A DNA stretch of 64,000 nucleotides from Nitrospiraceae bacterium (GTDB taxonomy: Bacteria > Nitrospirota > Nitrospiria > Nitrospirales > Nitrospiraceae), in contig JBBIJI010000016.1 in NCBI GenBank assembly GCA_037446055.1, positions 1-64,000 of the forward strand, given 5' to 3'. Shown piece after piece: positions 1 to 64,000 of this stretch. The notes beneath the pieces were generated by a model that did no database searches, was not told the DNA's origin, and saw only the letters and a list, made by a program, of their open reading frames with translations. The translations under genes and the position numbers were made by a program. Positions within the stretch are counted from its first letter, which is position 1. Each line of letters begins with the position of its first letter.

Positions 1-294
1 TTCGACTGGCTCAGGACAGGTGGGGGACCGTGGATGAACGATTGGCTTGGTGGCGGGAGCCACGAAGCCAGTCTTCATGACTGGTTCACGGGAGTCTGCC
101 GGAGGCAGTCTCCCGTGAACTCTTGGGGTCGGTCTTGTTCGCCTGATTCTCTTGTGCGGAGCCCAGCCGAAGGGGACTGTCCCCCTTCTTGGCCTCTTAG
201 GCCGGGGACTGTCCCCGTCCCCCCGAGCAGGTGAGGAGACTGATAGGATTCTCGGAACGTTTCTCTTCACGGCATGGCGGTGCTTCGTGACGCA

Positions 295-810
295 TCACAC
301 GGAAGGCAATTTCAGATCCGATGGTGTGTAGAGCTTCAACGCTTTGACGGCGCGGAATCGGGAGTCAGCCGACACCAACGCATCCGCCTGGATTCGAATG
401 GCGATCGCCGCGATCAGGGAATCATTCGTCAGCAACCCGTAGCGTTCCTGGATCTCCAGCGCTTGACTCATGAGGTCAGCCTCATGACAGGGCTCGAATC
501 CCATGCCGAGCGTCACGAGCGCCCTCACCTTGTCTCGATATAGCGAGAGACGCTTCACCGTGTCGGGTTTCCCCGCTAACTGCCGGGCGGGGTTTGGTCC
601 ACGAATGTGCCCGAGCATGATCGCTTCCTTGACCATGAGCAGGTGCATGGTCTCCTGCCACACCGGCTGAGGCAAGACTGCCGTCAGATCTCGCTCCTCG
701 ATTCGCCGCAAGAGCCGCTGCGTTTGGAGCGAGGCGGCCTCCTCGGCGTAGATCAAGATATTGGTGTCCAGCACGCAGTGGCTGCCGCTCGGGATGTCAT
801 CCGGATTCAT
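295..810 (-). CDS. vapC: PIN-domain toxin (VapC-like); start placed at the internal Met (MNPDD...) that overlaps the antitoxin stop by ATGA
   Basis: Motif VLDTNILIY and acidic PIN residues. The ATG at 810 overlaps the upstream stop TGA at 807-809, as expected for a translationally coupled TA pair. Confidence 0.7.
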   Translation of the reverse strand: MNPDDIPSGSHCVLDTNILIYAEEAASLQTQRLLRRIEERDLTAVLPQPVWQETMHLLMVKEAIMLGHIRGPNPARQLAGKPDTVKRLSLYRDKVRALVTLGMGFEPCHEADLMSQALEIQERYGLLTNDSLIAAIAIRIQADALVSADSRFRAVKALKLYTPSDLKLPSV

Positions 811-1049
811 AATTCCCACATATCCTCTGCAAGCAGATAGCGCAGTTCCTTTGGGGGAATTTTCATTGGACGCTCGCAAAACAGGTGATATGCCATCTCG
901 CGTTCCTTCGGGGAGGGCGCGTGTACCCGCAAATATCGGACCAGTGCGTCTTCGATGAGCTCATTGAGCGGCCGTCCTTCCTCTGCCGCGCGGCGTTTCG
1001 CGAGACGCATGACTTTTTCTTCCAACAGGGTACCCAACTTTTGCTTCAT
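807..1049 (-). CDS. small antitoxin (VapB/ribbon-helix-helix-like, 80 aa) upstream of PIN toxin
   Basis: 80-aa ORF directly upstream of, and overlapping, the PIN gene. It is charged and helical (LAKRRAAEEGRPLNELIEDALVRYL), typical of RHH antitoxins. Confidence 0.6.
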   Translation of the reverse strand: MKQKLGTLLEEKVMRLAKRRAAEEGRPLNELIEDALVRYLRVHAPSPKEREMAYHLFCERPMKIPPKELRYLLAEDMWEL

Positions 1050-1107
1050 ACCTCTTTCTCCTCTCCAGACAAGGGGAGACGCGCCAGTGGGGAGACTAAT
1101 CTAGAAA

Positions 1108-1123
1108 TCTTGACATGTCAAGA
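1108..1123. promoter_or_regulatory. perfect 16-nt palindrome TCTTGACATGTCAAGA about 60 nt upstream of the antitoxin start; candidate autoregulatory operator overlapping a TTGACA-like -35
   Basis: Read directly: tcttgacatgtcaaga is identical to its reverse complement. It sits in the TA promoter region. Confidence 0.35.
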
Positions 1124-1213
1124 TGGCTGTCACGCGTTAGAAAATGGGGACAGGACCCGGCAGAGAGTTTCCTTTCATGAGCCGGAGCCAGTCCCCATTT
1201 TCTTCCCGAGCGG

Positions 1214-1315
1214 GGCCCTTCGACAAGCTCAGGGCAGGCAGGAAAGGCCCTTCGATTCACTCAGGGCAAGCGGAAGCATGGGCGGCCTGCGGCCCTTCGA
1301 GTGCCTCAGGGTCCC
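1214..1315. repeat. three tandem degenerate copies of GGCCCTTCGA-N4-CTCAGGGCA (starts about 1214, 1246, 1291) in a GC-rich noncoding stretch
   Basis: Read directly in the sequence. The overlapping ORFs in this area translate to low-complexity R/G/A/P strings. Confidence 0.4.
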
Positions 1316-1673
1316 GAGCAGTGTCGAGGGACGAGCTAAGCCGAGTTGCGCCCCCTTGCGTCGGTTCAGAATCCGAAGAGTTTTGCGCGACCCGAAAACC
1401 GAGGGCACGAGCCTTGCGGCTCCAGAGGGGCTCTGGCCGCAGGCAGCGGAAGACCCTGCGGGGCTGGAGCCCGAGGGCAGAGAACCTCAGAGCCCTTGCA
1501 AGGCGAGTGACCGAGGCAGAGCGCGCCTGGCACGCCCCCTTGCCACCACAAGTCCCATCCAAGTAGGAGAACGCAAGGGGCGTGACAGGCGTTCAAGCGT
1601 TGCGACCGGGACGATCAAGGGCCTTGGGCCTCGAAAAAGGTTCGAGCGCGCTGAAGAAGGGCCCACCAAACCT

Positions 1674-1880
1674 CACTTCGTGCGTACCGGTCGCTCTTCT
1701 GTGGTTTATCGTGACTGACGCGACCGGATAGAGTCCTCAACCCACGACTTTCATTGCTCACTTCGTGCGTACCGGCGGCTATTCGGGCATAGCCCTCTTC
1801 ATTGACGCCGCCGGATATACCCCTCCAGTGGTTCCAGGGCCGTCTGAATCAAACTGCCCTTCGTGCGTACCGGTCGCCCT
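1674..1880. repeat. three dispersed copies of CTTCGTGCGTACCGG(T/C)(C/G)GC (starts about 1676, 1761, 1859; spacing 85 and 98 nt) upstream of the HPt gene
   Basis: Read directly. A related cacttcgtgcg motif recurs just 3' of the tRNA-Pro at about 17115. Confidence 0.4.
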
Positions 1881-1913
1881 TCAGGGGGTTGTGGCGCGGA
1901 AGACGCCACGGGT

Positions 1914-2228
1914 CTACCGCTTGTACACGACTTCGACGCGGGCGAGGTACTCGCTCAGGGAGTGGATCTGACGGTCGATGGCGGATTTGTCGCGCCGGTT
2001 GGCGGCCTGCTCGATAACGGCGCCTATTTCACTGATCCGATTGAATCCGTATCCTCCGCCGTCCCCTTTCATGCGATGGCCGAGGGTGCGGACGGTGCCG
2101 AAGTCTTCCCCTTCCAGCGCCGCTCTGAGCGTGACGAGGTCTTTCCCTCTATTTGCGAGAAAACCCGGGACGAGCTCGGCAAGATCCGGATCGATCGTCA
2201 CGAAAATTTTCCCGCCGTCGTCAGGCAT
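1914..2228 (-). CDS. histidine phosphotransfer (HPt) protein, 104 aa, translationally coupled to the hybrid kinase (TAATG overlap)
   Basis: Motif LGHRMKGDGGGYGF matches the HPt HxxKG signature. The ATG at 2228-2226 overlaps the kinase stop TAA at 2230-2228. The ORF track merged this gene into a longer out-of-frame 163-aa ORF. Confidence 0.65.
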   Translation of the reverse strand: MPDDGGKIFVTIDPDLAELVPGFLANRGKDLVTLRAALEGEDFGTVRTLGHRMKGDGGGYGFNRISEIGAVIEQAANRRDKSAIDRQIHSLSEYLARVEVVYKR

Positions 2229-4471
2229 TATGGGTCCAGATGTTTCTGGTATGCGGACAAAAGTTCCAACAAGGTCGTCTTCTTGATCGGTTTGGTCAAG
2301 TGGGCGTTGCAGCCCGCCTGGATGATCTTCGTCGTCTCTTTTTTCAAGGCGAACGCGGTCAGCGCGATGATGGGAGTCGGCGGCTGCTTGTGCTCTTCTT
2401 CCCACCGGCGGATGGCTTTTGTGGCTGCATACCCGTCCATGACGGGCATCTGCATGTCCATGAGGATGAGATCGAAGTGACCCGAAGTCACCTTTCCCAC
2501 AGCCACGGCTCCGTTCTCCGCCAGATCCAACTTGTGTGCGGTGCGCTTGAGGTAGGACTGGATCAAGAGTTGATTGTCCGGCGAGTCTTCCACCAGCAGA
2601 ATGCGGAGTGAAGCCGCGGGGCTCGATCCGTCGTCCTCTGCCGCGGGGGTATGAGCAAGATGGAGGCCTTTGGTCCGGCTCAACGCCATCCCGACGGCTT
2701 GCAGCAGATCGGAACGCCGGATCGGTTTCACCAGGTAGCCGCCGAGGCCGAGATCATAGGTTCTGGCGATGTCCTCAGCCCACCTGTCAGAAGTCAACAT
2801 GACGATGGTGAGGTCTTTAAACCCCGGACTGTTCCGGATCTGCTCCGCGACCTCAAATCCATTGCGGCCTTCTATTCTGCTGTCCAACAAGAGCAAGTCG
2901 AAAGGCCGCCCTTCATCGGACGCTCGTTCCAAGGTGATCAACGCCTCGTCATCCCGCTCTGCCTCCGTGACGACCGCTCCCCACGAGGCGAGCATCTCTC
3001 GGAGGATGAGCCGGTTCATCGGGAAATCGTCGACCACAAGAGTCTTGAGGCCTGCCAGATACGTTGCGAGGGAGGGCATGCCGGCAGACTGATCCGGTTG
3101 CGCGGCGAGCCGAACGGTGCAGTAAAAGGTGCTGCCTTGCCCGGCGGCGCTCTCCGCCCAGACGTCTCCGCCCATGAGCCCTGCAAGATGCTTGCAGATG
3201 GAGAGGCCCAGGCCGGTTCCACCGTATTTGCGGGCGATGGCCGGGCTTGCTTGCGTGAAGCTGTCGAAGATGCTTCGCAGTCGGTCGGTAGGAATACCAA
3301 TCCCGGTGTCGGATACGGAAAACCGGAGCGCCCCCGGTTCACGAACCAGGGGGTCGTTTTGGATCCGCATGACCACAGAGCCGTGGTCGGTGAACTTGAT
3401 GGCGTTCCCAACCAGATTGATGATGATCTGATGGAGGCGGGTTGGGTCGCCGATGAGGCGACATGGCACGTCGGGAAACAAATGGCAGGCCAGCTCGAGT
3501 CCCTTCTCGTTGGCGCGCAGGGCGAGAATCTCGATCGCTCTATCGATCAGATCGTTCAAGTCAAACTCGATGGACTCGAGTTCCAAGTGGCCGGCTTCGA
3601 CCTTGGAGAGATCCAGAATATCGTTCAAGAGGCCGAGGAGCGTCCCGCCGGCTCGGCGGAAGACCCGAACGTACTTGCGCTGTTCAGGGGTCAAGTGCGT
3701 CTCCCATAAGAGATCCGCCATACCGATGATCGCATTCATCGGTGTCCGGATCTCATGACTCATGCTTGCGAGAAATTCGCTCTTGGCCCGATTGGCGACT
3801 TCGGCCGCCTCTTTGGCGCTGGCGAGCGCCTGCGCCGTCATTTTTCGATCGGCGGCTTCCAGCGCCAGCGTCACCATGGTGGAGACGGTCACGGCAAAGG
3901 TCTGTTCTTCTTCCGTCCATCGGCGCGAGCCGCCGATGTGTTCGTGGCAGATGACGCCGATGCATCGGCCTCGCTGGCGAATCGGTGCGTCCAGGGTCGC
4001 GCCGATGCCCAGTGGAATCAGGTAGTCCTGAGCGAATTCCCGAGTCCGACCGTCCTTCCGGGCGTTTACGGCGGCAATCGTGTACTCTTCCGATTCCAGC
4101 GCGTCAAAGTACTCCGGGTATAACTGGAGGCTGCGGCTGGGACCGCTGGAATGACATTTCGCCTGGACTTCGTACAAGTCCTTCAGCTCGAGCGCCGACC
4201 GGTCGCGGTTCACCAGCCAGATGCCGCAACGCGCAACATTCAAGGTGTGTCCGGCCGCTTCGGTGAGCAAATGAAACGCCGTGACGAGATCGCCGTCGAT
4301 CAACGCGGGGTTATTCGCCAGGTTCAAGAGAGCATACTGGGATTTTCCAAGAAGACTCTTGCGTGAGAGGCGAATTCGGCTGAGCGTCGTCTGGGAACGC
4401 CTTCGGCCGGACCGGGAAGGCAGCGATCCCGTCCTGCGCGACACTCGTTGACGTGTAGATCGTCTCGGCAT
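2228..4471 (-). CDS. hybrid sensor histidine kinase (GAF - HisKA - HATPase_c - two receiver domains)
   Basis: H-box [17 protein letters not shown]-lid motifs DTGIGI and GGTGLGL. Two receiver segments ([10 protein letters not shown]..., [11 protein letters not shown]...[14 protein letters not shown]). The N-terminal start is uncertain because the leader is Arg-rich. Confidence 0.85.
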
Positions 4472-4589
4472 GATCCTGCCTCAGCCGTCTCGATAAAAAC
4501 CGCGCCTTGGGTGAGCGAAGGACTTTTGGGCGAGCAGAGAGGCCGTGGACGAGGGGTGATCGGTGCGGAGGACTAACCGGCCGGGATCG

Positions 4590-5594
4590 TCAGTCCTCAC
4601 GGAGGTTCTCGACGAGGGAGAGGACGGCGGCCTGTTTGATCCTGTTTCGCCCTTCCTGCTTGGCCTGGTAGAGAGCCTGATCGGCGGCCTTAATGAGGTC
4701 GCTGGGGAACGTGTGACGGGTCGGAACCGTGGTCGCGTATCCCAAGCTGATCGTCACCTGGCCGCCGTCCGAATGGGTAATGCCGAGAGATTCGACACGT
4801 CGTCGCAGGGTCTCTGCGATCATAGCGGCGCCCTCAACGCCGGTTCCCGGGAGGACCACGACGAACTCATCCCCACCATAACGAGCGACCAAGTCGCCGG
4901 GCCGGTTGACCGCGCTGGTAATGGCTCCTGCCACCTGCCTCAAGCATTCGTCCCCGGCCTGGTGGCCGTTCTTATCGTTGTAAGTCTTGAACCGGTCGAT
5001 GTCGAGCATGATGAGCGACAGCGGGGCGGCTTCGCGGACGGCGCGCCGCCATTCCTGCTCCAAGAAATCATCGAACTGCCGTCGGTTCGTAATGCCGGTG
5101 AGGCCGTCCAGGCAGGAGAGACGCAGCAACATCTGGTTCGCCTCCTGCAGTTGGCGCATGACCTCGAGCAACTCCTGCTCGCGTGCCCGGCGGCGATTGA
5201 TTTCATGGACCAAGCGAAGCACGGAACGGATCCGAGTCAGCAGCTCCATCTTGTTGATCGGCTTCGCGATGAAATCCATCGCGCCGGCGGCGAAGGCGAG
5301 CTGCAGGTCGACCGGGTCCGTCTTGACCGTGACCATGATGACCGGGGTATCACGGAAGCGTTCGATCGCCTTGATCTGGCGACAGGCCTCGATCCCGTTC
5401 ATCGGGGCCATGACGATGTCCATCAGAATCAGATCGACCTGGGCCCCGACGTGGTTCCCTCCCTCCATTCCCAGGACATGGAAGGCCGAGGAGGCCGAGT
5501 CGGCAACCAGAATATCCTGGTAGCCGGCCGAGGAGAGAATGGATTCAACCAAGGCCCGGTCGTCCGGAGAATCGTCAACAATCAGTATACCCAT
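4590..5594 (-). CDS. response regulator with GGDEF diguanylate cyclase output (PleD/WspR-like)
   Basis: Receiver motifs [11 protein letters not shown] and [19 protein letters not shown] core RYGGDEF. Start placed at MGILIV, which has a GGGAG Shine-Dalgarno 8 nt upstream. Confidence 0.85.
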
Positions 5595-5642
5595 GCGTGC
5601 TCCCTTCACAGGAACTCATCAGGTAGAGCCGAATGGTAGCAA

Positions 5643-6284
5643 CTAGTCTTTGTAAACGCCAGGATAAAGCTTTTTCACGCAGGCTGCGCAGAGACCGTGG
5701 CTGAATTCTGCTTCGGAATGTTCCTGGATATATTCCTCCAACTGCTGCCAAGAACCCTGGTCGTTGCGGATTTTCTTGCAGGAGGCGCAGATTGGCACCA
5801 ACCCGCGCAGGACCTTCACTTCTTTCAACGCACGCTGCAGCTCTTCGTTGCTCTTTTGCAGTTCGAGCTCGCGAGCCTTTCGTCGATCCATTTCGCGCTT
5901 CAGCGTAAGCGCGGAAGATACCCTCGCCAGCAACTCGACGTGGTTGACCGGTTTGGTGATGTAATCCATGGCGCCGGCGGCGAAGGCTTCCTGGAGGTTT
6001 GTCAGGTCGGTCTTTGCCGTCACCATGATAATCGGAATATCCCTCAGGTGGGCCTGAGCTTTGATGTGTCGGCAGGCTGAGACTCCGTCCATATCGGGCA
6101 TCAGCACATCCATTAAGATAAGGTCCGGCAGCACAGTGTGATTAGTGGCGGCCCCGACGCCTAACAGCGTGAAGCTTGCCTGAGCTGAATCAGCTATATG
6201 GATATCTCCGTGGCCAGCCCGGTTCAGAATCGAGCGAAGCAGCAGTTGCTGGTCAGGGGAATCATCAACGAGAAGAACGGTCAT
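5643..6284 (-). CDS. response regulator receiver fused to a C-terminal Cys4/His zinc-ribbon-like domain (CxxC...H...SHGxCxxC)
   Basis: Receiver motifs VLLVDDSPDQQ and DLILMDVLMPDMDG. C-terminal motif PICASCKKIRNDQGSWQQLEEYIQEHSEAEFSHGLCAACV. Confidence 0.8.
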   Translation of the reverse strand: MTVLLVDDSPDQQLLLRSILNRAGHGDIHIADSAQASFTLLGVGAATNHTVLPDLILMDVLMPDMDGVSACRHIKAQAHLRDIPIIMVTAKTDLTNLQEAFAAGAMDYITKPVNHVELLARVSSALTLKREMDRRKARELELQKSNEELQRALKEVKVLRGLVPICASCKKIRNDQGSWQQLEEYIQEHSEAEFSHGLCAACVKKLYPGVYKD

Positions 6285-6350
6285 GTCGGAATCCTGCGGT
6301 GGGTGTGGAAGCGGACCCTCACGCCGACCAAAGTATAGCAGGCGGAGAAC

Positions 6351-6797
6351 CTACTGAAGCTTTGCGCGAACGAGATCGCTCACTTGTTTTCCGTCGACGG
6401 TCTGACCCGCTGTCTTGGCCATCACAGCCTTCATGACCTGACCCATGTCTTTTGCAGTCTTCGCGCCGGTTTCCCGAATCGCCTGGTCGATCAACACAGC
6501 GAGGTCCTCCGGCGTGAGGGCTTTGGGGAGATAGCTCTCAATAATAGCCATCTCTTGTCGTTCTTTATCGGCGAGGTCTCTTCGATTCCCTTTCTCGTAT
6601 TGCTCGGCGGCCTCCTTCCGCTGCTTGATGAGGGTGCTCATGACGCGGCTCATCCCTGCGTCGTCGAGGTCTTTCTTCAGCTCGACCTCCTTGTTCAGGA
6701 TCGCAGCCTTTACCATACGGATGACGTCCATGCGGAGCTGGTTCCGACTCTTCATGGCAAGCTTTAAGTCTTCATCTAAGCGATTCCGCAAGGACAT
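6351..6797 (-). CDS. GatB/YqeY domain-containing protein
   Basis: 148 aa. The N-terminal LKxAMKxxD helix and the C-terminal GKxVSDLVKAKL-like tail are typical of the YqeY family. Confidence 0.8.
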   Translation of the reverse strand: MSLRNRLDEDLKLAMKSRNQLRMDVIRMVKAAILNKEVELKKDLDDAGMSRVMSTLIKQRKEAAEQYEKGNRRDLADKERQEMAIIESYLPKALTPEDLAVLIDQAIRETGAKTAKDMGQVMKAVMAKTAGQTVDGKQVSDLVRAKLQ

Positions 6798-7096
6798 ATC
6801 GCAACGCTCCTCTCAGCACCGTGCCGGTGCCGCTTTCAGGATAGCCCTCGTGTCAGGACCAGTCAATCCTTCGACAACCGCGGGCCTCCGAGGGAAGTCG
6901 TGAATGGTTGATGCGGAGGGCGCCTGTACCCCGAGGCTTCCACACGGGCCACGGGCGCCGTCGAGACGTCGACACGAAGTAATCTGCCGGAGGTTACGGG
7001 GGTGGTGGTATTTCGTCTGGAAAGAGATGTATCATGCTTGTGTCAGGAGAGCGTGACGCCCTTGGGCGGTCTGTGGACTCGGTTCGAGGTACGTCG

Positions 7097-7732
7097 ATGA
7101 ATCGGCCAGGCAAGGGCCTCCACGTGGTGACCGGCTTCCTGGTCTTGCCCCTGCTCGTTGGGTGCCACTCCTCGACCGCGTCTGTGGTTGCCGAGGAGCC
7201 TGCCTTACAGCTACCCTCTCTCGCGGTTCCACACGATGTCAAACGGCTGGCCGTGTTCTACCCGAAGTCCTCGAATCCGGAGTGGATGGAGGCTTATGCT
7301 CGTTTGGAAAGCGCGGCGTTCCTGTTGAAGCAGCAGCGGCCTGATTTAAAGATCGTCGATCGCTTCAATCTGCCGCTCCTGCTCGACGAACACCGCTTGC
7401 AATGGACGGGCTCGGTGTCGGAGGATTCCGCGATCCGATTAGGCCGACTCCTCGGCGTCGACAGCGTGTTGATCTATCGGATCGATGGCCCCACGATTCG
7501 AGACCGTTTCTTCGCCAGACACTCGAGCGATTTGCCGCCCATTACCGTGCTGAGCAAAATCATCAAGGTCGAAAGCGCGGAGGTGGTCTATCACAACGTC
7601 GTCACGGCACGGGCTGATGATGGAGCCGGCTGGGAGTTGTCGGACAGCCTTGACGTGGATCGGGTGAATCGGACGGCGTTGGAGCGGGGCATACGCCAGA
7701 CCGTCAACGACCTGCGGCAGGCATTTCAATAA
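7097..7732 (+). CDS. hypothetical lipoprotein
   Basis: Signal peptide with lipobox LLVGC after the internal Met at 7097. No recognisable domain. Confidence 0.5.
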   Translation: MNRPGKGLHVVTGFLVLPLLVGCHSSTASVVAEEPALQLPSLAVPHDVKRLAVFYPKSSNPEWMEAYARLESAAFLLKQQRPDLKIVDRFNLPLLLDEHRLQWTGSVSEDSAIRLGRLLGVDSVLIYRIDGPTIRDRFFARHSSDLPPITVLSKIIKVESAEVVYHNVVTARADDGAGWELSDSLDVDRVNRTALERGIRQTVNDLRQAFQ

Positions 7733-7768
7733 ATCCCACACACTGGAGACAAGGAAGGAGGAAAACGC

Positions 7769-7993
7769 ATGGACGGCTGGGCGGTCCGGACAAGGTATAC
7801 CTCTAAGTTAAGAGTCGCGATGGCGGTTGCAGTCGCCGTGGGAATGCTGGCTGCCGGTTGTGCTGCCACCGTTCAAAAGGAGCCGCCGGCACCAAGCCCA
7901 TCCCAAGTGCGGAGCAATGCCGATCGGGCCTTCGAGAAGCTCAAACAGGAGGAGCGGGAACGTCAGATCGACTCATCTGCCGTGTCAAAGTAA
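7769..7993 (+). CDS. small hypothetical lipoprotein (74 aa)
   Basis: Shine-Dalgarno AAGGAAGGAGG upstream. Lipobox LAAGC. Lys/Glu-rich C-terminus. Confidence 0.4.
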   Translation: MDGWAVRTRYTSKLRVAMAVAVAVGMLAAGCAATVQKEPPAPSPSQVRSNADRAFEKLKQEERERQIDSSAVSK

Positions 7994-8016
7994 CGTGACG
8001 GTGGACAACTGGGGGG

Positions 8017-9387
8017 TTAGGACTCTGAGCTCGTTCCTTTCGGCAGGAGCCAAGAGGAGAGCGGTTTCAGTAGCGGGAGTTCCCGGACCATCGCGCCATG
8101 GGAGAGTAATTCGACAGGTCGGGCTTCGCGAAACGTGCCGAGAAGAGCGGACACGACAACCAGCCGCAAGACGCCGGATAGCATGAATACAAATGGAAGA
8201 TTGGAAGGCGGCCGCACCTCCCAGGGGCCGAGGACGAGTTGATCGGGAACGAGGTTGACGAGCGAGCTCCCTAACAGGGCGCCGACGAACCACCCGCAGG
8301 CGTTGACAGCGTTGGCGACGGCGACGCCCTTCGCCTTGTCCTCGATCCGAACGACGTCAAAGACGTAATTTTGTAGACCGAGCGCCAGTCCTCCCCAGAT
8401 TACCCCCGCCAGAAAGTTCACGACTATCAGGACCATCAGGTGCGTCGTGAACAGATACACCATCGGCAGAAACGGCACGATGAATCCAGTGATCGCAAGG
8501 ACTTTTTTGCTGCCGAAGCGGTCACAGAGGTGGCCCCAGGGGTGGAGTGTCAGGAACTGTCCCAACATGCCGACGGCCATCCACAGACCATACTCGAGGT
8601 AGCTCCAGTGGAGATCCCGGAGCACGAAGACGACGAAGAACGGGCCCGCGATCACTACGCACAGATGGAGGAGTCCCGAGAACAAGAGAAACCGACGATA
8701 ATCCCGGCCGGCCGTTCGGCGCAGGAACTCGCGAAACGTCATCGCGTCTCCGGTCGTCTGGATGGGCGGAGGCTCATCAATGCGCGCGAGGAAGTGAGTC
8801 GACAGGCCACGGGCCAGCGCGGCTAACCCGAAGAGCAGCGCGAAGCCGCCCCACGCAATGTCCCAGCGCGCTCCTATATTCAGCAGCGAGCCGCCCAGGC
8901 CGAGCGCGAATACGCTCATGACCGCCATGACCTGGGCCCGCCGGCCGAAGTAGCTGCCGCGCTGCTTCGGCTCTACGTGATCCGTGATGACGCTCGTCCA
9001 CGGAGGAACTGCCACATTGCCCAATGCAAAATAGACCACCGCGCAGGTCACGACGAGCCACGCGCCTTGCGCAGGCCACAACAGAGGCAACAGGAGGGTG
9101 GGCAGCCAACAGAGGCTTTGGCCGATCCCGCCGCACAGGATCAAGGGGCGACGCCGTCCCAGCAGGTGCATGAGTTTGATTGAAACGAGCTGGGAAACGG
9201 TCGCGACCATCTGGGGCAGGGCAGAGAGCAGGCCGATCTGGAAGGCACTCGCGTGAAACAACAGGGCGAAGGCCGACAGGTAGTTATCCCCGAGTCCTTG
9301 AGTCACGGCCTGCCCGGCGCCGTCGTAGATGCCGTACCGGCGGCTGCGCGCCGCGTTGGCCTTGGGGTCCTGGATGGCTTCGGACAT
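8017..9387 (-). CDS. MFS transporter
   Basis: 456 aa with about 12 predicted hydrophobic helices. MFS-like loop GRRRPLIL between TM2 and TM3. Confidence 0.8.
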   Translation of the reverse strand: MSEAIQDPKANAARSRRYGIYDGAGQAVTQGLGDNYLSAFALLFHASAFQIGLLSALPQMVATVSQLVSIKLMHLLGRRRPLILCGGIGQSLCWLPTLLLPLLWPAQGAWLVVTCAVVYFALGNVAVPPWTSVITDHVEPKQRGSYFGRRAQVMAVMSVFALGLGGSLLNIGARWDIAWGGFALLFGLAALARGLSTHFLARIDEPPPIQTTGDAMTFREFLRRTAGRDYRRFLLFSGLLHLCVVIAGPFFVVFVLRDLHWSYLEYGLWMAVGMLGQFLTLHPWGHLCDRFGSKKVLAITGFIVPFLPMVYLFTTHLMVLIVVNFLAGVIWGGLALGLQNYVFDVVRIEDKAKGVAVANAVNACGWFVGALLGSSLVNLVPDQLVLGPWEVRPPSNLPFVFMLSGVLRLVVVSALLGTFREARPVELLSHGAMVRELPLLKPLSSWLLPKGTSSES

Positions 9388-9564
9388 TGAATGTTGAATG
9401 AGGATAAGAAATCGCGTGGCTGATTATAGCAGGAGCTCGATTTGCACTCAGTATCGGCTGATTGCGAGCGGAGTTGACCGCCTGCGGGACTCTCGATACC
9501 ATGAAGCGGTGGAGTTGATCCAGGCAACATCGCTTTTGGAAACAGGATGACGAGGAGGCCGAAT

Positions 9565-10212
9565 ATGAGCAGCGGGAGATTATTCAAGACTTGGCCTTGG
9601 CCTCGTAGCCTCATGCTGGGGTTGGCTGTTTTCTTGCTGTGGGGTGGGGCGGTCCCTTCACACGCGCGAGATCTCATGACGCCGAAAGAACAGAGCCAAA
9701 CGGAGGTCGATTCCTCTCAAAGCCCATCATTCGATGAGCAGAAGAAAGGAGTGCCTCAATCGATCTTCGTCTGGATCAAGATGGCGAAGGGGTACGAGGT
9801 GGAGTGGGACACGTTTGGACGGAAGGGCTGGTACACCCAGGACCCGCGCCTCAAACCGATCGAACCGACGACGACCTTCACCCCGGATGCGCCGGCCGTC
9901 TATATCGTGTTCGAAGTGGCGCCTCTGGAGGATCCCGCCCAGTTCAGCGCCCAATGGTTCTTGGAAGAGGAGGGCGGCAAGTTGTCGGAAGCACCGATCG
10001 GCAAAGATACGCTGGAAGTGCCCGGCCACGAACGGTACGGATTTCTCGAGCTCAAACGGCCGGGAGATAAATGGTCAAGGGGCAAGTATCTGGTGAAGCT
10101 CTTCATTACACCCTTGGGCCAACAGCCATTTCACGCGGTGAATCAGGTCGGTACCATGCGGTTTACGATCGAAGACGCCCCGGTGAAGTCCAGCTCTGCG
10201 GTGCAACCTTAA
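9565..10212 (+). CDS. secreted hypothetical protein
   Basis: Strong Shine-Dalgarno GAGGAGG before the ATG at 9565. Signal peptide ends in HA-RD. Confidence 0.5.
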   Translation: MSSGRLFKTWPWPRSLMLGLAVFLLWGGAVPSHARDLMTPKEQSQTEVDSSQSPSFDEQKKGVPQSIFVWIKMAKGYEVEWDTFGRKGWYTQDPRLKPIEPTTTFTPDAPAVYIVFEVAPLEDPAQFSAQWFLEEEGGKLSEAPIGKDTLEVPGHERYGFLELKRPGDKWSRGKYLVKLFITPLGQQPFHAVNQVGTMRFTIEDAPVKSSSAVQP

Positions 10213-10266
10213 CGTCCTTCCGCGTTCTCCAGCTCCTCTCCACAGCCGCTGCAGGGAGGCAGGGTA

Positions 10267-10548
10267 GTGGAACGCATTAAAGAGACCGATCCGGAAAAGC
10301 TCGCATTGCTCTATGAACGATTCAAGGACGTGTGCTTGGTTGAGAAGGAAGTGTGGAAGGAAATCTACATGCCTCGGGACGTGAAGCAGGGGCCTGTCCG
10401 TACCAATATTCAAGACCGATACGAAGTCGAAATCGACGATCCGATGATCGAGAATGCGATCGATGCGAACATCCCCCGCGGGTCGGCGGCGCTGGCGGCC
10501 GCAATCCAAGAGTACCGCCGGCACATTTCGTTTTACCGGGCCGCCTGA
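10267..10548 (+). CDS. hypothetical protein (93 aa, GTG start)
   Basis: Compact ORF preceded by GGGAGG. No recognisable domain. Confidence 0.35.
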   Translation: MERIKETDPEKLALLYERFKDVCLVEKEVWKEIYMPRDVKQGPVRTNIQDRYEVEIDDPMIENAIDANIPRGSAALAAAIQEYRRHISFYRAA

Positions 10549-10553
10549 GGCAC

Positions 10554-11174
10554 CTACTTAGCCGCCAATACCCGTTCCACTTCGTTTACCACCTCAGGCG
10601 AGAGCGGCTTCGCGCGGTGGTGAAAGCGACCCACCACGTTGCCGGAGCGATCCACTAAGTACTTCTGGAAGTTCCACTCCACTTCACCCGGAAAAGGGCT
10701 CTGCTCGGTCAGGTAGTGATACAGGGGGTGTTTGTCGGGCCCTTTCACGCTGATCTTGCCGAAGAGAGGGAAGGTCAGACTGTACTTCGTGTAGCAGAAG
10801 GTCTTGATTTCGGCGTTGGTCCCCGGCTCTTGCTGGCCGAAATTGTTGGCGGGAAAAGCCAGGATCTCAAACCCCTGCTCGTTGTATTGTTCGTACATAC
10901 TTTGCAAATCGGCATATTGCGGCGTGTTGCCGCAGAAGCTGGCTGTGTTGACCAGCAGGAGCACCTTGCCGCGGAACTCACTGAGTGAGACCGGTTTGCC
11001 GTCAATGTTGTCAAGCGTGAAGTCGTAAACGCTGGCGGTCTTGGCGGCCATCACCATCCGTCCTTTCTCGCTCGCCTGCGCAGCAGGGATCTCGAAGAGG
11101 TACCCTGCTGTGCAGCCCACAAGGATCCCGAGCCCAGAAACCAGGAACAGGGGCAGCGTTTTGGCGATTCTCAT
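10554..11174 (-). CDS. glutathione peroxidase family protein with lipoprotein signal
   Basis: Motifs LLVNTASFCG (catalytic Cys), FPANNFGQQEPG and WNFQKYLVD are GPx signatures. N-terminal lipobox LVGC. Confidence 0.85.
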   Translation of the reverse strand: MRIAKTLPLFLVSGLGILVGCTAGYLFEIPAAQASEKGRMVMAAKTASVYDFTLDNIDGKPVSLSEFRGKVLLLVNTASFCGNTPQYADLQSMYEQYNEQGFEILAFPANNFGQQEPGTNAEIKTFCYTKYSLTFPLFGKISVKGPDKHPLYHYLTEQSPFPGEVEWNFQKYLVDRSGNVVGRFHHRAKPLSPEVVNEVERVLAAK

Positions 11175-11192
11175 GTAATCTCCTTGGACAAG

Positions 11193-12086
11193 CTAACGTG
11201 TCAGCCGCAGGAGGGCGTCGATTCGCGCTTCGATCGGCGGGTGCGTGGCAAACAGGCTCATGAACCCGCCGGTTTTTCCGGAAATTTTCATGGTCGCCAA
11301 GGGTTCCTGGGTATCGTAGGCGAACTGGGTCCGATTCACCCAGTTGTCGATCGCCCGAAGCGCGGAGATCATCGAATCCTTCCCGTACACCTTCGCCGAG
11401 AAGGCATCCGCCCCGAATTCGCGACGGCGAGAGAACCAACTGATCAAGATCGAAGCGAGAATCGTCACGACGATTTGCAACACGATCGAAACCGCAATCC
11501 CGAGGCCGGCCTGATCCCGCTCCGCAAAGAAGCGACGAACCCACATCGAGATATAGTGGACGAACGTGTTCATGAGTCCGGCCAGCACGGTCGTGGCGAA
11601 CATGTCGCCGTTGTACACATGGCCCATCTCGTGCGCGAGCACGGCCCGCACCTCCTGCTCGTTCAGGTTGTTCAACAGGCCGGTCGAGACGGCGACCATC
11701 GAGTTGTTACGGCTGGGCCCGGTCGCGAACGCATTGGGATCCGGCGACTCGTAGATCCAGACTTCCGGCATCGCAATGTTCAGCCGTTGGGCAATCTCGC
11801 GCACCGAGTGGAAGATGAGCTGTTCCGCATGACTCCGGGGCTCCGTAATTTGATAACAATCCAGCATGGCGCGGGCGAACTGTTTGGAGAACAGCAGGCT
11901 GAGGAAGGCGCCACCGAAACCGAACACCATCGCCCAGACCAGCGAGGAAAGGTCGATTGATCCGCGTAGGTCGATCCCGAACATCGGCAGGACCACGTTG
12001 ATCAACAGCGGGGCTGTGATCCACAAGGTCATCATGATCAGAAAGTTGGCGATCAGCAGGAGCGCGATGCCTTTCAATGACTTCAT
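11193..12086 (-). CDS. htpX: protease HtpX (M48 family zinc metalloprotease)
   Basis: Active-site motif HEMGH and downstream GADAF-type motif. Four predicted TM helices. N-terminus MKSLKGIALLLIANFL is typical of HtpX. Confidence 0.9.
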   Translation of the reverse strand: MKSLKGIALLLIANFLIMMTLWITAPLLINVVLPMFGIDLRGSIDLSSLVWAMVFGFGGAFLSLLFSKQFARAMLDCYQITEPRSHAEQLIFHSVREIAQRLNIAMPEVWIYESPDPNAFATGPSRNNSMVAVSTGLLNNLNEQEVRAVLAHEMGHVYNGDMFATTVLAGLMNTFVHYISMWVRRFFAERDQAGLGIAVSIVLQIVVTILASILISWFSRRREFGADAFSAKVYGKDSMISALRAIDNWVNRTQFAYDTQEPLATMKISGKTGGFMSLFATHPPIEARIDALLRLTR

Positions 12087-12284
12087 CGATATCCTCCTTC
12101 AGGATCTTTCTCGAGGTCCCCCGCGACGCCGGGGCAACCCTCGGTGGCTCTAATTATACAAATCGTTCATTTGAAATGCACCCTGACCAGGATGCGGGAC
12201 TTCCCAAAGAAGATAACGCTGGACTATTCTTCGTCAAGCGGCAGAGTTGACCGGTTTCCAACCATCTGTTACATAGAGGGCGCG

Positions 12285-12731
12285 ATGAAACTCTCTGTAT
12301 TGTTGCTGGCCGGCGTGGGTTGGCTGCTTGCCTTTCTTCTTGTTGGTGGCGAAGGGGCAAGTAGTGAGCGTGCCGAAGACCAGGCCGGCTCCTCCCAAGC
12401 GGTCACGCTTGCGCTGTCTGCGGATGGAGTCCAACGGGGGACCATCACGCTGGACAGCTATTCCTTTGCACCCAGTCACCTCATCGTCGAAGCGGGGAAG
12501 CCGGTGGAATTGACGTTGAACAGCATCACCACCATCACGCCACACAACTTTGCCCTGAAGGAACCGGCGGCGGGGATGGATTTGGATCAAACCGTGTGGG
12601 GCGGCAAGAGCGCCGTCGTGCGCTTTACACCGACCAAACCCGGGACGTACGTCTTTTACTGTGATAAACAGTTGCTCTTTTTGAAGAGCCATCGGGATCG
12701 TGGGATGGAAGGAAAGCTTGAAGTCCGATAA
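12285..12731 (+). CDS. cupredoxin-like domain protein (secreted)
   Basis: Signal peptide. Candidate copper ligands H(NF), C(DK), H(RDRG), M within GTYVFYCDKQ...SHRDRGMEGKLEV. Shine-Dalgarno AGAGGG upstream. Confidence 0.5.
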   Translation: MKLSVLLLAGVGWLLAFLLVGGEGASSERAEDQAGSSQAVTLALSADGVQRGTITLDSYSFAPSHLIVEAGKPVELTLNSITTITPHNFALKEPAAGMDLDQTVWGGKSAVVRFTPTKPGTYVFYCDKQLLFLKSHRDRGMEGKLEVR

Positions 12732-13782
12732 AGGGTCTGCCACGCCTACGTCGTCATCCAAGCACACGCTCCTCCGCGACATTCTCAAACAAGTCTCCCG
12801 GTCGTTCTATCTCACGCTAACAGTGTTGCCCGGCAACGTGCGTGATCAGATGGGGCTCTCCTATCTGTTCGCACGGGCGGTGGACACGATTGCCGATACC
12901 GATCTCATCGACCGCAGCCAGCGCCTGATCCACCTCAAACAGTTTCGAGCGCAGTTCGAGTCGGAACAGATCCGCTATGACGAGATCCGGTCCATCCAGG
13001 CTGCATTATTGCCCCATCAGAAGGAATCGTCAGAGCGGACTCTCTTGCAACGGCTGGAAGACTGCTTCCGTCTATATCTCGATTTCGACCTCGCCGACCG
13101 GTCACGCATCCGCGAATTGATGTGCACCCTGCCCAACGGGATGGAGATGGATCTGACGCGGTTTTCCGCCACCTCGGCCGGGGAACTCGGAGCGCTGCAG
13201 ACATTGGCCGACCTGGATCAGTACACCTACTATGTTGCGGGCTGTGTCGGGGAATTCTGGACGAAGATGATGTGTGCGCACCGGCCGGCGTTGCGTGAAT
13301 GGGATGTGGCGAGGATGTCGGCGGTTGGGGTGAGGTTTGGAAAAGGATTGCAGCTTACCAACATCGTGAAGGACTTGCCGCGCGACCTTCACCGAGGTCG
13401 GTGCTACATTCCCGTGGACTTACTCAGAGAGCAAGGCCTCATCCCTGGCGATCTCCTGAACCGGGACGCGATCGTCGAGTTCCGTCCGGTCCTGCGGAGG
13501 GTGTTGGAGATCGCCCGCGACCACCTCGACCAAGGCTGGCTCTATGTCATGGCGATCCCCCGATACGAGATCCGTCACCGCCTCGCGTGCATGTGGCCGA
13601 TCCTGCTCGCGGGTGAAACCCTCGTACTGATCGCGCAGGCGGACAACCTCCTGGATCCCTCCATCAACGTCAAAGTCCCGCGTTGGAAGGTCTACGCGAT
13701 CATGGCCCTGACCACTCTCACCGGCGCCTGCGGGTATCTCGGCACGGCGTATTGGGGGAGGTTGAGGAAGCAAATCGTGTAA
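12700..13782 (+). CDS. squalene/phytoene synthase family protein (HpnC/HpnD-like)
   Basis: Motifs SRSFYLTLTVLP, YLFARAVDTIAD (Asp-rich substrate motif) and YTYYVAGCVGEFW. Confidence 0.8.
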   Translation: MGWKESLKSDKGSATPTSSSKHTLLRDILKQVSRSFYLTLTVLPGNVRDQMGLSYLFARAVDTIADTDLIDRSQRLIHLKQFRAQFESEQIRYDEIRSIQAALLPHQKESSERTLLQRLEDCFRLYLDFDLADRSRIRELMCTLPNGMEMDLTRFSATSAGELGALQTLADLDQYTYYVAGCVGEFWTKMMCAHRPALREWDVARMSAVGVRFGKGLQLTNIVKDLPRDLHRGRCYIPVDLLREQGLIPGDLLNRDAIVEFRPVLRRVLEIARDHLDQGWLYVMAIPRYEIRHRLACMWPILLAGETLVLIAQADNLLDPSINVKVPRWKVYAIMALTTLTGACGYLGTAYWGRLRKQIV

Positions 13783-14191
13783 ACCGCTCGTTTATGAAAG
13801 TAGCGAGGCTTGATGAAGTGCCGTAAAGAACTTTCGAGCCGACTCTCATGAAAAGAGCGGCGAAGTTGATGTGGTCTTGTGTGGAAGGAACGCGCAAATG
13901 TATGAGATTTGTTCTCCTTTTGGTTCCCAAGAAGCGGGTTGGCAGGTCCCAAAGTGCGCGCGTCCACTGAGGGCCTTACTGCGAGCCGCTCCCCGTTTTT
14001 TCGTCCCCACCTGGCTGGCGGGAAGACTTCGAGGCGACTTTGCTGAAGGAGCGAGAGAGCTGGGACGGAGAGATGGGGAAGGAAAACGGAGACTGACCGA
14101 GTCCGCGAGGGAATTTCCGAAGGTTTCCACCCCATTTCTCCGCCCCAGCCGCTCCTGAGGCGCGGAAGCCTCGTAGTCTTTCCGCCTGTCC

Positions 14192-14494
14192 CTATTTCTT
14201 TTGCGGCACCAGCATCTTCTCCCCCTTCCGATACACCGCGTAGATCGCTTGGGACGGGCAGGCGTCGAGGCAGAGCCGACAGCTTTCTAAGCAACGCGAC
14301 GCGTCGAACTTATAGGGGGGAGTCGAGAGCCAAGCTCCGGTGGGGCAGACGGGAATGCAGATGCTTTGATGGGTACACCGGTCGGGGTGCCGAACAAGGT
14401 GATCGCGGACGACCATCATGGGCTTGACTCCTTCAAAGAGGCCTTGCGAGAAGACCTCGAACATGTTCTTCTTCGGGATACTGCTCACTTCCAC
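14192..14494 (-). CDS. 4Fe-4S ferredoxin-type protein
   Basis: Two Cys clusters: CIPVCPTGA and CLESCRLCLDACP. Confidence 0.65.
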   Translation of the reverse strand: MEVSSIPKKNMFEVFSQGLFEGVKPMMVVRDHLVRHPDRCTHQSICIPVCPTGAWLSTPPYKFDASRCLESCRLCLDACPSQAIYAVYRKGEKMLVPQKK

Positions 14495-14898
14495 TCCTTC
14501 ACAAGCTGCTTTAGCCGGTCTTTGAGTTCGGGAATCTGCTCTAGATTATTTTGGATCGCGCCGAGTATTTTCTCCAGACGAGCCGCCTTGAGCGCCTCTT
14601 TATCTTTTTTGCTTAATCGGTCGAGTTCAGCGTACGCGGTGCTGTGTATTGGTTCGAGCAGCGGGCGCGCTTCGGCCAGCGCCTGCCCCAGCTCCCATGG
14701 TTCCGGTGTCAGCGAGGGGGCAATCATGAAGGCACCGTCGGAAAACACGATGACCGCAGCTCCTTGTTTGCTTGCCAGGGGCACGACGGACTGCACGGTT
14801 TTCCCTTGGCACGCCTTCCAATCCAGTGTCAGCCCGGGAAATTGCTTCACGAAGGCCACCTTCTCTTGATTGGCCTTCCATTTCTCCTCGACGGCCAT
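14485..14898 (-). CDS. hypothetical protein (138 aa) in the ferredoxin operon
   Basis: The ORF-track ORF was trimmed to the internal Met (MAVEEKW...) because the 5' part overlaps the upstream 2Fe-2S ferredoxin gene. Lys/Glu-rich helical C-terminus. Confidence 0.45.
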   Translation of the reverse strand: MAVEEKWKANQEKVAFVKQFPGLTLDWKACQGKTVQSVVPLASKQGAAVIVFSDGAFMIAPSLTPEPWELGQALAEARPLLEPIHSTAYAELDRLSKKDKEALKAARLEKILGAIQNNLEQIPELKDRLKQLVKEWK

Positions 14899-14918
14899 AT
14901 GGTCCACGTGATGGTGCG

Positions 14919-15269
14919 CTACGAGATGAGGGGAGGGACTTTCGCCGGAGCAGGGTGATCGGGCATGACAAGTCGCGTGACGACTTCGCCATTCATGATG
15001 TGGCGTTCCATGATCTCTCTCACGTCGGCTTCCGTTGTGACCCGATACCAGATACCCTCCGGATAAATCACCACGCTCGGTCCGAGCGCGCAATGATCGA
15101 GACAACCGGCCTTGTTGGCCCGTACGGTCCCTTTCAGGTTCAGCCGCTTCGCTTCTTGTTTGAAGATTGCGTGGAGCGTCTCAGATCCCTTGGCGGCACA
15201 ACAGCCCCGAGGGTCGTCCTGCGTCCGCTGGTTGATACAAACGAAGATGTGATGTTTAAATGTAGACAA
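14919..15269 (-). CDS. thioredoxin-like [2Fe-2S] ferredoxin
   Basis: Motifs HIFVCINQR, PRGCC, AGCLDHCALGP; four Cys spaced as in NuoE-like 2Fe-2S ferredoxins. Confidence 0.7.
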   Translation of the reverse strand: MSTFKHHIFVCINQRTQDDPRGCCAAKGSETLHAIFKQEAKRLNLKGTVRANKAGCLDHCALGPSVVIYPEGIWYRVTTEADVREIMERHIMNGEVVTRLVMPDHPAPAKVPPLIS

Positions 15270-15283
15270 CGAGTGCCCTATAC

Positions 15284-15679
15284 TCAGGGAGAGACCGGAG
15301 CCGACTGAGATTGGACCTGCAAATTTCCCATCAGGGCTCGTACTTCGACGGGATCGAGAAACGGTGAGCGCCCCTGAATACTTTCAAGAATCGCAGCGAT
15401 TTCTCGCACGCGCATGAAGGCTCGTTGCAGCTCTTCAGGCCGGCTGATAGCGGACGCCTGACCGGCGGCGCGTTTCTCGAACTCGGCCCGTATATCTCGA
15501 AAGTCGCGTTGCAGGTTTTTCTGCTTGGAACAGGTCTCGCAATACCATTTGGGGTTCTGATCGGAGGAGGGAGAGAGCCGATCGTAGGGCCGGCCAAAAA
15601 AGTCCTTTCCCAGGGACAATTTCATCAGCGGCTCGGTCGTAGCGCCACAGGCGTTGCAGACATGATTGGTTTCCTCCAT
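15284..15679 (-). CDS. zinc-ribbon hypothetical protein
   Basis: CNACG...CETC four-Cys arrangement. Start placed at the internal Met MEETNH. Confidence 0.45.
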   Translation of the reverse strand: MEETNHVCNACGATTEPLMKLSLGKDFFGRPYDRLSPSSDQNPKWYCETCSKQKNLQRDFRDIRAEFEKRAAGQASAISRPEELQRAFMRVREIAAILESIQGRSPFLDPVEVRALMGNLQVQSQSAPVSP

Positions 15680-15871
15680 GATCGACACTCCTCCTCCGGC
15701 TGGAACTTCACGACGCGGCAAGGCATCTTACAACAGCGTTCTCAAGGGTGTCTACGGGCTGGGAAGGGGAACCGCTACTTTTGGAGGGCTCGTCACGGGC
15801 GCCAAAGCGCATGATAATACAGCCATCAGTTTGATCCATGACCACCCCCAAATTCCCCAGAGGAGGCGCGC

Positions 15872-16975
15872 ATGATCATCGGGGTTCCGAAAGAAATAAA
15901 AAATCACGAGTACCGCGTTAGCTTAACCCCGGAAGGTGCGCAACTTCTGTGTCAGCGTGGCCATCGAGTGATTGTCGAACCCTCGGCGGGAATCGGGAGC
16001 GGCTTTTCGGATGAGGCCTATCGTGCGGCGGGAGCCCACATTGCTGCAAGCAAGGAAGAGGTGTTCGGGGAAGCCGATTTGATTGTGAAAGTCAAAGAAC
16101 CGCTCGTGCATGAGTGTCGTATGTTACGTCCGGGCCAAGTGTTGTTCACCTATCTGCACCTGGCTTCGTTGCCTGAAGTCACCAAAGCGCTGATCGAATC
16201 GCGTGTGACGGCCATCGCATATGAGACGACCGAGGGTCGGGATGGCAGCCTGCCTATGCTGAAGCCGATGAGTGAGATCGCCGGCCGCATGGCTGTTCAG
16301 GTCGGGGCTCGGTATCTTGAGCGGACGCAGGGAGGCAAAGGAATTCTCCTTGCCGGGGTGCCGGGTGTCGAACCGGGGAAGGTAGTCATCCTGGGCTCCG
16401 GCGTGGTGGGTAGCAGCGCAACGAGAATCGCGGTCGGGATGGGGGCTCAGGTGACCGTGGTCAGCAACGACCTGCAACAACTCCGTTCCTTGGACGATCA
16501 ATATCAAGGCCGTATCGTCACCTTGGCTGCCAGTCAAGCTTCGATCGACCGTATGGTGGAACAGGCGGACCTGGTGATCGGGGCGGTGCTCGTGCCGGGG
16601 GCCAAGGCTCCGAAGCTAGTTTCGCGCTCCACGGTCGCTCGCATGCAACCAGGTTCGGTGATTGTGGATGTATCTGTGGATCAAGGCGGTTGTTTCGAAA
16701 CCACCAGGGTGACAACGCATTCCGACCCGATCTATATCGTCGACGGTGTGCTCCACTACGGCGTCGCCAATATGCCGGGCATCGTGCCCTCGACGTCCAC
16801 CAGAGCCTTGACCAACGCGACGCTCCCCTTTATAGTTCGGCTGGTTTCGCAAGGAGTGGAGCAGGCGCTCCGCTCCGATCCCGGCCTTGCCAGAGGCGTG
16901 AACCTCATGGACGGCAGGGTGACCTGCAAAGGGGTGGCCGAGGCGCACGGGTTGTGTTTTACGCCCCTCTCGTAA
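15872..16975 (+). CDS. ald: alanine dehydrogenase
   Basis: N-terminus MIIGVPKEIKNHEYRV. NAD-binding motif VVILGSGVVG. 367 aa, the typical Ald length. Confidence 0.9.
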   Translation: MIIGVPKEIKNHEYRVSLTPEGAQLLCQRGHRVIVEPSAGIGSGFSDEAYRAAGAHIAASKEEVFGEADLIVKVKEPLVHECRMLRPGQVLFTYLHLASLPEVTKALIESRVTAIAYETTEGRDGSLPMLKPMSEIAGRMAVQVGARYLERTQGGKGILLAGVPGVEPGKVVILGSGVVGSSATRIAVGMGAQVTVVSNDLQQLRSLDDQYQGRIVTLAASQASIDRMVEQADLVIGAVLVPGAKAPKLVSRSTVARMQPGSVIVDVSVDQGGCFETTRVTTHSDPIYIVDGVLHYGVANMPGIVPSTSTRALTNATLPFIVRLVSQGVEQALRSDPGLARGVNLMDGRVTCKGVAEAHGLCFTPLS

Positions 16976-17004
16976 GACACGACAGTCCTTATCAGAATCC
17001 ATGT

Positions 17005-17083
<79 letters not shown>

Positions 17084-17570
17084 CCAAGCTTGCTCGACCC
17101 GCCCGCCAAACCGCACTTCGTGCGATCCCGCACTTCAAATGTGTGCGGGGATAAGTCCTTTGCCTCGGACTTCGCATGCTGGCTGGGACCCATAGCAATC
17201 CTGGAGGGCACCCGTTGCATTCCCGGAGCAATGTGCCCCGGTGCCCAGCGGCGAATCCGCGATTGCGGCGGAAGCGCTCATGAATAATGCGCGTTAGTTC
17301 GCGTCTCGTCCCGCCTCCACACAGCCCGCAGCCTGCCCAACTTGCACGTGTCGCTCACCCATCATCGACCCTTTGCCATGATGTCAGTGGAGAGACGCCA
17401 TCGGTTTTCTTGGCAATGCCCTTCAACTCTTCTTTGGGAGCCAACACGAGTCACCGTGCATATCTCCGTATTCCTTCCCTTCATATATTGATAAATCGCG
17501 TGACGCATGGAGGGAGGTATGAGATTATCCGGCTCGTGCGCCTGGACGGCCTGACGGGGGTCGTGAGGTC

Positions 17571-17867
17571 ATGACCAGCCCGCAGGATGAGACACCGAGT
17601 TCTGCGCGGATTCTCGTAAGCGGCGGGGTGCAGGGTGTGGGATTTCGCGCCTTTGCCAGACGTGTGGCGCTCCGCTGCGGGTTGACGGGCGGCGTCCGCA
17701 ACCTGGACGATGGCCGGGTTGAAGTCGAAGTCGAAGGCTCTCGGGGAAGCATCGGCGATCTGGTCGAAGCGCTTAAGCACGGGCCACCGGGATCGCGAGT
17801 CGATCGGGTCGATGTCCGCTGGCGCCCTTGGGCCAACCGGTATACGGACTTCGAAATCTGGTATTGA
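17571..17867 (+). CDS. acyP: acylphosphatase
   Basis: Motif VSGGVQGVGFRAF matches the acylphosphatase signature VxGxVQGVxFR. About 98 aa. Confidence 0.85.
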   Translation: MTSPQDETPSSARILVSGGVQGVGFRAFARRVALRCGLTGGVRNLDDGRVEVEVEGSRGSIGDLVEALKHGPPGSRVDRVDVRWRPWANRYTDFEIWY

Positions 17868-17901
17868 TCGAGGCTAGGTCGGATCAGGTTCATGAGGCAG
17901 C

Positions 17902-18876
17902 ATGCTCGAGCATGACGACGAGGTAAGCTATTCCCTCCACTCCGCAGACGCGGAGGCCGACGAGCAGGACGAGGAGGGAGAAAGTCCTCCGAAACGGCGC
18001 GGCCGACGCGGGAAGACTCGCGACAGGGAGGGCAACAGTCATTCTGAAGGCCTCGACACCATCAAGACCTACCTGCGGGAAATCCGCAGTTCCAGTCTGC
18101 TCACCTTCAAACAGGAACAAGAACTCGGCAAGCGGGTCATGGCCGGTGATGAAACCGCTCGCCAGAAGATGATCGAATCGAACCTGCGCCTGGTCATCAG
18201 TATCGGCAAGCGGTACGTAAACCGCGGCTTCCCGTTTTCGGATATCGTGGAGGAAGGCAACCTCGGATTGATCAAAGCGGTCGAAAAGTTCAACTACAAG
18301 CGCGGCTTTCGCTTCAGCACCTATGCATCCTGGTGGATTCGCCAGTACATCGAACGTGCCATCATCAATCAAGGCAAGCTTGTCCGCCTTCCCGTCCATG
18401 TCGTGGAACGTCTGAATCGCTACCTCAATAAAGTCGAGCACATGGTGCAATCGCTCGGTCGCGAGCCTCGTCCTGACGAGGTTGCGCAGCGCATGAAAGT
18501 GTCCGAAGAAGAGGTCTTGGACCTCAAACAGTTGCTTCGCACCACCTGCTCCCTCGACAGTCCGCTCAGCGACCGCTCCGACACCTTCCTGAGGGACATC
18601 ATCGAGGACCCCATGTGCCTCTCACCGGCGGACAGTGCGGAGGGGGTCCGGCGCAGAGAGGCCCTGATGTCCTGGGTGAGGGAGTTGCCAGATAAGGAGC
18701 GGACTGTTATTGTTGCCCGGTTTGGACTGGACGGGGGCGAAGCACAGACGCTCGAAGAAATCGGGCGTGATTTGGGCTTGACCCGGGAGCGTGTGCGACA
18801 GATCGAAAACGCAGCCCTTGTCCGTTTGCGCAATACCATCGAACGGAACACACTGACGCAGGCCGATCTGCTTTAG
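17902..18876 (+). CDS. RNA polymerase sigma factor, sigma-70 family group 1/2 (RpoD/RpoS-like)
   Basis: Region 2 motifs [40 protein letters not shown]. Region 4 motif [20 protein letters not shown]. Confidence 0.9.
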
Positions 18877-18889
18877 CAAGGGGTGCGAC

Positions 18890-19405
18890 ATGGACTATCG
18901 GACGCTAATCCGGGAGGTCCCGGATTTCCCCAAGCCCGGTATCGTCTTCTATGACATCACGACGCTCTTGAAGAACGCGCAGGCGTTCGGACGCATCGTC
19001 GACGAGCTTGCGGCGCGTTACAAGCATCAGGGGATCACGAAGGTCGTCGGGATCGAGTCGCGCGGCTTTATTCTGGGGGGCTGCCTGGCGAGTCGCTTGG
19101 GCGCCGGCTTCGTCCCCGTGCGGAAACCGGGGAAGCTGCCGGCCGACATCTACGAGGTGAAGTACAACCTGGAGTACGGGAGCAATTCCCTGGCCGTGCA
19201 CCGGGACGCGGTCGACATGGGCGAGCGAGTCCTGATCGTGGACGATCTGCTGGCTACTGGAGGGACTGCGGCAGCGACCGTGCACTTGGTTCGACAACTG
19301 GGAGGCGAGATTGCGGGGCTGGATTTTCTCGTTGAGCTCAAGAGCCTGAGGGGGCGCGACAAGTTGGTCGGCTATGAGGTGCACTCCACTATCCTCTATC
19401 CCTAA
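18890..19405 (+). CDS. apt: adenine phosphoribosyltransferase
   Basis: PRPP-binding motif VLIVDDLLATGGT and motif GIESRGF. 171 aa. Confidence 0.9.
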   Translation: MDYRTLIREVPDFPKPGIVFYDITTLLKNAQAFGRIVDELAARYKHQGITKVVGIESRGFILGGCLASRLGAGFVPVRKPGKLPADIYEVKYNLEYGSNSLAVHRDAVDMGERVLIVDDLLATGGTAAATVHLVRQLGGEIAGLDFLVELKSLRGRDKLVGYEVHSTILYP

Positions 19406-19509
19406 CCCGCCCAGACAGGGGTGAGAAAGGGCTTGTCAAAGGAGAGGGAGCGTGCTATGAATGCCGAACTTTTTTCGGATCAGTTGGTCTGAAGAGGTAA
19501 CAAGTCGCA

Positions 19510-20073
19510 ATGGCGAGCAAGCTCCAAACAAAGAAGAAATCGACAGCTCCGCCAAAATCAGCGAGTAAGTCAGCGACCAAGGGGCGGACAACGCCTGTAG
19601 CTCCGCCGCCGAAACCCGAGGTGTCGCGGGAAGAGCCGGAACCGGAACTTCAGCGACCCAAGATGTCGGCAAAGGAGCGTGAAGCTTACGAACACCGTAA
19701 GGATGCGCTCCAGCAGATGCTCATGCGGAAGCGTCAGGAAATTATGAGGGAGATTGAAGGGAGTCTGGGCCAGTCGTTGACCGAGGATCAACAGCGTCGC
19801 CTCGAGTCCGCCCGGGACGTTGGGGACCAGGCCTTGATGGATCTCGAGCGGGAACTGGGCATCTCGCTCATGGAAATGCGCAACCGTAAGCGGCAGCTCA
19901 TCGACGAAGCCCTCACGCGACTATCGGAGGGAACCTACGGGTTGTGCGCTGAGTGCGGGGTCGAAATCAGTGAGAAACGGCTGAATGCCGTTCCCTTCGC
20001 GCGACTGTGTGTGGAATGTCAGTCGAGACAAGAACTGCTGGAAAAGATCGAGAAAGAAGAAGAACGCGAATAG
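19510..20073 (+). CDS. DksA/TraR family C4-type zinc finger protein with Lys/Pro-rich N-terminal extension
   Basis: C-terminal motif CAECGVEISEKRLNAVPFARLCVECQ (C4 zinc finger), preceded by a coiled-coil region. Confidence 0.75.
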   Translation: MASKLQTKKKSTAPPKSASKSATKGRTTPVAPPPKPEVSREEPEPELQRPKMSAKEREAYEHRKDALQQMLMRKRQEIMREIEGSLGQSLTEDQQRRLESARDVGDQALMDLERELGISLMEMRNRKRQLIDEALTRLSEGTYGLCAECGVEISEKRLNAVPFARLCVECQSRQELLEKIEKEEERE

Positions 20074-20198
20074 TCTGCTCTGGTTTATCTGCCGACCTGT
20101 TCACTTTTTCTCCACATCGACAAGCGCCGTTCAGATCAGGCAACATGGAGCCGGGTGTCCGCTCCGTCCACTGACAGGCCCATGCTCATAAGAATGCT

Positions 20199-20897
20199 AT
20201 GACCACATCTGCCAAGAGAGCCGTCGTGTTGATGAGCGGGGGGCTCGACTCCACCATCACCGCGGCCATTGCCAAGCAGGATGGATATGCGCTTTTCGGG
20301 TTAACGGTCGCCTATGGGCAGCGTCACCTTGTCGAGGTCAAGCGGGCTCGTGCCGTGGCGCGAACCCTCGGCGTCGCCGAGCACCTGGTCGTCGAGCTGA
20401 ATTTGCGGGCTATCGGGGGCTCGGCACTGACCGGCGACCTGGCCGTGCCGAAGGATCGAACACCTCAGCAACGGAGAGAAGACATTCCTGTCACCTACGT
20501 GCCGGCCCGCAATACGATTTTCCTCTCCCTGGCCTTAGCCTACGCGGAAAGCCGCGATGCCGAGCGGATTTATTTCGGCGCGAACGTCTTGGACTATTCC
20601 GGATACCCCGACTGCCGCCCCGAGTTTCTTCAGGCGTTTGAAGCGCTGGCGCGCGCTGGGACGCGGGCCGGAGCAGAGGGACGGAGCATCACGGTGCGTG
20701 CGCCGCTGTTGCAGCTCTCCAAGGTCGAGATCATCCGGATGGGGGTGGCCCTCGGAATCCCATTCCACATGACCCACAGTTGCTACGATCCGGTTGACGG
20801 CGAGACCGCCTGTGGCCGCTGCGACAGTTGTCGGATACGGCTGGAGGCGTTCAGCAAAGCCGGAGTTGTCGACCCGGTTCCCTATGCGGTAAGGTAG
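20199..20897 (+). CDS. queC: 7-cyano-7-deazaguanine synthase
   Basis: PP-loop motif AVVLMSGGLDST. Zinc-binding C-terminal cysteines CGRCDSC. Confidence 0.9.
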   Translation: MTTSAKRAVVLMSGGLDSTITAAIAKQDGYALFGLTVAYGQRHLVEVKRARAVARTLGVAEHLVVELNLRAIGGSALTGDLAVPKDRTPQQRREDIPVTYVPARNTIFLSLALAYAESRDAERIYFGANVLDYSGYPDCRPEFLQAFEALARAGTRAGAEGRSITVRAPLLQLSKVEIIRMGVALGIPFHMTHSCYDPVDGETACGRCDSCRIRLEAFSKAGVVDPVPYAVR

Positions 20898-20904
20898 CCG
20901 GCCG

Positions 20905-21087
20905 ATGAGTGTCTCCCCTGAGGAGTTTTTCATGTATCTGACGATCTCACTGGTGATCCTGGTTCCAGTGGGGGCCCGGATCTACCGCCGCCTGACCCTC
21001 AAGCGAACGACTCGAATGCTCAAGGAACAGTTTGGATCGACGCAGGCGAAGAAGATCGATTCCGGCTCGGCGGGTTCCTCCACATGA
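20905..21087 (+). CDS. small membrane protein (60 aa)
   Basis: One hydrophobic helix. Immediately precedes the cytochrome c gene and overlaps it by 4 nt. Confidence 0.35.
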   Translation: MSVSPEEFFMYLTISLVILVPVGARIYRRLTLKRTTRMLKEQFGSTQAKKIDSGSAGSST

Positions 21088-21509
21088 CGGCACGTGACCG
21101 GCTGCGGGGGAAGGGGCTCGGCTGGAGGAGCTTGCCGTTCTTCGGCATCAGCCTGCTCGTGCTGACTGCGACGGCTTGCGGCTCGGGTGGTGATTCAAGT
21201 CCCTCGAGAGATGCGACGGGTCATTCCTCGGCCGTGCTGCAGGCAGGAGAGACGAAGTTCAACGCCAACTGCTCGGCCTGCCATGGGATACGCGGGGTCG
21301 GGACCGATCACGGGCCGCCGCTGGTCCATAAGATCTACCTGCCGAATCATCATCCGGACGCCGCCTTTCGCAGCGCGGCGGCGAATGGAGTGCGCGCCCA
21401 TCACTGGAATTTCGGCAACATGCCGAAGATCGAGACTGCGACACCCGACGACGTCGAGGTCATCATCGCCTACATCCGCTGGCTCCAGCAACAAGCCGGC
21501 ATCGAGTAA
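21084..21509 (+). CDS. c-type cytochrome (class I), lipoprotein
   Basis: Heme-binding CSACHG. Lipobox LTATACG. Distal Met candidate in NFGNMP. Confidence 0.75.
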   Translation: MTARDRLRGKGLGWRSLPFFGISLLVLTATACGSGGDSSPSRDATGHSSAVLQAGETKFNANCSACHGIRGVGTDHGPPLVHKIYLPNHHPDAAFRSAAANGVRAHHWNFGNMPKIETATPDDVEVIIAYIRWLQQQAGIE

Positions 21510-21687
21510 GATCTCGCCCGCGTCTCATCGCACTTCCCTGCGCTGCCGCAGCGGCTGCATCCTCGTTTGACTTTCTGGCCTGGTGGTTCGTAAGGTGAAT
21601 CCATAGGGGGTCGGCGCGCGGTCGCTGGACCAGTGATCAATCGAGAGTAGGCGTGGAGGCTTGTTCCATAGAGGAAGGAGGAACGCT

Positions 21688-22530
21688 ATGACCGGCTCAC
21701 TCAGCCGTCTGTTGGGGTGTGTAGGGGTCTGCAGCCTGGTTGTATTCTCGTCCGGCTGCGCATTGATCGCGATCGATGCGGGCCATGAGGGGGTGCTCGT
21801 GGAGAAGCCGTTCTTCTTCGGACATGGGGGGGTCGATCCGGTGCCGGTGAAGACCGGGCGAGTTGCGGTAGCGCTGACGACGCAGGTTATCGATGTTGAT
21901 GTCCGGCCGGTTCAATATTCCGAGCATTTCGACATTATCTCGGCTGAGAACGCGCCGGTGTCGTTCGATGCGTTTCTCATAGCCAATGTAGTAGAGGGCC
22001 GCTCGCCCGAGCTCATCAATCGCTTTGGCCCGAACTGGTACGCGAATAACGTGAAAGAGGCGTTCCGTACGTTCGTCCGCGAAGAGGTCCAAAGGTATCC
22101 GTTGTTCCAATTGACGACGGATCCCACGACGCGCACCAAGTTGCAGGACGCGATCGGACGCGAGGTCCAGACCAAGCTGATCGAAAAGCAAAACATCCCC
22201 ATCCGGCTCAACCGCATCGTGGTCGGCAGCATCCTGCCTCCGAAAGGGGTGCTGGAACAGACTGCACAGACGATTATTCAAGAGCAGCGCAAGATCACGA
22301 TGGTGGAGTTCCAGAAAGCGGAAGAGGCCAGGGAAAAGGCCGAACGACAGCGCGGCATCGCCGACCGGGCTTATCGGGAATCGCTGGGGCTGACCGCACC
22401 GGAATTCGTGGACTTGCGACGGATTGAGGTGCAAAAGGAAATTGTTCAACATTCACCGTCGGCCTTAACCGTCATAATGGGACTGGAACGTTTTGGGATC
22501 AATTTGCCACCGTTGGGCTCAGAGAAGTAA
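21688..22530 (+). CDS. SPFH/band-7 domain lipoprotein
   Basis: Shine-Dalgarno GGAAGGAGG before the ATG at 21688. Lipobox FSSGC. Coiled-coil Glu/Ala/Arg-rich segment typical of SPFH proteins. Confidence 0.65.
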   Translation: MTGSLSRLLGCVGVCSLVVFSSGCALIAIDAGHEGVLVEKPFFFGHGGVDPVPVKTGRVAVALTTQVIDVDVRPVQYSEHFDIISAENAPVSFDAFLIANVVEGRSPELINRFGPNWYANNVKEAFRTFVREEVQRYPLFQLTTDPTTRTKLQDAIGREVQTKLIEKQNIPIRLNRIVVGSILPPKGVLEQTAQTIIQEQRKITMVEFQKAEEAREKAERQRGIADRAYRESLGLTAPEFVDLRRIEVQKEIVQHSPSALTVIMGLERFGINLPPLGSEK

Positions 22531-22594
22531 ACACATTCCTGCCAGGATGCGGGGGCCCGCCGGGCATGCCCGGCGGGCCCTTCGCATAGGATGA

Positions 22595-23335
22595 TTACTT
22601 GACGAGCCAGACGCGGTAGGCTTTCGCGCTGGAAGGTTTGATGATCTTCCGGATGCCGACTTCGCCGGGATTCATCACATCATCGCCGGTGGGTGTTCTG
22701 TGCGCCGGATACCGGTCGGTTCGGATCAAGCTCCCCTGCTCATCGAGAAAATCCACCATCAGGTCGGCACTCTCCCGGAGTGATCCCTGGTAGGCCGTTC
22801 CGATCCAATCCAGACGCTTCAAGGCCCGATAGGTGACAACCAGGTAGCCGGACTCATCCCGGACGTTCACGATCTGAAGGACACGGTTCTGGTCGAGGGC
22901 GGGTGCTTGTTTACCGTTCGACACGGAGAGGAGGTAGCTCCGTGCGGCTCTCTGTACCTCGTCGGTCTGGAGCGCGCCCTTCACCTTGCAATACACAGTC
23001 CGCCCTTTCTCCGCGTGTTCGACGATCTGTAGATCACTGACATAGGAGGAGACCAAAAGCTGAATCAGGTCCCGGTATGCGGCGGAGTCGACGAGGGAGG
23101 CTGTCTCTTCGCGTACGACGGGAGAATTGGCGACTGCAAGACGGAGAGCCTCTTCACAAGCCAGCACTTTGGCATCGGCGAGGAGCATGGGATCGTGGAA
23201 GGTATAGCGATAGTCGCCGGTCACTTCGACACGAGTCGACTGGGCCGCGGCCTGAGTAGATCCTAGAAACAAGACTCCGGAGGTCAGTGTCAAAGCAGCG
23301 ATGGTCACACGGCAGGACGAAAGGAGGCGATTCAT
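22595..23335 (-). CDS. secreted hypothetical protein
   Basis: N-terminal signal peptide ends in AQS. No recognised domain. Confidence 0.5.
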   Translation of the reverse strand: MNRLLSSCRVTIAALTLTSGVLFLGSTQAAAQSTRVEVTGDYRYTFHDPMLLADAKVLACEEALRLAVANSPVVREETASLVDSAAYRDLIQLLVSSYVSDLQIVEHAEKGRTVYCKVKGALQTDEVQRAARSYLLSVSNGKQAPALDQNRVLQIVNVRDESGYLVVTYRALKRLDWIGTAYQGSLRESADLMVDFLDEQGSLIRTDRYPAHRTPTGDDVMNPGEVGIRKIIKPSSAKAYRVWLVK

Positions 23336-23442
23336 AACTAAGCCCTCCTCTATTTTGTGAGCCCTGTGGGGCGCGCAGCGTCGGGAGCAAACACTCCCGC
23401 TTGGATCATCCCGCGATCATGCTACCACGCGGTCCCGATCCA

Positions 23443-24351
23443 TCACAATCTGGCCGGTGGGGCCGTCTCACATGCGTCAACCAAGGCCTGCAGGGTCAAG
23501 GGAGCATTCCCCTCGCAGCGGTTGTTGACCAAGACATACGGCGTGCGGCCTTCGGCGACGGCTTCCGCTAATAGCGATAGGGTGTCTTGTCGCATGCGAA
23601 GCTGAGGTTCCACGATCCGATCGTACGGGCTGTAGCGTTGAACCGCCTGCTCGTACGGGACGCCATGCGGGGTGAGCAGCCGAAAGACCACGAACGAAGC
23701 CGGGAAGCGGTTTCCGAGCTGGGAGAATTGCTCCCGCAAGGGCGGCATCGCCGTCCAGTGGTTCAGCACGTGGGCGACATTGTGCGACTGAAGCAGGTCT
23801 TTGTAGCGGGTCCCGAGGAACGCCGGATTACGAACTTCAACGGCGTATTCCGGTCCGACAGGAAGTCCGCTGAGGAAGCGATCTAAAGCGGTGTAGAACT
23901 CATCCGGAGTCATCCCGGATCGCTGAAACTCGAAGATGAGGGGCCCCGCCTGGCTTCCTAGCCCTTCCAGGAACTGTTCCAAGACAAGGTCTCGAAACGC
24001 CTCGTGGTCCAGGAATCGCGGGTTCACTTTCCCGGCCTTGGCGCCGTAACGCCGAAGGTTGGCATAGGAGGGAATGGTCAACTCTTCCCAGACCTTGGCG
24101 CAAAACCGAAAATCGGACGGAACCTGAACGGCATAGTGGGCCAATTGTTCGGCGGTCGCCGGTCGGTAGAACGTATGGTCGATGCCGACCGTCCTGAACA
24201 AAGGAGCACCGCGGTATTCATAGCGGGCGTATTCCGACAGGCTATCCTTGGAAAACCGATTTGCTTGGTAGGTCTGGCGATAGACCAACCCCTGCCACCC
24301 TTCATAGGCCCAGGAACTGGTGCCAAACCTCACTAAGCGACGATCGATCAT
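23443..24351 (-). CDS. DUF72 (YecE-like) family protein
   Basis: Motif FGTSSWAYEGW near the N-terminus is characteristic of DUF72. Start trimmed to MIDRRLVRFGTSSW. Confidence 0.7.
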   Translation of the reverse strand: MIDRRLVRFGTSSWAYEGWQGLVYRQTYQANRFSKDSLSEYARYEYRGAPLFRTVGIDHTFYRPATAEQLAHYAVQVPSDFRFCAKVWEELTIPSYANLRRYGAKAGKVNPRFLDHEAFRDLVLEQFLEGLGSQAGPLIFEFQRSGMTPDEFYTALDRFLSGLPVGPEYAVEVRNPAFLGTRYKDLLQSHNVAHVLNHWTAMPPLREQFSQLGNRFPASFVVFRLLTPHGVPYEQAVQRYSPYDRIVEPQLRMRQDTLSLLAEAVAEGRTPYVLVNNRCEGNAPLTLQALVDACETAPPARL

Positions 24352-24538
24352 CAGCGCTATCTTGCCGGAATGGAATTCTTCCGACAAGAACCGCTGAGCC
24401 GGTGAATGCTTCTGTGAGTTATTACGCAGGGGAACCTCACCTCGGCCTGCGCGATAGACATTGAGCCTGACTGAATGGGCCGACGAAAAACCTTCAGGTG
24501 CCTTGACTTGGTCCAGGGCTTCACTCAGACTGCGCTCC

Positions 24539-26815
24539 ATGCCTGATATCACCGACCGAACGTTGCTCGATCGCCTTGCGGAAGTGGCAGGGATTGCCCC
24601 CGAGTACTACGATATCGAGGGCAGGCGGCATGAGACGTCGCCTAAGTCGAAGCAAGCGATTCTCACGGCGATGGGCTTCAACATCGAGAGCGATCAGGCC
24701 CTGAATGCGGAATGGGCTCGCTGGGAAGCGCGGATGTGGCAGACCGTCTCGGCCGCCGCCCTGGTCGTACGTACCGACGAGACCGCTCCCTGCTGGATCG
24801 TCACGCTGCCCTGTTCAAGCGGGGAAGAAGGATCTCTGGTCGTCTCGTGGCGGATCAGGCTCGAGTCCGGGGCTGAAATTTTGCTGGGTCAAGCAGGACC
24901 CGGTCTCCCGGTCGTGGAAGCCCATGTGATGGAGGAACGGAGATACGTGCGTTGTCCGGTGCGGCTGCCCACGGGGCTTCCCATCGGGTATCACGAGCTC
25001 TATGCGGAGATCATCACGGCTACCGGCCGCATGGAAGCCGCTACTCGTCTGATCGTCGCACCCCCGACTTGTTACGTGCCCCCGGCGTTGGCCCGTGGCG
25101 GGAGGGTCTGGGGCTTAAGCGTGCCGCTGTACGCCGTTCGTTCAAATCGCAATTGGGGGGCGGGAGACTTCGGAGATCTGCGAATCTTGGTCGAGCGAGC
25201 AGGGGCGACGCTCGGCGCCGACATCATCGGCTTGAACCCGCTCCATGCGCTCAAGAACCGGCGCCCGTACCACATCAGTCCCTACTCGCCCAACAGTCGA
25301 CTCTATTTGAACGAGCTGTACCTCGACGTGGGGCGTCTTGCCGAGGGGGGGGGGTCCACTGAATTGACCGATCTCCTCGTGAACGAGGAATTCTCTTCCT
25401 GGCTCGAGACGCTGCGGAAAGCCGAGCTGGTGGATTATGACGCGGTGGCCGACGCCAAACGCCGTGCTATCGAACGGGCCTTTGAGCTGTTCTTACGTGA
25501 GCACCTACAAGTCGAGGATGGTCGCGTCTCGGCGCGAACTGCGCTCGGCCGGGAATTTCTGAATTTTGTCGAATCGGAAGGGGAACCGCTGCGCCTGTTC
25601 GCGGTGCACGAGGTCTTGGCGGAAGACAGTCAGCGGCGCGTGCCGACGATCTGGTCGTGGCGCGACTGGCCCGAGGTGCATCGATCTCCGAGGTCCGCCG
25701 AAGTGGCGGCGATCGCCCGTCGGCGATGGGCGCGCGTGCTGTTCTTCCAGTACGTCCAGTGGCAACTGGGACGGCAACTGGGTGAAGTCCAGCAGCGTGC
25801 CACGCAGGTCGGCATGGCGATCGGGTTGTACCACGATTTGGCTCTCGGCAGCGATCTCAACGGCGCCGACGGGTGGATCTACCAAGAGGCGCTGGCGTTG
25901 GACGCAGAGTGTGGGGCTCCGCCTGATGCGTTCGCCCCCGAGGGGCAGAATTGGGGCTTTGCTCCGTTCGATCCTCTCCGGTTACGCGGCAGTGGATACC
26001 AACCGTATATCGATCTCCTGCGACATACTTTGCGGCATGGGGGTGCTATAAGAATCGACCACGTAATGGGTCTTTTCCGGCTCTTTTGGATTCCCAAAGG
26101 GCTCTCGGCTTCGGCCGGGACCTACGTCCATTATCCGTCCGAGGACCTGCTGGCGATCCTTGCGCTCGAGAGTCATCGAGCCCGCTGCATGGTGATCGGC
26201 GAAGACTTGGGGACAGTCCCGGACTGGGTACGGGAACAGTTAGCCAGGGTCAACGTGCTTTCATACAAGGTCTTCTACTTCGAGCGGACCTGGGATGGGA
26301 CCTGGAAGCCACCCCAATGGTACCCCCCGATGTCGGTGGCAGTGGTGACGACCCACGATTTGGCGACGCTCAGCGGCTTCTGGCTCGGAGAAGACCTGGC
26401 GGTGCGAGCGAAGCTCGGCCTGCTTCCTGATGCCCAGGCGCGCAACCAGGCGGAGGAAGCCCGCCAACGGGACAAGAAGCTGATCTTGCAGGCGATCGAG
26501 AAGGAGGGATTGCTCCCTGCAGGCCTGAGCCCCGATCCCGCGGCAGTTCCGACGATGACCAGCGAGCTGGCGAAGGCGATTCATGCATACCTGGCGAAGA
26601 CGCCCGCATGGGTTATGCTGGCAAACCTGGACGATCTCCTGGGAGAGGTTCGGCAGATGAACGTGCCGGGCACCGTCACCGAGCATCCGAATTGGTCGCG
26701 GAAGCTGCCGGTTGAGATGGAATCGCTCTGGGATCATCCACAACTGAAGTCGGTTGTGACCATGTTGCGCGACATCCGTCCGCGTCGAGCAGCTCTTGGG
26801 GAAGAGGACGCATGA
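24539..26815 (+). CDS. malQ: 4-alpha-glucanotransferase (amylomaltase, GH77)
   Basis: Motifs IGEDLGTVPDWV, RIDHVMGLFRLFWIP, LGADIIGLNPLHA. Start placed at MPDITDR. Confidence 0.85.
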   Translation: MPDITDRTLLDRLAEVAGIAPEYYDIEGRRHETSPKSKQAILTAMGFNIESDQALNAEWARWEARMWQTVSAAALVVRTDETAPCWIVTLPCSSGEEGSLVVSWRIRLESGAEILLGQAGPGLPVVEAHVMEERRYVRCPVRLPTGLPIGYHELYAEIITATGRMEAATRLIVAPPTCYVPPALARGGRVWGLSVPLYAVRSNRNWGAGDFGDLRILVERAGATLGADIIGLNPLHALKNRRPYHISPYSPNSRLYLNELYLDVGRLAEGGGSTELTDLLVNEEFSSWLETLRKAELVDYDAVADAKRRAIERAFELFLREHLQVEDGRVSARTALGREFLNFVESEGEPLRLFAVHEVLAEDSQRRVPTIWSWRDWPEVHRSPRSAEVAAIARRRWARVLFFQYVQWQLGRQLGEVQQRATQVGMAIGLYHDLALGSDLNGADGWIYQEALALDAECGAPPDAFAPEGQNWGFAPFDPLRLRGSGYQPYIDLLRHTLRHGGAIRIDHVMGLFRLFWIPKGLSASAGTYVHYPSEDLLAILALESHRARCMVIGEDLGTVPDWVREQLARVNVLSYKVFYFERTWDGTWKPPQWYPPMSVAVVTTHDLATLSGFWLGEDLAVRAKLGLLPDAQARNQAEEARQRDKKLILQAIEKEGLLPAGLSPDPAAVPTMTSELAKAIHAYLAKTPAWVMLANLDDLLGEVRQMNVPGTVTEHPNWSRKLPVEMESLWDHPQLKSVVTMLRDIRPRRAALGEEDA

Positions 26816-27969
26816 CCAAGCGGAACCGCATCATTCTCGCCATCGCCGCGAGCCTCTTCCTTGCCATTACCGTTACGGAAGTATTGTTTCCCGTGAACGT
26901 CGTCGGCGCTTACGGCTTGGTGCTGCCGATCCTGCTCGTTGCCACCCTGCGCAATCGAAATTTGATGTATGTGGTGTTGCTGCTGTGCGTCACCGTTACC
27001 TATATGGGATTGTTTCAACCGACGAAGAAAAAAGAGCGATTTACTGCGGCGGTGATCAATCGCACGGTGGTCGTGTGCGTGTTGACGGTGGTGGCCTATA
27101 TCGGCATGGCGTGGGAAGAGCGCAAAGCCAGGGAGGAAGCGGCGCGGGCCGCGTTGGCCTTACAAACGGACAACCTGCTCCGAGCCAATGCCCAATTGGT
27201 GGAAATGAAAGACAGGCTCAATCGCTCCGAACGACTGGCGGCGGTGGGGCAACTCGTGGCATCGGTGGCCCATGAAGTCGGCACGCCGTTGCATTCGATC
27301 GCCTGGCACGTCCGCTCCCTGGCGGAAGAACCAGGCGTGACCCCGGACATGAGGAAGCGAATCGACGTCATCGACGAGCAGATCGCCCGCGTCGTGCGGA
27401 TCATCCAAGACCTGCTGTCGTCGACCCGCCAGCGCAAGCCCGAGCCGCTCTGGTTGCCGCTTGAGAAGCTGGTCCAGCCGGTCGTTGCCCTGATGCGACC
27501 GGCCTACCATGCCAAACAGGTCATGTTATCGGTAGAGGGCGATGATAACGGACTGCGTGTATGGGCCGACGAGGAGAAGATCCACCAGGTGTTGGTGAAC
27601 CTGCTGACGAATGCGCTTTCTGCGACACCGGCAGGGGGGCAGGTTCGGATCGTCACGGCGCTCCGGGCTGCTTCCGCCGATGAATCGGAAACCATCAGGC
27701 AGGCCGGCCATTCGGCCGTGGAGACCATGATCACCCTGACGGTGCGGGACACGGGGTGCGGGATGCCGAAGGAAGACCTCGACCGGGCGTTCGAGCCCTT
27801 CTTCACGACCAAGGCGATCGGCAAAGGAACGGGCCTTGGGCTGTTCCTGAGCCGTGAAACGGTGCAGGCACACGGCGGGACACTGGACATCCAGAGCGAA
27901 GTTGGCAGAGGTACCGAAGTGATCGTGAGCTTGCCGGGCTTAAGGACCGAGTCTCTGGCGGCGATCTAG
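26812..27969 (+). CDS. membrane sensor histidine kinase (partner of the downstream NtrC-type regulator)
   Basis: H-box VAHEVGTPLHSI. ATP-lid motifs DTGCGM and GTGLGL. Hydrophobic N-terminal sensor. ATGA overlap with malQ. Confidence 0.8.
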   Translation: MTKRNRIILAIAASLFLAITVTEVLFPVNVVGAYGLVLPILLVATLRNRNLMYVVLLLCVTVTYMGLFQPTKKKERFTAAVINRTVVVCVLTVVAYIGMAWEERKAREEAARAALALQTDNLLRANAQLVEMKDRLNRSERLAAVGQLVASVAHEVGTPLHSIAWHVRSLAEEPGVTPDMRKRIDVIDEQIARVVRIIQDLLSSTRQRKPEPLWLPLEKLVQPVVALMRPAYHAKQVMLSVEGDDNGLRVWADEEKIHQVLVNLLTNALSATPAGGQVRIVTALRAASADESETIRQAGHSAVETMITLTVRDTGCGMPKEDLDRAFEPFFTTKAIGKGTGLGLFLSRETVQAHGGTLDIQSEVGRGTEVIVSLPGLRTESLAAI

Positions 27970-27974
27970 GAACT

Positions 27975-29405
27975 ATGTCGGGAAGTGCAAAGATTTTTGT
28001 TGTCGACGACGATGCGGTGGCCCGTGAGTTGCTCGCGGAAGCCCTGAAAAAGGAAGGCTACGACGTCGACGCGTTCTCGAACGGCGCGGAGGCGATCGCG
28101 CAGGGACAACGTACGAAGGCGGACGTGGTGCTCACCGACATCCGAATGGGAACGGTTGACGGGTTCGCGGTATTGCGCGAATTCAAGCGCTTCAGTGCGG
28201 ATACGCCGATCGTCTTGCTCACAGCCTTCGGTTCACTTGAAGGCGCCATCGAGGCGATCAAGCACGGGGCCTACGATTACTTGGCCAAGCCGTTCAATAG
28301 AGAAGAAATGAAGCTTGTTGTGCAGCGGGCGCTCGAGCACTGCCGCCTGGTCCGCGAAAATGAGCGCTTTCGGGAAGACTCGCGCAAGCGGGAGGAATGG
28401 TCCCAGCAGGTCCAGCAAGAACTGACGCAACTCGTCGGTCGGAGCCCCGCGATGCTGGAAGTCTACAAGCTCGTGGCGAAGGTCGCCCAGGGACGAAGCA
28501 CCGTTCTGATCGAAGGAGAGAGCGGGACCGGAAAGGAACTCATCGCGAAGGCCATCCACAGCAACAGTCCCCGCCGCGATCAGGCGTTCGTCCCGGTCAA
28601 TTGCGCGGCCCTGCCGGACTCGTTGTTGGAGTCGGAAATGTTCGGCTACGAGAAAGGGGCGTTCACCGGCGCGGTGGGCGCGAAGGCCGGGCTCTTCGAA
28701 GCCGCCAACGGGGGGACGCTCTTTCTCGACGAGATCGGCGATCTCGGGGCGGCCCTGCAGGTCAAGCTGCTCCGCGTCATGCAGGATCAGGAAGTGCGTC
28801 GTGTCGGCGGGACGACGAGCGTCAAGGTGGATGTCCGGATCATCGCAGCGACGAACCGTGATCTCACGGCCCTCGTCAAAGACGGTAAGTTCCGCGACGA
28901 TCTCTACTATCGCTTGAACGTCGTCCGCATTCTGCTTCCCTCACTGGCCGAGCGGCGGGAGGACATTCCAACGTTGGCCGATCACTTCCTCCGGAAGTAT
29001 GCCGGAGGCGCAGGGAATCGGGTGAAGGGATTCTTGCCGGAAACCATGACCCTCCTGACCCGGTATCGCTGGCCGGGAAATGTGCGAGAACTGGAAAACG
29101 CGATCGAGCGCGCCGTGTCCCTCAGCCACGGGCCGCTCCTCGTCCCGGATGATCTTCCGGAAGCGATCAAAAATGCCGAGTCCGACGGCCTCGGCACGGC
29201 GCAGTCGTTGGAACCGGGCGGCGGTGCGTTATTGACCCTCGAAGAAGTCGAGAAACGGCATCTGGTCAAGGTGCTCAAGGAGGCAAAGGGCAACAAGGTG
29301 CGGGCCGCGAAGATTCTTGGGATCGACCGCCGAACACTCTACCGGATGGCTGAACGGTTCGGCATCGCGCTCGGCGAGGATTCAGAAGGGACTGAGCAGA
29401 CCTGA
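27975..29405 (+). CDS. sigma-54-dependent Fis-family response regulator (NtrC-like)
   Basis: Receiver motifs ([14 protein letters not shown]). Walker [16 protein letters not shown] motif. Motif [12 protein letters not shown]-terminal Fis-type HTH. Confidence 0.9.
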
Positions 29406-29416
29406 AATTCTTAGGG

Positions 29417-29452
29417 CAAGTTCTGAGTTTTGAGTGTTGAGTTCTGAGTTGG
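29417..29452. repeat. family-1 low-complexity repeat (GAGTTCTGA/GAGTTTTGA/GTGTTGA units)
   Basis: Read directly: caagttctgagttttgagtgttgagttctgagttgg. Confidence 0.6.
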
Positions 29453-29517
29453 CAGAGAACGAAGGACTGCTCACGACACAGCAACAACCCGCTGGCACCC
29501 GACGAATCCGGCGTTCG

Positions 29518-29967
29518 TTAGAGAAGCCGCAAGGCAAGCTTGATGAGTCGGAGCTGGTTTTCCGCACTGTCCTGAACGGGTGGTTGGCTTCTTTCCCAGA
29601 AAACAAAAATCCCGTCTTTCCCCTCGTGGGTGACCTCCAAGGTCAGGTTCGTGCTGCTGTTCTGAGCCGGAGCAAGCGTCGCTTCAACCTGACTCTTCCC
29701 CGTTCCGAACCGCCAATGCAGCATCCAATTCCACGGACCGCCGGTTTGGCGACGATACCCCGTCGTCAGGCGTCCATTCTCCTGTTCATCGACGTCATAG
29801 CCCTGCTGCGTCAGGACGTCGATCACTGCTGTCTTCACCTGGTCCACGGGAGCCGCTAAGGTCGCTTCAATCCGATCGGATGGTGACGGGGGCATCCCAG
29901 AGCAGGCCGTCACGAGAAAGGCGACCGCCAACAGAGAGAAACTCGTTCTGGAATTCACAGCTATCAC
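29518..29967 (-). CDS. hypothetical lipoprotein
   Basis: Lipobox LVTACSG. No recognised domain. Confidence 0.5.
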   Translation of the reverse strand: MIAVNSRTSFSLLAVAFLVTACSGMPPSPSDRIEATLAAPVDQVKTAVIDVLTQQGYDVDEQENGRLTTGYRRQTGGPWNWMLHWRFGTGKSQVEATLAPAQNSSTNLTLEVTHEGKDGIFVFWERSQPPVQDSAENQLRLIKLALRLL

Positions 29968-30212
29968 TTGCGGAGGCGATAGACGAGGTGCGTGTCGGTC
30001 TGCGCAACCCCTTCGATCGCGTGGATCTTGGTCAGGACCAACTGCGTCAAGGCGTCCTGATCGGGCACTTCAACGATGGCGAAAATATCCGGTTTGCCCC
30101 AGCAAGGATCGATGGTCTTGATTTCTTTGATTTCCGAGAGGGCGCGAACAACGTCCGCCGTCTGTCCCGGCAGGACGTTGATGAGCACATAGGCGCGGTC
30201 TGACATCGTCAT
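29964..30212 (-). CDS. Lrp/AsnC ligand-binding (AsnC_trans_reg-like) small protein, 82 aa
   Basis: The C-terminal 80 aa of the ORF-track ORF form the stand-alone RAM domain pattern (YVLINV...IKTIDPCWGKPDIFAIVEV). Start trimmed to MTMSDRAY. Confidence 0.55.
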   Translation of the reverse strand: MTMSDRAYVLINVLPGQTADVVRALSEIKEIKTIDPCWGKPDIFAIVEVPDQDALTQLVLTKIHAIEGVAQTDTHLVYRLRK

Positions 30213-30369
30213 CGTCTCCAAGAACGATCGGTGCAATTGGAATCCAGCGCTCGATTGTGCGGTTCCAGATCTAACTAACGGATATTTGCGGGCGAAGTCA
30301 ATAATCCGGCCTGGAGAACGGTCTCTCCAAGAGACGCGTGGCTGGCGGACGAGGGGCTCAGCAACGAGG

Positions 30370-31617
30370 CTATTTCGGAGCCACGACCAGCTCGACCCGA
30401 TAGCGGGAGCCGACGCTGGTGACCTCTGCTTCAAATCCTGTGGGGTTTCCGATACGTCCTTCCGGATCGTACACAAAGCAGAAAAGCACGGCGTGGCCGC
30501 GTTGGCTGGAGAATCGCTCCATGTCGATCCGCAACTGGTCCTGAATCTCCCGCGTCGTTAGGCCGGGCCTGGTTTTCTTCACCACCGCCACAAGGCTCCC
30601 TTTGTTGAGTAGAAAAGCGGTCCGCGTCGCGCCATCGGAATAGCGCGGCACCCAATCCTCAGACCCCACCTCGTCGAACTGCAGCCGCAATAGCGCAAAG
30701 AAGAGGTCCTGGGCGTCGTAATCGTCTTCGACTTCCAGGGTCGCACGGTACTCCTTACGTAGTCGAAGCTGCCTTGCGACGATGTGAAAGCGGCTGCAGA
30801 CCTTCCGAAGGGTGGCCAGGGTGTCGTCCTCTCCACTGCGCGGCCCCGGTGACGCCTTCGTTGGCTCGACAGTCGCGGTGACGATCTCGGCGGGAGGGGG
30901 CGCAGATGCCTCCACGGTCTTGGGGACGGTGCCCGCTGAAGCTGGGGATGGTTGTGACGGCGCGCCCGCGGGCGGCTGACGGAGAACCGGGGTCGCCTGG
31001 GTGACGACGGCCGGCGCGGGAGGAGACGCCGATCGCGGGGGTGAAGGCTCGGCGGCGGGAGGGTGAACAACGGGAGCGACGGCTACCGGCGGTCCGGGTG
31101 GGGCCTGGTGATGGATCTGTGCCGCCGGGGCGGCTGGCGGAACCGGTGGAGTGCATGGGGCTCCTGGGGGCGGTGTGGCTGTCGCCGGAGCGGTGGCCAC
31201 CGGAGGGACCAATGTCAGCACAGGAGTCTGCGGACTCGGCGACGTAGTAGGGGGCTCCGGTGAAGGAGATGGCCGCAGGCCGAGAAGATCAAGCTTACGG
31301 TGCTCCAAATTGCCGATCAGTTTGTCCAACACATGGATCGTTTCGCTGATCTCGGCCTGGGATCCGGTACGCAGGCGATGGCCCTTGTTCTCTTGGTATT
31401 CGGGAGATCGATCTCCGAACAGGCGCTTGATGGCGTCGCGGATCTGGAGCTCAGTCCTCGCACGGACCGCGTCCCTATAAGGGAAGCCCTCGCCCCGCAG
31501 GTCCTCGACGGCGGCTTTGAGGGACTGAAGCTTCTCAATCCCTCGGTTAAGCTCTTCAACTGCAGCGGAAGTCTTCGAGCGCGGCTTTCCCAGTTCTGTA
31601 GCTTTGGTCCGTGCCAT
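30370..31617 (-). CDS. hypothetical protein with N-terminal coiled coil, about 120-aa Pro/Ala-rich linker and conserved C-terminal globular domain
   Basis: Low-complexity PxxP/APA segment. C-terminal region with an EVEDDYDAQD...K acidic pattern. Confidence 0.5.
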   Translation of the reverse strand: MARTKATELGKPRSKTSAAVEELNRGIEKLQSLKAAVEDLRGEGFPYRDAVRARTELQIRDAIKRLFGDRSPEYQENKGHRLRTGSQAEISETIHVLDKLIGNLEHRKLDLLGLRPSPSPEPPTTSPSPQTPVLTLVPPVATAPATATPPPGAPCTPPVPPAAPAAQIHHQAPPGPPVAVAPVVHPPAAEPSPPRSASPPAPAVVTQATPVLRQPPAGAPSQPSPASAGTVPKTVEASAPPPAEIVTATVEPTKASPGPRSGEDDTLATLRKVCSRFHIVARQLRLRKEYRATLEVEDDYDAQDLFFALLRLQFDEVGSEDWVPRYSDGATRTAFLLNKGSLVAVVKKTRPGLTTREIQDQLRIDMERFSSQRGHAVLFCFVYDPEGRIGNPTGFEAEVTSVGSRYRVELVVAPK

Positions 31618-31789
31618 AGAGGTTTGACGAGAAAAAGTCTAGCCGAGGGAGGGCGGGGACGCAACAAATCCGAGGATTTGCGCAGAAATCTGGATCGGCG
31701 TCAACGGGTGTCCGGCCGACGTCGGCTGACCGTTCCCATGACCCGGTGGAATTTCGCCTTTCCGAGAGACCGCGGATATACTGAAATCG

Positions 31790-32704
31790 ATGAGACGATT
31801 TTCCCTCCATTGTACGAGCGGCTTGGACGCTGTGCTCAACGAGCGCGGGCTGGCGTCTGCTGTCTTCGTCATGGTCCTGGTGATAGCACCTTCGTCCGGT
31901 TGGGCGAGTCCCGGGGATCAACGTCCCTTCTGGACCGAACAAGCCGTGTTCCATTTCGGCGATGATGTGTTCTTTACGGGCCGGGCGTCCTGCTCGCCCA
32001 ATGTGGAGGCGGGGCGTCAACGGGCTTTTTTGGCCGCCGTCCAAGAGATCAAGAATTTCGCACGCAGCGAGGAGGTCGGCGGATTTCTTTTGGAAACGCA
32101 GATGGTCTTCGAAGAGCCGCAGCCGAAGGATTGCCCCAACGGCACGACGACCGTCTGGCGCCTCCTTCGAGTCCCGAAGTCCTCGCTGAGCTCGTTGAAT
32201 CGGCGGTGGAGTCAGCCCAATGAACCGCACTACGATCAGCAGGGGATGCACGTGACGTCTGTGCGGAATCTCACCCCGCGGATCGGAATGCCGAAAGAGG
32301 AAATCTGGAATCGATTCGGCCAGCCCCGTTCCGTATGGATCACTCCAAGCAACGGGGACGTGACCTTGGAGTACCCGCAGTTTGGGTTGTCGCTGGTCTT
32401 GGATCGAGACGACGTGTTGAAAAGTTGGAAACTCGCCGGTCCTCATTTCCGGTCGACGGGAACCACGCCTGAATCATCGGGCCAGCCGACGAAAACTGTC
32501 TCGGCGCTCGAGCAGCCGGCCATCGATCTGACCGACAGGCTCCGGGAGCTTGAAGAGGAAGGTGATGCGGAAGCGCGGCGCGGGGCGCGGGCTTATTGCG
32601 CGGTGCGGTTTCCTGATGAAGTGAAAGGATTCTTTGACGCGCGAAGGGTGTGTGAGCAGCGTGAGTATGAACGCCTTCGAGGAGGAAGCCGTGGATCTCG
32701 GTAG
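31790..32704 (+). CDS. secreted hypothetical protein
   Basis: Signal peptide ends in GWA-SP. No recognised domain. Confidence 0.45.
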   Translation: MRRFSLHCTSGLDAVLNERGLASAVFVMVLVIAPSSGWASPGDQRPFWTEQAVFHFGDDVFFTGRASCSPNVEAGRQRAFLAAVQEIKNFARSEEVGGFLLETQMVFEEPQPKDCPNGTTTVWRLLRVPKSSLSSLNRRWSQPNEPHYDQQGMHVTSVRNLTPRIGMPKEEIWNRFGQPRSVWITPSNGDVTLEYPQFGLSLVLDRDDVLKSWKLAGPHFRSTGTTPESSGQPTKTVSALEQPAIDLTDRLRELEEEGDAEARRGARAYCAVRFPDEVKGFFDARRVCEQREYERLRGGSRGSR

Positions 32705-33221
32705 GACCGGGCGCCTTGCATTCCTATGGTTGATGGTCTCGCTGTTGGCGGGGACCGTAGCGACCGCCGCGCCTTCAGTCCAGGCTGAGAACCTGCTCAT
32801 GAAAGTGATCGAGGTGCCGCAGGGTGACCTGCTGACGGCCAGACTCGACGGACGATTCGTCAAGTTGAGGCTCTATGGGATCGATTGTCCGGAGCCGAAA
32901 CAGCGGTATGGGAGAGAAGCCAGGCGCGCCGTCGCCGGACTCGTCTACGGGCGTGAAGTGGTCGCCCGCCCCAAAGGGCAGGATGAGTCCGGGCGCCTGT
33001 TGGTCGAGATCATCTTCGAGGGGGGGCGGAATCTGAACCAGCTTCTCGTGCAAGAAGGGTTGGCTTGGCTGGTGTCGTCCACGTCGCCCAGTCCCGCCCT
33101 GGTCGAGATGCAGGAACGTGCCCGGTTGGAGAAACGAGGCCTGTGGCACGACCCCGCACCGGTTCCCCCGTGGCAATGGCGGGCGTCGCATCCGGTGAAG
33201 AAGAAGGCGAGGGTTAGATAA
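32667..33221 (+). CDS. thermonuclease (staphylococcal nuclease homologue, SNase-like), secreted
   Basis: Motifs LYGIDCPE, YGREA, LLVEI and GLAW match the SNase fold. Start set at the internal ATG at 32667. Confidence 0.7.
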   Translation: MNAFEEEAVDLGRTGRLAFLWLMVSLLAGTVATAAPSVQAENLLMKVIEVPQGDLLTARLDGRFVKLRLYGIDCPEPKQRYGREARRAVAGLVYGREVVARPKGQDESGRLLVEIIFEGGRNLNQLLVQEGLAWLVSSTSPSPALVEMQERARLEKRGLWHDPAPVPPWQWRASHPVKKKARVR

Positions 33222-33493
33222 GACCGGTGCCATCTGGGTTTGATCCCCGAGATTCCACTTCCTTCCACGGCACATTCCTTTCCGCTCCTCTCCAACGAAC
33301 ATAGCTCCAGCTTCTCGCTCTCACTTCCAGCTCTGATACTCGGGACATGGTCCCGTCCTTGCACTTCTAACGGAAGACTCGCACAACGGTGCTCTGATTT
33401 GTCGCCTTTGTCCTCAAAGGGGGAGGTTCGATTGTCGCGAAATGGGGCAAGAGGGCTTGACGGACGGAGAGCGGGCCGCCTAACCTGGGGGGC

Positions 33494-34897
33494 ATGAAGA
33501 GTCAGCGGGAAAAGACGATGACCGAAGAGTTGGGCGCCATCCTTGTCGTGGATGATGATGCCGAGATGCGGGATCTCGTCTGCGACGTACTGAGGGATCG
33601 AGGACATCAGGTGACGGCGATCGGCAGCGGGCAGGAGGCGCTCAAGCTGCTAGGCGAAGGGGATTACGATCTGGTCCTCACGGACCTGCGGATGAAGGGA
33701 ATGCTGGGTACCGAACTTTTGAATGAAGTCAAGCGGGCCTATCCGGACATCGGTGTCATCCTCATGACGGCGTTTGGATCCGTGGAAACTGCCGTCGAGG
33801 CGATGAAGCACGGAGCGAGCGACTATCTCACGAAGCCGGTGAAAAACGAGGAGTTGATTCGAGTGGTCGAGCGGGGAATCCGTGAGGCGTCGCTGCGCCG
33901 AGAAGTCAACCGGCTGAGGCGTGAGGTCCATAAAGAATACAGCTTCCATCAGATTCTCGGGAAGAGCAAGCCGATGCAGGAGGTGTTCGACCTCATCCGG
34001 CGCGTGGCCGACAGCCCGACGAACGTCTTAATTACGGGCGAGAGCGGGACCGGGAAGGAACTGGTCGCGAAGGCGATCCACTACAACAGCGATCGAAAGG
34101 ACGCGCCGTTCATTCCCGTCAACTGCGCGGCCATCCCCGAGCAACTCCTGGAGAGCGAGCTCTTCGGACACATGCGCGGCGCCTTCACGGACGCCAAGAT
34201 GGACAAGCGGGGGCTTTTCGAGGAAGCGCAGAAGGGAACCCTCTTCCTGGACGAGATCAGCGAGTTGCCGCTCATGCTGCAGGCGAAGCTGCTGCGGGCC
34301 ATTCAAGAGAAGGAAATTCGCCGGGTCGGTGCGACTAAGCCGATCGCGGTGGACGTGCGGATCATCGCCGCCACGAACCTAAATCTTGCCGACGAGGTCA
34401 AGGCGAAGCGATTTCGGGAGGATCTCTACTATCGGCTCAACGTCATCGAGCTCAAGCTGCCGCCTCTGCGAGAACGACGAGAAGACATCCCCTTGCTCGT
34501 CGACGCATTCTTGAAAAAGTGTGGAGAGACCCGCGGCAAAGCGGTGAAGGGCGTCGGTGAAGCGGCACTCGCCATGCTGATCGACTATACATGGCCCGGC
34601 AATGTGCGCGAATTGGAGAACGTGATCGAGCGGGCCGTGACTCTCAGCCGCGGCGAAAAGATTTCCCCCGACGATCTCCCGTCGACCGTACAGGGGGCGC
34701 GCGGCGACCGGCGCGTGCTCGACGAAGCCGCGGAGAAGACCCTGCCGTTGCATGAAATCGAGAAGGAATACATCAAGAAAATCCTCGAAAAGACCGGCGG
34801 GAACAAGTACCAGGCCGCCCACGCCCTTGGCATCGACCGCAAAACGCTGTATCGTAAGCTCGCCGAAATCGAAGGCAAGCCACAATCCGAAGAATGA
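33494..34897 (+). CDS. sigma-54-dependent Fis-family response regulator (NtrC-like)
   Basis: Receiver motifs (DLVLTDLRMKGMLG). Walker [16 protein letters not shown] variant of the GAFTGA loop. Motif [13 protein letters not shown]. Confidence 0.9.
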   Translation: MKSQREKTMTEELGAILVVDDDAEMRDLVCDVLRDRGHQVTAIGSGQEALKLLGEGDYDLVLTDLRMKGMLGTELLNEVKRAYPDIGVILMTAFGSVETAVEAMKHGASDYLTKPVKNEELIRVVERGIREASLRREVNRLRREVHKEYSFHQILGKSKPMQEVFDLIRRVADSPTNVLITGESGTGKELVAKAIHYNSDRKDAPFIPVNCAAIPEQLLESELFGHMRGAFTDAKMDKRGLFEEAQKGTLFLDEISELPLMLQAKLLRAIQEKEIRRVGATKPIAVDVRIIAATNLNLADEVKAKRFREDLYYRLNVIELKLPPLRERREDIPLLVDAFLKKCGETRGKAVKGVGEAALAMLIDYTWPGNVRELENVIERAVTLSRGEKISPDDLPSTVQGARGDRRVLDEAAEKTLPLHEIEKEYIKKILEKTGGNKYQAAHALGIDRKTLYRKLAEIEGKPQSEE

Positions 34898-34935
34898 CCG
34901 CCTCCTCCTGATCGTCTTAGGCCGGGATCGATCAC

Positions 34936-36840
34936 ATGAAGGTCGTCAACAGTCCCGCTATGCGTGTTGCGACTTGGGCGATTCCGGTTCTCACCGTCGC
35001 GATCTTTACGCTCGATTCGTTCACACCGGTCGGAGTGGCTGTATCGGTCCTGTATATCATCCCGCTGCTGCTGACGTTCCTCTCCTCGCGTGAACGAGAC
35101 CCGCTCTACTTTTCCGCGGTCGCGACAGGGCTCATCTGGGTTGACGTCCTGTTGAAGCCCGCCGGTCTGTCGATTCCCTATGCAGCGGTCAACCGTTTGT
35201 TGGGCACGGTAGTCATCTGGGGGGGCGCCCTGGCACTCGTCCATTACAAGCGGACCCGGCGCCAGTTGATGTCAGAACGCGTTGAGCGGGCTCATGCCGA
35301 GGCCCTGATGGAGGCGGCGCAGGAAGCCCGCGCCTACGCCGACACGGCCTTGTTGGGCGCGTCTGCAGGCCGTCGAGAAGCGGAAGAGAAGTTTCTGATC
35401 AGCCAGCTCAGGCTGGAAGGCGTCATCCAGTCGGCCATGGATGCCATCATCACGGTGGACCAGGACCAGAACATCGTGTTGTTCAATCATGCAGCGGAAC
35501 AAATGTTCGGATGGTCCGCGCAGGATGCCATTGGGCAATCGCTGGACCGGTTCATCCCCGCTCGGTTCCGAGCGGCCCACCATCATCACATGGCTGAGTT
35601 CGGCAGGTCGGGGGCCACATCCAGACGGATGGGGACGCTCGGTCATGTCGTCGGTCTCCGCGCGACCGGGGAAGAGTTTCCCGTTGAAGCGGCCATCTCG
35701 CAGGTCGGCGTCGAAGGGAAGAAGTACTTTACGGTGATCTTGCGGGACATTACCGAGCGAAAAAAAGCCGAAGAGGCCCTTCGCGAGAGCGAGGAACGGT
35801 ATCGCCGTTTGATCGAAGTGTCGCCGGATGCAATCCTCGTCAATCGCGGGGACCGGATCGTCTTCGTCAACGACCAAGGGCTAAAGCTGTTCGGGGCTGT
35901 GAAGGCGGAGGAAATCCTCGGAAGGTCCCCCCTCGATCTCTTCCATCCGGACTATCATCAGGCGATCCGCGAACGTGTGCATCTTCTCCGCGAGGGGGCG
36001 AAGACGGTTCCCCTAATTGAGGAAAAGATTGTCCGGCTGGATGGAACCGTGCTCGATGTCGAAGTCGCGGCCGCAAGCTTCGTCGATCAGGATGGAGTCG
36101 GCATTCAGGTAATGATTCGAGACATTACCGAGCGCAAGCATCTCCAGGCCCAGTTGCGCAAAGCCGAGCGGTTGGCGGAGCTAGGGACGCTTGCGTCCGG
36201 CATGGCGCACGAGATCGGGACGCCGATGAACGTGATCCTCGGCCGGGCTGAGTATCTTCTGCAGCGGGTGAGGGAGGAACCGATCAAAAAAGGGCTGCAG
36301 ACCATCGTCAATCAGGTCGAGCGGATCACGAAGGTGATGAATCAGTTGCTTGCCTTTGCGAGAAGGCGTCCGCTAGAACGGCGACCGCTCGATTTGCGGC
36401 AGACGATCAGGGATAACCTCGAAATGTTCCAGGAGCGACTCGCGCGCAATCGTGTCAAAGTCGAAACCTCGTTCGCAAGCTCCTGCCCCTTGATCTGTGG
36501 CGATCCGGATCAGATGAGCCAGGTGATCATCAATCTCGTGATGAACGCGGTACATGCGATGCCGGAAGGGGGGACGTTGTCCATCGCGCTCGCGCCAGCC
36601 GGCAATGAGATGGTCGCCCTGTCTGTGAGGGATACCGGACACGGAATACCGCCGGACGTCAAGGATAAGATCTTCGATCCTTTCTTCACGACGAAGGAGT
36701 TCGGAAAGGGAACCGGCTTGGGTCTCACGGTGGTGAAAGGCATCGTGGAAGAACATGGGGGGGCGATCCGCGTCGACAGTGAACCAGGAAAGGGCACGAC
36801 GTTTACCATTCACTTGCCGGCATATGCCACGGACCCCTAG
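34936..36840 (+). CDS. PAS-domain sensor histidine kinase (membrane N-terminus, two PAS domains, HisKA, HATPase_c)
   Basis: H-box MAHEIGTPMNVILG. ATP-lid motifs DTGHGI and GTGLGL. Two PAS-like segments (ITVDQDQNIVLFN..., ILVNRGDRIVFVND...). Confidence 0.85.
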   Translation: MKVVNSPAMRVATWAIPVLTVAIFTLDSFTPVGVAVSVLYIIPLLLTFLSSRERDPLYFSAVATGLIWVDVLLKPAGLSIPYAAVNRLLGTVVIWGGALALVHYKRTRRQLMSERVERAHAEALMEAAQEARAYADTALLGASAGRREAEEKFLISQLRLEGVIQSAMDAIITVDQDQNIVLFNHAAEQMFGWSAQDAIGQSLDRFIPARFRAAHHHHMAEFGRSGATSRRMGTLGHVVGLRATGEEFPVEAAISQVGVEGKKYFTVILRDITERKKAEEALRESEERYRRLIEVSPDAILVNRGDRIVFVNDQGLKLFGAVKAEEILGRSPLDLFHPDYHQAIRERVHLLREGAKTVPLIEEKIVRLDGTVLDVEVAAASFVDQDGVGIQVMIRDITERKHLQAQLRKAERLAELGTLASGMAHEIGTPMNVILGRAEYLLQRVREEPIKKGLQTIVNQVERITKVMNQLLAFARRRPLERRPLDLRQTIRDNLEMFQERLARNRVKVETSFASSCPLICGDPDQMSQVIINLVMNAVHAMPEGGTLSIALAPAGNEMVALSVRDTGHGIPPDVKDKIFDPFFTTKEFGKGTGLGLTVVKGIVEEHGGAIRVDSEPGKGTTFTIHLPAYATDP

Positions 36841-37111
36841 TTGACAGTCATCGGCCGCCAGTGATCGGTCCTGAAAGCTGAAAACCGATCACAGATCACT
36901 CCCATCGGTGACTGTGGCATCCGGCGACAGGTTCACCCCCCAGGGCTGGGGTCTTTGTCGCCAGGCCTTTATCGTCCAGCCTGCTGCCCGCCAGTAGCTT
37001 CCTAAAAGACCGACGCAATTCTGAACGGTTGGGTCCGAGCCGGAGATGCCGTTGATGGCATATGCCTTGCTCTGTTTGGCATCAGACATGAGCCAGCTGA
37101 GAGGACAATGA

Positions 37112-37510
37112 ATGATGGTGGAAGGGAGAAAACTAGCCGTGTTGCTGGTCGTGGAAGATGATCAAGAGATGCGCAGCTTACTCTGTGATGAACTGTGGGG
37201 CGAGGGGTACCACCTGCGGGAAGCCAAGAATGGAGATGAGGCGTTGGCGGCAGTGATGGAATGCACCCCAGACCTCATTCTCACGGACCTGAAGATGCCC
37301 GCCGGCGGATTGGATTATGTGAACCGGTTACGCACCTTCGCTCCTCACTGTCCGATCATTCTCATGACGGCGTTCGGGGATATCCAACTCAAGGCGGCGG
37401 CGCTGAGGTCAGGCGCCACCGCCTATTTCGACAAGCCGGTGCGGGTATCGGAACTCAAGGCTACGATCAAGCGGTTGCTTCTGAATAACGAACTAGGCAG
37501 TGGAGTTTGA
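37112..37510 (+). CDS. single-domain response regulator (CheY-like receiver)
   Basis: Motifs VLLVVEDDQEMR, DLILTDLKMP, PIILMTAFGD. 132 aa. Confidence 0.8.
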   Translation: MMVEGRKLAVLLVVEDDQEMRSLLCDELWGEGYHLREAKNGDEALAAVMECTPDLILTDLKMPAGGLDYVNRLRTFAPHCPIILMTAFGDIQLKAAALRSGATAYFDKPVRVSELKATIKRLLLNNELGSGV

Positions 37511-37608
37511 GGCGAGAGGCAAGGGGCCCGCAAAGAAGGAAGTCAACTTAGTAGCAGAACGTGCCTAGCCCCGTGCCGCCTGCCCTCCGACAATCACAGA
37601 GGAACGAG

Positions 37609-39003
37609 ATGGCCGGATCTCAACCAAAGCATCCTTCGAGCCCTCCCTTCAGTGACCCGGTTCTTACGGCGCGCCTCGAAGCGATCAAACAGCTCGCCGG
37701 AGGATTGACCGATCGAGTGGCGGTCATGGATCGCAACTTCAATGTGATCTACGCGAACGAGTCGGCGTGGTCATCGGCCGCTGTCAGGAGCTCCGAAGCT
37801 CGTCAGGCCAAATGCTACGAAGCCTTTGCCCATCAAGCCGATCCTTGCGGCAATTGCCCGGCCATCAAAGTGTTCGAGACGCCGGAGGTGCGAGGCGTCT
37901 CCTGTTCAATCGACGGCGCGGCTTGCGGCATGGAGCAGGCCTTTCCACTCATTTCGAGTCAGGGCGAGGTTGGCTCCATGCTGGTGCTGTTCAAGAACGA
38001 GCAAGGCCAAATGGTTCGGGATCTCAAGCCTGTACAGGTCGAGAGTCCGTCACCGACGGTACGGGAGTCGTTGGGGGGGCTCCTCGGCCGGAGTCCCGCC
38101 ATGCAGCAGCTCTTCGACTTGATCAGCCTCGTGGCCGACAGTTCGGCGACCGTTCTGATCCAAGGCGAAAGCGGGACCGGAAAGGAACTCGTCGCCAAGA
38201 CGATCCACGAATTGAGTTACCGTCGGGACAAGCCTTTCGTGGTCGTCGACTGCGGGTCGCTGCCGGAAACCCTCCTCGAGAGCGAATTATTCGGTCATAC
38301 GAAGGGGGCCTTCACAGGTGCCGTGGCAAATAAGCGGGGCCTCTTCGAAGAAGCCGACGGGGGCACGATCTTCCTCGACGAGATCGCCGACACGACGCCG
38401 ACGTTTCAGGCGAAACTCCTTCGCGTCTTGCAGGAAGGAGAGGTCAAGCGGGTCGGCAGCAACCAACCGATCAAGATCGACGTCCGCATCGTGTCGGCGA
38501 CGAACAAGGATCTCAGCGAACTCGTCCGGTCCAAGGCCTTTCGTCAAGATCTCTACTATCGGTTGGCGGTGCTGCCGTTGTATCTGCCGCCCTTGCGGGA
38601 ACGAAAAGAGGATGTGCCGCTCTTGGTGCAGCACTTTGTCGCCGCCTCGTGCAAGCGGCATCGCCAACCGATCAGAACGGTCTCTCCGGCCGTCATGCAT
38701 GCGTTGACGGAAGCGCCCTGGCCGGGCAATATCCGTGAGTTGCAGCACTACATCGAGCGCGCCGTGGTCACGACGACCGGTCCTGAATTGGAGTGCAAGG
38801 ACCTGATCGCGGCGCGATCGGAATCAACGGCGGACGATCTGCGATCCGTTTCCCGCGGCGCGGCGCAACAGGCGGAACGGACCCGGATCCTTCAGGCGCT
38901 CCGACAGGCCGGCGGCAATCGCTCGAAGGCAGCCAAGCTTCTCAAGGTCAGCCGCGCCAGTCTCTACAATAAGCTTCGCGAATATCAGATAGACGAAGCG
39001 TAG
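37609..39003 (+). CDS. sigma-54 enhancer-binding protein with N-terminal Cys-rich PAS-like sensor (no receiver domain); likely activator of the downstream multicopper oxidase
   Basis: Walker [16 protein letters not shown] present ([15 protein letters not shown]). Motif [11 protein letters not shown]-terminal HTH. Sensor region carries C-x10-C-x2-C...C...C ([18 protein letters not shown]...CSIDGAACG). Start placed at the ATG at 37609 with an AGAGGA Shine-Dalgarno; the ORF-track GTG at 37561 is also possible. Confidence 0.85.
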
Positions 39004-39329
39004 CGTGCGATTCCAGACCCTTTCGCAAGCTTCCGCTTTGTGTCGGCATCAACCGCTCTCTTGAGCCACTGGAAGATGCCAGTGAAAGGCGGCGAGGGTT
39101 TTTCGGGAGGGACATCTGCCCCAACACTCCCCACTTTGCGTGGATGAACGTCTAACGGATTAGACAGCGCAACTCGTTGAATTCAAAGTATCCGACGATC
39201 TACAAAAAGGTTTGTGTCTAACCGGGTGGAATTTCGCCTCGCCCGAACGTAGGGCTAAGTTTCCTCGACCGCGCGCTAACCCTTGGTTTCGTCGAAGTAA
39301 TTCCTTGCGAGAGCCGGCTGGACAATTTG

Positions 39330-39345
39330 CGGCACATGAGTTGCG
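39330..39345 (+). promoter_or_regulatory. candidate sigma-54 (-24/-12) promoter cGGCAC-N5-TTGCg
   Basis: Read directly: ggcacatgagttgc with GG-N10-GC spacing. It lies about 290 nt upstream of the multicopper oxidase start and immediately downstream of a sigma-54 activator gene. Confidence 0.5.
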
Positions 39346-39358
39346 GTTAGCCGAGGCC

Positions 39359-39434
39359 GCTGGTGAAGGTCTGGGTGATTTTGGACCGGCCTCCGAATGA
39401 CCCGCCCTCCGCAGCGGAGGGACCCTTCACCAGC
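39359..39434 (+). other. structured 5' leader: 11-bp perfect outer stem (GCTGGTGAAGG/CCTTCACCAGC) enclosing a 7-bp inner hairpin (CCCTCCG-cag-CGGAGGG)
   Basis: Read directly. It lies between the sigma-54 promoter and the upstream ORF/multicopper oxidase gene. Confidence 0.35.
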
Positions 39435-39472
39435 TCTTAATCTTTAATTAACTTAGGCAAGGGGAGAGACGC

Positions 39473-39550
39473 ATGGGCAAAAAGGCCGGACACGTTCCTC
39501 GCCTCAAGCCCCTCGCCTTGTGCCGCTACCCCAAGTTGCTGTTTCGGTAG
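39473..39550 (+). CDS. 25-codon upstream ORF (MGKKAGHVPRLKPLALCRYPKLLFR) with Shine-Dalgarno GGGGAG; candidate leader peptide or small protein
   Basis: ATG at 39473 preceded by aaggggagag with a 6-nt spacer. TAG stop at 39548-39550. Too short for the ORF track. Confidence 0.25.
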   Translation: MGKKAGHVPRLKPLALCRYPKLLFR

Positions 39551-39625
39551 GAGGCCGGGAACCACGGAGCAAGGCTGTTTACACGAACCGCGCGGACGCG
39601 GTCATTTCACACAAGGAGGCCAGTT

Positions 39626-42600
39626 ATGACGTCTTACTTCTATAACCCCAAGCGCAGGCGGTGTCGCGACCAGGCGATGTTCGGCCTGCAAGCTGCGGTG
39701 TTCGCGAGTAGCCTGCTCGCTGCACCGTGGCTTTTTGCGGCCGGGCCGGGAGATCAGTCCCATCAGGGACATGCGACTCCTGTCTCAATGCCGGGCTGGA
39801 CCCAAGCATTGAAGGGCCAGACGGTGGTGGAAAACGCCATCGAGGGCCGCGCGGGCAACGCGGAAAAGATGGAGATGCAGCACCATCGTTTAATGCAGAA
39901 GCTCGAGCAGCAGGCCCAGCAGGATGCCAGGGCCCAGCAGACATCGGGCGCCTTCAACAGTATGTCGATGATGCACCAATATATGGGCCAGGACGGCAGC
40001 AGCTTCCTGCTCATGACGGATGCGGCGAAGGGCGAACCGGTGTTGAGCACAGGCGGTCGTTGCCCGGCCAACGCACCGACCAAGCAGTACGATGTCTCGA
40101 TGATCAACGTCGAGATCACGCTGAACCGGTGGTTGGATTACTATCCCGGTTACATGTACGTGCTGACGGAGAACCTGGACAAGGTTCGAGCGGAGGAGGC
40201 GAAGAACAAAGCGGCACGAGAGAAGGAGGGGTTCGACCCCGGGGCGGTGAACACGGGATTGCAGGGCGATATGATTCAACCATTGGTCCTGCGCGCCAAC
40301 CAAGGCGATTGCGTCAAGATGACGCTCCGCAACCAGATGGAAGGCGAGGATGGGAGTCTGTTCATCCAGGCCTCCAGCATGATCGTGAGCGCGACGGGCA
40401 AGCCGGCGACGACAACCAATCCCGATTCGATCCTGGCGCCCGGCAAGTCGCAGGAATTCGAGTGGTATATCCACCCCCACATGCAGGAAGGGGTGCGGCA
40501 GTTCCATTCCTACAGCCATGACCGCGAGTTGACGGTGCTGGGATTGTTCGGAGCCTTCGTCATCGAGCCGAAGGGTTCCAGGTATCTCGACCCGTTGGGG
40601 ACCGGCCCGGCGCCTGAGGCGAAGAGCGGCTGGCAAGTGATGATTGATAACGGCTCGGGCCCGGATTTCCGCGAGCACGTGATTTTCTATCACGAGGTCG
40701 GGGACGAGGCGTTCCGGCCCCTGAACAAGAAGGGCGACTTCTTGCCCCAGCGCGATCCGCTTACGGACGCCTATCGTCCAGGCGGCCGCGCACTGAACTA
40801 CCGCAGTGAACCGTTCGGTATCGATCAGATGCATTTGCAGCACGAGTACTTCGGGTTCGAAGATGAATCCATGGCCTATAGCGCCTATACCTTCGGCGAT
40901 CCGCCGACGACGATTCCGCGCGGATATCTCGGTGACCCGACGAAGTGGCGTATTGTGCATGGCGGGTCGGAAGTGTTCCATTCCCACCATCCCCACAGCG
41001 GGTCCATCCGTTGGATCCGCAGCCCGCGCGCGGAACCGCAGGACTTCTGGGCCGCAGCAGCGGACGGGCCGATCAAGTACCCAGTGGTTCGTACCAAATC
41101 CGACCGGGTCGATGTGGAAGTCATCGGACCGTCTGAGGCGCTGGATCTCGAGGCCGAAGGCGGCGCCGGGCAGTCTCAGCATTTAGCCGGCGAGTTTCTG
41201 TTCCACTGCCACGTGGCGCACCACTATGTCGCGGGCATGTGGGGCTATGGCCGGGTGTATAACACGTTGCAAGTCGGCCCAGGCCACACCGACACGATGC
41301 CGGACCTCCGGGAGTTGCCGGACCGTCAAGGCCGCATCAAGATGGGCGTGACCTCCGATAAGCTCATCGGCACCACGGTGGACTGGTTCGGCAAGCAGTT
41401 CAAGATCGTGGCGCGCAACCAGAAGACCGATTGGAAAGCCAATCCGGCAGTCGTGAACATCAAGGATTGGGTCGAGATGTATCTGCCGGCGCAGGGCAAG
41501 CCTGGCCATACGGACGACGAAAAGGGCCAGATCATGTCCTATGACGCGACCGTGTGGGATTGGAAGTGGGATGGTGATGTCGCGAAAGGCGAGCGGGAGA
41601 GCACGGCCAAGTATCCGAAGTATCCCGCCGCGGCCAAGTGGGATGACAGCACCAGACCGAACATCCTGTTCGATCCGACAACAGGCAAGATGTCGTGGCC
41701 GCTCTTTAAACCGCACTTCGGCAAGCGGGTGCCGTTCTCGGCCAACCACAGCGGTGCGCCCTGGTTGGAGCCGATCCACCAAGACGAAAACGGCGAGCGG
41801 ACGAGCGAACCGGCGCGGCCTGGCGAAAACGGCCGTTGGAGCTTGTGTCCGGATAATGCCAACACGAAGTTCTACAACATCAAGTTCATCCGGCTTCCCA
41901 TCACCCTGGCCAAGAAGCAGGGGAAGGAACCGCCGATCGTGGACAAGGACGGTCTGATCTACGTCTTGGCCGAGGAAGAAAGGCTGGTTCGGGCCAACGA
42001 CGACCTGAAATATCCGCTCGTGCTCCGCGCGAACGTGTATGACTGCGTGGACTCGATCCTGACCAGCGAGTGGGACGACGACGACTTCACCAACTTTCAG
42101 GCGTCCAAGATCAACATCCATCCGCATTTCTTCCAGTTCGACACGGGGAACTCGGATGGGGTGATCTCGGGCTTTGAATACGAGATGTCGGTCCGGCCCT
42201 ATACCATGCACGAGAAGAAGAACAAGCATGGGTTGCCGGTGCCGATGAACTCCAAGCTGGTGGAGGCAGCGAAAGCCGGTGCGAAGTCGATCAAGATCAA
42301 GATGGCGACCGGTGCGACCAAGTATCACGTGAATACGGAGTTGCAAGTCGGCGCGGACTGCTTGGAGCCCAGCAAGGACACTACGACGTCCTTGAAGCGG
42401 GACGCGAGCTGCGCCGAAGTTGCACGGATCAAGGAAATCAGCGGCGACACGATCACGTTCCACAAGCCGCTGAAGCACAACCATCCGGTGGGCGATATCG
42501 TGACGCCGGAGTTCGTGCGCTATCGGTGGTGGGTGGACGTGGACATGGGGACCGTGTTCTGGCATGACCACGCGTTCGGCGCGACGACCTGGCCGCACGG

Positions 42601-44572
42601 CGGATTCGGCGTGACGATCGTGGAGCCCTACGGGTCGACCTATCATGATCCGAAGAACGGCAAGCTGGTCTGGAGCGGTCCGATCGCGGACATTCACAGC
42701 AGCGAGCCGATCGGCTATGGAGTCAGCGGCAGCTTCCGTGAGCTGATGGTGTCCATCCACGACACGGTGCCTCACACCGTGAACGTGATCCAGGCGGGTA
42801 ATCCGCCCGGACAGCCGGTCGAAGTGGCGCTGGAAGCCGGTAAGACGGTGTCGTTCCAGATGCCGGAAAAGATCCTCAATGCGCCGAATCAGTACATCAA
42901 CGGCGGGACGCATACGACGGGGAGCGGTCTCAACTTCAGAGCCGAACCCTTTGCGCAACGTCTCGCGAACAATCCCGATACGTCCAAGCTGTTCAGCAGC
43001 GCGATCCACGGAGATCCCGATACGCCCTTGCTTCGCGCGTATGTGGGTGACACCGTGGTGTTCCGCCTGTTGCACCAGCTCATGAACGAGTCCCACGTGT
43101 GGACGCTCTCCGGCCATACGTTCCTGACGGAACGGTTTGCGGGAGACGCCAATCGGAAGTACTCGATTCACGTCGGGATTGCCGAGCGGTATGACCTGGT
43201 GACCAAGGCCGGTGGATTCCAAGGCATGCCGGGCGACTACATCCACTTCAATGGCCGAAGCTCGCACTTCGCCGAGGGTGGGTGGGGTATCTTCCGTGTG
43301 CTGGGGAAGCACGCGGACGACCTGATGCATCTGCCGACCGGCACGAAGCCGGTGGAAATCCCGGCCGTGCCGTCGTCAGTGTGCCCGTCCGATGCTCCTG
43401 TGAAGAACTTCAACGTGGTGGCGATGGATCGCCCGATGAAGCTCAACGCGAAGGCGCCGGACGCGATCGAGGTGGACTTCGAGCGTAAGATCGAGATGAC
43501 CGTGCCTGAGGGCAAGATCTACGCACTCGAGGAGGAAGTGACCAAAGTGGCCGGCGAAGTGATGCCGAATCCGCTCACGCTGCGGGTCAACTTGGGTGAC
43601 TGCATCAAAGTAAACCTGAAGAATAAGATGAAGGCGAGCCGGGCGTCGTTCTTCGCGCCGGGCCTGGCCTTCGATCCGAAAGACAGCCTGGGCCTGAACG
43701 TCGGGAACAACCCCGGCGATCAGACGATCGCTCCAGGCGAAAGCCGGACCTACACCTACTACGCGCATCCTGCCAACAAGGAGACGACGTCGTTGGTGTG
43801 GGATGGTGGCAACATCGTGACGAATCCGCGCAATGGTCTGTACGGCGCGGTGATCGTCGGGCCTCGTGGGTCGCAGTATCGCGATCCGGTCACGGGCGCC
43901 GACATCTCGCAGAAGAACTCCTGGAGGGCTGACGTGATCGTCGATGCCAGCCTGCCGGAGAATGTCGGCAAGCGGAATTACCGGGATGTGGCCCTCTTCT
44001 TCCAGGACGAGGACAACATCATCGGAACCGCGTTCATGCCCTATGTGCAGAACGTCGCGGGGCTGACGGCGGTCAACTACCGATCGGAACCGTACAAGTT
44101 CCGCGAGGAGCAGGGGTGCTCGCTGGGCAAGATCTTCCAGCCCTGCGTCGTAGCTAAGCCGGAAGATCCGGTGACGCCGTTGATCGAGGCGCACGCCGGC
44201 GATCCGGTCCGTATCCACGTCATCGGCGCCAACAGCGAGCAAAACGGGATGTTCGGGATCGAGGGCCATGAATGGCCGATCGAGCCCTACATGCCAGGGG
44301 CCGACCAGATCAGCGTCGTGGAGTACGCCGGGTCCGAGACCCTGGATGTCTTCCTCCGCGGCGGTGCGGGCGGACCGTATCGTCAGGTGGGAGACTTCGT
44401 GTGGTCCAACACCCGGTTGCCCTACACGCAATCAGGTCAGTGGGGCTACCTCCGTGTGTTGCCGGTCGGCGACTCCCGGATTCAACCGCTCGGCGCTGCG
44501 GCAATGGGCGCCAAGCGTGCGGAGACTCTACCGGAGCCCCAGGCTATTCCGACGGCCATGAAGCAGGAATAG
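39626..44572 (+). CDS. giant multicopper oxidase-like protein (1648 aa, multiple cupredoxin domains; MofA/MnxG-class size)
   Basis: Shine-Dalgarno AAGGAGG 6 nt upstream. N-terminal RR-containing signal-like segment. Copper motifs HSHHPHSG (HxH), LFHCHVAHHYVAGMWGY (HCH...H...GM), HPHFFQFD and WHDHAFGATTWPHGGFG (HxH). Confidence 0.85.
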   Translation: MTSYFYNPKRRRCRDQAMFGLQAAVFASSLLAAPWLFAAGPGDQSHQGHATPVSMPGWTQALKGQTVVENAIEGRAGNAEKMEMQHHRLMQKLEQQAQQDARAQQTSGAFNSMSMMHQYMGQDGSSFLLMTDAAKGEPVLSTGGRCPANAPTKQYDVSMINVEITLNRWLDYYPGYMYVLTENLDKVRAEEAKNKAAREKEGFDPGAVNTGLQGDMIQPLVLRANQGDCVKMTLRNQMEGEDGSLFIQASSMIVSATGKPATTTNPDSILAPGKSQEFEWYIHPHMQEGVRQFHSYSHDRELTVLGLFGAFVIEPKGSRYLDPLGTGPAPEAKSGWQVMIDNGSGPDFREHVIFYHEVGDEAFRPLNKKGDFLPQRDPLTDAYRPGGRALNYRSEPFGIDQMHLQHEYFGFEDESMAYSAYTFGDPPTTIPRGYLGDPTKWRIVHGGSEVFHSHHPHSGSIRWIRSPRAEPQDFWAAAADGPIKYPVVRTKSDRVDVEVIGPSEALDLEAEGGAGQSQHLAGEFLFHCHVAHHYVAGMWGYGRVYNTLQVGPGHTDTMPDLRELPDRQGRIKMGVTSDKLIGTTVDWFGKQFKIVARNQKTDWKANPAVVNIKDWVEMYLPAQGKPGHTDDEKGQIMSYDATVWDWKWDGDVAKGERESTAKYPKYPAAAKWDDSTRPNILFDPTTGKMSWPLFKPHFGKRVPFSANHSGAPWLEPIHQDENGERTSEPARPGENGRWSLCPDNANTKFYNIKFIRLPITLAKKQGKEPPIVDKDGLIYVLAEEERLVRANDDLKYPLVLRANVYDCVDSILTSEWDDDDFTNFQASKINIHPHFFQFDTGNSDGVISGFEYEMSVRPYTMHEKKNKHGLPVPMNSKLVEAAKAGAKSIKIKMATGATKYHVNTELQVGADCLEPSKDTTTSLKRDASCAEVARIKEISGDTITFHKPLKHNHPVGDIVTPEFVRYRWWVDVDMGTVFWHDHAFGATTWPHGGFGVTIVEPYGSTYHDPKNGKLVWSGPIADIHSSEPIGYGVSGSFRELMVSIHDTVPHTVNVIQAGNPPGQPVEVALEAGKTVSFQMPEKILNAPNQYINGGTHTTGSGLNFRAEPFAQRLANNPDTSKLFSSAIHGDPDTPLLRAYVGDTVVFRLLHQLMNESHVWTLSGHTFLTERFAGDANRKYSIHVGIAERYDLVTKAGGFQGMPGDYIHFNGRSSHFAEGGWGIFRVLGKHADDLMHLPTGTKPVEIPAVPSSVCPSDAPVKNFNVVAMDRPMKLNAKAPDAIEVDFERKIEMTVPEGKIYALEEEVTKVAGEVMPNPLTLRVNLGDCIKVNLKNKMKASRASFFAPGLAFDPKDSLGLNVGNNPGDQTIAPGESRTYTYYAHPANKETTSLVWDGGNIVTNPRNGLYGAVIVGPRGSQYRDPVTGADISQKNSWRADVIVDASLPENVGKRNYRDVALFFQDEDNIIGTAFMPYVQNVAGLTAVNYRSEPYKFREEQGCSLGKIFQPCVVAKPEDPVTPLIEAHAGDPVRIHVIGANSEQNGMFGIEGHEWPIEPYMPGADQISVVEYAGSETLDVFLRGGAGGPYRQVGDFVWSNTRLPYTQSGQWGYLRVLPVGDSRIQPLGAAAMGAKRAETLPEPQAIPTAMKQE

Positions 44573-44650
44573 TACGCATTGAGTCATGAGGACCGGGTGG
44601 TACAGGGGAGGTCCCTCGCCACCCGGCCTTCAGTCTTGTCTGGTTTCTGA

Positions 44651-44695
44651 GGGGGGGGAGCTGCGCGCAATGTGTGGCTCCCCTGTCTTTTTTTA
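44651..44695 (+). terminator. rho-independent terminator after the multicopper oxidase gene
   Basis: Stem GGGGAGC/GCTCCCC with a 15-nt loop, followed by tgtcttttttt. Confidence 0.6.
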
Positions 44696-44713
44696 GAAGT
44701 TAGGAGTTTTTTT

Positions 44714-44790
44714 GAGTTATGAGTTATGAGTGTTGAGTGGGGGCACATGGAAGCTCAGAACCTTCAGCGCAGAACTCATAACTCAGAACT
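44714..44790. repeat. family-1 palindromic repeat element: gagttatgagttatgagtgttgagtgg ... cagaactcataactcagaact
   Basis: Read directly. The two arms are reverse complements built from GAGTTATGA/TCATAACTC units. Confidence 0.65.
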
Positions 44791-44808
44791 TTAGAAAAGG
44801 AGGCCGAA

Positions 44809-45738
44809 GTGAAACAAATCATGACAAAGGCCGTCGTCGCGGTGCTCGTAGCCGGCTGCCTCAGCGTCCCCGCCTACGCCTATGAAGAGGTGACGGTCAC
44901 CGATGGCGGGAGTATCTCCGGATCCGTCACGCTTGTAGGGGAGGTGCCGAAGCCCAAGGGGTACAACCTCACGACGCTGCCGGATGCCATCTATTGCGGA
45001 CGTATCTCTGACGGCAGGGGGTGGCGTCTGCTCCAGCCGTTCAATGTGGGTGAGCACGGAGAATTCCGCCAGGTCGTCGTGTTGCTCCAGGAAATCGAGA
45101 AGGGGAAACCGTTCGGCGCGTACAAGCCTCCTCGGATCGAGGCGCGGGATTGCCGCTTCATGCCGTTCGTGACCGTCGTTCGCGATCACCACGATGTCGT
45201 GGTCGTAAATATGGACCCGGCGATGCACGATATCCAGGCCTATGAAACCTCGCATCTGGGGCCTCGGGTCTTGTTCAACGTTCCGCTTCCCATCAGCCCG
45301 CGGTATCCCCACGAAGCCGGGCTCAGCGCGCACTTCCACAAGCATTACGAAGGCACGCCGATGAACCAAACGGTCAAGATGACCAAAGGCCGCGAGATTT
45401 TCACGATGCAGTGCGGGTTTCACGCGTACATGGAAAGCTGGGCGTTGGTCGTGGATCATCCCTACTACGCGATTACCGACCAAGACGGCCGGTTCGAGAT
45501 CGACGACATTCCGCCCGGCACATACAAGGTCACCATCTGGCATCCCTATGTGCGCGAAACGTACGAAGAGACTGTGATCATCAAGCCGAAAGAGGAGACG
45601 ACCGTCGGCTTCAAAGTCGCTGCTCCGACCGGCCGCCTTTATGCCAATCAAATGGTCGAGAACGCATACGTGCGCTACACGATTACGGAGGACGTTCAGT
45701 CCCAAATCATTCCGACGTTGGAGAAGCAGACGTTCTAG
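44809..45738 (+). CDS. secreted cupredoxin-like protein (amicyanin-type C-x2-H-x2-M site) fused to a C-terminal beta-sandwich domain (carboxypeptidase-regulatory-like)
   Basis: GTG start with AAGGAGG 5 nt upstream. Lipobox VAGC. Motifs HHDVVVVNMDP (candidate His ligand) and QCGFHAYM (Cys-x2-His-x2-Met). C-terminal motif DGRFEIDDIPPGTYKVTIWH. Paralogous to 59356-60177. Confidence 0.7.
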   Translation: MKQIMTKAVVAVLVAGCLSVPAYAYEEVTVTDGGSISGSVTLVGEVPKPKGYNLTTLPDAIYCGRISDGRGWRLLQPFNVGEHGEFRQVVVLLQEIEKGKPFGAYKPPRIEARDCRFMPFVTVVRDHHDVVVVNMDPAMHDIQAYETSHLGPRVLFNVPLPISPRYPHEAGLSAHFHKHYEGTPMNQTVKMTKGREIFTMQCGFHAYMESWALVVDHPYYAITDQDGRFEIDDIPPGTYKVTIWHPYVRETYEETVIIKPKEETTVGFKVAAPTGRLYANQMVENAYVRYTITEDVQSQIIPTLEKQTF

Positions 45739-45746
45739 TGGGCAAT

Positions 45747-45822
45747 AGTCATTCGTCATTAGTCATTGGCGGGGGTCATCGAATTCTTTCACCAATGACC
45801 ATTGACCCTTGACCAGTGACGA
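45747..45822. repeat. family-2 palindromic repeat element (GTCATTNGTCATT / CCAATGACCATTGAC units)
   Basis: Read directly: agtcattcgtcattagtcattgg ... caccaatgaccattgacccttgaccagtgacg. Confidence 0.65.
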
Positions 45823-45837
45823 AAAGGCACAAGAGGC

Positions 45838-46746
45838 GTGGCAGGACCGACACTACATGCCGGATTTGTAAGCCTGATGGCATGGAGCCTACTGTCCGCC
45901 GTCGCGCAGGCCGATCACCTCACGCCGAAACATGACCCCTGGGCGCAGCCCTGGGAGCTGGAGCGGTTGGCGTTGCTGGAGGTTCCCGATGACATGGTGT
46001 TCGTGCCGGCAGGATCGTTCTTGATGGGCAGCGATCCTCGGGTGGATCGCGCGGCTGGGCCGCAGGAACAACCGCAGCGATCGGTCGTGCTCGATGCTTT
46101 TGCCATCGACCGGTACGAGGTCACGAACGTTCACTATCTCCGGTTCGTGTTGGCCACAGGGGCCACGTGGCCGCCGTATTGGACGCAGGATCCCTTCCCG
46201 GAGAAGCAGTCGCGGCACCCGGTCATTGGGGTGAGTTGGGAGGAAGCGGATCGCTACTGCCGGTGGGTGGGGAAGCGTCTTCCGACCGAGGCGGAATGGG
46301 AAAAGGCGGCGCGAGGGGGCGATGGTCGCATCTTCCCCTGGGGCGACGAGCCGGCGGGGTGGATCAAGAGCAACATCGCCCATCCGGGGTCCAAACGAGG
46401 CGTGAAGTATCCCCCGTTGGCGAACGTCGACCGGTATGAGCGCGGCGTCAGCCCTTACGGGGTCTACCAGATGGCGGGCAACGTGAGCGAATGGGTCGCC
46501 GATTGGTTTGATCCTGAATATTACCGGAAAGGAGTCAACGAGAACCCGAGAGGGCCGGCCGACGGCGAAGACAAGGTCTTCAGGGGAGGGTCGTGGAACG
46601 AGGACCCGGAGGTGGCGCGATCGGCCGGGCGGAATGCGGCAGCGCCGGACCACAGGAGTTATCTGATCGGGTTCCGGTGCGCGAGATCAGTCATAAACGT
46701 CAATGGTCAATTGTCAATGGTCAACGGAGGCGGACAAAGTCATTAG
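45838..46746 (+). CDS. FGE-sulfatase fold protein, single-Cys PvdO/NirV-like subfamily, secreted (copy 1); C-terminal 19 aa encoded by family-2 repeat
   Basis: GTG start. Signal peptide ends in AQA. Motifs RGGSWNEDP and GFRCARS. The tail VINVNGQLSMVNGGGQSH is translated from the repeat gtcataaacgtcaatggtcaattgtcaatggtcaac. Confidence 0.8.
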   Translation: MAGPTLHAGFVSLMAWSLLSAVAQADHLTPKHDPWAQPWELERLALLEVPDDMVFVPAGSFLMGSDPRVDRAAGPQEQPQRSVVLDAFAIDRYEVTNVHYLRFVLATGATWPPYWTQDPFPEKQSRHPVIGVSWEEADRYCRWVGKRLPTEAEWEKAARGGDGRIFPWGDEPAGWIKSNIAHPGSKRGVKYPPLANVDRYERGVSPYGVYQMAGNVSEWVADWFDPEYYRKGVNENPRGPADGEDKVFRGGSWNEDPEVARSAGRNAAAPDHRSYLIGFRCARSVINVNGQLSMVNGGGQSH

Positions 46747-46852
46747 TCATCGGTCATTGGCGAAAAGTCTCTCTTGCCACCCAATGACCGTTGACCAATG
46801 ACATCTTCTGCTCCAGTGACCAATGACGATTGACCGTCGACCAATGACCGAA
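46689..46852. repeat. family-2 palindromic repeat element (long copy, about 160 nt)
   Basis: Read directly: reiterated tgaccaatgac/gtcattggtca units on opposing arms. It overlaps the 3' end of the preceding CDS. Confidence 0.65.
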
Positions 46853-46868
46853 ACAAGGAGGCCGAGTA

Positions 46869-47852
46869 ATGGAAGCGAAGAATATGGGTGCGTATAGGAA
46901 GCTTGAGTGGGTCATCAACGCGTTGCTGATCGCGGCAGCGATCCTCGCGCTGGTGAAGGTCGCGTGGGGACTCGATACGCAGGATATCACGGTCGAGTGG
47001 ACCGCTGAAGGGAAGAAGATCGCCGCGCAACGGGTGGCCGACTGGCCGGTCAAGGAGGAGATGGTCCTGGTCCCTGCCGGCGAATTTCTCATGGGCAGCG
47101 ACAAGAAAGTGGATCGCTTGGCGTATCGCTCCGAGATGCCGCAGCGCAGCGTGTATCTCGATGCATTCGAGATCGACAAATACGAAGTGACCGCGCTGCA
47201 GTACCTCAAGTTTGTGCTGGCCGCGAACCGGCCACCACAGCTCGACTGGCGATATGACGGCGGCAACTTCCAGGAAACCATGGCGCATCACCCGATCATG
47301 CACGTGAGCTGGTACGACGCGGACGCCTATTGTAAGTGGGCCGGGAAGCGCCTCCCGACCGAAGCCGAGTGGGAGAAGGCGGCGCGCGGGACGGATGGTC
47401 GGATCAATCCGTGGGGCAACCAGACGGCAGGATTGAGCCGGGCGAACTTCGGCCGCTCGGGACTGTCCGGGCCGGTTCGCGACCGGCCCGAACGGCTGCT
47501 GCTGTATCCGCCGATCATCTCGGTCGACAAATATGAGAACGCCGTGAGTCCCTACGGCATCCATCAGATGATCGGCAACGTGGCTGAATGGGTGGCGGAC
47601 TGGTACCAACCCGATTATTACGCGACGGCTCCGAGCCGCAATCCGAAGGGGCCGGAAACAGGAACGCAAAAAGCCTTCCGCGGCGGCGGCTGGATCGACA
47701 GCACCACCACGATGCGGGCGGCGATGCGGAATGGGACCGACCCCAACACGAAGATGAATTGGCTGGGCTTCCGGTGCGCGCGCGACGCGCAGAATGATCG
47801 GGCCCTATCTGAGTCGCCGCAGGTACGGGTCTCGCGGGCGAGTGGGGAATAA
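46869..47852 (+). CDS. FGE-sulfatase fold protein, single-Cys PvdO/NirV-like subfamily, secreted (copy 2)
   Basis: Strong Shine-Dalgarno AAGGAGG. Signal/TM segment. Motifs MVLVPAGEFLMGSD, RGGGWIDSTT and GFRCARD. Confidence 0.85.
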   Translation: MEAKNMGAYRKLEWVINALLIAAAILALVKVAWGLDTQDITVEWTAEGKKIAAQRVADWPVKEEMVLVPAGEFLMGSDKKVDRLAYRSEMPQRSVYLDAFEIDKYEVTALQYLKFVLAANRPPQLDWRYDGGNFQETMAHHPIMHVSWYDADAYCKWAGKRLPTEAEWEKAARGTDGRINPWGNQTAGLSRANFGRSGLSGPVRDRPERLLLYPPIISVDKYENAVSPYGIHQMIGNVAEWVADWYQPDYYATAPSRNPKGPETGTQKAFRGGGWIDSTTTMRAAMRNGTDPNTKMNWLGFRCARDAQNDRALSESPQVRVSRASGE

Positions 47853-47875
47853 GATTCTCGCTTGGGAGAGGGCGG

Positions 47876-48406
47876 GTGAACCTGGTCGTCCATATCCCGG
47901 AAACGTCGGTCGAAGCGACGCCCTATGTGCAGACACTCATGAAACGGGCGCCGAGCTTCACGATCGAAGGGCAAGACTGGATCGCGATTTTCCCGCAATT
48001 GCCCGATGCCATCGATCTGGCGCTCCAGATCGTGGGTGAAAGCGTCCGCGTTCCGGACGCCTGGGCGAGCATGAACGGACGGCAGATCTCGAGCCTCCTG
48101 CGGCTGTGGGCGAGGCTGGAGTGTTACCGCGAGAGCCTCGATGCGCCGAGCCCTGAAGAGCACTGCCTTCGCAAGGCGGGCAAACACAATCTTCTGGAGG
48201 GCTGCTCGGGCCCGACCTGTCCCGTGTCTTGCCAATTTGTGTGCATGCCATGCCGCGCGGAGATTCAGAGTAGCGGTGTACCGCCCGTCGAAGGGCACCT
48301 CTCGCGCCTCGCAGTCACCGCCGAGGTGGAGTGGTGCCCCAATCTTCGCCTGCCCGAAAACCGGCGAGTAGCGAATAGAGAACAGCGAACAGCGAGCAGA
48401 GAATAG
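47876..48406 (+). CDS. hypothetical protein with Cys-rich C-terminal region (CSGPTCPVSCQFVCMPC); 3' end runs into family-3 repeat
   Basis: GTG-start ORF immediately after FGE copy 2. Seven Cys in 25 residues. The last 14 codons are repeat-derived. Confidence 0.35.
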   Translation: MNLVVHIPETSVEATPYVQTLMKRAPSFTIEGQDWIAIFPQLPDAIDLALQIVGESVRVPDAWASMNGRQISSLLRLWARLECYRESLDAPSPEEHCLRKAGKHNLLEGCSGPTCPVSCQFVCMPCRAEIQSSGVPPVEGHLSRLAVTAEVEWCPNLRLPENRRVANREQRTASRE

Positions 48407-48510
48407 CCATGGAAAAGCTGATAGCGAGTAGCTGATGGCCAATAGCGAGCAACTCCGAGCATCCTGCTCCTGCTGTTTTCTATTCGCTACCAGCTATTCG
48501 CTGTTCGCTG
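48364..48510. repeat. family-3 palindromic repeat element (AGCGAATAG / GAACAGCGA units versus CTATTCGCT / TCGCTGTTC)
   Basis: Read directly: gagtagcgaatagagaacagcgaacagcgagcagagaatagcc ... ctattcgctaccagctattcgctgttcgctg. Confidence 0.7.
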
Positions 48511-48672
48511 TCCCCATCATAGGCCGAATGGCCTATTCCCCTGCCTGACAAGAATCACATTGGATGCCGGAGGCAGTCAAGGCGCCTCTGCGAAAGATTG
48601 CGTAGGCTTGCGGCGCGTGTGGGCTGTCTCGATACATCGACAATTCGACACATCTTACAAAGGAGGAGCGTG

Positions 48673-49365
48673 ATGAAGAGATACGATCAGAGAGTGAGGG
48701 CCACGAGCCTGATCATCATGGTCTTGCTGGCTCTCGGGACCATGTTTGCGCCCTGGTCGGCCTGGGCGGAGGAGACCGGCAATATGGTGGTGTTCAAGGG
48801 CGGGTTCATGAATCTGAGCGAGGACCGCGGCAGGCAGATTTTTACCGACACGAATGGCCTCACGGGAGTCAACGGAGGCAACGCCGGGTGGTATGTCGGA
48901 GCGTGGTTGGACTTGGGCCTTTCCAAAGATGCCTGGGGTCTGATGAAGGGAATCACAGGGATAGGAGAAATCGGTTTGCAGTTCAACCGGATCAATTCAG
49001 CGAGAGTGAATAACACCGCTGGGAGCGTGGCTGCCCATACTGTCACCGGTATTACCGCAGTCGATCCTCAGGTGGTCCAACTCACCATGGTGACCATCGA
49101 CGTGGCGCCGAAGCTGAAGTTTATGGAGGGCAACGCGTTTCGGCCCTGGATCATTCCTGTTGGGTTGGACATCCACGTGATCAGCCCCCCCTCGAATCGA
49201 ACGCAATATCTCGACGTCGGCGTGCAATTCGGCGCGGGGTTTGAATATGCAGTCTGGAAGGCCTTCAAGGTTGGAGCGGATGCCCGTTACCACTTGACGG
49301 CTAACATGACCAACACGAACAACTCTTACTTCCAGGTCGGGCCGTACGTCGGGATTACGTTCTGA
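48673..49365 (+). CDS. outer-membrane beta-barrel protein (OmpW/porin-like)
   Basis: Shine-Dalgarno AAAGGAGG. Signal peptide ends in AWA-EE. Alternating amphipathic strands. C-terminal Phe (GITF). Confidence 0.65.
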   Translation: MKRYDQRVRATSLIIMVLLALGTMFAPWSAWAEETGNMVVFKGGFMNLSEDRGRQIFTDTNGLTGVNGGNAGWYVGAWLDLGLSKDAWGLMKGITGIGEIGLQFNRINSARVNNTAGSVAAHTVTGITAVDPQVVQLTMVTIDVAPKLKFMEGNAFRPWIIPVGLDIHVISPPSNRTQYLDVGVQFGAGFEYAVWKAFKVGADARYHLTANMTNTNNSYFQVGPYVGITF

Positions 49366-49371
49366 TGGTAA

Positions 49372-49515
49372 GAAGCGAATAGCTGGTAGCAGGTAGCGGA
49401 TTGCTCTCGAACAGAAGCGAATAGCTGATAGCGAATAGCGGGTAGCTCTGAACTTCTTGCTGCAAGCTGTTCGCTACTTGCTATTCGCTATTCGGAGCTG
49501 CTCGCTACTTGCTCA
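49372..49515. repeat. family-3 palindromic repeat element, followed by a 14-bp perfect hairpin (CAACGGACAAGGTGG / CCACCTTGTCCGTT at 49543-49585)
   Basis: Read directly. Confidence 0.7.
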
Positions 49516-49732
49516 GAAAAGGGGAAGGAGCCTTGCCCAGCTCAACGGACAAGGTGGGGGCGTTCCTCCTGCCACCTTGTCCGTTCCCCGTTTGGCCCTC
49601 AAGTGAAGGGCCAATAGTGCAGAGCGGGATCTCCGGTATCGAGTTATATTTCTTGGGGATAGATTCCTGAGTGGTCTGCTCTGAACCCCGAACTCAATTC
49701 ATAATTCATCATTCATAATTCAGAATTGTTTC

Positions 49733-50839
49733 ATGCACCCCCCTCCACGCCTCGTCTACTGGGAAACCACGAAGCGCTGCAATTTACGCTGCGCGCACTG
49801 CCGTGCAATTCCGCAAACGCAGTCGTCTCCGGACGAGCTGTCGTTGGCCGAAGGCTTCAGACTCATCGACGCGATCGCCGAAGTGGGGCAACCCATTCTC
49901 GTGCTCACCGGCGGTGAGCCGCTGCTCCGGCGCGATCTCTTCGACTTAGCGACCTATGGCGCGTGGCGAGGGCTGCGAATGGCTCTGGCCACCAACGGGA
50001 CGCTTGTCAACCGCGACATGGCCAAACATGTCGTCGAGGCCGGATTCAAGCGAGTGTCGATCAGTCTCGACGGGCCGGACGCCGAGACGCATGACCGATT
50101 CCGCCGGGTACCGGGCGCGTTTGATCAAGCGGTGGATGGATTCATTCATCTGAAGGAGCTCGGCATGTCGATGCAGGTGAATACCACCGTCACCCTGCAG
50201 AACCGGGAACGACTTGAAGAGATCTATGAGTTGGTGCGGAAGCTCGGCGCCGACGCCTGGCATCTATTTTTGCTCGTCCCGGTCGGGTGCGGGCTGGAGA
50301 TCATGCGGACCGCCCAGCTCACTCCACGGGATTATGAAGAAGTGTTGTATTGGATCGACGAACTCGCTCAAACCGAGACGATGGAAATCCGCGCAACTTG
50401 CGCGCCGCACGCGCAGAGGATTCGGCTCCAGCGGCAGGCGATTGTTGAAGCCGGCGTTGATTCCCAGTCCGGTGATCGAACGGGTCGAGTTTCTAACTCA
50501 GAACTCAGAACTCAAGACTCAGAACTCCGAGCTTCCCGTCGCGGCTGCCTGGCCGGAACGGGCATTTGCTTTGTGTCTTATCGCGGGGAGGTCTTTCCAT
50601 GCGGCTACCTCCCGGTGTCAGCCGGGAACGTGCGCCAGCAATCCTTCAAATCTATCTGGGAGGAGGCGTCCGTTTTCGAGGAATTGCGTGATCCGAACTT
50701 GCTGCTGGGGAAGTGCGGAGTGTGCGAATATCGAATCGTCTGCGGCGGCTGCCGCGCGCGGGCCTTCGGGCAGACGGGCATTTATCTCTACGAAGAACCG
50801 TTCTGCAATTATCTTCCTGGCTCGGCGAGGACTGAATAG
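49733..50839 (+). CDS. radical SAM protein with C-terminal SPASM/twitch domain (anSME/NirJ/PqqE-like maturase); carries an in-frame repeat-derived 13-15 aa insertion
   Basis: Radical SAM motif CNLRCAHC. C-terminal motifs GCLAGTGICFVSYRGEVFPCG and CGVCEYRIVCGGCRARAF. The insertion VSNSELRTQDSELRAS is encoded by aactcagaactcagaactcaagactcagaactccgagc (50495-50532). No Shine-Dalgarno at the first ATG, so the start is uncertain. Confidence 0.8.
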   Translation: MHPPPRLVYWETTKRCNLRCAHCRAIPQTQSSPDELSLAEGFRLIDAIAEVGQPILVLTGGEPLLRRDLFDLATYGAWRGLRMALATNGTLVNRDMAKHVVEAGFKRVSISLDGPDAETHDRFRRVPGAFDQAVDGFIHLKELGMSMQVNTTVTLQNRERLEEIYELVRKLGADAWHLFLLVPVGCGLEIMRTAQLTPRDYEEVLYWIDELAQTETMEIRATCAPHAQRIRLQRQAIVEAGVDSQSGDRTGRVSNSELRTQDSELRASRRGCLAGTGICFVSYRGEVFPCGYLPVSAGNVRQQSFKSIWEEASVFEELRDPNLLLGKCGVCEYRIVCGGCRARAFGQTGIYLYEEPFCNYLPGSARTE

Positions 50840-50882
50840 CGAGCAGCGAACAGAGAATAGCGAGCAGCGAACAGCGGGCAGC
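50834..50882. repeat. family-3 repeat element (tgaatagcgagcagcgaacagagaatagcgagcagcgaacagcgggcagc); short partner arm gagctattcgctagttcag at 50968-50986
   Basis: Read directly. It overlaps the radical SAM stop codon. Confidence 0.65.
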
Positions 50883-51083
50883 TTTATGACGCCCTTTCCT
50901 TGTCCTTCCCCCGGGGACCCGTTGCTCCCCAAGATGCAGCGGGTGATGGGGAGGGAAGGGTGGGGGTGAGCTATTCGCTAGTTCAGATGAAAATAGTGCC
51001 CGGGACGGGGACAGGCACGCCGCTGCGGCGAGCCGGTCCCCTTCGAGCAAGATCGAGGGTCGAGCGACGGACGGGCGAGGGGC

Positions 51084-51902
51084 TTACGCGGCATTTCGAT
51101 ACAGGTAATCGGCGCCCACCGGTAAATGACCCAGCCATTGGAAGAAACGAGTCACTTCTTCACCGCGGAAAATGGAGCCATGTTGGGGGAGCATGGCGGT
51201 AATCCGGTACCCGGCCAGCTTCTTGATCATCCCGGCGACGGCCCGGTTACAGGACATGTACCGTTGGTGGAATCCCTGCATGGCTCTGATATGCGCGTCC
51301 CAGTTGTCGATGATGAGGTGGAAGGCATTGTCTTTATAGACAGACGCCCCGACATCGCCGGTAAATAAGAATCCGCTCTCCGAATCGAATAGCAGAATAT
51401 TCCCGGGTGAATGGAGATACGGCGCGGAAATGCACTCGAGGCGCCCTCCGCTCTTCAGCGTGATCGTCGCTCCTTCGTCGCCCACCGGGATATAGTTCAA
51501 CCTATAACTCTTCCCCGTGACATCCCGTGACTCGTAATGCGGCATGAACCGCTGCCACAGAGAGGAAATTACCAACTGGATGTTTTCGTTCCACTTCACC
51601 CAGCTCGGGAATGACGCGCAGATGTCGGGGTCTTGGTGGCTGAAATAGAGGTGCGAGACGGCGCTCGGTGACATCAGGTAACAGACCTTCTTGAATACCG
51701 GGGGGAAGCGGTCGAAGCCGCCGGGTTCCAGTAGGTAGCCTGCTCCTTCATCAATAATCAGATACGAGTTGCACTCGATTTCCTCTCCGGTGGAGTGAGC
51801 GCCGACCCAATAGATCTTGTGCGAGTCACCGTCATAGAGAAGGATGGGTTGGTCGGGGTCAACTGGCGAGTTCTTGAGTTCAAGCAATGGAAGCTTGGGC
51901 AT
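51084..51902 (-). CDS. MBL-fold protein, flavodiiron/ODP-like diiron domain without flavodoxin module
   Basis: Motifs HSTGEEIECNSYLIIDEGAGYLLEPGG, FSHQDPD and ITAMLPQHGSIFRG resemble the N-terminal beta-lactamase-like domain of flavodiiron and oxygen-binding diiron proteins. Confidence 0.6.
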   Translation of the reverse strand: MPKLPLLELKNSPVDPDQPILLYDGDSHKIYWVGAHSTGEEIECNSYLIIDEGAGYLLEPGGFDRFPPVFKKVCYLMSPSAVSHLYFSHQDPDICASFPSWVKWNENIQLVISSLWQRFMPHYESRDVTGKSYRLNYIPVGDEGATITLKSGGRLECISAPYLHSPGNILLFDSESGFLFTGDVGASVYKDNAFHLIIDNWDAHIRAMQGFHQRYMSCNRAVAGMIKKLAGYRITAMLPQHGSIFRGEEVTRFFQWLGHLPVGADYLYRNAA

Positions 51903-52181
51903 GCGAACACCTCCTCATGATTGGTAATGGGGTTATGCCCGGCCTCCAGACGGCATCTTAGGCGAAGCACGCCGCGATGCAAAGCCAATTCACCTTTTGA
52001 ACTTCGGCAGACGCCGGAGATCGATCCCCGAGCAACTCCGAGTAACAGGCGTGGGCAGCGAATGTATGGCGCGAACGGCAGGCAGCGAATAGCGAGGACG
52101 ATTTGGTGAAGCATGATTCGGTGATCCGGTGGAGTAATGTGCGAAACTTCGCCAGATCACCAAATCACCAATTCATACTTT

Positions 52182-52967
52182 TCACGGTCCGAGGTCTCGG
52201 GCGCACCGGAAGCCGAGGTCAAAAAACGTGCTCGCCGGTCCGAAGTAGTTTCGGTTGGTCGAGCGCAGGTCATAGAGCATGTTGTACCAAGAGCCTCCGC
52301 GCGCGACCTTGCTTCCGCCGCGAGCGGGCCCCGTCGGATTCCGATCGGGACTGCTCTTGTAGTAATTCACGTCGTACCAATCTGCGACCCACTCCCAGGT
52401 ATTGCCCGCCAGCTCATAGATCCCGTACGGGCTCTTCCCCGGCTCTAGACTTCCCACAGGCAACAGCGTCTCATACCCGATCCACGTCGCGCCGAAGTTC
52501 GCGCGGAGACGCGTCGGCTCCTCGTTCCCCCATGGGAACCTTCGTCCGTCGGTGCCCCGCGCGGCTTTCTCCCACTCGGCTTCGGTCGGGAGACGTTTCC
52601 CATAGTGGCGGCAGTAGGCATCGGCGTCATGCCAGGTGACGCCGACGACCGGACGACTGCCGTCGGTGACATGGTTCACATCCTTCCACTTCGACGGCGG
52701 CTCGCGACCGGTCTCTTGCATGAATCGACCGTATTGGGCAGTCGTCACCTCGAACTTATCCATATAGAACGCATCGAGGGAGACTCGATGGACAGGTTTC
52801 TCATCCGCCTCCCACCCTTCACTGCCCATCGTGAATTCTCCGGCTGGAACGAGAACCATCGGGGCGCCGTCCTTTCCGGTGATCTCGGGTGATCGTTCCT
52901 GAGCAAGGGCAAGTGCCGTCCACGAAATGACTGTTGCGAGGAGCGCGGTGAAGATTGAGAGTCGCAT
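52182..52967 (-). CDS. FGE-sulfatase fold protein, single-Cys PvdO/NirV-like subfamily, secreted (copy 3)
   Basis: Motifs MVLVPAGEFTMGSE, WHDADAYCRHYGKRLPTEAEWEKAARG, RGGSWYN and GFRCARDLGP. Start trimmed to MRLSIFTALL (signal peptide). Confidence 0.8.
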   Translation of the reverse strand: MRLSIFTALLATVISWTALALAQERSPEITGKDGAPMVLVPAGEFTMGSEGWEADEKPVHRVSLDAFYMDKFEVTTAQYGRFMQETGREPPSKWKDVNHVTDGSRPVVGVTWHDADAYCRHYGKRLPTEAEWEKAARGTDGRRFPWGNEEPTRLRANFGATWIGYETLLPVGSLEPGKSPYGIYELAGNTWEWVADWYDVNYYKSSPDRNPTGPARGGSKVARGGSWYNMLYDLRSTNRNYFGPASTFFDLGFRCARDLGP

Positions 52968-53440
52968 GGGCGGCGCCGTGCGTCGACTCAAACGATATAG
53001 CGAGGTCGCGGGCGATACGCCCTCAATAAGCTTGGCCATGCAAATCGAACGCCGAAGGGTATTCATTTGGCATCCCTTCTGGGCCACCAGAAGTTCGACA
53101 GCTCATCGAGCAAGGTCGATTGCCTCGATGCGCTCGGAAACGGTGAACCATACATCATTCTCCGTTGAGGCTCTCTCGACGAACGCTTCATACTTACTTA
53201 ACACCGCCCATTCTCTACAGCCCCGCCAGCGAAGGATCTCAGCGATAGGGAGCTTAACATTCGGTCCGCCCAGCCTTCTGTGGCATTGTGCAGCAGCTCA
53301 ATGAGGGTGTTTGTAGCTCTTTGACCCAGAGACGTACTGCATCCGCGCGGCAAGTCCCGTGGAATATCTTTCAACACGCATGAATAGTTAGCTCATTCCT
53401 CGGCTTGCTCGTGATTACAGGTGACGAAGAGGTGTAGTCC

Positions 53441-54214
53441 TTGCAACCCAGGTTTCTTGAGTACGCGCTTGCAAAGTCTTGCGCAAGTCCACGAGGCAGG
53501 GGAGTGAGACCCAAGCATTGCCTCATTGAAGGCTGCGACAGTTGCGGTTTACGTAGCAAGGCTGTGCTGTGCAACCTCACCGGAGAAGATCTCGCCGGCT
53601 TCGAGAAAATCAAGCGCTCCCTGATGTACGAACCTCAGCAGACGGTCTTCTACGAGGGCCATGCCTGCCTGGGCTTGTACTTGCTCTGTGCCGGCAAGGT
53701 CAAGCTTACCCGCTCTTCGGTCCGCGGCCAGCGACAGATCGTGCGCATCCTAGAGAGCGGCGAACTGATCGAGAAGCACGCGTTTCGGGCCAAGGCCATC
53801 CACGAAGTCACCTGTGAGACCCTGGAACCATCCCAGATCTGCCTGATCGAAAAGGAGCCCTACATGGCGCTCATCCAGCGCAACCCTGGGCTGGCCTTGA
53901 GCGTGATCCAACTCCTAAGCAGTGAACTGGGCATGAATATGGACCAGCTCGACCAGTTCACCTTCAAGACCGCGCGCGAGCGCCTGGCGGGACTGCTCGT
54001 GGAACTGGGCGAACGATTCGGCAAGAAGGCGGACGGCGGGCTTCTCGTGGGAATCACGCTCAAACGCGAGGAGGTGGCTGAAATGGCGGGCATCACCGTC
54101 GAAACGGCCATTCGGCTCCTCAGCGCCTTTCGGGACGAAGGACTCGTCAACATAGACGGACGAGCGATCACCCTCCTCAAGCCGGATCGCCTGGCCCGCA
54201 TCGCACGGCACTAA
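53441..54214 (+). CDS. Crp/Fnr family transcriptional regulator with N-terminal Cys cluster
   Basis: cNMP-binding fold (FYEGHACLGLYLLCAGKVKL). C-terminal HTH (REEVAEMAGITVETAIRLLS). N-terminal CLIEGCDSCG...C cluster reminiscent of FNR. Start uncertain (TTG in the ORF track). Confidence 0.75.
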   Translation: MQPRFLEYALAKSCASPRGRGVRPKHCLIEGCDSCGLRSKAVLCNLTGEDLAGFEKIKRSLMYEPQQTVFYEGHACLGLYLLCAGKVKLTRSSVRGQRQIVRILESGELIEKHAFRAKAIHEVTCETLEPSQICLIEKEPYMALIQRNPGLALSVIQLLSSELGMNMDQLDQFTFKTARERLAGLLVELGERFGKKADGGLLVGITLKREEVAEMAGITVETAIRLLSAFRDEGLVNIDGRAITLLKPDRLARIARH

Positions 54215-54216
54215 TC

Positions 54217-54412
54217 TGATAGCGAATAGCGAACAGCCAGCAGCTAACAGCAAATAGCGAGCAGCGAATAGCTCCGAGCGGCGCCTCTTTCAGCAGAATC
54301 CCCCTTTCTTCCCTGTCTTGCCCGGCTTATACCACCTAACTCTTAGCTGTTCCTAGCATTTAGCTACTCGCTATTCGCTGACTTTCGGCTACGCGCCACC
54401 TGCTGCTCGCTG
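54217..54412. repeat. family-3 palindromic repeat element (arms 54217-54275 and 54343-54412)
   Basis: Read directly: gatagcgaatagcgaacagccagcagctaacagcaaatagcgagcagcgaatagc ... tagctactcgctattcgctg. Confidence 0.65.
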
Positions 54413-54577
54413 ATCCCGAGCTATAGGTCCAAAGACCCATTCCTAGGCTTTGAGAAGAATCATAAGCCGGACCGGCTAACCACAGTGTTGGCTTACCTCG
54501 TTTTCTTTACTGTGGGCGTCGAAAAAGAAGGGTGCGGGCCGAACGCATGACGATGGCTCCCTCCACAGAGCCGGCCA

Positions 54578-55105
54578 ATGATGAGGCGATCACGGCGCAC
54601 ACGTAAGGAAGCAGCAGTGGACCCCGTGGCCCTTCTGAAACGGGAACACGAGATGATCCTGGAACAGTTGCACATGATCGAGGCCACGATCGGACCGAAG
54701 AGCAAGAAAGGAGCTGCGCTGTTGGAGCCGGGTCGAAGCACGCTCTGCGAACTGTTCCGTTTTTTCACCGGACGAGTGGACGTGCACTACAAGCGGGAAG
54801 CGACGCTGATTTCCGCGCTCAGTCGCGTTGTTGGGCGTAAGAACGGAGAACGCGAACAATTCGAGGGCTTGCTCTGTGAGCATCGCGCACTGAAAGCGGA
54901 TGCGGCGAGCATTATGAAGCGACTTTCGAAACACACTGCAACCCCGTCCGTTGCCGACGGCGCCGATCGGTTGGGAATTCGGTCGTTCGTGAAGCGCTTC
55001 CGCAGTCATATTGCATGCGAGGAGCGCATTCTCTACGTGCTGGCCGGCATGCGACTGAACGCCGAGCAAAAACAGCGCGTCGGTCATCGCATGTTGCAGG
55101 TCTGA
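54578..55105 (+). CDS. hemerythrin-like (HHE cation-binding) domain protein
   Basis: Motifs LLKREHEMILEQL, HYKREATLI and ACEERILYV give the H...HxxxE...H...HxxxxD-type spacing of hemerythrin-like metal sites. The 5' end is probably shorter than the ORF track shows. Confidence 0.6.
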   Translation: MMRRSRRTRKEAAVDPVALLKREHEMILEQLHMIEATIGPKSKKGAALLEPGRSTLCELFRFFTGRVDVHYKREATLISALSRVVGRKNGEREQFEGLLCEHRALKADAASIMKRLSKHTATPSVADGADRLGIRSFVKRFRSHIACEERILYVLAGMRLNAEQKQRVGHRMLQV

Positions 55106-55109
55106 CAAT

Positions 55110-55202
55110 GCAGCGAATAGCGAACAGCCGGCAGCGAGTAGCAGGCAGCAGGCAGCTCAAATCGACAAGCTGCTAGCTACTCGCTACTCGCTATTGGCTA
55201 CC
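55110..55202. repeat. family-3 palindromic repeat element
   Basis: Read directly: gcagcgaatagcgaacagccggcagcgagtagcaggcagcaggcagc ... tagctactcgctactcgctattggcta. Confidence 0.7.
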
Positions 55203-55290
55203 TGAAGAGAAGAAGGGAGGTGAGCTGACGGCAACAGTGGTCCCAGGCACAGCCAGTAATCTGACAGCGAGCGTTTTGTAGAGAGGAGGA

Positions 55291-56499
55291 ATGATCATGA
55301 GAAGGACAAGAGGAATGGTCGTCGCGATGATGGCGCTCACCCTCTGCGCGTTTGCGGCGGGTGTCGCGTTTGCGGCCGACCCAGAAGTCAAGACGCACAA
55401 GCAACCCTATCCGGACCGATGGAACTCGATCAAAAACCCGCCGGTGAGCAAGTTCGGTTATCCACCTGATATCTGGGCCGCCGAGAACATGTCGTTCCGG
55501 GCGACCGGCAAGATCGTCGAATACTACCTGACGATCGAGCAGATCAAGTGGAACATCGTCGGCGACGTGTACGTGACGCAGTGGGCGTTCAACGGGCAGG
55601 TGCCCGGACCGCTCCTGACGGCGACCGAGGGCGACATCGTCCGCATTACGGTCAAGAACAACACGACCATTGACCACACCATTCACCCGCACGGGTTCTG
55701 GGTGCCGGTCAATATGGACGGCGTGCCGAACATCACCCAGTTGTCGATCCAACCGGGCGAGACGTTCGTGTATGAGTTCATGGCGAAGCCCTCAGGGCAC
55801 CATTTCTATCACTGCCACGTGAACGCGGCGACGCACATGGACATGGGACTCTATGGGTCCTTCGTCGTGTATCCGCCGGCTGAAGCGGCGAACGGGACGA
55901 ATGCGAACCAGGTGGCCGATCCTGCAGCCAGAATCGACCGGGACTACGTGATGATCCTGGACGAGGTGGACACGCGGATCGACGACGGCGAGAGCGGAGG
56001 CATGGAACTCGGCCATCCGAGGAAGATCGCCAACTTCAACTACTTCACGATCAACGGCAAATCCTTTCCCGAGACGCCGATGATCTTCGTGCGGGAAGGC
56101 GACATCGTGCGGGTCCGATTCCTGAATTTCGGTTACTGGTCCCATGCGATGCACCTGCACGGCCATGCGTTTGCGCAAGCCAGTGCCGAGTGCGATCGCT
56201 GTCCGAAATACTGGGAGTTCAGGGACGCGATGAACCTGAACGCCGCGCAACGAACCGACATCGTCTTTAAGGCCAACAATCCCGGCCGGTGGGTGTTCCA
56301 CTGCCACCGGGTGCCCCACGCGACGAATGACGGAGCCTATCCGGGCGGACTCCTGACGATCATCGAGTACGAGAACAACCCGTACCTGCCGGTGATTCCG
56401 CAGTTGCCGTTGCCGGGGTTCAAGCACATGGACGATCCGAAGACCATGAACATGTCGCTGTCGCATAAGGCGATCAAGAAGCAGCTCGCGGGCGAATAG
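55291..56499 (+). CDS. two-domain multicopper oxidase (secreted)
   Basis: Shine-Dalgarno GAGAGGAGGA. Signal peptide ends in AFA-AD. Domain 1 motifs HTIHPHG and HHFYHCHVNAATHMDMG. Domain 2 motifs MHLHGHAF and WVFHCHRVPHATNDG. No NirK-specific signatures. Confidence 0.8.
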   Translation: MIMRRTRGMVVAMMALTLCAFAAGVAFAADPEVKTHKQPYPDRWNSIKNPPVSKFGYPPDIWAAENMSFRATGKIVEYYLTIEQIKWNIVGDVYVTQWAFNGQVPGPLLTATEGDIVRITVKNNTTIDHTIHPHGFWVPVNMDGVPNITQLSIQPGETFVYEFMAKPSGHHFYHCHVNAATHMDMGLYGSFVVYPPAEAANGTNANQVADPAARIDRDYVMILDEVDTRIDDGESGGMELGHPRKIANFNYFTINGKSFPETPMIFVREGDIVRVRFLNFGYWSHAMHLHGHAFAQASAECDRCPKYWEFRDAMNLNAAQRTDIVFKANNPGRWVFHCHRVPHATNDGAYPGGLLTIIEYENNPYLPVIPQLPLPGFKHMDDPKTMNMSLSHKAIKKQLAGE

Positions 56500-56576
56500 C
56501 CGTAGAACTGGAACGGTGCTTGAGGAGGTGAGGAGCTCCCGCTCCTCCCTCCCGGCGTCGAGAGGAGGGAGAGGTC

Positions 56577-56903
56577 ATGAAAATGTCACGGTTGTTACTG
56601 GTCGCGATCTCCTGGACGATCCTGTTTGGTGGCGTGGCATTCGCTGATCGCGTGGTCCATTCCGGGAATGTCACCAAGATCAACAAGGACTCCGGGGCGG
56701 TCGAGATCGAGTTACGGAACGGGGGAACGAAGGCATTTACGGTGACGGACAAAGACATTCTGGCCAGTCCCGTGTGGAAAAAGCGGCTCAACGTCGGCGA
56801 CGGCGTGGACATCACGGCCGACGGCGACAAGGTCATCACGGTGCTTCGCCGGAATCTGCCGGTCACGATCCGGCCTGCGGAGACCGCAGCGGCTCCTAAA
56901 TAG
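56577..56903 (+). CDS. small secreted protein (108 aa), tandem paralogue A
   Basis: Signal peptide ends in AFA-DR. Mature region is more than 90% identical to the product of 57040-57372. Confidence 0.55.
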   Translation: MKMSRLLLVAISWTILFGGVAFADRVVHSGNVTKINKDSGAVEIELRNGGTKAFTVTDKDILASPVWKKRLNVGDGVDITADGDKVITVLRRNLPVTIRPAETAAAPK

Positions 56904-57039
56904 GGAGGTCAAGAGACGGGAACGGGAAGTTCGGAATGAGTCCGGACTTCCGCTCACCTCAAGCCAAAGTCAGTTTCCTAATCCTGCCCGACCGTCTAGT
57001 AGATCAAGCGGAAGATCGTACCGAGGGGGAGGTAGAAGC

Positions 57040-57372
57040 ATGCTGATGAAGCCTTCGAAAGTGTTACTGCTCGTGATCTTAGGTGTGATTCTATCCGGCG
57101 GAATAGCCTTGGCCGGCGATCGCGTGGTCCATTCCGGGAACGTCACCAAGATCGACAAGGATTCCGGGGCAGTCGAGATCGAGTTGCGGAACGGGGGAAC
57201 GAAGGCATTTACAGTGACGGACAAAGACATTCTGGCCAGTCCCGTGTGGAAAAAGCGGCTCAACGTCGGCGACGGCGTGGACATCACGGCCGACGGCGAC
57301 AAGGTGATCACGGTGCTCCGCCGGAATTTGCCGGTGACGATCCGACCCCCGGAGGCGCCGGCGGCGAAATGA
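57040..57372 (+). CDS. small secreted protein (110 aa), tandem paralogue B
   Basis: Mature part is near-identical (DRVVHSGNVTKIxKDSGAVEIELRNGGTKAFTVTDKDILASPVWKKRLNVGDGVDITADGDKVITVLRRNLPVTIRP). Confidence 0.55.
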   Translation: MLMKPSKVLLLVILGVILSGGIALAGDRVVHSGNVTKIDKDSGAVEIELRNGGTKAFTVTDKDILASPVWKKRLNVGDGVDITADGDKVITVLRRNLPVTIRPPEAPAAK

Positions 57373-57677
57373 ACGAGCTACGACTGGAAGACGAGAAGCT
57401 GATAGGTGACTAGAAGCCTGGCAGCCCTCTTTTCCTCCTTGCACGGACGGAGACGAATCGGCGTTCTGACGGAGAATTTGTTTGGTGCCGTTTGGAGCAG
57501 CGGAGAGACACCTGCTGATGCGAAACGCCGCAGTGCAATAGGGAAGTTGGGAAAAAAGATCGCTGAATTGTGAATGTGAGTAAAGGCATCACTTCTGCCA
57601 GACCACATGGAAGGCGCGGTCATCACCGGGTAGTGCGTGTGAGTCCGAAATTGAAAATGGAAAAAGGGGGGATGGCG

Positions 57678-57986
57678 ATGAAAAACATCATGCCGGTTTT
57701 ATTCATCATGCTGGTCAGCGGCTCATTGACCATGGCCATGGCCGAGACGAAAGCGGAACGAGCGAAGGGCGCGCCCGTCAAGATCGTGCAAGGGACGCTG
57801 AAAGAAGTCGATGTGAAGGGCAAGACTGCAACGGTCGAAATCGTTCAAGGTCAAGCGGTGAAGCTAAAGCTATCTGAGGAAGCTGCAGACCAATTGGACC
57901 GAGTCGGCAAGAAGGCCGAGCGCGTCGAACTCCGGTTGTCGGCCGATGATGTCGTGCAGACGGTGGCGGTAGGGACCGGGCCATGA
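57678..57986 (+). CDS. small secreted hypothetical protein (102 aa)
   Basis: Shine-Dalgarno AAAGGGGGG. Signal peptide ends in AMA-ET. Lys/Val-rich beta-type sequence. Confidence 0.4.
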   Translation: MKNIMPVLFIMLVSGSLTMAMAETKAERAKGAPVKIVQGTLKEVDVKGKTATVEIVQGQAVKLKLSEEAADQLDRVGKKAERVELRLSADDVVQTVAVGTGP

Positions 57987-58009
57987 CCAGGATCGTGGGG
58001 TTGTGAAAC

Positions 58010-58408
58010 GTGAAGGACCACATGATCCGGGGTGTGCTGTGCGGTGCGGTCTTGTCGCTGATGCTGGATGGCTTTGCTGGCTCTGCCGTCTGGGCCGAGA
58101 CGATCACGGTCTCCATGAAGGGCCGGGGCTTTCATCCGGGACGAATCGAAGTGGAGGTGGGAGACACCGTTCAGTGGATCAACGACGATACGGAGCTCCA
58201 CGAAGTGGTGAGCGGGAAGTCGCCGTTCGACCGGGAGACAGGAGTTCCCTTGAATTCCGGCACTCTCATGTGGGACCAGCGATACACGTTCACCTTTAGG
58301 AAACCGGGGACGTATCCGTATATGTGCGTCATTCATCGATCGCTCAGCGACGTGACGGGTGAACTGGGGATGGTGGGAGAAATCGTCGTGCGTGGAGAAC
58401 AACCATGA
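58010..58408 (+). CDS. blue copper protein (plastocyanin/azurin-family cupredoxin) 1
   Basis: Motifs VGDTVQWINDD..HEV (His ligand) and GTYPYMCVIHRS...GM (Cys, His, Met ligands). Confidence 0.75.
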   Translation: MKDHMIRGVLCGAVLSLMLDGFAGSAVWAETITVSMKGRGFHPGRIEVEVGDTVQWINDDTELHEVVSGKSPFDRETGVPLNSGTLMWDQRYTFTFRKPGTYPYMCVIHRSLSDVTGELGMVGEIVVRGEQP

Positions 58409-58791
58409 CTAACTTGATGAGAGTGGCACTGGCGGGTGCCATGGCCATTTTTCTACTGGTGGCATATGCAGCGGAGCGGTCTGAAGCCGGCACTGTGAAA
58501 GTATCCATGAAGGATCGGCAGTTCACCCCCGACGTGCTCAAGGTGAAGGTGGGCGATACGGTCGAGTGGGTCAATGACGATCAAGACGTCCACCAGGTGA
58601 TCAGCGGGAAAGATCTCAGTGATCCGAACCTCGCGAAACCGCTGGATGGGGGGACGTTGCTGCCGGGTCAGTACTATCTTTACAAGTTTGAGAAGCCTGG
58701 AACGTATCCCTATATGTGCGTCATCCACTGGTCGCTGCAGTCGATTTCAGGAAAGGGCGGCATGCTCGGGGAGGTGATCGTTGAACCCTAA
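58405..58791 (+). CDS. blue copper protein (plastocyanin/azurin-family cupredoxin) 2
   Basis: ATGA overlap with the previous gene. Motifs VGDTVEWVNDDQDVHQV and GTYPYMCVIHWS...GM. Confidence 0.75.
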   Translation: MTNLMRVALAGAMAIFLLVAYAAERSEAGTVKVSMKDRQFTPDVLKVKVGDTVEWVNDDQDVHQVISGKDLSDPNLAKPLDGGTLLPGQYYLYKFEKPGTYPYMCVIHWSLQSISGKGGMLGEVIVEP

Positions 58792-59287
58792 CAATGGTCA
58801 TAAAGTTCGGAGAGCCCGCACGAGCGCGCACCGGCTGGTGGCTGTCGTGGTGGGAGCGATCCTGGCAATAAGCGTGACAGGGGGGCTCGTTCAGGCTGCT
58901 GAGCCGTCTGCAGGTTCGGAGAGCAAGAAAGGACCTTCCAGTGACTCATCGGTCGGTCAGCGGGCAGGCTTCGATATTTTTTTGATGGGGATCGTGACCA
59001 AGACCAACTACGAGGCGGCCCCGATCAGCATCACGATGAAGGTGATCGAGGGGGCGATGGAGCGGCTGGGACAAAACATAGAGGTGATCATCGAGACGGA
59101 TGAGGCGATCAAGCATTTCAAGAGAAGGGTGAGGGTGGGACAGGAGTTGGACACGCGCGTGCGGGTGGGCACCGACGGCAAGTTTTACATGGTGACGTCG
59201 CAACGTCGCGGCATCCCCTCGCGGGAGTTCAAGGGCGGGCCGACGATCGACGAGAGTGTGAAGAAGTTGCTGGAGTCCGGAGGATAG
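58781..59287 (+). CDS. secreted hypothetical protein
   Basis: Hydrophobic signal-like segment VAVVVGAILAISV. Start codon uncertain (TTG in the ORF track). Confidence 0.4.
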   Translation: MNPNNGHKVRRARTSAHRLVAVVVGAILAISVTGGLVQAAEPSAGSESKKGPSSDSSVGQRAGFDIFLMGIVTKTNYEAAPISITMKVIEGAMERLGQNIEVIIETDEAIKHFKRRVRVGQELDTRVRVGTDGKFYMVTSQRRGIPSREFKGGPTIDESVKKLLESGG

Positions 59288-59355
59288 GATCGTTCAGAAG
59301 TGTTCAGGGTGCAGTAGAACCGATGAAGGGTTTTTTAACCTAAGGAGGGTGTGCG

Positions 59356-60177
59356 ATGAACAAGTGGGGACTGATCGGCGTATGTGGGATAGCGACAGCA
59401 GCCTGGCTTTCCGCCGGGGTGGCAGAGAGTTTTGCTGCCGGGACCATAAGCGGGACAGTGACATTCGCGGGTAATGCGCCTGCGAACCCGAAAATTCGCA
59501 TCGCGAAGAACGCGGACTATTGCGGGACCGAGATCGAATTACCGGTCCTGGTGGTGAATCCGAAGAACAAGGGCGTCCAGTGGACGGTCGTCTATCTGGA
59601 AGGCGCCACCGGCGGGCCGACGCAGGAGAAATATGATTTGGAGATGGGCGATCCCAAGAAGAAGTGCGACTTCGTGCAGCATGTCGTCGCGATGGTCAAG
59701 AACAAAAACATTTCAATGAAGAACACCGATCCGATTCTGCACAATCCGCACACCTTCAACGATAAACACGCAACGCAGTTCAACGTCGCGCTCTCGGAAA
59801 AGGGTCAGGTGATTGAGCGGAAGTTGCGCGCGGGCGGACTCAATAAACTCCAATGCGACTCCCATGTGCATATGAACGGCTATGTGTATACGTTCGACCA
59901 TGGGTATTTTGCCGTCACCGACGGGGATGGCAACTTCAAGATCGGCGATGTTCCTCCGGGCAAGTACAAGGTCGTTGCCTGGCACGAGAGCTGGAAAGCG
60001 AAGAACATGGAGGATGTGACTCGCTCGATCAAGGAAGCGGAAGAGAAGATCAAAGCAGGCCATATCAAGCCGGAAGATGCCCAACTTGAGCGTCCGAACT
60101 ACGAAGACCACATCGTGCTGACCAAGGAGATCGAGGTGAAAGACGGCGAGGTCAAGGTCGCGTTTGAACTGAAATAA
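59356..60177 (+). CDS. secreted cupredoxin-like protein (C-x2-H-x2-M site) with C-terminal beta-sandwich domain; paralogue of 44809-45738
   Basis: Shine-Dalgarno TAAGGAGGG. Signal peptide ends in AAG-TI. Motifs QCDSHVHM and DGNFKIGDVPPGKYKVVAWH. Shares the N-terminal TxSGxVT motif with the paralogue. Confidence 0.7.
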   Translation: MNKWGLIGVCGIATAAWLSAGVAESFAAGTISGTVTFAGNAPANPKIRIAKNADYCGTEIELPVLVVNPKNKGVQWTVVYLEGATGGPTQEKYDLEMGDPKKKCDFVQHVVAMVKNKNISMKNTDPILHNPHTFNDKHATQFNVALSEKGQVIERKLRAGGLNKLQCDSHVHMNGYVYTFDHGYFAVTDGDGNFKIGDVPPGKYKVVAWHESWKAKNMEDVTRSIKEAEEKIKAGHIKPEDAQLERPNYEDHIVLTKEIEVKDGEVKVAFELK

Positions 60178-60189
60178 ACCCAGCTTGGG

Positions 60190-60265
60190 CGAACAGCAAG
60201 TAGCTGGCAGCTCGTAGCGGGCAGATGATTCCGGGCTGTCCGCTATGAGCTGTTCGCTCAGCTCA
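60190..60265. repeat. family-3 repeat element (gaacagcaagtagctggcagctcgtagcgggcag ... cgctatgagctgttcgctcagctc)
   Basis: Read directly. Confidence 0.6.
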
Positions 60266-60283
60266 TTGAGGAGAAGAAAGAAG

Positions 60284-60469
60284 ATGAACCGAGCAGAAGA
60301 ATCGGTGTTCTGGATCATGGCGGCCGGATCACTCTGGCCGACAATGGCGTTGGCGGAAGAGACCACGGTGTCCACGGGCGGCTACGGATCGACCGATTAT
60401 GCGTGGTTCACAGTGATCGGTCTTATCCTCGCCTACGGCGTGTATGACACATTCTTTAAGACGCCTTAA
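60284..60469 (+). CDS. small membrane protein (61 aa)
   Basis: Shine-Dalgarno GAGGAG before the ATG at 60284. Two hydrophobic segments. The stop lies inside an 18-nt perfect palindrome. Confidence 0.4.
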   Translation: MNRAEESVFWIMAAGSLWPTMALAEETTVSTGGYGSTDYAWFTVIGLILAYGVYDTFFKTP

Positions 60470-60477
60470 TTAAGGCG
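60460..60477. terminator. perfect 18-nt palindrome ACGCCTTAATTAAGGCGT spanning the stop codon; candidate hairpin terminator/processing site
   Basis: Read directly. The sequence equals its own reverse complement. Confidence 0.3.
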
Positions 60478-60501
60478 TGAGGCGGGAGGCCGAGGTCTTA
60501 C

Positions 60502-60571
60502 GAGTTCTGAATTCTGAGCTAGGAGTTCTTGCTGACAAGTCAGAACTCAAACCTTTCAATTCAGAACTGCT
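60502..60571. repeat. family-1 palindromic repeat element (cgagttctgaattctgagctaggagttcttgc ... gtcagaactcaaacctttcaattcagaactgc)
   Basis: Read directly. Confidence 0.65.
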
Positions 60572-60611
60572 GCCTCTCGCCCCATGCCCGGCTTGTTCAA
60601 GGAGGCCGACA

Positions 60612-61307
60612 ATGAGCGTTGGCACCCTGCGCGGTTTTGTAGCTCTTTACTTATTGCTGTTTGCCTTTTGCCTTGTCCCTTCACCGGGGTGGGCCCATGA
60701 GCTGAGCCAGCCGGTCCCGATCTTACTCGAGCGCATGCACGATACGCTCTTGCTGATCAACCGAGGGAAACCGGATCAGGCTTACGCGAAGGCGGCCTCG
60801 ATCCGGGAGGACTTTCCCGACACGAGCCGCGGACGTCTGATCCAGGAAGTCGGCTTGCTTCGCACGGCCGTGCGCCTCGATTCCGCCTATCGGACCTCGC
60901 TCGCGGAGGAGACTGCCGGCGCACTGGATCGGAAAGACGTGCCTCGCCTCCAGAAGGCGCTCTACTCTCTGTCATTCCTCCTCATCCTCGAAAAATTGGA
61001 CCGACTGGACCTGCTCATGCAGGATTCGAGCGCGCGCGTCGAAACCCGGGCCGCCGTGCTGGCGGTCGCCCATGACTATTTCTCCCACATGTTCGAGCGG
61101 CTCCTGAAATTCCGCGCGCCGGAGCAGATCAAAACGTTGGACCGATTGCTCGACCGAATGGCGGTCGCGGTCAAGCGGGGGGATGCGACTGGGCTGGAAG
61201 CCTTGCGGGCCGAGTTCCTGGCTGGGCTGGTTGACGGCTTTCAGGAGCAGCTTGTCGGCGCGCAGTTACGGTCGATCGTGGCTGCGGCCAAGGGATCAAG
61301 AGCATGA
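60612..61307 (+). CDS. secreted hypothetical protein
   Basis: Shine-Dalgarno GGAGG. Signal peptide ends in GWA-HE. Helical Leu/Ala/Arg-rich sequence. Confidence 0.5.
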   Translation: MSVGTLRGFVALYLLLFAFCLVPSPGWAHELSQPVPILLERMHDTLLLINRGKPDQAYAKAASIREDFPDTSRGRLIQEVGLLRTAVRLDSAYRTSLAEETAGALDRKDVPRLQKALYSLSFLLILEKLDRLDLLMQDSSARVETRAAVLAVAHDYFSHMFERLLKFRAPEQIKTLDRLLDRMAVAVKRGDATGLEALRAEFLAGLVDGFQEQLVGAQLRSIVAAAKGSRA

Positions 61308-61837
61308 CCGAACATCTCACAGTGAAAGCCCCGCCGCTGGCAGCCGTATTTGCGTGCCTCCTTCTCTTCGGGTGGGGCGAGCTGGCCGGCGCGCTCCAGG
61401 GCGGCTTTCGAACGCAGATTCTGGCCACCGCCGCGGAAGCGGCCAAAGAGTATCCGACCGTCCACCAGCTCACGGGCTTGAGCGATGTCGATCAAACCAT
61501 CGTGGAAGGGATCGCCCAGGAGGTCCTGGCGCGACTCCATCTCTTCCATACCCACACGCACGGGCTGGGCCTCGTGACGCTCGCGATGGTCACCGTCATC
61601 GCCAATCTTTCGGTCGCCGAACGGCTCCGGATCTTGTTGACGAGCTGGGTGCTGCTCGGATTGTTGTACCCGTTCGGATGGCTCACCGTGGCGATTGCGC
61701 TCCCGGCGAGGGGGAAGGCCGCAGCGTTTGCCCTGGCTGAACGGTGGTTCTTCATTCCGTTCGGCGGGCTTTATCTCTTGGGCGTGGGAACCTTGATCGC
61801 GTTGCTGGCCTGGCAGCTCATGCGAGGAATACGATGA
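61304..61837 (+). CDS. hypothetical membrane protein (4-5 TM)
   Basis: Overlaps both neighbours by ATGA. Hydrophobic helices throughout. Confidence 0.5.
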   Translation: MTEHLTVKAPPLAAVFACLLLFGWGELAGALQGGFRTQILATAAEAAKEYPTVHQLTGLSDVDQTIVEGIAQEVLARLHLFHTHTHGLGLVTLAMVTVIANLSVAERLRILLTSWVLLGLLYPFGWLTVAIALPARGKAAAFALAERWFFIPFGGLYLLGVGTLIALLAWQLMRGIR

Positions 61838-62838
61838 CCAGGATTGAGGAGCGAGGGCTCAGGATTGCGGTTCCTGAGGCCGACGCTCAGTCCTCGGCAC
61901 TCAATAGTCAGTGCTTGTCGAGGGCGCCGTTCTATTCCGGCGGGCAATACTTGCGGGAGCAGTTCCCGTTCCGGGTTTTCAAGATCGCGGTAGACGCCGG
62001 CTTCAACTGTCCGAACCGCAACGGCACGAAGGGGCACGGGGGGTGCATCTATTGCAACAACGCCAGCTTCAGCGCCAACAGTCGCACGATTCGCGTTCCG
62101 CTCGGCCGGCAGATCGAGGACGGAATGCGGTTCTATCAGGATCGGCTGCAAGGCGAGAAGTTCATCATCTACTTTCAGGCCTATACGAACACGTTCGGCC
62201 CGGTGGATTACCTGCGCACGGTCTATGATCAGGCGCTGGTGAATCCCGCCGTCGTGGGCCTGTCGATCGGGACGCGTCCGGATTGTGTGCCGGACGCGGT
62301 CCTGGATCTTCTCGCGGAGTACGAGCAGCGCACACACCTGTGGCTCGAATTGGGCCTCCAGAGCAGCCACGATGCGACGCTGCGGCGTCTCAACCGACGC
62401 CATACCTATGCGGAATTCACTGATGCCGTGCGTCGAGCCAAGCAGCGAGGACTCCGTGTGTGTGCGCACGTGATTCTCGGACTTCCGGGAGAGTCGCGGT
62501 ACATGATGCTGCAGACGGCGGAGCGGCTGGCGCGACTCGGGATCGACGGGTTGAAGCTGCATCACCTCTATGTGGCGAGGGACACGGCGCTCGAGCGCGC
62601 ATACCGGCGGGGGACGATTCGGGTCCTTGCGTTGCCGGAATATGTCTCGTTGGCCTGTGACTTTCTCGAACGCACCCCTACCGGGGTCGTCATCCAACGT
62701 GTGACGGGCGAGGTGGCCGAGGATTACGTGGTGGCCCCCCACTGGGGCGTCACCAAACTGCAGGTGGTCCATCGAATTCACGAGGAATTCGGACGGCGGG
62801 GAACGAGGCAGGGAAGCCAGGCGCCTTCGGCGAATTGA
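61834..62838 (+). CDS. radical SAM protein, TIGR01212 (YhcC-like) family
   Basis: Motifs FKIAVDAGFNCPNRNGTKGHGGCIYCNN and GLKLHHLYV are characteristic of this family. Start at the ATG at 61834 (ATGA overlap). Confidence 0.8.
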   Translation: MTRIEERGLRIAVPEADAQSSALNSQCLSRAPFYSGGQYLREQFPFRVFKIAVDAGFNCPNRNGTKGHGGCIYCNNASFSANSRTIRVPLGRQIEDGMRFYQDRLQGEKFIIYFQAYTNTFGPVDYLRTVYDQALVNPAVVGLSIGTRPDCVPDAVLDLLAEYEQRTHLWLELGLQSSHDATLRRLNRRHTYAEFTDAVRRAKQRGLRVCAHVILGLPGESRYMMLQTAERLARLGIDGLKLHHLYVARDTALERAYRRGTIRVLALPEYVSLACDFLERTPTGVVIQRVTGEVAEDYVVAPHWGVTKLQVVHRIHEEFGRRGTRQGSQAPSAN

Positions 62839-62840
62839 GA

Positions 62841-62885
62841 ATTCTGAATTCTGAATTTTCGGAGACGGCCAATTCATAATTCGCG
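62841..62885. repeat. family-1 repeat element (gagaattctgaattctgaatttt ... ccaattcataattcgcg)
   Basis: Read directly. Confidence 0.6.
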
Positions 62886-63008
62886 CCGTCTTATTCTGAG
62901 CGCGCGTTGGGAAGGGGCGAATGTGCCACCTCTTCTCGGGGGAAGGGAGTTTAATGACGGCCTCCTTGGACTTCTTTCCCCCCTTAACTGGCCAAGAAGG
63001 AGGATGCA

Positions 63009-63941
63009 GTGAACAGGCAAGGTCGATCAACGGTATGTGATGTGATAGGTGGGCTCGTGCTCGCGCTGATCGTGATGGGGGTTCCGGTCTGCTTCGCTGC
63101 GGCCGATGGAGGAGACCAAAGCCCGACCGACTATTTCACGAAGGGAATCCTGGCGAGCGAACGCGGACAAGTGGACCAGGCGATTGAAGAGTTTGAGAAG
63201 GTCGTGTGGCTCGATCCGGATCACGCGGAGGCGCAATACAACCTCGGCGTCCTCCTGGCGGAGCGCGAACGCTGGGACGACGCGATGGTCGCGTTGGCCA
63301 AAGCGGCCGACTTGCGGCCTAAAGACGCCGACGCGAGGTTGGCGATGGGGATTGTGGCTGGCCAGAAAGGGGACGACGACCGGGCCATCCACGAGTTTAT
63401 CGAGACGTTGAAGTTACAACCCGACTTGGCGGAAGCGCACTATCGACTCGGGCTCATCTACCAGAAGCGAAAGCTGGATGACATGGCGATCGGCCAGTAT
63501 CGACAGACCATCCGGTGCGATCCCGCGAATCTGCCGGCCCGGTTTGCGCTCGGCTTTCTGGCCGACAAGAAGGGCGACTTAGACGAGGCCATCAAACAGT
63601 TTCAAGAGATCACCACGCTGGACCCGCGCAACGCAGAGGGTTACTACAACCTGGGATTGGCCTACGGACGCAAGAGCATGGTCGGCTTGGCCGATCTCCC
63701 CACGCCCGATTTGACCGACTACAACACACTCGCCCTAGAGGCGTTTCAGAAAGTGTTGTCGTGGAATCCGAACCATGCCGGCGCGCGATACAACCTAGCG
63801 GTGGCGTATTTGTACCAGGGGGCCGGCGACGTCAAGCGAGCGCGCGAGCATCTGGACATTCTGGCGGGCATCGATCCCGGTCTTGCCGAGAAGCTGGCGG
63901 ACAAGATCGAGGCCGTGACGAGCAAGGAGGGAGCGCACTAG
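63009..63941 (+). CDS. tetratricopeptide (TPR) repeat protein, secreted/membrane-anchored
   Basis: At least six 34-aa repeats with A-x3-Y/N-L-G pattern (AEAQYNLGVLL, AEAHYRLGLIY, AEGYYNLGLAY, AGARYNLAVAY). GTG start after AGGAGG. Confidence 0.8.
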   Translation: MNRQGRSTVCDVIGGLVLALIVMGVPVCFAAADGGDQSPTDYFTKGILASERGQVDQAIEEFEKVVWLDPDHAEAQYNLGVLLAERERWDDAMVALAKAADLRPKDADARLAMGIVAGQKGDDDRAIHEFIETLKLQPDLAEAHYRLGLIYQKRKLDDMAIGQYRQTIRCDPANLPARFALGFLADKKGDLDEAIKQFQEITTLDPRNAEGYYNLGLAYGRKSMVGLADLPTPDLTDYNTLALEAFQKVLSWNPNHAGARYNLAVAYLYQGAGDVKRAREHLDILAGIDPGLAEKLADKIEAVTSKEGAH

Positions 63942-63975
63942 AAGTGACGAGTGACTGGTGACAAGTGACGAGTGT
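63941..63975. repeat. repeat element at window edge (GTGACGAGTGAC / GTGACAAGTGAC units), related in style to family 2
   Basis: Read directly: gaagtgacgagtgactggtgacaagtgacgagtg. Truncated by the window end. Confidence 0.45.
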
Positions 63976-64000
63976 GGCGTGCAACACAAGGCGGGAAACG

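Follow-up and report, generated by a model that had tools for sequence, protein, structure and literature searches.

Heptanucleotide repeat arrays and their hairpin forms in and around a Nitrospirota copper/nitrite-reductase island

The GAGTTCT-type elements at six places in the window, by which we mean the whole 64,000-nt stretch analysed, are of the same kind as the STRR repeats of cyanobacteria, the GGGAATC repeats of Xanthomonas and the TAACTGA repeats of Beggiatoaceae. The explanation we prefer, and hold with about even confidence, is that they are heptanucleotide SSR arrays generated by slippage, the hairpin forms of which would act as tail-less stem-loops between cistrons. The arrays would arise and turn over by slipped-strand mispairing, and the second arm of a hairpin could come from intrastrand template switching or from inverted duplication of local sequence. 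Paired copies are probably transcribed inside the long + strand copper/NirK cluster and would there give stem-loops similar to REP/BIME or stabiliser hairpins, functioning as barriers to 3' exonucleases. Alternatively, they may be processing or insulation points between the cistrons, or weak tail-less terminators. The single-arm copies would be unstructured spacers.

Repeat unit and word class

A preliminary description had placed copies of one repeat family at these six positions and read them as words of about 9 nt. All six copies are there, and far beyond chance: a two-unit GAGTTCT 14-mer, with at most two mismatches, has 13 matches in the window as compared to 0.35 expected, and at this threshold none of the matches lies outside the six sites. 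The unit, however, is 7 nt. TRF gave period 7 at all six sites, and a period scan of the window found 16 period-7 arrays but only 0–1 at each other period from 3 to 13. At the double period, 14, the same scan found 5 arrays; the number in shuffles was about 0.25. The units stand head-to-tail in tandem, are exactly 7 nt long and imperfect, and are present in three or more copies. They occur as the words GAGTTCT, GAGTTAT, GAATTCT and AATTCAT, the grouping of which into one family is our judgement from word similarity only.

The 7-nt word is all that the copies have in common, their loops, flanks and ends being unrelated. Since arrays of control heptamers with this composition are about as frequent or more so, a family of related copies, as first proposed, is not supported; the elements are, as judged from their sequences, a word class and not a family by descent. 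In viral contigs GAGTTCT arrays were found at 8 loci and those of three control heptamers at 25, 19 and 11, and we rejected the idea of GAGTTCT as a special word spread across phyla.

An exact k-mer scan for (GAGTTCT) arrays of about three units gave at least 120 genome loci, and in these 882 kb there were 351 period-7 arrays, as compared to 5–51 for other periods. Among the matches listed, arrays of the same word, some with the same hairpin architecture, occur in other genomes of many phyla, including four Nitrospirota loci (L008, L014, L097 and L110). Such copies contradict the possibility, raised in the preliminary description, that there would be no additional ones. When the whole window was searched against Rfam 15 at the gathering threshold, no family matched at any of the elements, and the sole match was a tRNA at 17005–17078.

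The elements had also been said to share their architecture with other word sets and to occur together with them, and both statements agree with our results. The six GAGTTCT-type loci coexist with GTCAATG, AGCGAAT and AGTGACG word sets, and the GTCAATG/CAATGAC and AGCGAAT/GCTATTC sets are likewise built of reiterated short words, with most of the other-word sets folded in the window being paired arrays. The gaps of the copper/nitrite-reductase (Cu/NirK) island are crowded with arrays, while the adjacent 44 kb hold a single one. The copy at 29.4 kb lies outside the island, to which the elements are thus not confined, just as had been noted.

Hairpins, arm order and neighbouring genes

Inverted arms, earlier ascribed to all copies, are seen in two of the six. 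The first hairpin (44706–44795) has the 5' arm GAGTTAT GAGTTAT GAGTGTT GAGTGGG at 44713–44742 and the 3' arm ..AGAACTC ATAACTC AGAACT at 44760–44790. It is flanked by a conserved intrinsic terminator on one side and by the ribosome-binding site of the gene 44809–45738 on the other, and folding of 44700–44800 gave dG values of -36.4 kcal/mol on the + strand and -24.9 kcal/mol on the - strand (z = -5.2 and -4.7). The terminator, at 44654–44694 on the + strand, is context and not a heptamer element; it consists of a 14-bp GC stem and T7, and is kept in the relatives L122, L124 and L125. The second hairpin (60500–60573) has the 5' arm GAGTTCT GAATTCT GAGCTAG GAGTTCT and the 3' arm TCAGAACTC..TTCAGAACT, and is found upstream of the ribosome-binding site of the gene 60612–61307. 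Its dG values (60495–60580) were -27.6 on the + strand and -28.0 on the - strand (z = -3.1 and -2.4).

The remaining four copies, all on the + strand, are one array beside a GC hairpin and three single-arm arrays. In the former (62832–62890), directly after the stop of the gene 61744–62838, a (GAATTCT)x3 array at 62832–62860 is followed by a small hairpin at 62864–62890 with a GACGGC..GCCGTC stem and AATTCATAATTC in the loop; the overall fold is weak, z = -1.8. The array at 29419–29451, (A)GTTCTG AGTTTTG AGTGTTG AGTTCTG AGTTG, begins 14 nt past the stop of an NtrC-type gene (27975–29405) and its RNA fold is indistinguishable from shuffles (z = -0.45). The array at 49693–49728, AATTCAT AATTCAT CATTCAT AATTCAG AATTG, stops 4 nt short of the ATG of a radical SAM gene where no Shine-Dalgarno is visible, and has no significant structure (z = +0.74). 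Five of the six copies are intergenic; the sixth, CTAACTC AGAACTC AGAACTC AAGACTC AGAACTC CGAGCTT at 50493–50534, lies inside that radical SAM/SPASM gene, as had been observed before, and has no significant structure either (the z of the single-arm copies ranges between -0.45 and +0.74). That three of the six copies are without structure speaks against the explanation we prefer.

The window also holds elements of other words. A (TAGTCAT)n ... (CCAATGA)n hairpin of the same architecture is located at 45746–45820, and a GTCAATG/CAATGAC double hairpin (46695–46850, dG -77 kcal/mol) overlaps the 3' end of the gene 45838–46746. Two AGCGAAT/GCTATTC hairpins follow, one at 48364–48513, with an array containing the stop codon of the ORF 47876–48406, and one at 49371–49510, which shares its gap with the 49693 array and is conserved in position in L126. 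The stop codon of the radical SAM gene is where an AGCGAAC-type array (50834–50882, + strand) begins; L122 has this word in the corresponding place. After a Crp-family gene, an AGCGAAT array (54219–54272) and its GCTATTC partner (about 54340–54382) form a pair, 54219–54382, that is conserved in L122 and L126. There is also an AGCGAAT/GCTACTC hairpin after a hemerythrin gene (55110–55201) and an AGCGAAC-type hairpin after the gene 59356–60177 (60186–60262), of which L122 retains only the 5' arm. Finally, an (AGTGACG)n array (63943–63974, + strand) comes directly after the TPR gene 63009–63941, and at this site L126 has (GGTGAGG)n. Heptamer arrays also lengthen or shorten the ends of ORFs and disrupt assemblies.

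The paired arrays of the window are predicted to fold into long stem-loops of -25 to -77 kcal/mol. None of the heptamer hairpins carries a U-tail, and therefore the canonical terminator role that had been implied is not supported; the only strong intrinsic terminator between 44 and 64 kb is the one at 44654–44694.

The arms of the paired arrays have a strong and replicated order, with the G-rich arm first. Among the matches listed from other genomes, an inverted partner was located downstream of 27 and upstream of 4 of 112 GAGTTCT arrays, and in an independent collection of 97 AGCGAAY arrays the numbers were 37 and 3 (p = 2e-8). When the word families were tallied without the GAGTTCT-like ones, G exceeded C in the 5' arm in 14, as compared to 1 with the opposite. 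Tentatively, this order may have been selected because a C-rich, G-poor (Rho-loading-like) arm would otherwise be exposed while its partner is still to be transcribed. Selection on the structure of the sense RNA, which we also considered, received no support from a comparison of the two strands: the sense fold was the more stable in only 8 of 22 hairpins, and the G·U asymmetry expected under such selection is thus lacking.

By crude ORF calls, the GAGTTCT arrays at other loci were found between tandem genes in 40 cases, convergent in 15 and divergent in 4, and the AGCGAAY arrays in 22, 18 and 4, respectively. The G-rich strand of unpaired arrays between co-directional genes, called in the same crude way, was the sense strand in 30 cases as compared to 15.

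It is possible, although we find it doubtful, that the arrays have no function and are neutral by-products of replication slippage and template switching, persisting where they are harmless, in intergenic gaps and flexible linkers. The degenerate units, the unstructured half of the copies and the hairpin stability without sense-strand bias all agree with this, as do the similar rates of array formation for any heptamer with this composition and the slippage proposal of Mrazek, as it is cited in PMC4679880 and PMC4692102. A symmetric process, on the other hand, does not obviously predict the arm polarity, and neither the avoidance of divergent gaps nor the crowding of arrays in the island next to a nearly empty 44 kb is in favour of neutrality. 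Against the explanation we prefer, slippage alone does not explain the recurrence of the same word at six loci in the window.

Such recurrence could be explained if the arrays were word-specific sites for a trans-acting factor, either a protein that binds single-stranded nucleic acid over about 7 nt (of the cold-shock domain, S1 or KH type) or an antisense RNA, with loci of the same word being co-regulated. The same word at six loci in 64 kb, words shared by neighbouring gaps, and an array adjoining a start codon that lacks a Shine-Dalgarno (49693–49728) would fit. MacGregor suggested binding of S1, Csp or CsrA to the TAACTGA repeats, and CspB binds with one protein per heptamer (PMC4679880); in a preprint on Nostoc, deletion of heptamer repeats changed the regulation of a recO reporter (10.1101/2022.06.06.494920). 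We nevertheless regard this as improbable. The orthologous gaps of close relatives hold unrelated words, and a word-specific regulon would therefore need constant rewiring; furthermore, the units are degenerate, and a candidate binding protein was not found in the window.

Word turnover between relatives and the copy inside a gene

The closest homologues carry Nitrospirota or Nitrospiraceae names. Over 49440–56106 the window is 100% identical to L121, an independent Logan contig, and in the syntenic Nitrospirota sequences L122, L124, L125 and L126 many of the corresponding gaps are likewise occupied by heptamer arrays or hairpins, often of other words. These relatives are about 83% identical, and the array words turn over rapidly between them, which would also be expected of neutral arrays. 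In the closest relative, the orthologous gaps do not contain the GAGTTCT-type hairpins. Upstream of the 60612 orthologue, the window, L122, L125 and L126 all have a hairpin, yet the four sequences are unrelated: the counterpart of 60500–60573 is an unrelated GC palindrome in L122 and a hairpin of other words in L125 and L126 (L124 ends short of this gap). A hairpin kept in four genomes through complete sequence replacement is difficult to reconcile with neutrality, and turnover of words with persistent occupancy of the gaps appears to favour the slippage-derived stem-loops that we prefer. So many of the island gaps carry arrays, however, that the positional "conservation" could be that of a mere local mutational hot spot.

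A bolder reading, which we find rather unlikely, is that heptamer palindromes are no junk microsatellites but constitute a selected, self-renewing intercistronic class. The words would drift, whereas occupancy and a universal G-rich-arm-first polarity would be kept across phyla by a co-transcriptional constraint, that the C-rich arm is never exposed unpaired, for instance to avoid Rho loading. If this is true, the Nitrospirota Cu/NirK island is a natural system in which a gap keeps its hairpin through complete replacement of the sequence, and which makes use even of a coding linker.

Compared with L122, the 44706–44795 hairpin is a clean insertion of roughly 92 nt, with the junction read from the alignment. 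This could suggest mobility, with the elements being non-autonomous (REP/BIME-, MITE- or RPE-like) and inserting as units, also in frame into genes. The same word and architecture in many phyla, among the matches listed, would be in line with mobility, and there are candidate in-frame copies in conserved housekeeping genes, recalling the palindromic elements of Rickettsia; the host genes, recognised by eye, we take to be LeuRS-like in L070 and EpmA-like in L115. Several observations make mobility very improbable. The copies have no core, loop or terminal sequence in common, no target-site duplication was seen at the 44706/44795 junction, and the window ORFs scanned included neither a transposase nor a RAYT. 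Since control words are just as widespread, the distribution does not require transfer. In addition, both arms of the hairpin have outer ends similar to the flank TTTTTTTAGAAGTTAGGAG, which would suggest that the hairpin was born locally, as the preferred explanation proposes.

The intragenic copy is hosted by a gene that is AhbD/NirJ-like according to Pfam (49733–50839, + strand), the protein of which is 100% identical to P0001. The array is translated as SNSELRTQDSELRA, a part of the linker that joins the radical SAM core to the SPASM domain. This linker is hypervariable among the orthologues, and relatives carry other heptamer hairpins there, so that its tolerance of arrays is again compatible with neutrality; the copy may merely add a tolerated stretch of 14 residues to a flexible part of the protein. 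In tandem, AGAACTC is open in all three frames, but GAGTTCT has TGA in all three. In the linkers of L122 and L125 the sole unit that would put TGA in frame has been changed, to CGTTAAG and GCGTCCA, respectively. These changes probably reflect purifying selection in the ORF, and we count them in favour of the preferred explanation.

As 7 nt is not a multiple of 3, slippage in the 50493–50534 array could cause a frameshift. The arrays could then be phase-variation (contingency) loci, where gain or loss of 7 nt shifts the radical SAM frame or the spacing in promoters and UTRs, and a heptamer SSR-dependent case in Haemophilus, as outlined in PMC12721329, provides a precedent. To this we assign hardly any probability. 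The units are imperfect, which suppresses slippage, and the reading frame is intact in all the orthologues. There was no polymorphism in array length in two comparisons of assemblies, the window with L121, and L122 with L123; the latter two, which are two samples of one relative, differ by 1 mismatch and 0 gaps in 11.5 kb.

Comparison with known repeat systems

The window elements resemble the cyanobacterial STRRs in being imperfect 7-nt tandem arrays, with several word families per genome, that are intergenic and often form hairpins. The host, on the other hand, is a Nitrospirota of roughly 59% GC and not a cyanobacterium, and the words differ from STRR1–3; the elements are thus analogues and not STRRs proper. 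The STRR2 word reported by Mazel et al. in 1990 is said to be TTGGTCA, and GTCAATG/TGGTCAT of the window are within one base of it. A search for the STRR words as literature text returned primer noise only. STRR hairpins are often found between co-transcribed genes, e.g. hupS-hupL (PMC2670836).

According to Rehm et al. (2015, PMC4692102), the GGGNATC heptamers of Xanthomonas and Nostoc are found preferentially where neighbouring ORFs are aligned and seldom where they diverge. They are often arranged as "convergent" pairs, in which the G-rich arm comes first on either strand; their length and sequence differ among close relatives, and the majority are transcribed. The window heptamers share the gap preference, the convergent pairing and the variation between relatives. 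GGGNATC is rich in G-tracts and can form G-quadruplexes, whereas GAGTTCT cannot; the window words lack G-tracts, and the G-quadruplex reading proposed for Xanthomonas is therefore not applicable.

TAACTGA (MacGregor 2015, PMC4679880) is repeated 2–6 times immediately upstream of start codons without canonical ribosome-binding sites in marine Beggiatoaceae, cyanobacteria and Bacteroidetes, with occasional copies within ORFs in the stop-free orientation. The window heptamers also adjoin a start codon without a Shine-Dalgarno, and their in-ORF copy is stop-free. Inverted TAACTGA repeats are a rare exception to the direct form (one set among 170), while paired hairpins dominate in this island.

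Enterobacteria and Pseudomonas have REP/BIME elements, to which PMC2817692 and PMC3733652 ascribe stabilisation of mRNA and effects on termination; these are similar in being intergenic, hairpin-forming, of alternating orientation within operons and, for the window elements probably, transcribed. REPs, however, are single palindromes of 20–40 nt that share a conserved GTAG/CGTC head and depend on RAYT transposases for their mobility. The window elements have no conserved head, their arms are built up of heptamers in tandem, and the ORFs scanned included no RAYT. They also differ from MITEs, with no target-site duplication at 44706/44795 and arm ends resembling the local flank. The RPEs reportedly described by Ogata et al. 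in 2000 are palindromic repeats situated in frame in protein-coding genes, at structurally tolerant sites, and the in-frame copy in a tolerant site is reminiscent of them. RPEs are conserved, about 100–150 nt long and recognisably homologous to one another; the elements described here have only the 7-nt word in common.

For annotation, these arrays should not be read as a genome-specific "family" or as terminators. What the locus offers is the comparative leverage of five syntenic genomes, where the words turn over and the gaps stay occupied, together with an in-frame case with visible stop-codon avoidance and a replicated G-rich-arm-first rule that any mechanism must explain. Tandem heptamers are reported to be the most abundant intergenic periodic repeat across prokaryotes (10.1101/309039), and this locus adds a Nitrospirota example to the widespread heptanucleotide repeats of bacteria.

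Seven-base arrays in and near the copper island

Family 1, as the preliminary description called six GAGTTCT-type repeat copies (including GAGTTAT, GAATTCT and AATTCAT), was confirmed when each site's sequence was read: all six contain reiterated words. The words had been described as about 9 nt long, but Tandem Repeats Finder gave period 7 at every site, and the register is of 7 bases (GAGTTCT GAGTTTT GAGTGTT GAGTTCT, or AACTCAG AACTCAG AACTCAA GACTCAG). A self-match scan of the window likewise found 16 period-7 arrays, where each of the other periods from 3 up to 13 gave 0–1 and shuffled sequence gave about 0.25. Matches to two GAGTTCT units with at most two mismatches numbered 13 in the window, where 0.35 were expected, and all fell within the six sites. 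Together with the period-7 excess this means that the six-site observation is real and non-random.

The window has a GC content of 59%. Family-1 and other elements are found in and close to a cluster of + strand genes, the copper/NirK island, with three NtrC-type activators upstream of it. The cluster encodes a 1648-aa multicopper-oxidase-like protein, three FGE-sulfatase-domain proteins, a radical SAM/SPASM enzyme, a Crp-family regulator, a hemerythrin and a NirK-like multicopper oxidase. Many gaps at 44-64 kb hold a heptamer array or hairpin, drawn from about four word sets. Family 1 does extend beyond the island, as had been proposed, the sole array of the first 44 kb being at 29.4 kb. Just past it, and convergent to the NtrC operon, is ORF 30370-31617 (-), 415 aa, with a C-terminal DpnII/MboI restriction-endonuclease domain. 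A 32-nt tandem duplication at 1214-1275 (2 copies, 80% match in TRF) is unrelated to the heptamer arrays. For ORF 39626-44572 (1648 aa) Pfam gives nothing but a weak Cu-oxidase_3 match near residue 1300; four syntenic relatives conserve the protein at about 1613-1646 aa, and it would seem to be a large, uncharacterised product of the copper island.

Window 49440-56106 recurs with 100% identity, arrays included, in L121, a contig of an independent Logan assembly of SRR11582173, so the arrays cannot be put down to the errors of a single assembly. This contig begins at 49440, inside the AGCGAAT array region 49371-49510, a break which suggests that short-read assemblies are fragmented by the arrays. 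Two near-identical comparisons, L121 with the window and the relative L122 with L123, showed no polymorphism in unit number. Heptamer arrays overlap the 3' ends of ORFs 47876-48406 and 45838-46746 and supply the stop codon of the former, whose product has 176 aa in the window but 168 in L122. The arrays thus reshape C-termini.

Inverted arms, attributed to the family as a whole, were found by RNA folding with shuffle controls in two of the six copies, the long hairpins at 44706-44795 (z = -5.2) and 60500-60573 (z = -3.1), both with the GAGTTCT-type arm first and the AGAACTC-type arm second. Three further copies (29419-29451, 49693-49728 and 50493-50534) are arrays of one arm that fold no better than chance, and at 62832-62890 a three-unit GAATTCT array adjoins a small GC hairpin. 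No T-tract was found 3' of the hairpins, and the sole canonical intrinsic terminator within 44-64 kb, at 44654-44694, is just upstream of hairpin 44706-44795. Rfam gave no match to any heptamer element. The elements lack the defining features of REP/BIME, MITE, intrinsic terminators and any Rfam family alike.

Words and arm order in other genomes

A k-mer search with the exact 20-mer TGAGTTCTGAGTTCTGAGTT found copies beyond the window, at no fewer than 120 loci in a collection of species-representative genomes, where about 1 is expected by chance. The matches listed include Cyanobacteria, Bacteroidota, Acidobacteriota, Chloroflexota, Planctomycetota, Nitrospirota, Gemmatimonadota and others, and these at least 120 loci (882 kb) hold 351 period-7 arrays, compared with 5-51 for other periods. 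Among them, hairpin architecture like that of the window was seen in Nitrospiraceae or Nitrospira (L014, L097, L110) and also in Methylomirabilota (L083), Blastocatellia (L003), Phycisphaeraceae (L025) and Tolypothrix (L044). That GAGTTCT is a special word spreading horizontally is ruled out by counts in viral contigs, in which it occurred at 8 loci and three permutations of its seven bases at 25, 19 and 11; any heptamer is prone to array formation. To treat family 1 as a lineage of related copies was thus an over-reading, since permuted words form arrays too, and it is better called a word class.

The arm order of the two hairpins is also found elsewhere. At loci among the matches listed, an inverted partner within 250 nt of a GAGTTCT array lay on the downstream side 27 times and on the upstream side 4 times (scrambled-word control, 0). 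This polarity was replicated when both the word and the collection were independent of the first: arrays of about three AGCGAAY units in metagenome contigs had the partner downstream 37 times and upstream 3 times (p = 2e-8; reverse-word control, 1 and 0). Among the paired arrays 28 word families are listed and, when GAGTTCT-like families are left out, the 5' arm has more G than C in 14, more C than G in 1 and equal numbers in 6. There are exceptions to the G-rich arm being first, e.g. CAGCTTT...CTGAAAG in the relatives L122 and L125.

Replacement of words and arrays within genes

The radical SAM protein, 100% identical to a database protein, has its closest named relatives in Nitrospirota or Nitrospiraceae MAGs, and through it we retrieved four syntenic relatives, L122 (about 83% nucleotide identity), L124, L125 and L126. 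In all four, gaps of this island contain heptamer arrays or hairpins, often with a different word at the orthologous position (GAGGACT, GAGGCGA, GGTTGAG, CAGCTTT/CTGAAAG, CGTGAAG, GGTGAGG and AGCGAAT were seen). In place of hairpin 60500-60573, L122 has an unrelated GC palindrome of similar length, and L125 and L126 have GAGGACT and GAGGCGA hairpins; the gap therefore keeps a hairpin in 4/4 covering genomes, through four unrelated sequences. Compared with L122, hairpin 44706-44795 is an extra stretch of about 92 nt inserted between AAGTTAGGAG and AGGAGGCCG, where L124 and L125 carry other heptamer elements. Both of its arms have outer ends similar to the ancestral flank TTTTTTTAGAAGTTAGGAG, once direct and once inverted, which hints that the hairpin was born in place by duplication of local sequence and not by arrival of a foreign element. 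Unlike the family-1 hairpins, AGCGAAT-type arrays keep their position across the window, L122 and L126.

A non-heptamer GC hairpin at 56522-56553 (GGAGGTGAGGAGC TCCC GCTCCTCCCTCC) separates the NirK-like gene from the ORF that follows; L126 and L122 have it in nearly identical form and, unlike the heptamer hairpins, it is conserved in sequence. The adjacent ORFs 56577-56903 (108 aa) and 57040-57372 (110 aa) are paralogues, each L122 copy matching both in BLAST; their L122 orthologues have no recorded Pfam domain. In L124, whose genome is 59.5% GC, an AT-rich heptamer hairpin, (AAAATGA)n ... (TTTTCAT)n at 4589-4657, straddles the start of an FGE-sulfatase gene (4611-5543). Just downstream of heptamer hairpins, two gaps contain, at 48519-48557 and 54421-54462, a palindrome (ATAGGCCGAATGGCCTAT or CTATAGGTCCAAAGACCCAT) and after it a pair of FNR/Crp-like half-sites (TGACAAGAATCA or TTGAGAAGAATCA). 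The former is the best-conserved non-coding stretch relative to L122 (92.5% over 160 nt), and both are probably promoters under the Crp-family regulator encoded at 53441-54214.

The intragenic array, 50493-50534, encodes SNSELRTQDSELRA in the linker that joins the radical SAM core to the SPASM domain (gene 49733-50839, +). This linker is hypervariable in length and sequence among 40 homologues 53-82% identical to the window protein, and it holds CGTGAAG hairpins in L122 and L125 (-34 and -40 kcal/mol), an AGGTTGA hairpin in L126 (-48 kcal/mol) and a (CACTCAG)4 array in L124. The sole unit that would give an in-frame TGA in L122 and L125 is mutated, to CGTTAAG and GCGTCCA, and the window array is only in the stop-free AGAACTC orientation, (GAGTTCT)n giving TGA in all three frames. 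The mutated unit and the stop-free orientation are direct signs of purifying selection on in-ORF arrays. Of the GAGTTCT arrays of other genomes among the matches listed, 14/122 lie in long open frames, many reading as RTQNSEL-like repeats. In L070 (Flagellimonas) and L115 (a Gammaproteobacteria MAG), (AGAACTC)n reads in frame as ...NSELRTQN... in genes that by eye look LeuRS-like and EpmA/GenX-like, candidates for in-frame repeat insertions in conserved housekeeping proteins.

Possible role and known heptanucleotide repeats

The preliminary sighting is correct, and the element class is ordinary but unexplained. On the best-supported account these are very probably heptanucleotide arrays of a kind known from the literature, and it is about an even chance that slippage generated them and that inverted partners were created locally. 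Arrays are commoner in tandem and convergent gene pairs than in divergent ones, and unpaired arrays between co-directional genes have the G-rich strand on the sense side in 30 cases as compared to 15 (both from crude ORF calls), which counts for a transcript-linked role. We saw no G·U asymmetry, and the sense-strand fold was more stable in just 8 of 22 hairpins, which argues against selection on sense RNA; a purely neutral reading, with the arrays serving nothing, is a strong rival. Tentatively, and with some doubt, we suggest that paired arrays may most plausibly be tail-less intercistronic stem-loops, and unpaired and intragenic ones tolerated by-products. Worth following up are the polarity of the arms (G-rich first), the way hairpins persist while their words are replaced, and the in-frame copies that avoid stops.

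Our literature search found no paper tying heptamer repeats to Nitrospira. Mrazek, as quoted in PMC4679880 and PMC4692102, reported an excess of heptanucleotide SSRs and proposed slippage. According to one survey, no intergenic repeat is more abundant than tandem heptamers, and there is no clue to what they do (10.1101/309039). The 7-bp STRR that form hairpins between the genes hupS and hupL have been suggested to act in transcript stability or translational coupling (PMC2670836), TAACTGA repeats sit at start codons without ribosome-binding sites (PMC4679880), and in a Nostoc preprint deletion of heptamers altered reporter regulation (10.1101/2022.06.06.494920). The GGGNATC repeats of Xanthomonas and Nostoc lie between aligned ORFs, are convergently paired and are transcribed (PMC4692102). 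The 'convergent' GGGAATC pairs of Xanthomonas agree with the rule that the G-rich arm is first on both strands.

Follow-up and report, generated by a model that had tools for sequence, protein, structure and literature searches.

The large multicopper oxidase (MCO) of Nitrospira and Nitrospina has been discussed since 2013 as a putative Mn oxidase or as an enzyme of defence against reactive oxygen species (ROS) (PMC3578206; PMC9477243). In Nitrospina gracilis and Ca. N. defluvii, this periplasmic protein, which is similar to MnxG, is highly conserved, and ROS defence or Mn oxidation was proposed as its function (PMC3578206, PMC9477243). In Pacific metaproteomes, the Nitrospinae 'MnxG' ranks second in abundance among Nitrospinae oxidoreductases, and its abundance increases as O2 falls (PMC9477243). 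Activity measurements have yet to be published for the MCOs of Nitrospira and Nitrospina (PMC9477243; bioRxiv 10.1101/2024.12.25.630300), and Mn oxidation is poorly predicted by homology among MCOs. The mnxG and mcoA promoters of Pseudomonas putida contain predicted sigma-54/IHF sites and require Mn, the proposed sensor kinases MnxS1/S2, and MnxR (PMC11930936). The initial annotation of the locus described here did not assign it to a recognised system, but its 1648-aa MCO is the same protein as the putative 'MnxG' of Nitrospina/Nitrospira (Lücker et al. 2013; Pacific metaproteomes 2022).

The window, which is the whole stretch of 64,000 nucleotides that was analysed, contains a block of copper-protein genes at positions 39330–60177. 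Gene calls were checked by Pfam, NCBIfam or PDB searches, and the Pfam scan covered 55 window ORFs chosen as likely genes. All of the genes initially listed for the block are present at their positions, and its assignment to an extracytoplasmic copper-oxidase system holds. The proposal of one coherent 21-kb system does not, since the block consists of at least two modules and several transcription units rather than one unit. We interpret it, with confidence about evenly balanced, as two modules that lie side by side, are native to Nitrospira, and encode periplasmic copper oxidases:

37.1–49.4 kb, module A, a core Nitrospira locus
53.4–60.2 kb, module B, rare

Module A is composed of a two-step sigma-54 cascade, the MnxG-family MCO, a terminator, a blue-copper protein with an unusual domain arrangement (the cupredoxin fusion CupCPD), and two FGE-fold proteins. 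Module B contains Fnr/Crp and hemerythrin proteins, a two-domain MCO, small secreted proteins, two plastocyanin-like proteins, and a second CupCPD. The 1648-aa MCO was found in 582 or more species genomes. CupCPD and an FGE gene are retained beside it in 40 of the 44 loci with enough flanking sequence. Therefore, the MCO/CupCPD/FGE core is not accessory.

Module A is preceded by, and begins with, a series of regulatory genes and promoters:

33494–34897, forward strand, NtrC-type sigma-54 activator with receiver domain (Pfam Response_reg, Sigma54_activat and HTH_8)
34936–36840, forward strand, PAS-PAS histidine kinase (Pfam PAS twice, HisKA, HATPase_c)
37056–37071, forward strand, P1, sigma-54 -24/-12 promoter element TGGCATATGCCTTGCT, with one consensus mismatch, upstream of the genes for the response regulator and enhancer-binding protein
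37112–37510, forward strand, single-domain response regulator (Pfam Response_reg, 85 bits)
37561–39003, forward strand, sigma-54 enhancer-binding protein without receiver domain (Pfam Sigma54_activat, 240 bits; HTH_8)
39330–39345, forward strand, P2, sigma-54 -24/-12 promoter element CGGCACATGAGTTGCG, 296 nt upstream of the MCO start codon

The enhancer-binding protein is the dedicated sigma-54 activator that had been predicted upstream of the oxidase, and its gene lies immediately upstream of the MCO gene in 34 of 58 loci. Its N-terminal sensor region contains a conserved cluster of cysteines (C85, C96, C99, C115 and C122), which are kept in 34–37 of 37 sequences (36 orthologues and the window protein). 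The single-domain response regulator is encoded upstream of the MCO in 33 of 56 loci, and an equivalent of P1 was found 52–107 nt upstream of its gene in 28 of 32. The initially chosen start of the block, position 39330, is the first nucleotide of P2, which is kept across the genus: about 70 of the 76 loci scanned contain an element of the type nGGCAy-N5-TTGCk approximately 190–480 nt upstream of the MCO gene, with one outlier at -60 and one at -620. The histidine kinase gene is located upstream of the MCO in 23 of 46 species loci. The NtrC-type activator, which is encoded outside the 39330–60177 block, is a candidate for the top of the regulatory cascade, and the order of genes around it matches that in N. 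tepida-like loci (L001 and L002).

The oxidase gene is followed by a hairpin:

39626–44572, forward strand, six-domain MnxG-family multicopper oxidase, 1648 aa (PDB 9bxa, MnxG, E=1.1e-84)
44654–44684, forward strand, intrinsic terminator directly 3' of the MCO gene (14-bp stem with 8 GC pairs, T7 tail)

The MCO is made with a signal peptide; its Met/His-rich N-terminal extension is conserved, and Cu-oxidase_3-like and _2-like segments alternate along the protein. The set of copper ligands is complete: domain 2 contains the type-1 (T1) site, and the trinuclear site lies between this domain and domain 3. The motifs HxxHxH (residues 452–457) and HCHxxxHxxxxM (527–538) are present in all 117 of 117 homologues, HPH (832–834) in 109 and HDH (980–982) in 116. 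Sequence identity across Nitrospira is 70–91% over 1650 residues, and is 84% for the N. defluvii orthologue (L040). With the NCBIfam MnxG model the protein scores 121 bits, which falls far short of the equivalog cutoff (3100). Because the enzyme is a true MnxG homologue, Mn(II), which the initial annotation had listed among candidate substrates, is a reasonable candidate, and we infer that it is the most likely one. Besides the low MnxG score, two features of the MCO and its gene count against Mn(II). No genes for MnxE/F-like subunits adjoin the MCO gene, and the N-terminal segment (QHHRLM, MSMMHQYM; Met and His 14.6% versus 6.3% overall) is similar to segments that bind Cu(I) in cuprous oxidases.

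The same conserved segment is consistent with a function in copper handling, in which the MCO would be a cuprous oxidase, similar in role to CueO/PcoA, and the small secreted, cupredoxin-like and FGE-fold proteins would buffer copper in the periplasm or insert it into the many copper enzymes of the cell. A CopD-family gene downstream in an N. tepida-like locus, SCO1/SenC after the Nitrospinota module described below, the capacity that the activator cysteines could have for sensing Cu(I), and the resemblance of FGE-fold proteins beside a copper enzyme to the nirK–nirV pair point in this direction. However, CopA ATPase, CusCBA, CopC and CusF were not found among the scanned window ORFs, in agreement with the initial view that this is not a cop/cus detoxification cassette. 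The six-domain MnxG architecture differs from the three-domain CueO, and the genus-wide identity together with the abundance of the Nitrospinae homologue in situ suggests a central rather than a stress-only role. We consider copper handling unlikely.

A strong hairpin with a run of at least five T is located approximately 60–120 nt past the MCO gene (mostly 66–70 nt) in 26 of 77 loci. The terminator counts against assuming that the MCO is co-expressed with the CupCPD and FGE genes. The first of these, and its paralogue from module B, are:

44809–45738, forward strand, CupCPD309, secreted blue-copper-type protein (Pfam CarboxypepD_reg; AF2 model)
59356–60177, forward strand, CupCPD273, second cupredoxin-in-sandwich protein, 32% identical to CupCPD309

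The initial reading of these proteins as cupredoxin fusions is borne out by the AlphaFold model of CupCPD309 (pLDDT 87.7), in which a cupredoxin domain is placed inside the CarboxypepD_reg beta-sandwich. The best Foldseek matches in the PDB are all cupredoxins, with probability 1.0, whereas the domain was not detected by Pfam, PDB sequence search or hhalign. Both paralogues contain a C-x2-H-x2-M motif and a CarboxypepD_reg domain, and residues H140, C202, H205, M208 and C63/C115 are nearly invariant among 50 diverse relatives. The CupCPD309 gene is located downstream of the MCO in 40 of 44 loci, and copies of CupCPD273 with 81% identity occupy the equivalent position in two related contigs (L085 and L091). 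CupCPD genes adjoin MCOs of two unrelated architectures, both in Nitrospira and in Nitrospinota. Each MCO is accompanied by a CupCPD of its own, and proteins in which CupCPD is fused to plastocyanin or to TPR domains were also found. We know of no dedicated cupredoxin partner in the established Mn oxidases, which counts against Mn(II) as the substrate. Such a partner points to the transfer of electrons from protein to protein.

The presence of a separate CupCPD for each MCO fits a copper-only electron sink, in which CupCPD and plastocyanin-like proteins would carry electrons from the chain of nitrite oxidation (NXR, cytochromes c) to the oxidases. The latter would be periplasmic, non-proton-pumping terminal oxidases removing O2 or excess reductant in a microaerophilic host without a canonical haem-copper oxidase. 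In an unrelated contig (L095), CupCPD-family genes flank genes for a bd-like oxidase and mono- and dihaem cytochromes c. This arrangement fits the 'two cupredoxin-like proteins' of the NXR/bd-like cluster of Kuenenia, Nitrospira and Nitrospina, which also contains the MCO gene (PMC3578206), and to which CupCPD may correspond. Furthermore, the abundance of Nitrospinae MnxG co-varies with that of NxrA (r=0.64) in low-O2 water (PMC9477243). On the other hand, the genes scanned between 20 and 64 kb of the window include no nxr or bd-like gene and a single cytochrome c gene, at 21084–21509. The coupling of periplasmic nitrite oxidation to periplasmic O2 reduction yields no proton-motive force, and the pathway would therefore be dissipative. 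An electron sink is a somewhat unlikely alternative to the oxidation of Mn(II).

The remaining genes of module A encode two FGE-fold proteins and two further products:

45838–46746, forward strand, FGE-fold protein 1, secreted (Pfam FGE-sulfatase, 210 bits)
46869–47852, forward strand, FGE-fold protein 2, without catalytic cysteines (Pfam FGE-sulfatase, 203 bits)
47876–48406, forward strand, Cys-rich protein without signal peptide, present in 16 of 44 loci
48598–49365, forward strand, probable small outer-membrane beta-barrel (Pfam OMP_b-brl, E=4.8e-5, 24 bits, cutoff 28.7)

The genes for FGE-fold proteins 1 and 2 are present in 35 and 32 of 44 loci. The fold assigned to the three FGE-fold proteins of the block stands, but both catalytic cysteines are missing: alignment of protein 1 to human FGE showed no Cys at the two catalytic positions. 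A role of the two module A proteins as formylglycine-generating enzymes is thus ruled out. The Cys-rich protein has no match in Pfam, NCBIfam or PDB. The outer-membrane beta-barrel, which ends in ...GITF and is encoded in 17 of 44 loci, is probable, but its score is below the Pfam cutoff.

Three genes separate the two modules:

49733–50839, forward strand, radical SAM/SPASM protein, AhbD/NirJ-like (Pfam Radical_SAM and SPASM)
51084–51902, reverse strand, ODP-family diiron metallo-beta-lactamase-fold protein (Pfam ODP, 214 bits)
52182–53087, reverse strand, FGE-fold protein 3, divergent from the Crp gene (Pfam FGE-sulfatase, 200 bits)

None of them is a conserved partner. The radical SAM/SPASM protein is below every curated cutoff (AhbD 425 bits versus 500; TIGR04053 373 versus 395). 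Its initial designation as a maturase was retained only for the enzyme family: the nearest group is that of the haem-modifying AhbD/NirJ, not that of the peptide maturases. The gene was found in only 5 of 44 loci and is probably outside the system. The ODP gene is a sporadic neighbour of the MCO (2 of 44), and FGE-fold protein 3 travels with module B, since copies with 74–79% identity adjoin Crp in L085 and L091.

These distributions bear on an extended form of the initial proposal: a single, horizontally acquired 21-kb island whose genes all act together, with the radical SAM/SPASM enzyme and the FGE-fold proteins maturing the copper proteins. Most genes of the block are on the same strand, and a few genomes (L056, L058) partly combine the radical SAM, Crp and hemerythrin genes with the MCO. 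However, two genes are on the opposite strand, and a terminator follows the MCO gene. The first half of the block has native base composition, no tRNA at either border, and no integrase among the Pfam-scanned ORFs in and around it, and is syntenic in most Nitrospira, so that 'accessory island' was a misnomer for this half. Conservation of the neighbourhood extends to the MCO/CupCPD/FGE core but not to the radical SAM, ODP, Crp and hemerythrin genes, the FGE-fold proteins lack catalytic cysteines, and Nitrospinota have module B without module A. The single-island version, which we regard as highly improbable, has already been largely refuted by the synteny data.

Module B and the genes that follow it are:

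53441–54214, forward strand, Crp/Fnr regulator with N-terminal cysteine cluster (Pfam cNMP_binding and HTH_Crp_2)
54578–55105, forward strand, hemerythrin-domain protein (Pfam Hemerythrin, 47.5 bits)
55291–56499, forward strand, two-domain multicopper oxidase, 402 aa (Pfam Cu-oxidase_3 and _2)
56577–57372, forward strand, tandem duplicate small secreted proteins, 108 and 110 aa
57570–57986, forward strand, small secreted protein, 138-aa ORF
58010–58791, forward strand, two overlapping plastocyanin/amicyanin-like blue copper proteins, 132 and 128 aa (Pfam Copper-bind, Cupredoxin_1)
58781–59287, forward strand, small secreted protein, 168 aa
60477–63941, forward strand, four genes for hypothetical, membrane, Radical_SAM_C-type radical SAM, and TPR proteins (Pfam)

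The module recurs in L085 and L091, where the Crp/Fnr and hemerythrin genes, the tandem duplicates, the 138-aa ORF and the plastocyanin-like genes (58010–58408 and 58405–58791) are syntenic, and the 168-aa protein is 82–84% identical. The tandem duplicates form a 248-nt direct repeat with 93% identity, the true start of the 138-aa ORF is probably internal, and the four small proteins have signal-peptide-like N-termini. The four genes at 60477–63941 lie beyond the block; they are syntenic with module B, with their order retained in L091. In a reduced form from Nitrospinota, two CupCPD genes come after the two-domain MCO (L086), followed by TPR protein genes and SCO1/SenC; module A and the Crp/Fnr, hemerythrin and ODP regulators are absent. 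The genes of the O2/redox sensing set initially described were verified by Pfam, but as neighbours of the MCO they are sporadic (Crp/Fnr in 8 and hemerythrin in 5 of 44 loci).

The two-domain MCO contains an HCH motif in both domains, and only about 13 relatives share at least 57% identity with it. Its best solved relative is PDB 3g5w ('Multicopper oxidase type 1', E=1.4e-52), which we take to be the two-domain MCO of Nitrosomonas europaea. The family is encoded together with nirK in ammonia oxidisers. Together with the Crp/Fnr, hemerythrin and ODP genes directly upstream, the first two of which stay syntenic, this relationship suggests that module B could act on nitrogen oxides: its oxidase would turn over NO, hydroxylamine or nitrite under the control of NO/O2-responsive sensors. 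Nevertheless, identity as NirK was rejected (88 bits versus a cutoff of 296), module B contains no nirK, nor or cytochrome genes and no clear FNR box upstream, and the Nitrospinota version dispenses with these regulators. We find a function in nitrogen-oxide turnover quite improbable.

Based on the gene content, homology, copper ligands, promoters, terminator, synteny and cupredoxin fold, a mechanism for the two modules can be proposed, in which the substrate, the direction of electron flow and the signal are what we infer. P1 would drive the single-domain response regulator and the Cys-cluster enhancer-binding protein, which would then open P2. The MCO gene alone would be transcribed from P2, through a leader of about 270 nt, ending at its own terminator. 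The cysteine cluster of the activator may gate expression by sensing a redox, O2 or metal signal. The exported oxidase would take up electrons one at a time, most likely from Mn(II), by homology with MnxG, and reduce O2 to water. The resulting Mn(III/IV) may serve in the control of oxidative stress rather than in energy gain. CupCPD309 and the two secreted FGE-fold proteins would be separately transcribed helpers, and CupCPD and the plastocyanin-like proteins may exchange electrons with the type-1 site of the oxidase in either direction. Module B is presumably a rare add-on of like logic at a smaller scale, with Fnr/Crp and hemerythrin sensors, an oxidase, and carriers.

Among the closest described systems is the Mnx complex of Bacillus sp. 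PL-12 (MnxG with MnxE/MnxF; PDB 9bxa), whose six-domain MCO is homologous (E=1e-84). In both enzymes, domain 2 contains the type-1 copper and the trinuclear cluster is placed between domains 2 and 3; their HCH...M and HxxHxH motifs align. The Nitrospira MCO is about 420 residues longer, with the N-terminal Met/His-rich extension and large insertions, and its locus contains CupCPD and FGE-fold partners instead of MnxE/F genes. It is predicted to be periplasmic in a Gram-negative nitrite oxidiser, whereas Bacillus Mnx is located on the spore coat. MnxG/McoA of P. putida GB-1 likewise include a large MnxG-type MCO, and the NCBIfam model of that type is the best family match here, although far from equivalog level. 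Their downstream partners are presumably other than those found here. A predicted sigma-54-type promoter under the proposed MnxS1/S2 and MnxR is a further likeness (PMC11930936). The Nitrospira activator differs from that pathway in having a Cys-cluster sensor in place of a receiver domain and in being itself placed behind a second sigma-54 promoter.

The two-domain MCO of N. europaea resembles the 402-aa oxidase in having two cupredoxin domains, with a type-1 site in the first. In domain 2, the window protein has HCH instead of HDH, as do 63 of the 120 relatives listed, and it is encoded beside CupCPD and plastocyanin-like genes, whereas the N. europaea gene presumably sits with nirK and cytochromes. 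The nirK–nirV pair of denitrifiers similarly places a secreted FGE-sulfatase-fold protein beside a cupredoxin-domain copper enzyme; in Nitrospira, two or more FGE paralogues adjoin an MCO rather than NirK, and the likeness is one of fold and context. CupCPD shares its fold with single-domain cupredoxins (amicyanin, plastocyanin, Cupredoxin_1 4hcf and Nitrosopumilus 5fc9) over about 110–145 aligned model columns, and its ligand spacing, His...Cys-x2-His-x2-Met, is presumably that of amicyanin. Unlike them, it carries the cupredoxin within a CarboxypepD_reg/transthyretin-like sandwich, after the first strand and before the second, has an additional conserved Cys pair, and matches no cupredoxin family at the sequence level. 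The 2013 and 2022 papers cover the oxidase alone, and no description of the sigma-54 cascade, the terminator, the CupCPD partner or the Cys-less FGE-fold pair was found in the searchable literature. New here are the promoters with their conservation, the activator with its Cys cluster, and the repeated pairing of an oxidase with a CupCPD.

Two periplasmic oxidase modules with complete predicted copper sites and blue-copper partners are encoded in the second half of the window, with predicted sigma-54 and Fnr-type control and with genus-wide conservation. Likely genes were picked by reading-frame GC pattern and ORF length, and were then scanned with Pfam and NCBIfam. The gene classes that the initial annotation had assigned to a single accessory copper-protein island at 39330–60177 were all recovered in place, and its remark that a CopA ATPase and CusCBA are missing holds for the 55 likely-gene ORFs of the window scanned with Pfam. 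The outer-membrane barrel that it listed stands as a probable barrel, with a score under the Pfam cutoff. The start coordinate of the proposed island, 39330, coincides with a sigma-54 -24/-12 element. We refer to the region at 37.1–49.4 kb as module A and to that at 53.4–60.2 kb as module B.

Likely genes of the two modules and their surroundings
34936–36840, plus strand, PAS-PAS histidine kinase
37112–37510, plus strand, single-domain response regulator
37561–39003, plus strand, sigma-54 enhancer-binding protein (EBP) without receiver domain
39626–44572, plus strand, 1648-aa multicopper oxidase (MCO)
44809–45738, plus strand, CupCPD309, 309 aa, with CarboxypepD_reg domain
45838–46746 and 46869–47852, plus strand, two FGE-sulfatase-fold proteins
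47876–48406, plus strand, Cys-rich protein, 176 aa
48598–49365, plus strand, probable outer-membrane barrel, under Pfam cutoff
49733–50839, plus strand, radical SAM/SPASM protein
51084–51902, minus strand, ODP-type metallo-beta-lactamase protein
52182–53087, minus strand, third FGE-fold protein (FGE301)
53441–54214, plus strand, Crp/Fnr regulator
54578–55105, plus strand, hemerythrin
55291–56499, plus strand, two-domain MCO (2dMCO), 402 aa
56577–57986 and 58781–59287, plus strand, four small secreted proteins, two of them a tandem duplicate
58010–58791, plus strand, two overlapping plastocyanin-like proteins
59356–60177, plus strand, CupCPD273, 273 aa, paralogue of CupCPD309

Module A is a core locus of the genus Nitrospira and not part of an accessory island, because its neighborhood is conserved, the base composition is flat, and the tRNA is distant. 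The GC content is 0.57–0.62 over the whole window, the sole tRNA of the window is located at 17005, 20 kb away, and no integrase was found among the window ORFs scanned with Pfam. None of the hallmarks of a horizontally acquired genomic island (atypical composition, a border tRNA or integrase, patchiness) was observed for module A; a patchy distribution is limited to module B. The scanning of one genome per species with the large MCO identified relatives in at least 582 species, the best 80 of which all belong to Nitrospira or Nitrospirales. All window proteins were compared by tblastn with the loci of 80 species, and downstream genes were counted in the 44 loci that extend 9 kb or more beyond the MCO gene. 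A CupCPD gene follows the MCO in 40/44 loci. At least one FGE-fold gene is located downstream of the MCO in 40 of the 44 loci, and at least two in 30. The barrel protein (17/44), the Cys-rich protein (16/44), Crp (8/44), the radical SAM protein (5/44), hemerythrin (5/44), and ODP (2/44) follow the MCO less often, and the 2dMCO never does (0/44). In 34 of 58 loci, the EBP gene immediately precedes the MCO.

Module A is expanded in some Nitrospira lineages. The giant MCO is present in two copies in loci L025, L032, L033, L037, L043, L077, L078, L084, and others, and the same genomes contain up to 3–4 CupCPD and 4–6 FGE-fold genes within a 25-kb stretch. The two MCO genes of N. neomarina (L003) are in tandem. 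The N. tepida-like contigs L001 and L002, which encode the exact N. tepida MCO, have about 4.3 kb (5159–9411) between the EBP and the MCO, occupied by genes for AhpC/thioredoxin-like and DsrE proteins, a transposase of the Y1 (IS200) type, and a two-component pair of the LuxR type. Despite this spacing, the MCO gene keeps its upstream sigma-54 element. Elsewhere in the window, a 195-aa protein with a Cupredoxin_1 domain (12144–12731) is encoded 25 kb upstream, adjoining a squalene/phytoene synthase gene.

The spacers of the cluster are filled with short tandem heptamers (AGCGAAC, AGCGAAT, AGCGAGC, TGAGTTA, and similar), often followed by their reverse complements. They occupy positions 44700–44800, 45746–45820, 46781–46850, 48364–48513, 49368–49498, 50824–50888, 54215–54282, 55106–55205, and 60189–60228. 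Long hairpins were predicted in four of the six spacers tested (z -3.8 to -5.2), and the first 36 kb of the window contain only two period-7 arrays. The arrays are reminiscent of the STRR heptamer repeats of cyanobacteria and may act in mRNA stability, termination, or protein binding.

The large MCO shares 91% identity with the "putative manganese oxidase" of Nitrospira tepida and 70–89% with proteins of N. defluvii, N. bockiana, N. neomarina, and many metagenome-assembled Nitrospira. Its best solved relative is MnxG from the Bacillus Mnx complex (PDB 9bxa_A, E=1.1e-84), which aligns in six stretches covering domains 1–2 and 4–6. Cu-oxidase_3-like and Cu-oxidase_2-like matches alternate when excised segments are scanned with Pfam, as in a six-domain layout with insertions. 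The copper motifs HxxHxH (452–457) and HCHxxxHxxxxM (527–538) are present in all 117 homologues, HDH (980–982) in 116 of them, and HPH (832–834) in 109, while a further HPH at 283–285 is not conserved. The four conserved His-rich motifs place a predicted type-1 copper in domain 2 and a predicted trinuclear cluster between domains 2 and 3, and the same arrangement has been reported for bacterial six-domain MCOs (PMC3600357). The NCBIfam model of manganese-oxidizing MnxG (NF041487) scores 121 bits against an equivalog cutoff of 3100, and the protein is a distant member of the MnxG family and not an equivalog.

A copper-handling role is one of the main alternatives to manganese oxidation by the large MCO. 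The protein has one CueO/PcoA-like trait, its conserved Met/His-rich N-terminal extension. A cuprous oxidase of the CueO/PcoA type would have three domains, not six, and neither the copper_res_A score (22.6 bits, cutoff 479) nor the gene content fits it, as no cop/cus genes are present among the window ORFs scanned.

The transcription of the large MCO gene and of its regulator genes is predicted to depend on sigma-54. The element P2 (CGGCAC-N5-TTGCG, 39330–39345) is located 296 nt before the MCO start codon, and an nGGCAy-N5-TTGCk element is present about 190–480 nt upstream of the MCO gene in about 70 of the 76 loci scanned, with outliers at -60 and -620. The element P1 (37056–37071) precedes the genes of the response regulator and EBP and is kept in 28 of 32 loci. 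Sigma-54-like matches are no more frequent in the window than expected by chance (27 found, 24.7 expected), and therefore it is the conservation that carries the promoter argument. Both P1 and P2 have the -24 GG and -12 GC dinucleotides, canonical spacing, an adjacent EBP gene, and conservation. The conservation of P1 in addition to P2 argues for a two-step sigma-54 cascade. Cysteines C85, C96, C99, C115, and C122 of the N-terminal sensor of the EBP are kept in 34–37 of 37 sequences (36 orthologues and the window protein), and this five-Cys cluster points to an Fe-S or metal site. No further sigma-54 promoter was found upstream of CupCPD309 or 2dMCO, and the search for FNR boxes in the relevant promoters yielded no convincing site. 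A strong intrinsic terminator (44654–44684) is located directly 3' of the MCO stop codon, and a hairpin with a T run follows the MCO gene by about 60–120 nt, mostly 66–70 nt, in 26 of 77 loci. Therefore, the MCO is probably transcribed mainly alone. Since Rfam at gathering thresholds gave no match within 33–64 kb, the 270-nt MCO leader holds no known riboswitch. A 25-codon ORF in the leader (39473–39551) was rejected as a leader peptide, being kept in 0 of 74 loci. The EBP gene is one of three sigma-54 EBP genes within 11 kb (27975–29405, 33494–34897, and 37561–39003), two of which are of the NtrC type with a receiver domain and an adjoining histidine kinase. An ORF with a DpnII/MboI-type restriction endonuclease domain (30370–31617, minus strand) is located between the two upstream regulator sets.

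The annotations of the CupCPD family do not go beyond "hypothetical" or "carboxypeptidase regulatory-like". A PDB profile search, hhalign comparison with the neighboring plastocyanin-like proteins, and a Pfam scan of the excised insert revealed no cupredoxin, and the first AlphaFold model, calculated from a shallow alignment, had a pLDDT of 56. The fold was settled by a deep alignment alone. A profile search of 1.84 billion representatives identified 270 clusters with E<1e-30 and 6257 with E<1e-10, and the model from an alignment of 50 members reached a pLDDT of 87.7. Its best PDB fold matches in Foldseek, all with probability 1.0, are cupredoxins: 4hcf, auracyanin, amicyanin, plastocyanin, and the Nitrosopumilus cupredoxin 5fc9. 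Residues C63, C115, N134, D136, H140, C202, H205, M208, W244, and H245 are nearly invariant among the 50 diverse members, and the ligand set H140, C202, H205, and M208 is at least 90% conserved. According to the model, CupCPD is a cupredoxin of the type-1 (blue) copper type with a predicted copper site. The cupredoxin comes after the first strand of the CarboxypepD_reg sandwich and before the remaining strands, and is therefore inserted into the sandwich.

In Nitrospira, the gene after the six-domain MCO encodes a CupCPD, and another CupCPD gene is the last of the 2dMCO operon, both in the window and in two related contigs. Two copies come after a 2dMCO in Nitrospinota, and some CupCPD proteins carry a fused plastocyanin domain or TPR repeats. 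In an unrelated metagenome contig (L095, 1–7732), two CupCPD-family genes flank two bd-like oxidase genes and genes for mono- and dihaem cytochromes c. This gene company suggests that CupCPD proteins act as general periplasmic electron carriers in bd-like/cytochrome c respiratory clusters. In Kuenenia, Nitrospira, and Nitrospina, the NXR/bd-like cluster was described as containing "two cupredoxin-like proteins" and the MCO gene (PMC3578206). The L095 arrangement matches this description, and we infer that its CupCPD pair may correspond to these proteins.

Based on these features, a function of the large MCO can be proposed. The enzyme would reduce O2 with single electrons, which by homology most likely come from Mn(II), and the oxidation product may serve in oxidative-stress management, a role proposed by Lücker et al. 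(PMC3578206). The proposal fits metaproteomic data, in which Nitrospinae "MnxG" increases with decreasing O2 and varies together with catalase or NxrA (PMC9477243). The Nitrospinae counterpart is abundant, being the second most abundant Nitrospinae oxidoreductase in ocean metaproteomes, behind nitrite oxidoreductase (PMC9477243). Homology is a poor predictor of manganese oxidation, which counts against Mn(II) as the substrate. Furthermore, manganese oxidases are not known to have a private cupredoxin. Another main alternative is an electron-sink oxidase, to which CupCPD would feed electrons from the nitrite-oxidizing chain. On a further reading, nitrite oxidizers with periplasmic NXR (Nitrospira and Nitrospina) would run a copper-only electron-transport branch, in which CupCPD, as a dedicated cupredoxin family, links cytochrome c/bd-like oxidase modules to MCOs. 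The abundant "MnxG" would then receive its electrons from proteins and reduce O2 in the periplasm instead of oxidizing manganese, and the sigma-54 redox cascade would induce it at low O2. We consider this scheme unlikely, and Mn(II) oxidation remains our preferred reading.

Module B is a real but rare unit that can exist without module A, as is evident from its synteny, its few relatives, and its version in Nitrospinota. The entire run is syntenic in L091, a 141-kb metagenome contig, and in L085. It starts with FGE301 on the opposite strand, Crp, hemerythrin, 2dMCO, and small proteins, and continues with two plastocyanin-like genes, a small protein, CupCPD273, and four more genes, the last of which encodes a TPR protein. 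The Nitrospinota version consists of 2dMCO, two CupCPD, a copper-binding protein, TPR proteins, and SCO1/SenC. Close relatives of 2dMCO comprise one protein with 91% identity, one with 75%, and about ten with 57–64%, Nitrospinota included. A recent tandem duplication of 248 nt (56646–56893 and 57118–57365, 93% identical) has produced two near-identical small secreted proteins (108 aa and 110 aa), of which L091 has two copies and L085 one.

The 2dMCO has two cupredoxin domains (Pfam Cu-oxidase_3, 110 bits, and Cu-oxidase_2, 107 bits), HxH and HCH motifs, and solved homologues (3g5w, E=1.4e-52; 2zwn, E=5.6e-52), the best of which include a metagenomic two-domain laccase. We take 3g5w to be the two-domain MCO of Nitrosomonas europaea. 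Domain 2 of the N. europaea enzyme has HDH, whereas the window protein has HCH in both domains (residues ~172 and ~335), as do 63 of the 120 relatives listed, and a second type-1 copper site is possible. Nitrogen-oxide chemistry is the main rival explanation for module B. The 402-aa protein is not a NirK, since model TIGR02376 scores 88 bits against a cutoff of 296.

All three FGE-fold proteins match Pfam PF03781 (FGE-sulfatase) with 200–210 bits and human and bacterial FGE structures with E ~1e-36. Both catalytic Cu(I)-binding cysteines of the C-terminal loop are absent, with Glu/Asp or a gap at the aligned positions, and the only conserved cysteines are C141 and that of the C-terminal FRCA. 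Therefore, the three proteins are not formylglycine-generating enzymes. The FGE fold together with the radical SAM/SPASM protein had prompted us to consider a true FGE or anaerobic sulfatase-maturase logic, which was rejected because a sulfatase and the catalytic cysteines are both absent and the linkage of the radical SAM gene is rare. The radical SAM/SPASM protein is closest to the AhbD/NirJ group but unassigned, under every curated cutoff (AhbD, 425 bits against 500; TIGR04053, 373 against 395; NirJ2, 308 against 500). The initial annotation had included it as a maturase; we do not count it in the system because of its rare linkage to the MCO and its sub-cutoff likeness to AhbD/NirJ.

Most of the nitrite oxidation on Earth is due to Nitrospira and Nitrospina. 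The function of their large oxidase is now directly testable through a conserved two-step sigma-54 switch with a Cys-cluster sensor, a private blue-copper partner with a new architecture, and two FGE-fold companions that are not catalytic, and the system offers defined proteins, a promoter, and candidate signals (O2, Mn, and Cu) for experiments. With Mn(II) as the substrate, nitrite oxidizers would link the nitrogen cycle to the manganese cycle in sand filters and oxygen-minimum zones. With the cupredoxin as the electron donor, an undescribed copper branch would belong to the respiratory chain of Nitrospira and Nitrospina. The interest of the locus is moderate and lies chiefly in the concrete experiments that it suggests on an environmentally abundant enzyme.

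The large oxidase is already in the literature as a putative manganese oxidase of nitrite oxidizers. In the literature searched, the conserved sigma-54 cascade with its Cys-cluster activator, the CupCPD architecture and its recurrent pairing with MCOs, and the cysteine-less FGE-fold companions of the MCO are undescribed. The Bacillus Mnx complex has accessory MnxE and MnxF subunits, whereas in a weak test none were found at the large-MCO locus, where no small conserved ORF is present upstream (0 of 74 loci for the leader ORF) and the small proteins near the MCO have no PDB match. The mnxG and mcoA promoters of Pseudomonas putida, which have predicted sigma-54/IHF sites and require Mn together with the proposed sensor kinases MnxS1/S2 and MnxR (PMC11930936), provide a precedent for the sigma-54 control of a large oxidase. 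The FGE-fold proteins resemble non-catalytic members of the fold, and their nearest analogy is NirV beside NirK.

Follow-up and report, generated by a model that had tools for sequence, protein, structure and literature searches.

The leader of the giant MCO gene of this Nitrospiraceae bacterium contains a structured RNA of 76 nucleotides that belongs to a family absent from Rfam and that is preserved in orthologous Nitrospira loci together with a sigma-54 promoter at its 5' side. The interval is probably the control region of the Nitrospira giant-MCO operon and acts on two levels: the reading that we favour, and consider likely, is transcription driven by sigma-54 and an enhancer-binding protein (EBP), followed by a riboswitch-like gate on translation that would act in cis. 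All positions refer to the window, the whole stretch of 64,000 nucleotides that was analysed (Table 1).

The giant MCO protein has a Cu-oxidase_3 domain (Pfam) and, at 91% identity, matches a Nitrospira tepida protein labelled 'putative Manganese oxidase'; its homologues in Nitrospira number hundreds, and the MnxG model of NCBIfam gives a weak match that is below threshold. Of the regulatory genes 5' of the MCO gene, the EBP gene is the closest. The N-terminal region of the EBP contains Cys, has no Pfam match and no receiver domain, and is followed by the AAA+ and HTH_8 domains; in NCBIfam, the protein matches NifA/NtrC-type models only, all below threshold. A homologue of this EBP is encoded 5' of the MCO gene in about 30 of 48 orthologous loci, mostly as the immediate neighbour with a gap of 440-1300 nt, and the EBP's own operon, too, has a conserved sigma-54 promoter. 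The adjacent EBP is most likely the activator of the MCO promoter, its binding being predicted. Further 3' of the MCO gene lie two genes of the FGE-sulfatase family, the second of which starts at 46869.

Table 1. Features of the giant MCO locus, in window coordinates
Feature	Position	Strand	Basis or remark
NtrC-type response regulator gene	33494-34897	+	5' of MCO
PAS histidine kinase gene	34936-36840	+	5' of MCO
Stand-alone receiver gene	37112-37510	+	5' of MCO
Sigma-54 enhancer-binding protein (EBP) gene	37561-39003	+	Pfam Sigma54_activat (1.2e-71), AAA_lid_14, HTH_8
Box CTGCCCCA-N4-CCCCA	39116-39133	+	~215 nt 5' of promoter; upstream-region alignment
Distal dyad GTCTAA-cgga-TTAGACA, candidate UAS1	39150-39166	.	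Centre ~-198 from predicted start
Proximal site TGTCTAA-N5-TGGAA, candidate UAS2	39215-39231	.	Centre ~-133 from predicted start
Sigma-54 -24/-12 promoter (very probable) cGGCACatgagTTGCg	39330-39345	+	Conserved across 57 distinct instances
New three-way-junction leader RNA, 76 nt	39359-39434	+	RNAalifold consensus, covariation
P1, 11-bp perfect stem GCTGGTGAAGG / CCTTCACCAGC	39359-39369 / 39424-39434	+	Inverted repeat I5
P2, outer part GGGU / ACCC	39373-76 / 39400-03	+	RNAalifold consensus
P2, apical part GGA / UCC	39383-85 / 39392-94	+	Closes invariant loop CCGGCC (39386-91)
P3, CCCTCCG-cag-CGGAGGG	39405-39421 (arms 39405-11 / 39415-21)	+	Inverted repeat I17
25-codon uORF MGKKAGHVPRLKPLALCRYPKLLFR	39473-39550	+	ATG ORF with GGGGAG 5'; spans box 1, ends at box 2
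Box 1, AGGCCGG	39483-39489	+	Complements P2 loop CCGGCCU
Box 2, GGAGGCCGG	39550-39558	+	Perfect 9-nt complement of P2 apex CCGGCCUCC; inverted repeat I10
Small hairpin ACCGCG-cgga-CGCGGT	39587-39602	+	~12 nt 5' of SD
Extended Shine-Dalgarno (SD) of MCO, AAGGAGGCC	39613-39621	+	GGAGGCC complements P2 apex; inverted repeat I11
Giant MCO gene	39626-44572	+	1648 aa
CarboxypepD_reg-like gene	44809-45738		3' of MCO

Nitrospira loci for comparison were retrieved with an alignment of 15 MCO homologues (A1) and the best 80 loci were taken; these split into about 48 orthologues (N-terminal identity 67-87%) and a paralogue group (57-67%). Exact-protein look-up added two closer relatives, L084 and L081 (N. 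tepida), each with a 91% identical MCO. A metagenome scan with the pattern GGACCGGCCTCCGN5CC returned 120 stretches that are mostly chance matches, with seven true elements according to the covariance model (CM). Two loci with weak matches within GC-rich DNA (L087, L204) were dropped as element copies. The RNA alignments comprise 44 (A2) and, based on the covariance model, 55 distinct copies (A4).

The original prediction had placed a GGCAC-N5-TTGC element with proper -24/-12 spacing 3' of a sigma-54 activator gene, and its coordinates are right: the element occupies 39331-39344, with GG at 39331-32, GC at 39343-44 and the correct separation of 10 nt between them. cGGCACatgagTTGCg agrees with 9 of the 12 specified positions of TGGCAC-N5-TTGCW. 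Sigma-54 patterns with up to two mismatches are not enriched in the 64-kb window (27 found versus 24.65 expected); as the motif is at chance level here, the promoter was judged by comparison with other loci, of which 47-57 conserve it. GGCA[CT]-N5-TTGC is present 180-420 nt 5' of the MCO start in every orthologous locus that has upstream sequence, the exceptions being L010 and L032, where AGCAT replaces GGCAT. Over 57 distinct instances, the GG is kept in 55, the C in 56 and both the A and the TTGC in all 57, and the distance from the TTGC to P1 is 12-15 nt, with 13 or 14 nt for 53 of the 56 that were measured. A search of 38950-39700 gave no sigma-70-like promoter. We consider the element very probably a genuine sigma-54 promoter, with a transcription start predicted near 39356; Nitrospira is known to have sigma-54 regulators (PMC6606698).

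Further conserved sites lie upstream of the promoter. A TGCCCC-like box is found in 41 of 47 loci at a median position of -215. The distal dyad, which belongs to inverted repeat I1 of the repeat search, has the family consensus TGTCYAA-N4-5-TTRGACA and is kept at -182 +/- 4 from the promoter in orthologous loci, and the proximal site is present in 40 of 47 loci at -116 +/- 4. Both dyads are at positions expected of EBP binding sites, and we infer that they are candidates for this role.

Between the promoter and the MCO start, a nested hairpin (an 11-bp stem plus a 7-bp inner hairpin) had been predicted, and it is present as described. The element folds at -43.5 kcal/mol (z = -5.9) and none of 200 shuffles folds equally well; the whole 294-nt leader shows no unusual folding (z = -1.1) and only the 76-nt element is exceptional. 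The family has a P1 of 11 bp, a long and irregular P2 helix, and a P3 of 6-7 bp that mostly ends in a GNRA loop (GCAA, GUAA, GUGA). The sequences of P1 and P3 drift freely with pairing retained across the copies: P1 also occurs, for example, as CTGGTGGAAG / CTTCCACCAG, CTGATGGGGG / CCCCCATCAG and GCCGACGC / GCGTCGGC, all still paired. In contrast to these drifting stems, an unbroken run of 13 apical nucleotides, GGACCGGCCUCCG, is the same in every copy, and no part of the element is more conserved than the loop.

Covariation of the hairpin in orthologous loci had been suggested as a check, and it is strong. In the alignment of 44 copies, 97.7% of cells are paired, versus 39-57% when the partner is slid (38-57% over both alignments), and 13 of 24 pairs have changed on both sides (68 cells); the alignment of 55 copies has 98.2% paired cells and compensatory changes at 14 of the 24 pairs (101 cells); none of 500 shuffles is as good in either case, with the reservation that shuffle statistics overstate independence, as the leader copies share phylogenetic kinship. 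The window copy scores 89 bits (E = 4e-19) with covariance model R1. Rfam 15 finds only a tRNA in the whole window at gathering thresholds and has no match in 38950-39750 at E <= 10, and our literature search for a Nitrospira riboswitch or an MCO leader motif found no earlier description. The nested hairpin is almost certainly a real structured RNA; it is a family absent from Rfam, within the known kind of structured cis-regulatory 5' leaders.

The element is tightly associated with one type of gene. Across the 1.8 Mb that were searched, every copy stands ahead of a giant MCO gene, with exactly one copy per orthologous locus (exceptions L031 and L051); R1 finds no second copy in the 64-kb window, and the paralogue loci have none. 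The second copies of L031 and L051 are located 3' of the first MCO gene: in L031, the second copy precedes a tandem giant MCO gene with its own TGGCAT-N5-TTGC promoter, and L051 has the same layout, its downstream ORF being identified by length (1627 aa) and by an identical RBS. All seven metagenome instances precede giant MCO homologues (49-80% N-terminal identity) and also carry the -24/-12 element and the GGAGGCC SD. The 55 distinct CM matches lie 125-360 nt 5' of a giant MCO start, or ahead of a confirmed metagenome homologue. The leaders have lengths of 80-315 nt and are, beyond the element, unconserved and unalignable between clades.

The original prediction had described a strong AAGGAGG ahead of the MCO start, and it is found at 39613-39619, preceding the ATG at 39626. 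It is part of an extended SD that complements the P2 apex, as do two internal boxes of the leader (Table 1); the duplex energies with the apex are -15.1 (box 1), -24.1 (box 2) and -18.7 kcal/mol (SD). Neither the invariant apical loop nor its match to the extended SD and the internal boxes was part of the original prediction. Of 49 leaders, 45 have GGAGGCC no more than 20 nt from the ATG; its usual form is GGAGGCCG, which stops 4-5 nt short of the start codon. The 16S anti-SD accounts for GGAGG only, which leaves the 'CC(G)' extension unaccounted for by ribosome binding. In nearly all leaders there is a (GA)GGCCG(G) box 5-50 nt 3' of P1, and many clades have an additional box of 9-12 nt, (C)GGAGGCCGG(UC), with a match that tracks the P2 sequence on either side. 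Internal perfect complements of at least 7 nt are found in 35 of 49 leaders versus 3.8 (maximum 9) in dinucleotide shuffles, the copies being phylogenetically related; a reverse-target control for these complements was uninformative, as the target is nearly palindromic. The small hairpin 5' of the SD has a counterpart in most orthologues, AACCA-CCGCC-loop-GGCGG, with changed stem letters (leaders compared by eye). No consensus alternative structure was found after P1 beyond GGCC/GGCC.

The extended SD is not restricted to the MCO gene: it is also found ahead of the genes at 44809 and 46869, here and in many orthologous loci, and was absent before the upstream regulator genes that were scanned. 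In the window, the GGAGGCCG-type SD is located at 44799, 46857, 9554 and 60601. A single apex is unable to fill the three SDs of the operon plus the boxes simultaneously. A match longer still than that of the extended SD is found in the paralogous MCO genes, which are without the cis element and have sigma-70-like promoters (GGGGTTGACA-N17-TATCGT): their RBS AAGGAGGCCGGTCCATG is invariant and complements the apex GGACCGGCCUCC perfectly over 12 nt. As the paralogues lack the element and keep the longer match, the extended SD can be conserved with no element in cis; the match points to a shared trans factor or to an action of the leader element in trans. Orthologue and paralogue occur together in at least eight assemblies, and the complete genome AP038806 has a paralogue and no orthologue among the best 80 loci.

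From these data we propose the following model. The EBP would activate transcription by sigma-54 from the two dyads (39150-66 and 39215-31), with a start near 39356; P1 would begin 2-3 nt into the predicted transcript (at about +3/+4), and the initial ~80 nt would fold into the three-way junction. Pairing of the apex GGA-CCGGCC-UCC with a box would leave the SD free and translation on; pairing with the SD, GGAGGCC(G), would block initiation and turn translation off, and some signal (a ligand, a protein or an RNA) would shift the balance between these two pairings. The 5'-terminal P1 may, in addition, shield the mRNA against 5'-end-dependent decay. That the element acts in cis and after transcription we regard as probable. 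Apex pairing with the SD and the boxes as the actual mechanism is a more tentative proposal, to which we give somewhat less than an even chance: both segments are invariant, which puts their pairing beyond the reach of covariation, and it rests on conserved complementarity.

The sharper form of this model is a true riboswitch that binds a ligand, for example Cu/Mn or a cofactor of MCO maturation, in which the junction, the P2 internal loop and a pseudoknot with the box would be the aptamer and the SD the expression platform. It is in line with the covarying three-way junction, the invariant unpaired or irregular nucleotides and the GNRA-capped P3, with the possible loop-tail pseudoknot and with the 5'-UTR position ahead of one gene family. 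The narrow taxonomic and gene range, however, suits a protein- or RNA-binding leader equally well, and the variable distance of 5-50 nt between P1 and the box is unusual for a compact aptamer, and sensing of a small molecule by the element is a possibility that we consider rather unlikely. Unlikely, too, is a broader version in which the element is an orphan riboswitch or a dual cis/trans riboregulator, with an apex that would sense a metal or cofactor and coordinate all cistrons with a GGAGGCCG SD, including the paralogue, by pairing over 8-12 nt.

The element could instead be nothing but a stabiliser, a stable 5'-terminal structure that blocks RNase attack, leaving the match between apex and SD functionless. 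5'-terminal stem-loops with up to four unpaired nucleotides stabilise mRNAs such as ompA, and the position of P1 at about +3/+4 of the predicted transcript across 57 instances, as well as the very stable fold (-43.5 kcal/mol), would fit such a role. A bare stem would suffice for it, yet 13 apical nucleotides are invariant in 55 copies in which P1 and P3 drift, and matching boxes of 7-12 nt persist within otherwise unconserved leaders. The known mRNA stabilisers, the 5' UTR stem-loop of E. coli ompA and STAB-SD of Bacillus, share with the Nitrospira leader a stable stem few nucleotides from the 5' end and SD-like sequences within a long leader, but they need neither an invariant loop nor a three-way junction, whereas conservation of the Nitrospira element is highest in the loop. 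A purely stabilising function is for these reasons quite improbable.

There is little probability, in our view, that the element is a trans- or dual-acting riboregulator, maybe a stable processed fragment, that pairs with GGAGGCCG(GUCC) RBSs elsewhere: those of the sigma-70-driven paralogous MCO genes with their 12-nt match, of the downstream operon cistrons and of a few other genes. The invariant paralogue RBS, the exact complement of GGACCGGCCUCC, would be accounted for, as would the co-occurrence of orthologue and paralogue and the same SD at four further positions in the window; against it stand the paralogue of AP038806, which has no orthologous partner among the best 80 loci, and the region after P1, which has neither a terminator nor a clear U-tract.

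An operator or protein-binding palindrome in the DNA 3' of the promoter is hardly credible: P1 and P3 are inverted repeats in DNA, but the compensatory changes preserve pairing and not sequence, the approximately 60 G-U cells of the alignment would become A-C mismatches on the opposite strand, and CM scores are 57-102 bits on the sense strand versus about 20 bits on the antisense strand. The G-U cells and the strand-asymmetric scores together indicate that the element is an RNA of the mRNA strand.

Equally remote is attenuation by a leader peptide. The 25-codon ATG ORF and its SD-like GGGGAG exist as originally predicted; a role as leader peptide did not hold, as the ORF is missing from all relatives. 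It is absent from L084 and L081, the two loci with a 91% identical MCO, where the indels are not multiples of three; L084 shares the HK-REC-EBP-MCO synteny yet has no uORF, and no counterpart was found in 49 distinct leaders. Nothing but its presence speaks for the uORF, which, judged by this comparison, is a chance ORF without a conserved role. Moreover, no terminator-like site was identified in 38950-39700. Leader-peptide attenuation is rejected because the uORF is unconserved and a terminator-like structure is missing: the attenuators of trp, his and pheA also have a short ORF beside hairpins in a long leader, but the Nitrospira uORF is unconserved and has neither a regulatory codon run nor a terminator. 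Of the two features that orthologous loci had been expected to share, the sigma-54 element is kept and the uORF is missing, and of the three forms of regulated leader that had been considered, covariation supports the riboswitch-like element, while the attenuator and the leader peptide are not supported. A recurrent 'ORF' in the leaders, AUGACCC... (MTHSFARR...), was also rejected: it is an artefact of the nucleotide conservation of P2/P3, its ends vary and an SD-like sequence is usually missing.

For the two levels of the favoured model, sigma-54-driven transcription and a translational gate in cis, related systems exist. Sigma-54 control of a giant MCO is of an already known kind: the genes mnxG and mcoA for the Mn-oxidising MCOs of Pseudomonas putida GB-1 have IHF/sigma-54 promoters that need MnxS1/S2 and MnxR (PMC11930936). 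Both systems have a very large MCO gene, a -24/-12 promoter, a dedicated EBP or two-component pathway and activator sites at typical distances. In contrast, P. putida is from another phylum, the Nitrospira MCO is distant (its MnxG match is sub-threshold), no structured leader RNA is known for mnxG and mcoA, and the Nitrospira EBP has no receiver and is encoded in an operon with a conserved sigma-54 promoter of its own.

At the RNA level, the translational riboswitches SAM-II, preQ1 and ZTP hide the Shine-Dalgarno through a pseudoknot between loop and tail. The Nitrospira element resembles them in its aptamer-like fold in the 5' UTR, its covarying stems, its invariant core and a segment complementary to the SD; unlike them, it matches no Rfam family, carries its anti-SD on an apical loop about 230 nt from the SD and is accompanied by extra decoy boxes. 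The unusual trait is this combination of a distant apical-loop anti-SD, decoy boxes and an extended SD used operon-wide.

Nitrospira are the dominant nitrite oxidisers and the complete nitrifiers of soils, waters and treatment plants and, to our knowledge, nearly all of them carry MCOs of about 1,600 residues, with a possible role in Mn oxidation. The locus appears to stack three controls, namely a two-tier sigma-54 cascade, a private conserved leader RNA and an operon-specific extended SD, and such tight control argues for conditional expression of the oxidase. Promoter and leader provide experimental handles towards the inducing condition and hence towards the function of the enzyme. RNA biology gains an orphan motif that is well supported, having 55 distinct sequences and strong covariation; should it indeed be an orphan riboswitch or dual riboregulator, it would be one dedicated to the giant MCOs of nitrite-oxidising and comammox Nitrospira. 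The source annotations label the giant MCO a putative Mn oxidase.

The distribution of the extended Shine-Dalgarno (SD) sequence GGAGGCCG was followed within and outside the operon of the giant multicopper oxidase (MCO) gene. Its two occurrences ahead of genes downstream of the MCO gene in the window are listed in the table; orthologous loci likewise have GGAGGCCG ahead of downstream genes (e.g. L005, L013, L016, L018, L024 and L037), and among the upstream regulator genes scanned, none is preceded by it. GGAGGCCG looks like an operon-wide signature. The CarboxypepD_reg-like gene that follows the MCO gene (44809-45738, forward strand) overlaps a long ORF on the opposite strand (44791-45759); the former carries Pfam hits and a conserved ribosome binding site (RBS), while the latter is probably spurious. 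GGAGGCCG also serves as SD in two unlinked genes of the window (regions 9554-9567 and 60483-60614): the gene starting at 60612 has an additional GGGAGGCCGAGG box upstream of its SD, an arrangement that resembles the layout of the MCO leader.

The paralogous giant MCO genes of Nitrospira have no leader element (the three-way-junction RNA of the orthologs) and their promoter is sigma-70-like (GGGGTTGACA-N17-TATCGT). They keep an invariant AAGGAGGCCGGTCCATG 17 nt before the MCO start (L040-L080, e.g. L058, L069 and L075). This sequence is perfectly complementary, over 12 nt, to the P2 apex, the invariant apical loop region of the leader element.

In two genomes, represented by loci L031 and L051, the leader element occurs a second time, 3' of the first MCO gene. 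In L031, the second MCO gene has its own sigma-54 promoter and the SD GGAGGCCGG.

Nitrospira tepida (L081/L082, 296-2411) has retained the MCO promoter, the two conserved dyads upstream of it and the leader element, but its MCO region adjoins a LuxR-type two-component gene pair in divergent orientation in place of the sigma-54 enhancer-binding protein (EBP) gene, indicating that the activator can be encoded elsewhere in the genome. In the window, a further sigma-54-type site (TGGCATatgccTTGCT, 37056-37071) lies about 55 nt 5' of the receiver gene (37112) that stands ahead of the EBP gene, and of 22 loci that carry a homologue of this receiver gene, 18 have a counterpart of the site. Its position and its counterparts suggest a putative sigma-54 cascade or autoregulation.

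Features of the window and of second leader-element copies
Feature	Location	Length	Description
Region of second leader copy	L031, 11540-16651		copy ahead of a second, tandem giant MCO gene
Second leader copy	L051, 11588 onward		same element and RBS before a 1627-aa ORF
Extended SD GGAGGCCG	window 44799-44806		ahead of CarboxypepD_reg-like gene, next after MCO
Extended SD GGAGGCCG	window 46857-46864		ahead of second FGE-sulfatase gene (46869)
Unlinked GGAGGCCG gene	start 9565	215 aa	hydrophobic, signal-peptide-like N-terminus; no Pfam hit
Unlinked GGAGGCCG gene	start 60612	231 aa	hydrophobic, signal-peptide-like N-terminus; no Pfam hit
Small hairpin	39587-39602 and equivalent position in most orthologs		10-15 nt 5' of SD; preceded by AACC(A)
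Long imperfect hairpin, type GCGAACAGC-AGTAGCTGG-AGC...GCTAT-AGCTGTTCGC	window 60190-60262		unrelated intergenic region
tRNA gene	window 17005-17078		sole Rfam gathering-threshold hit in window

On visual comparison, the stem of the small hairpin differs among loci (CCGCC/GGCGG, CCCGCG/CGCGGG, CCAGC/GCTGG). The long imperfect hairpin type is also found as an insert in the MCO leaders of L025, L030, L038, L047, L059 and L193, and could represent a repeated, REP-like element of Nitrospira. Within the non-conserved region of the 25-codon upstream ORF, a 14-nt direct repeat occurs in tandem (CCTCGCCTCAAGCC / CCTCGCCTTGTGCC, 39497-39524).
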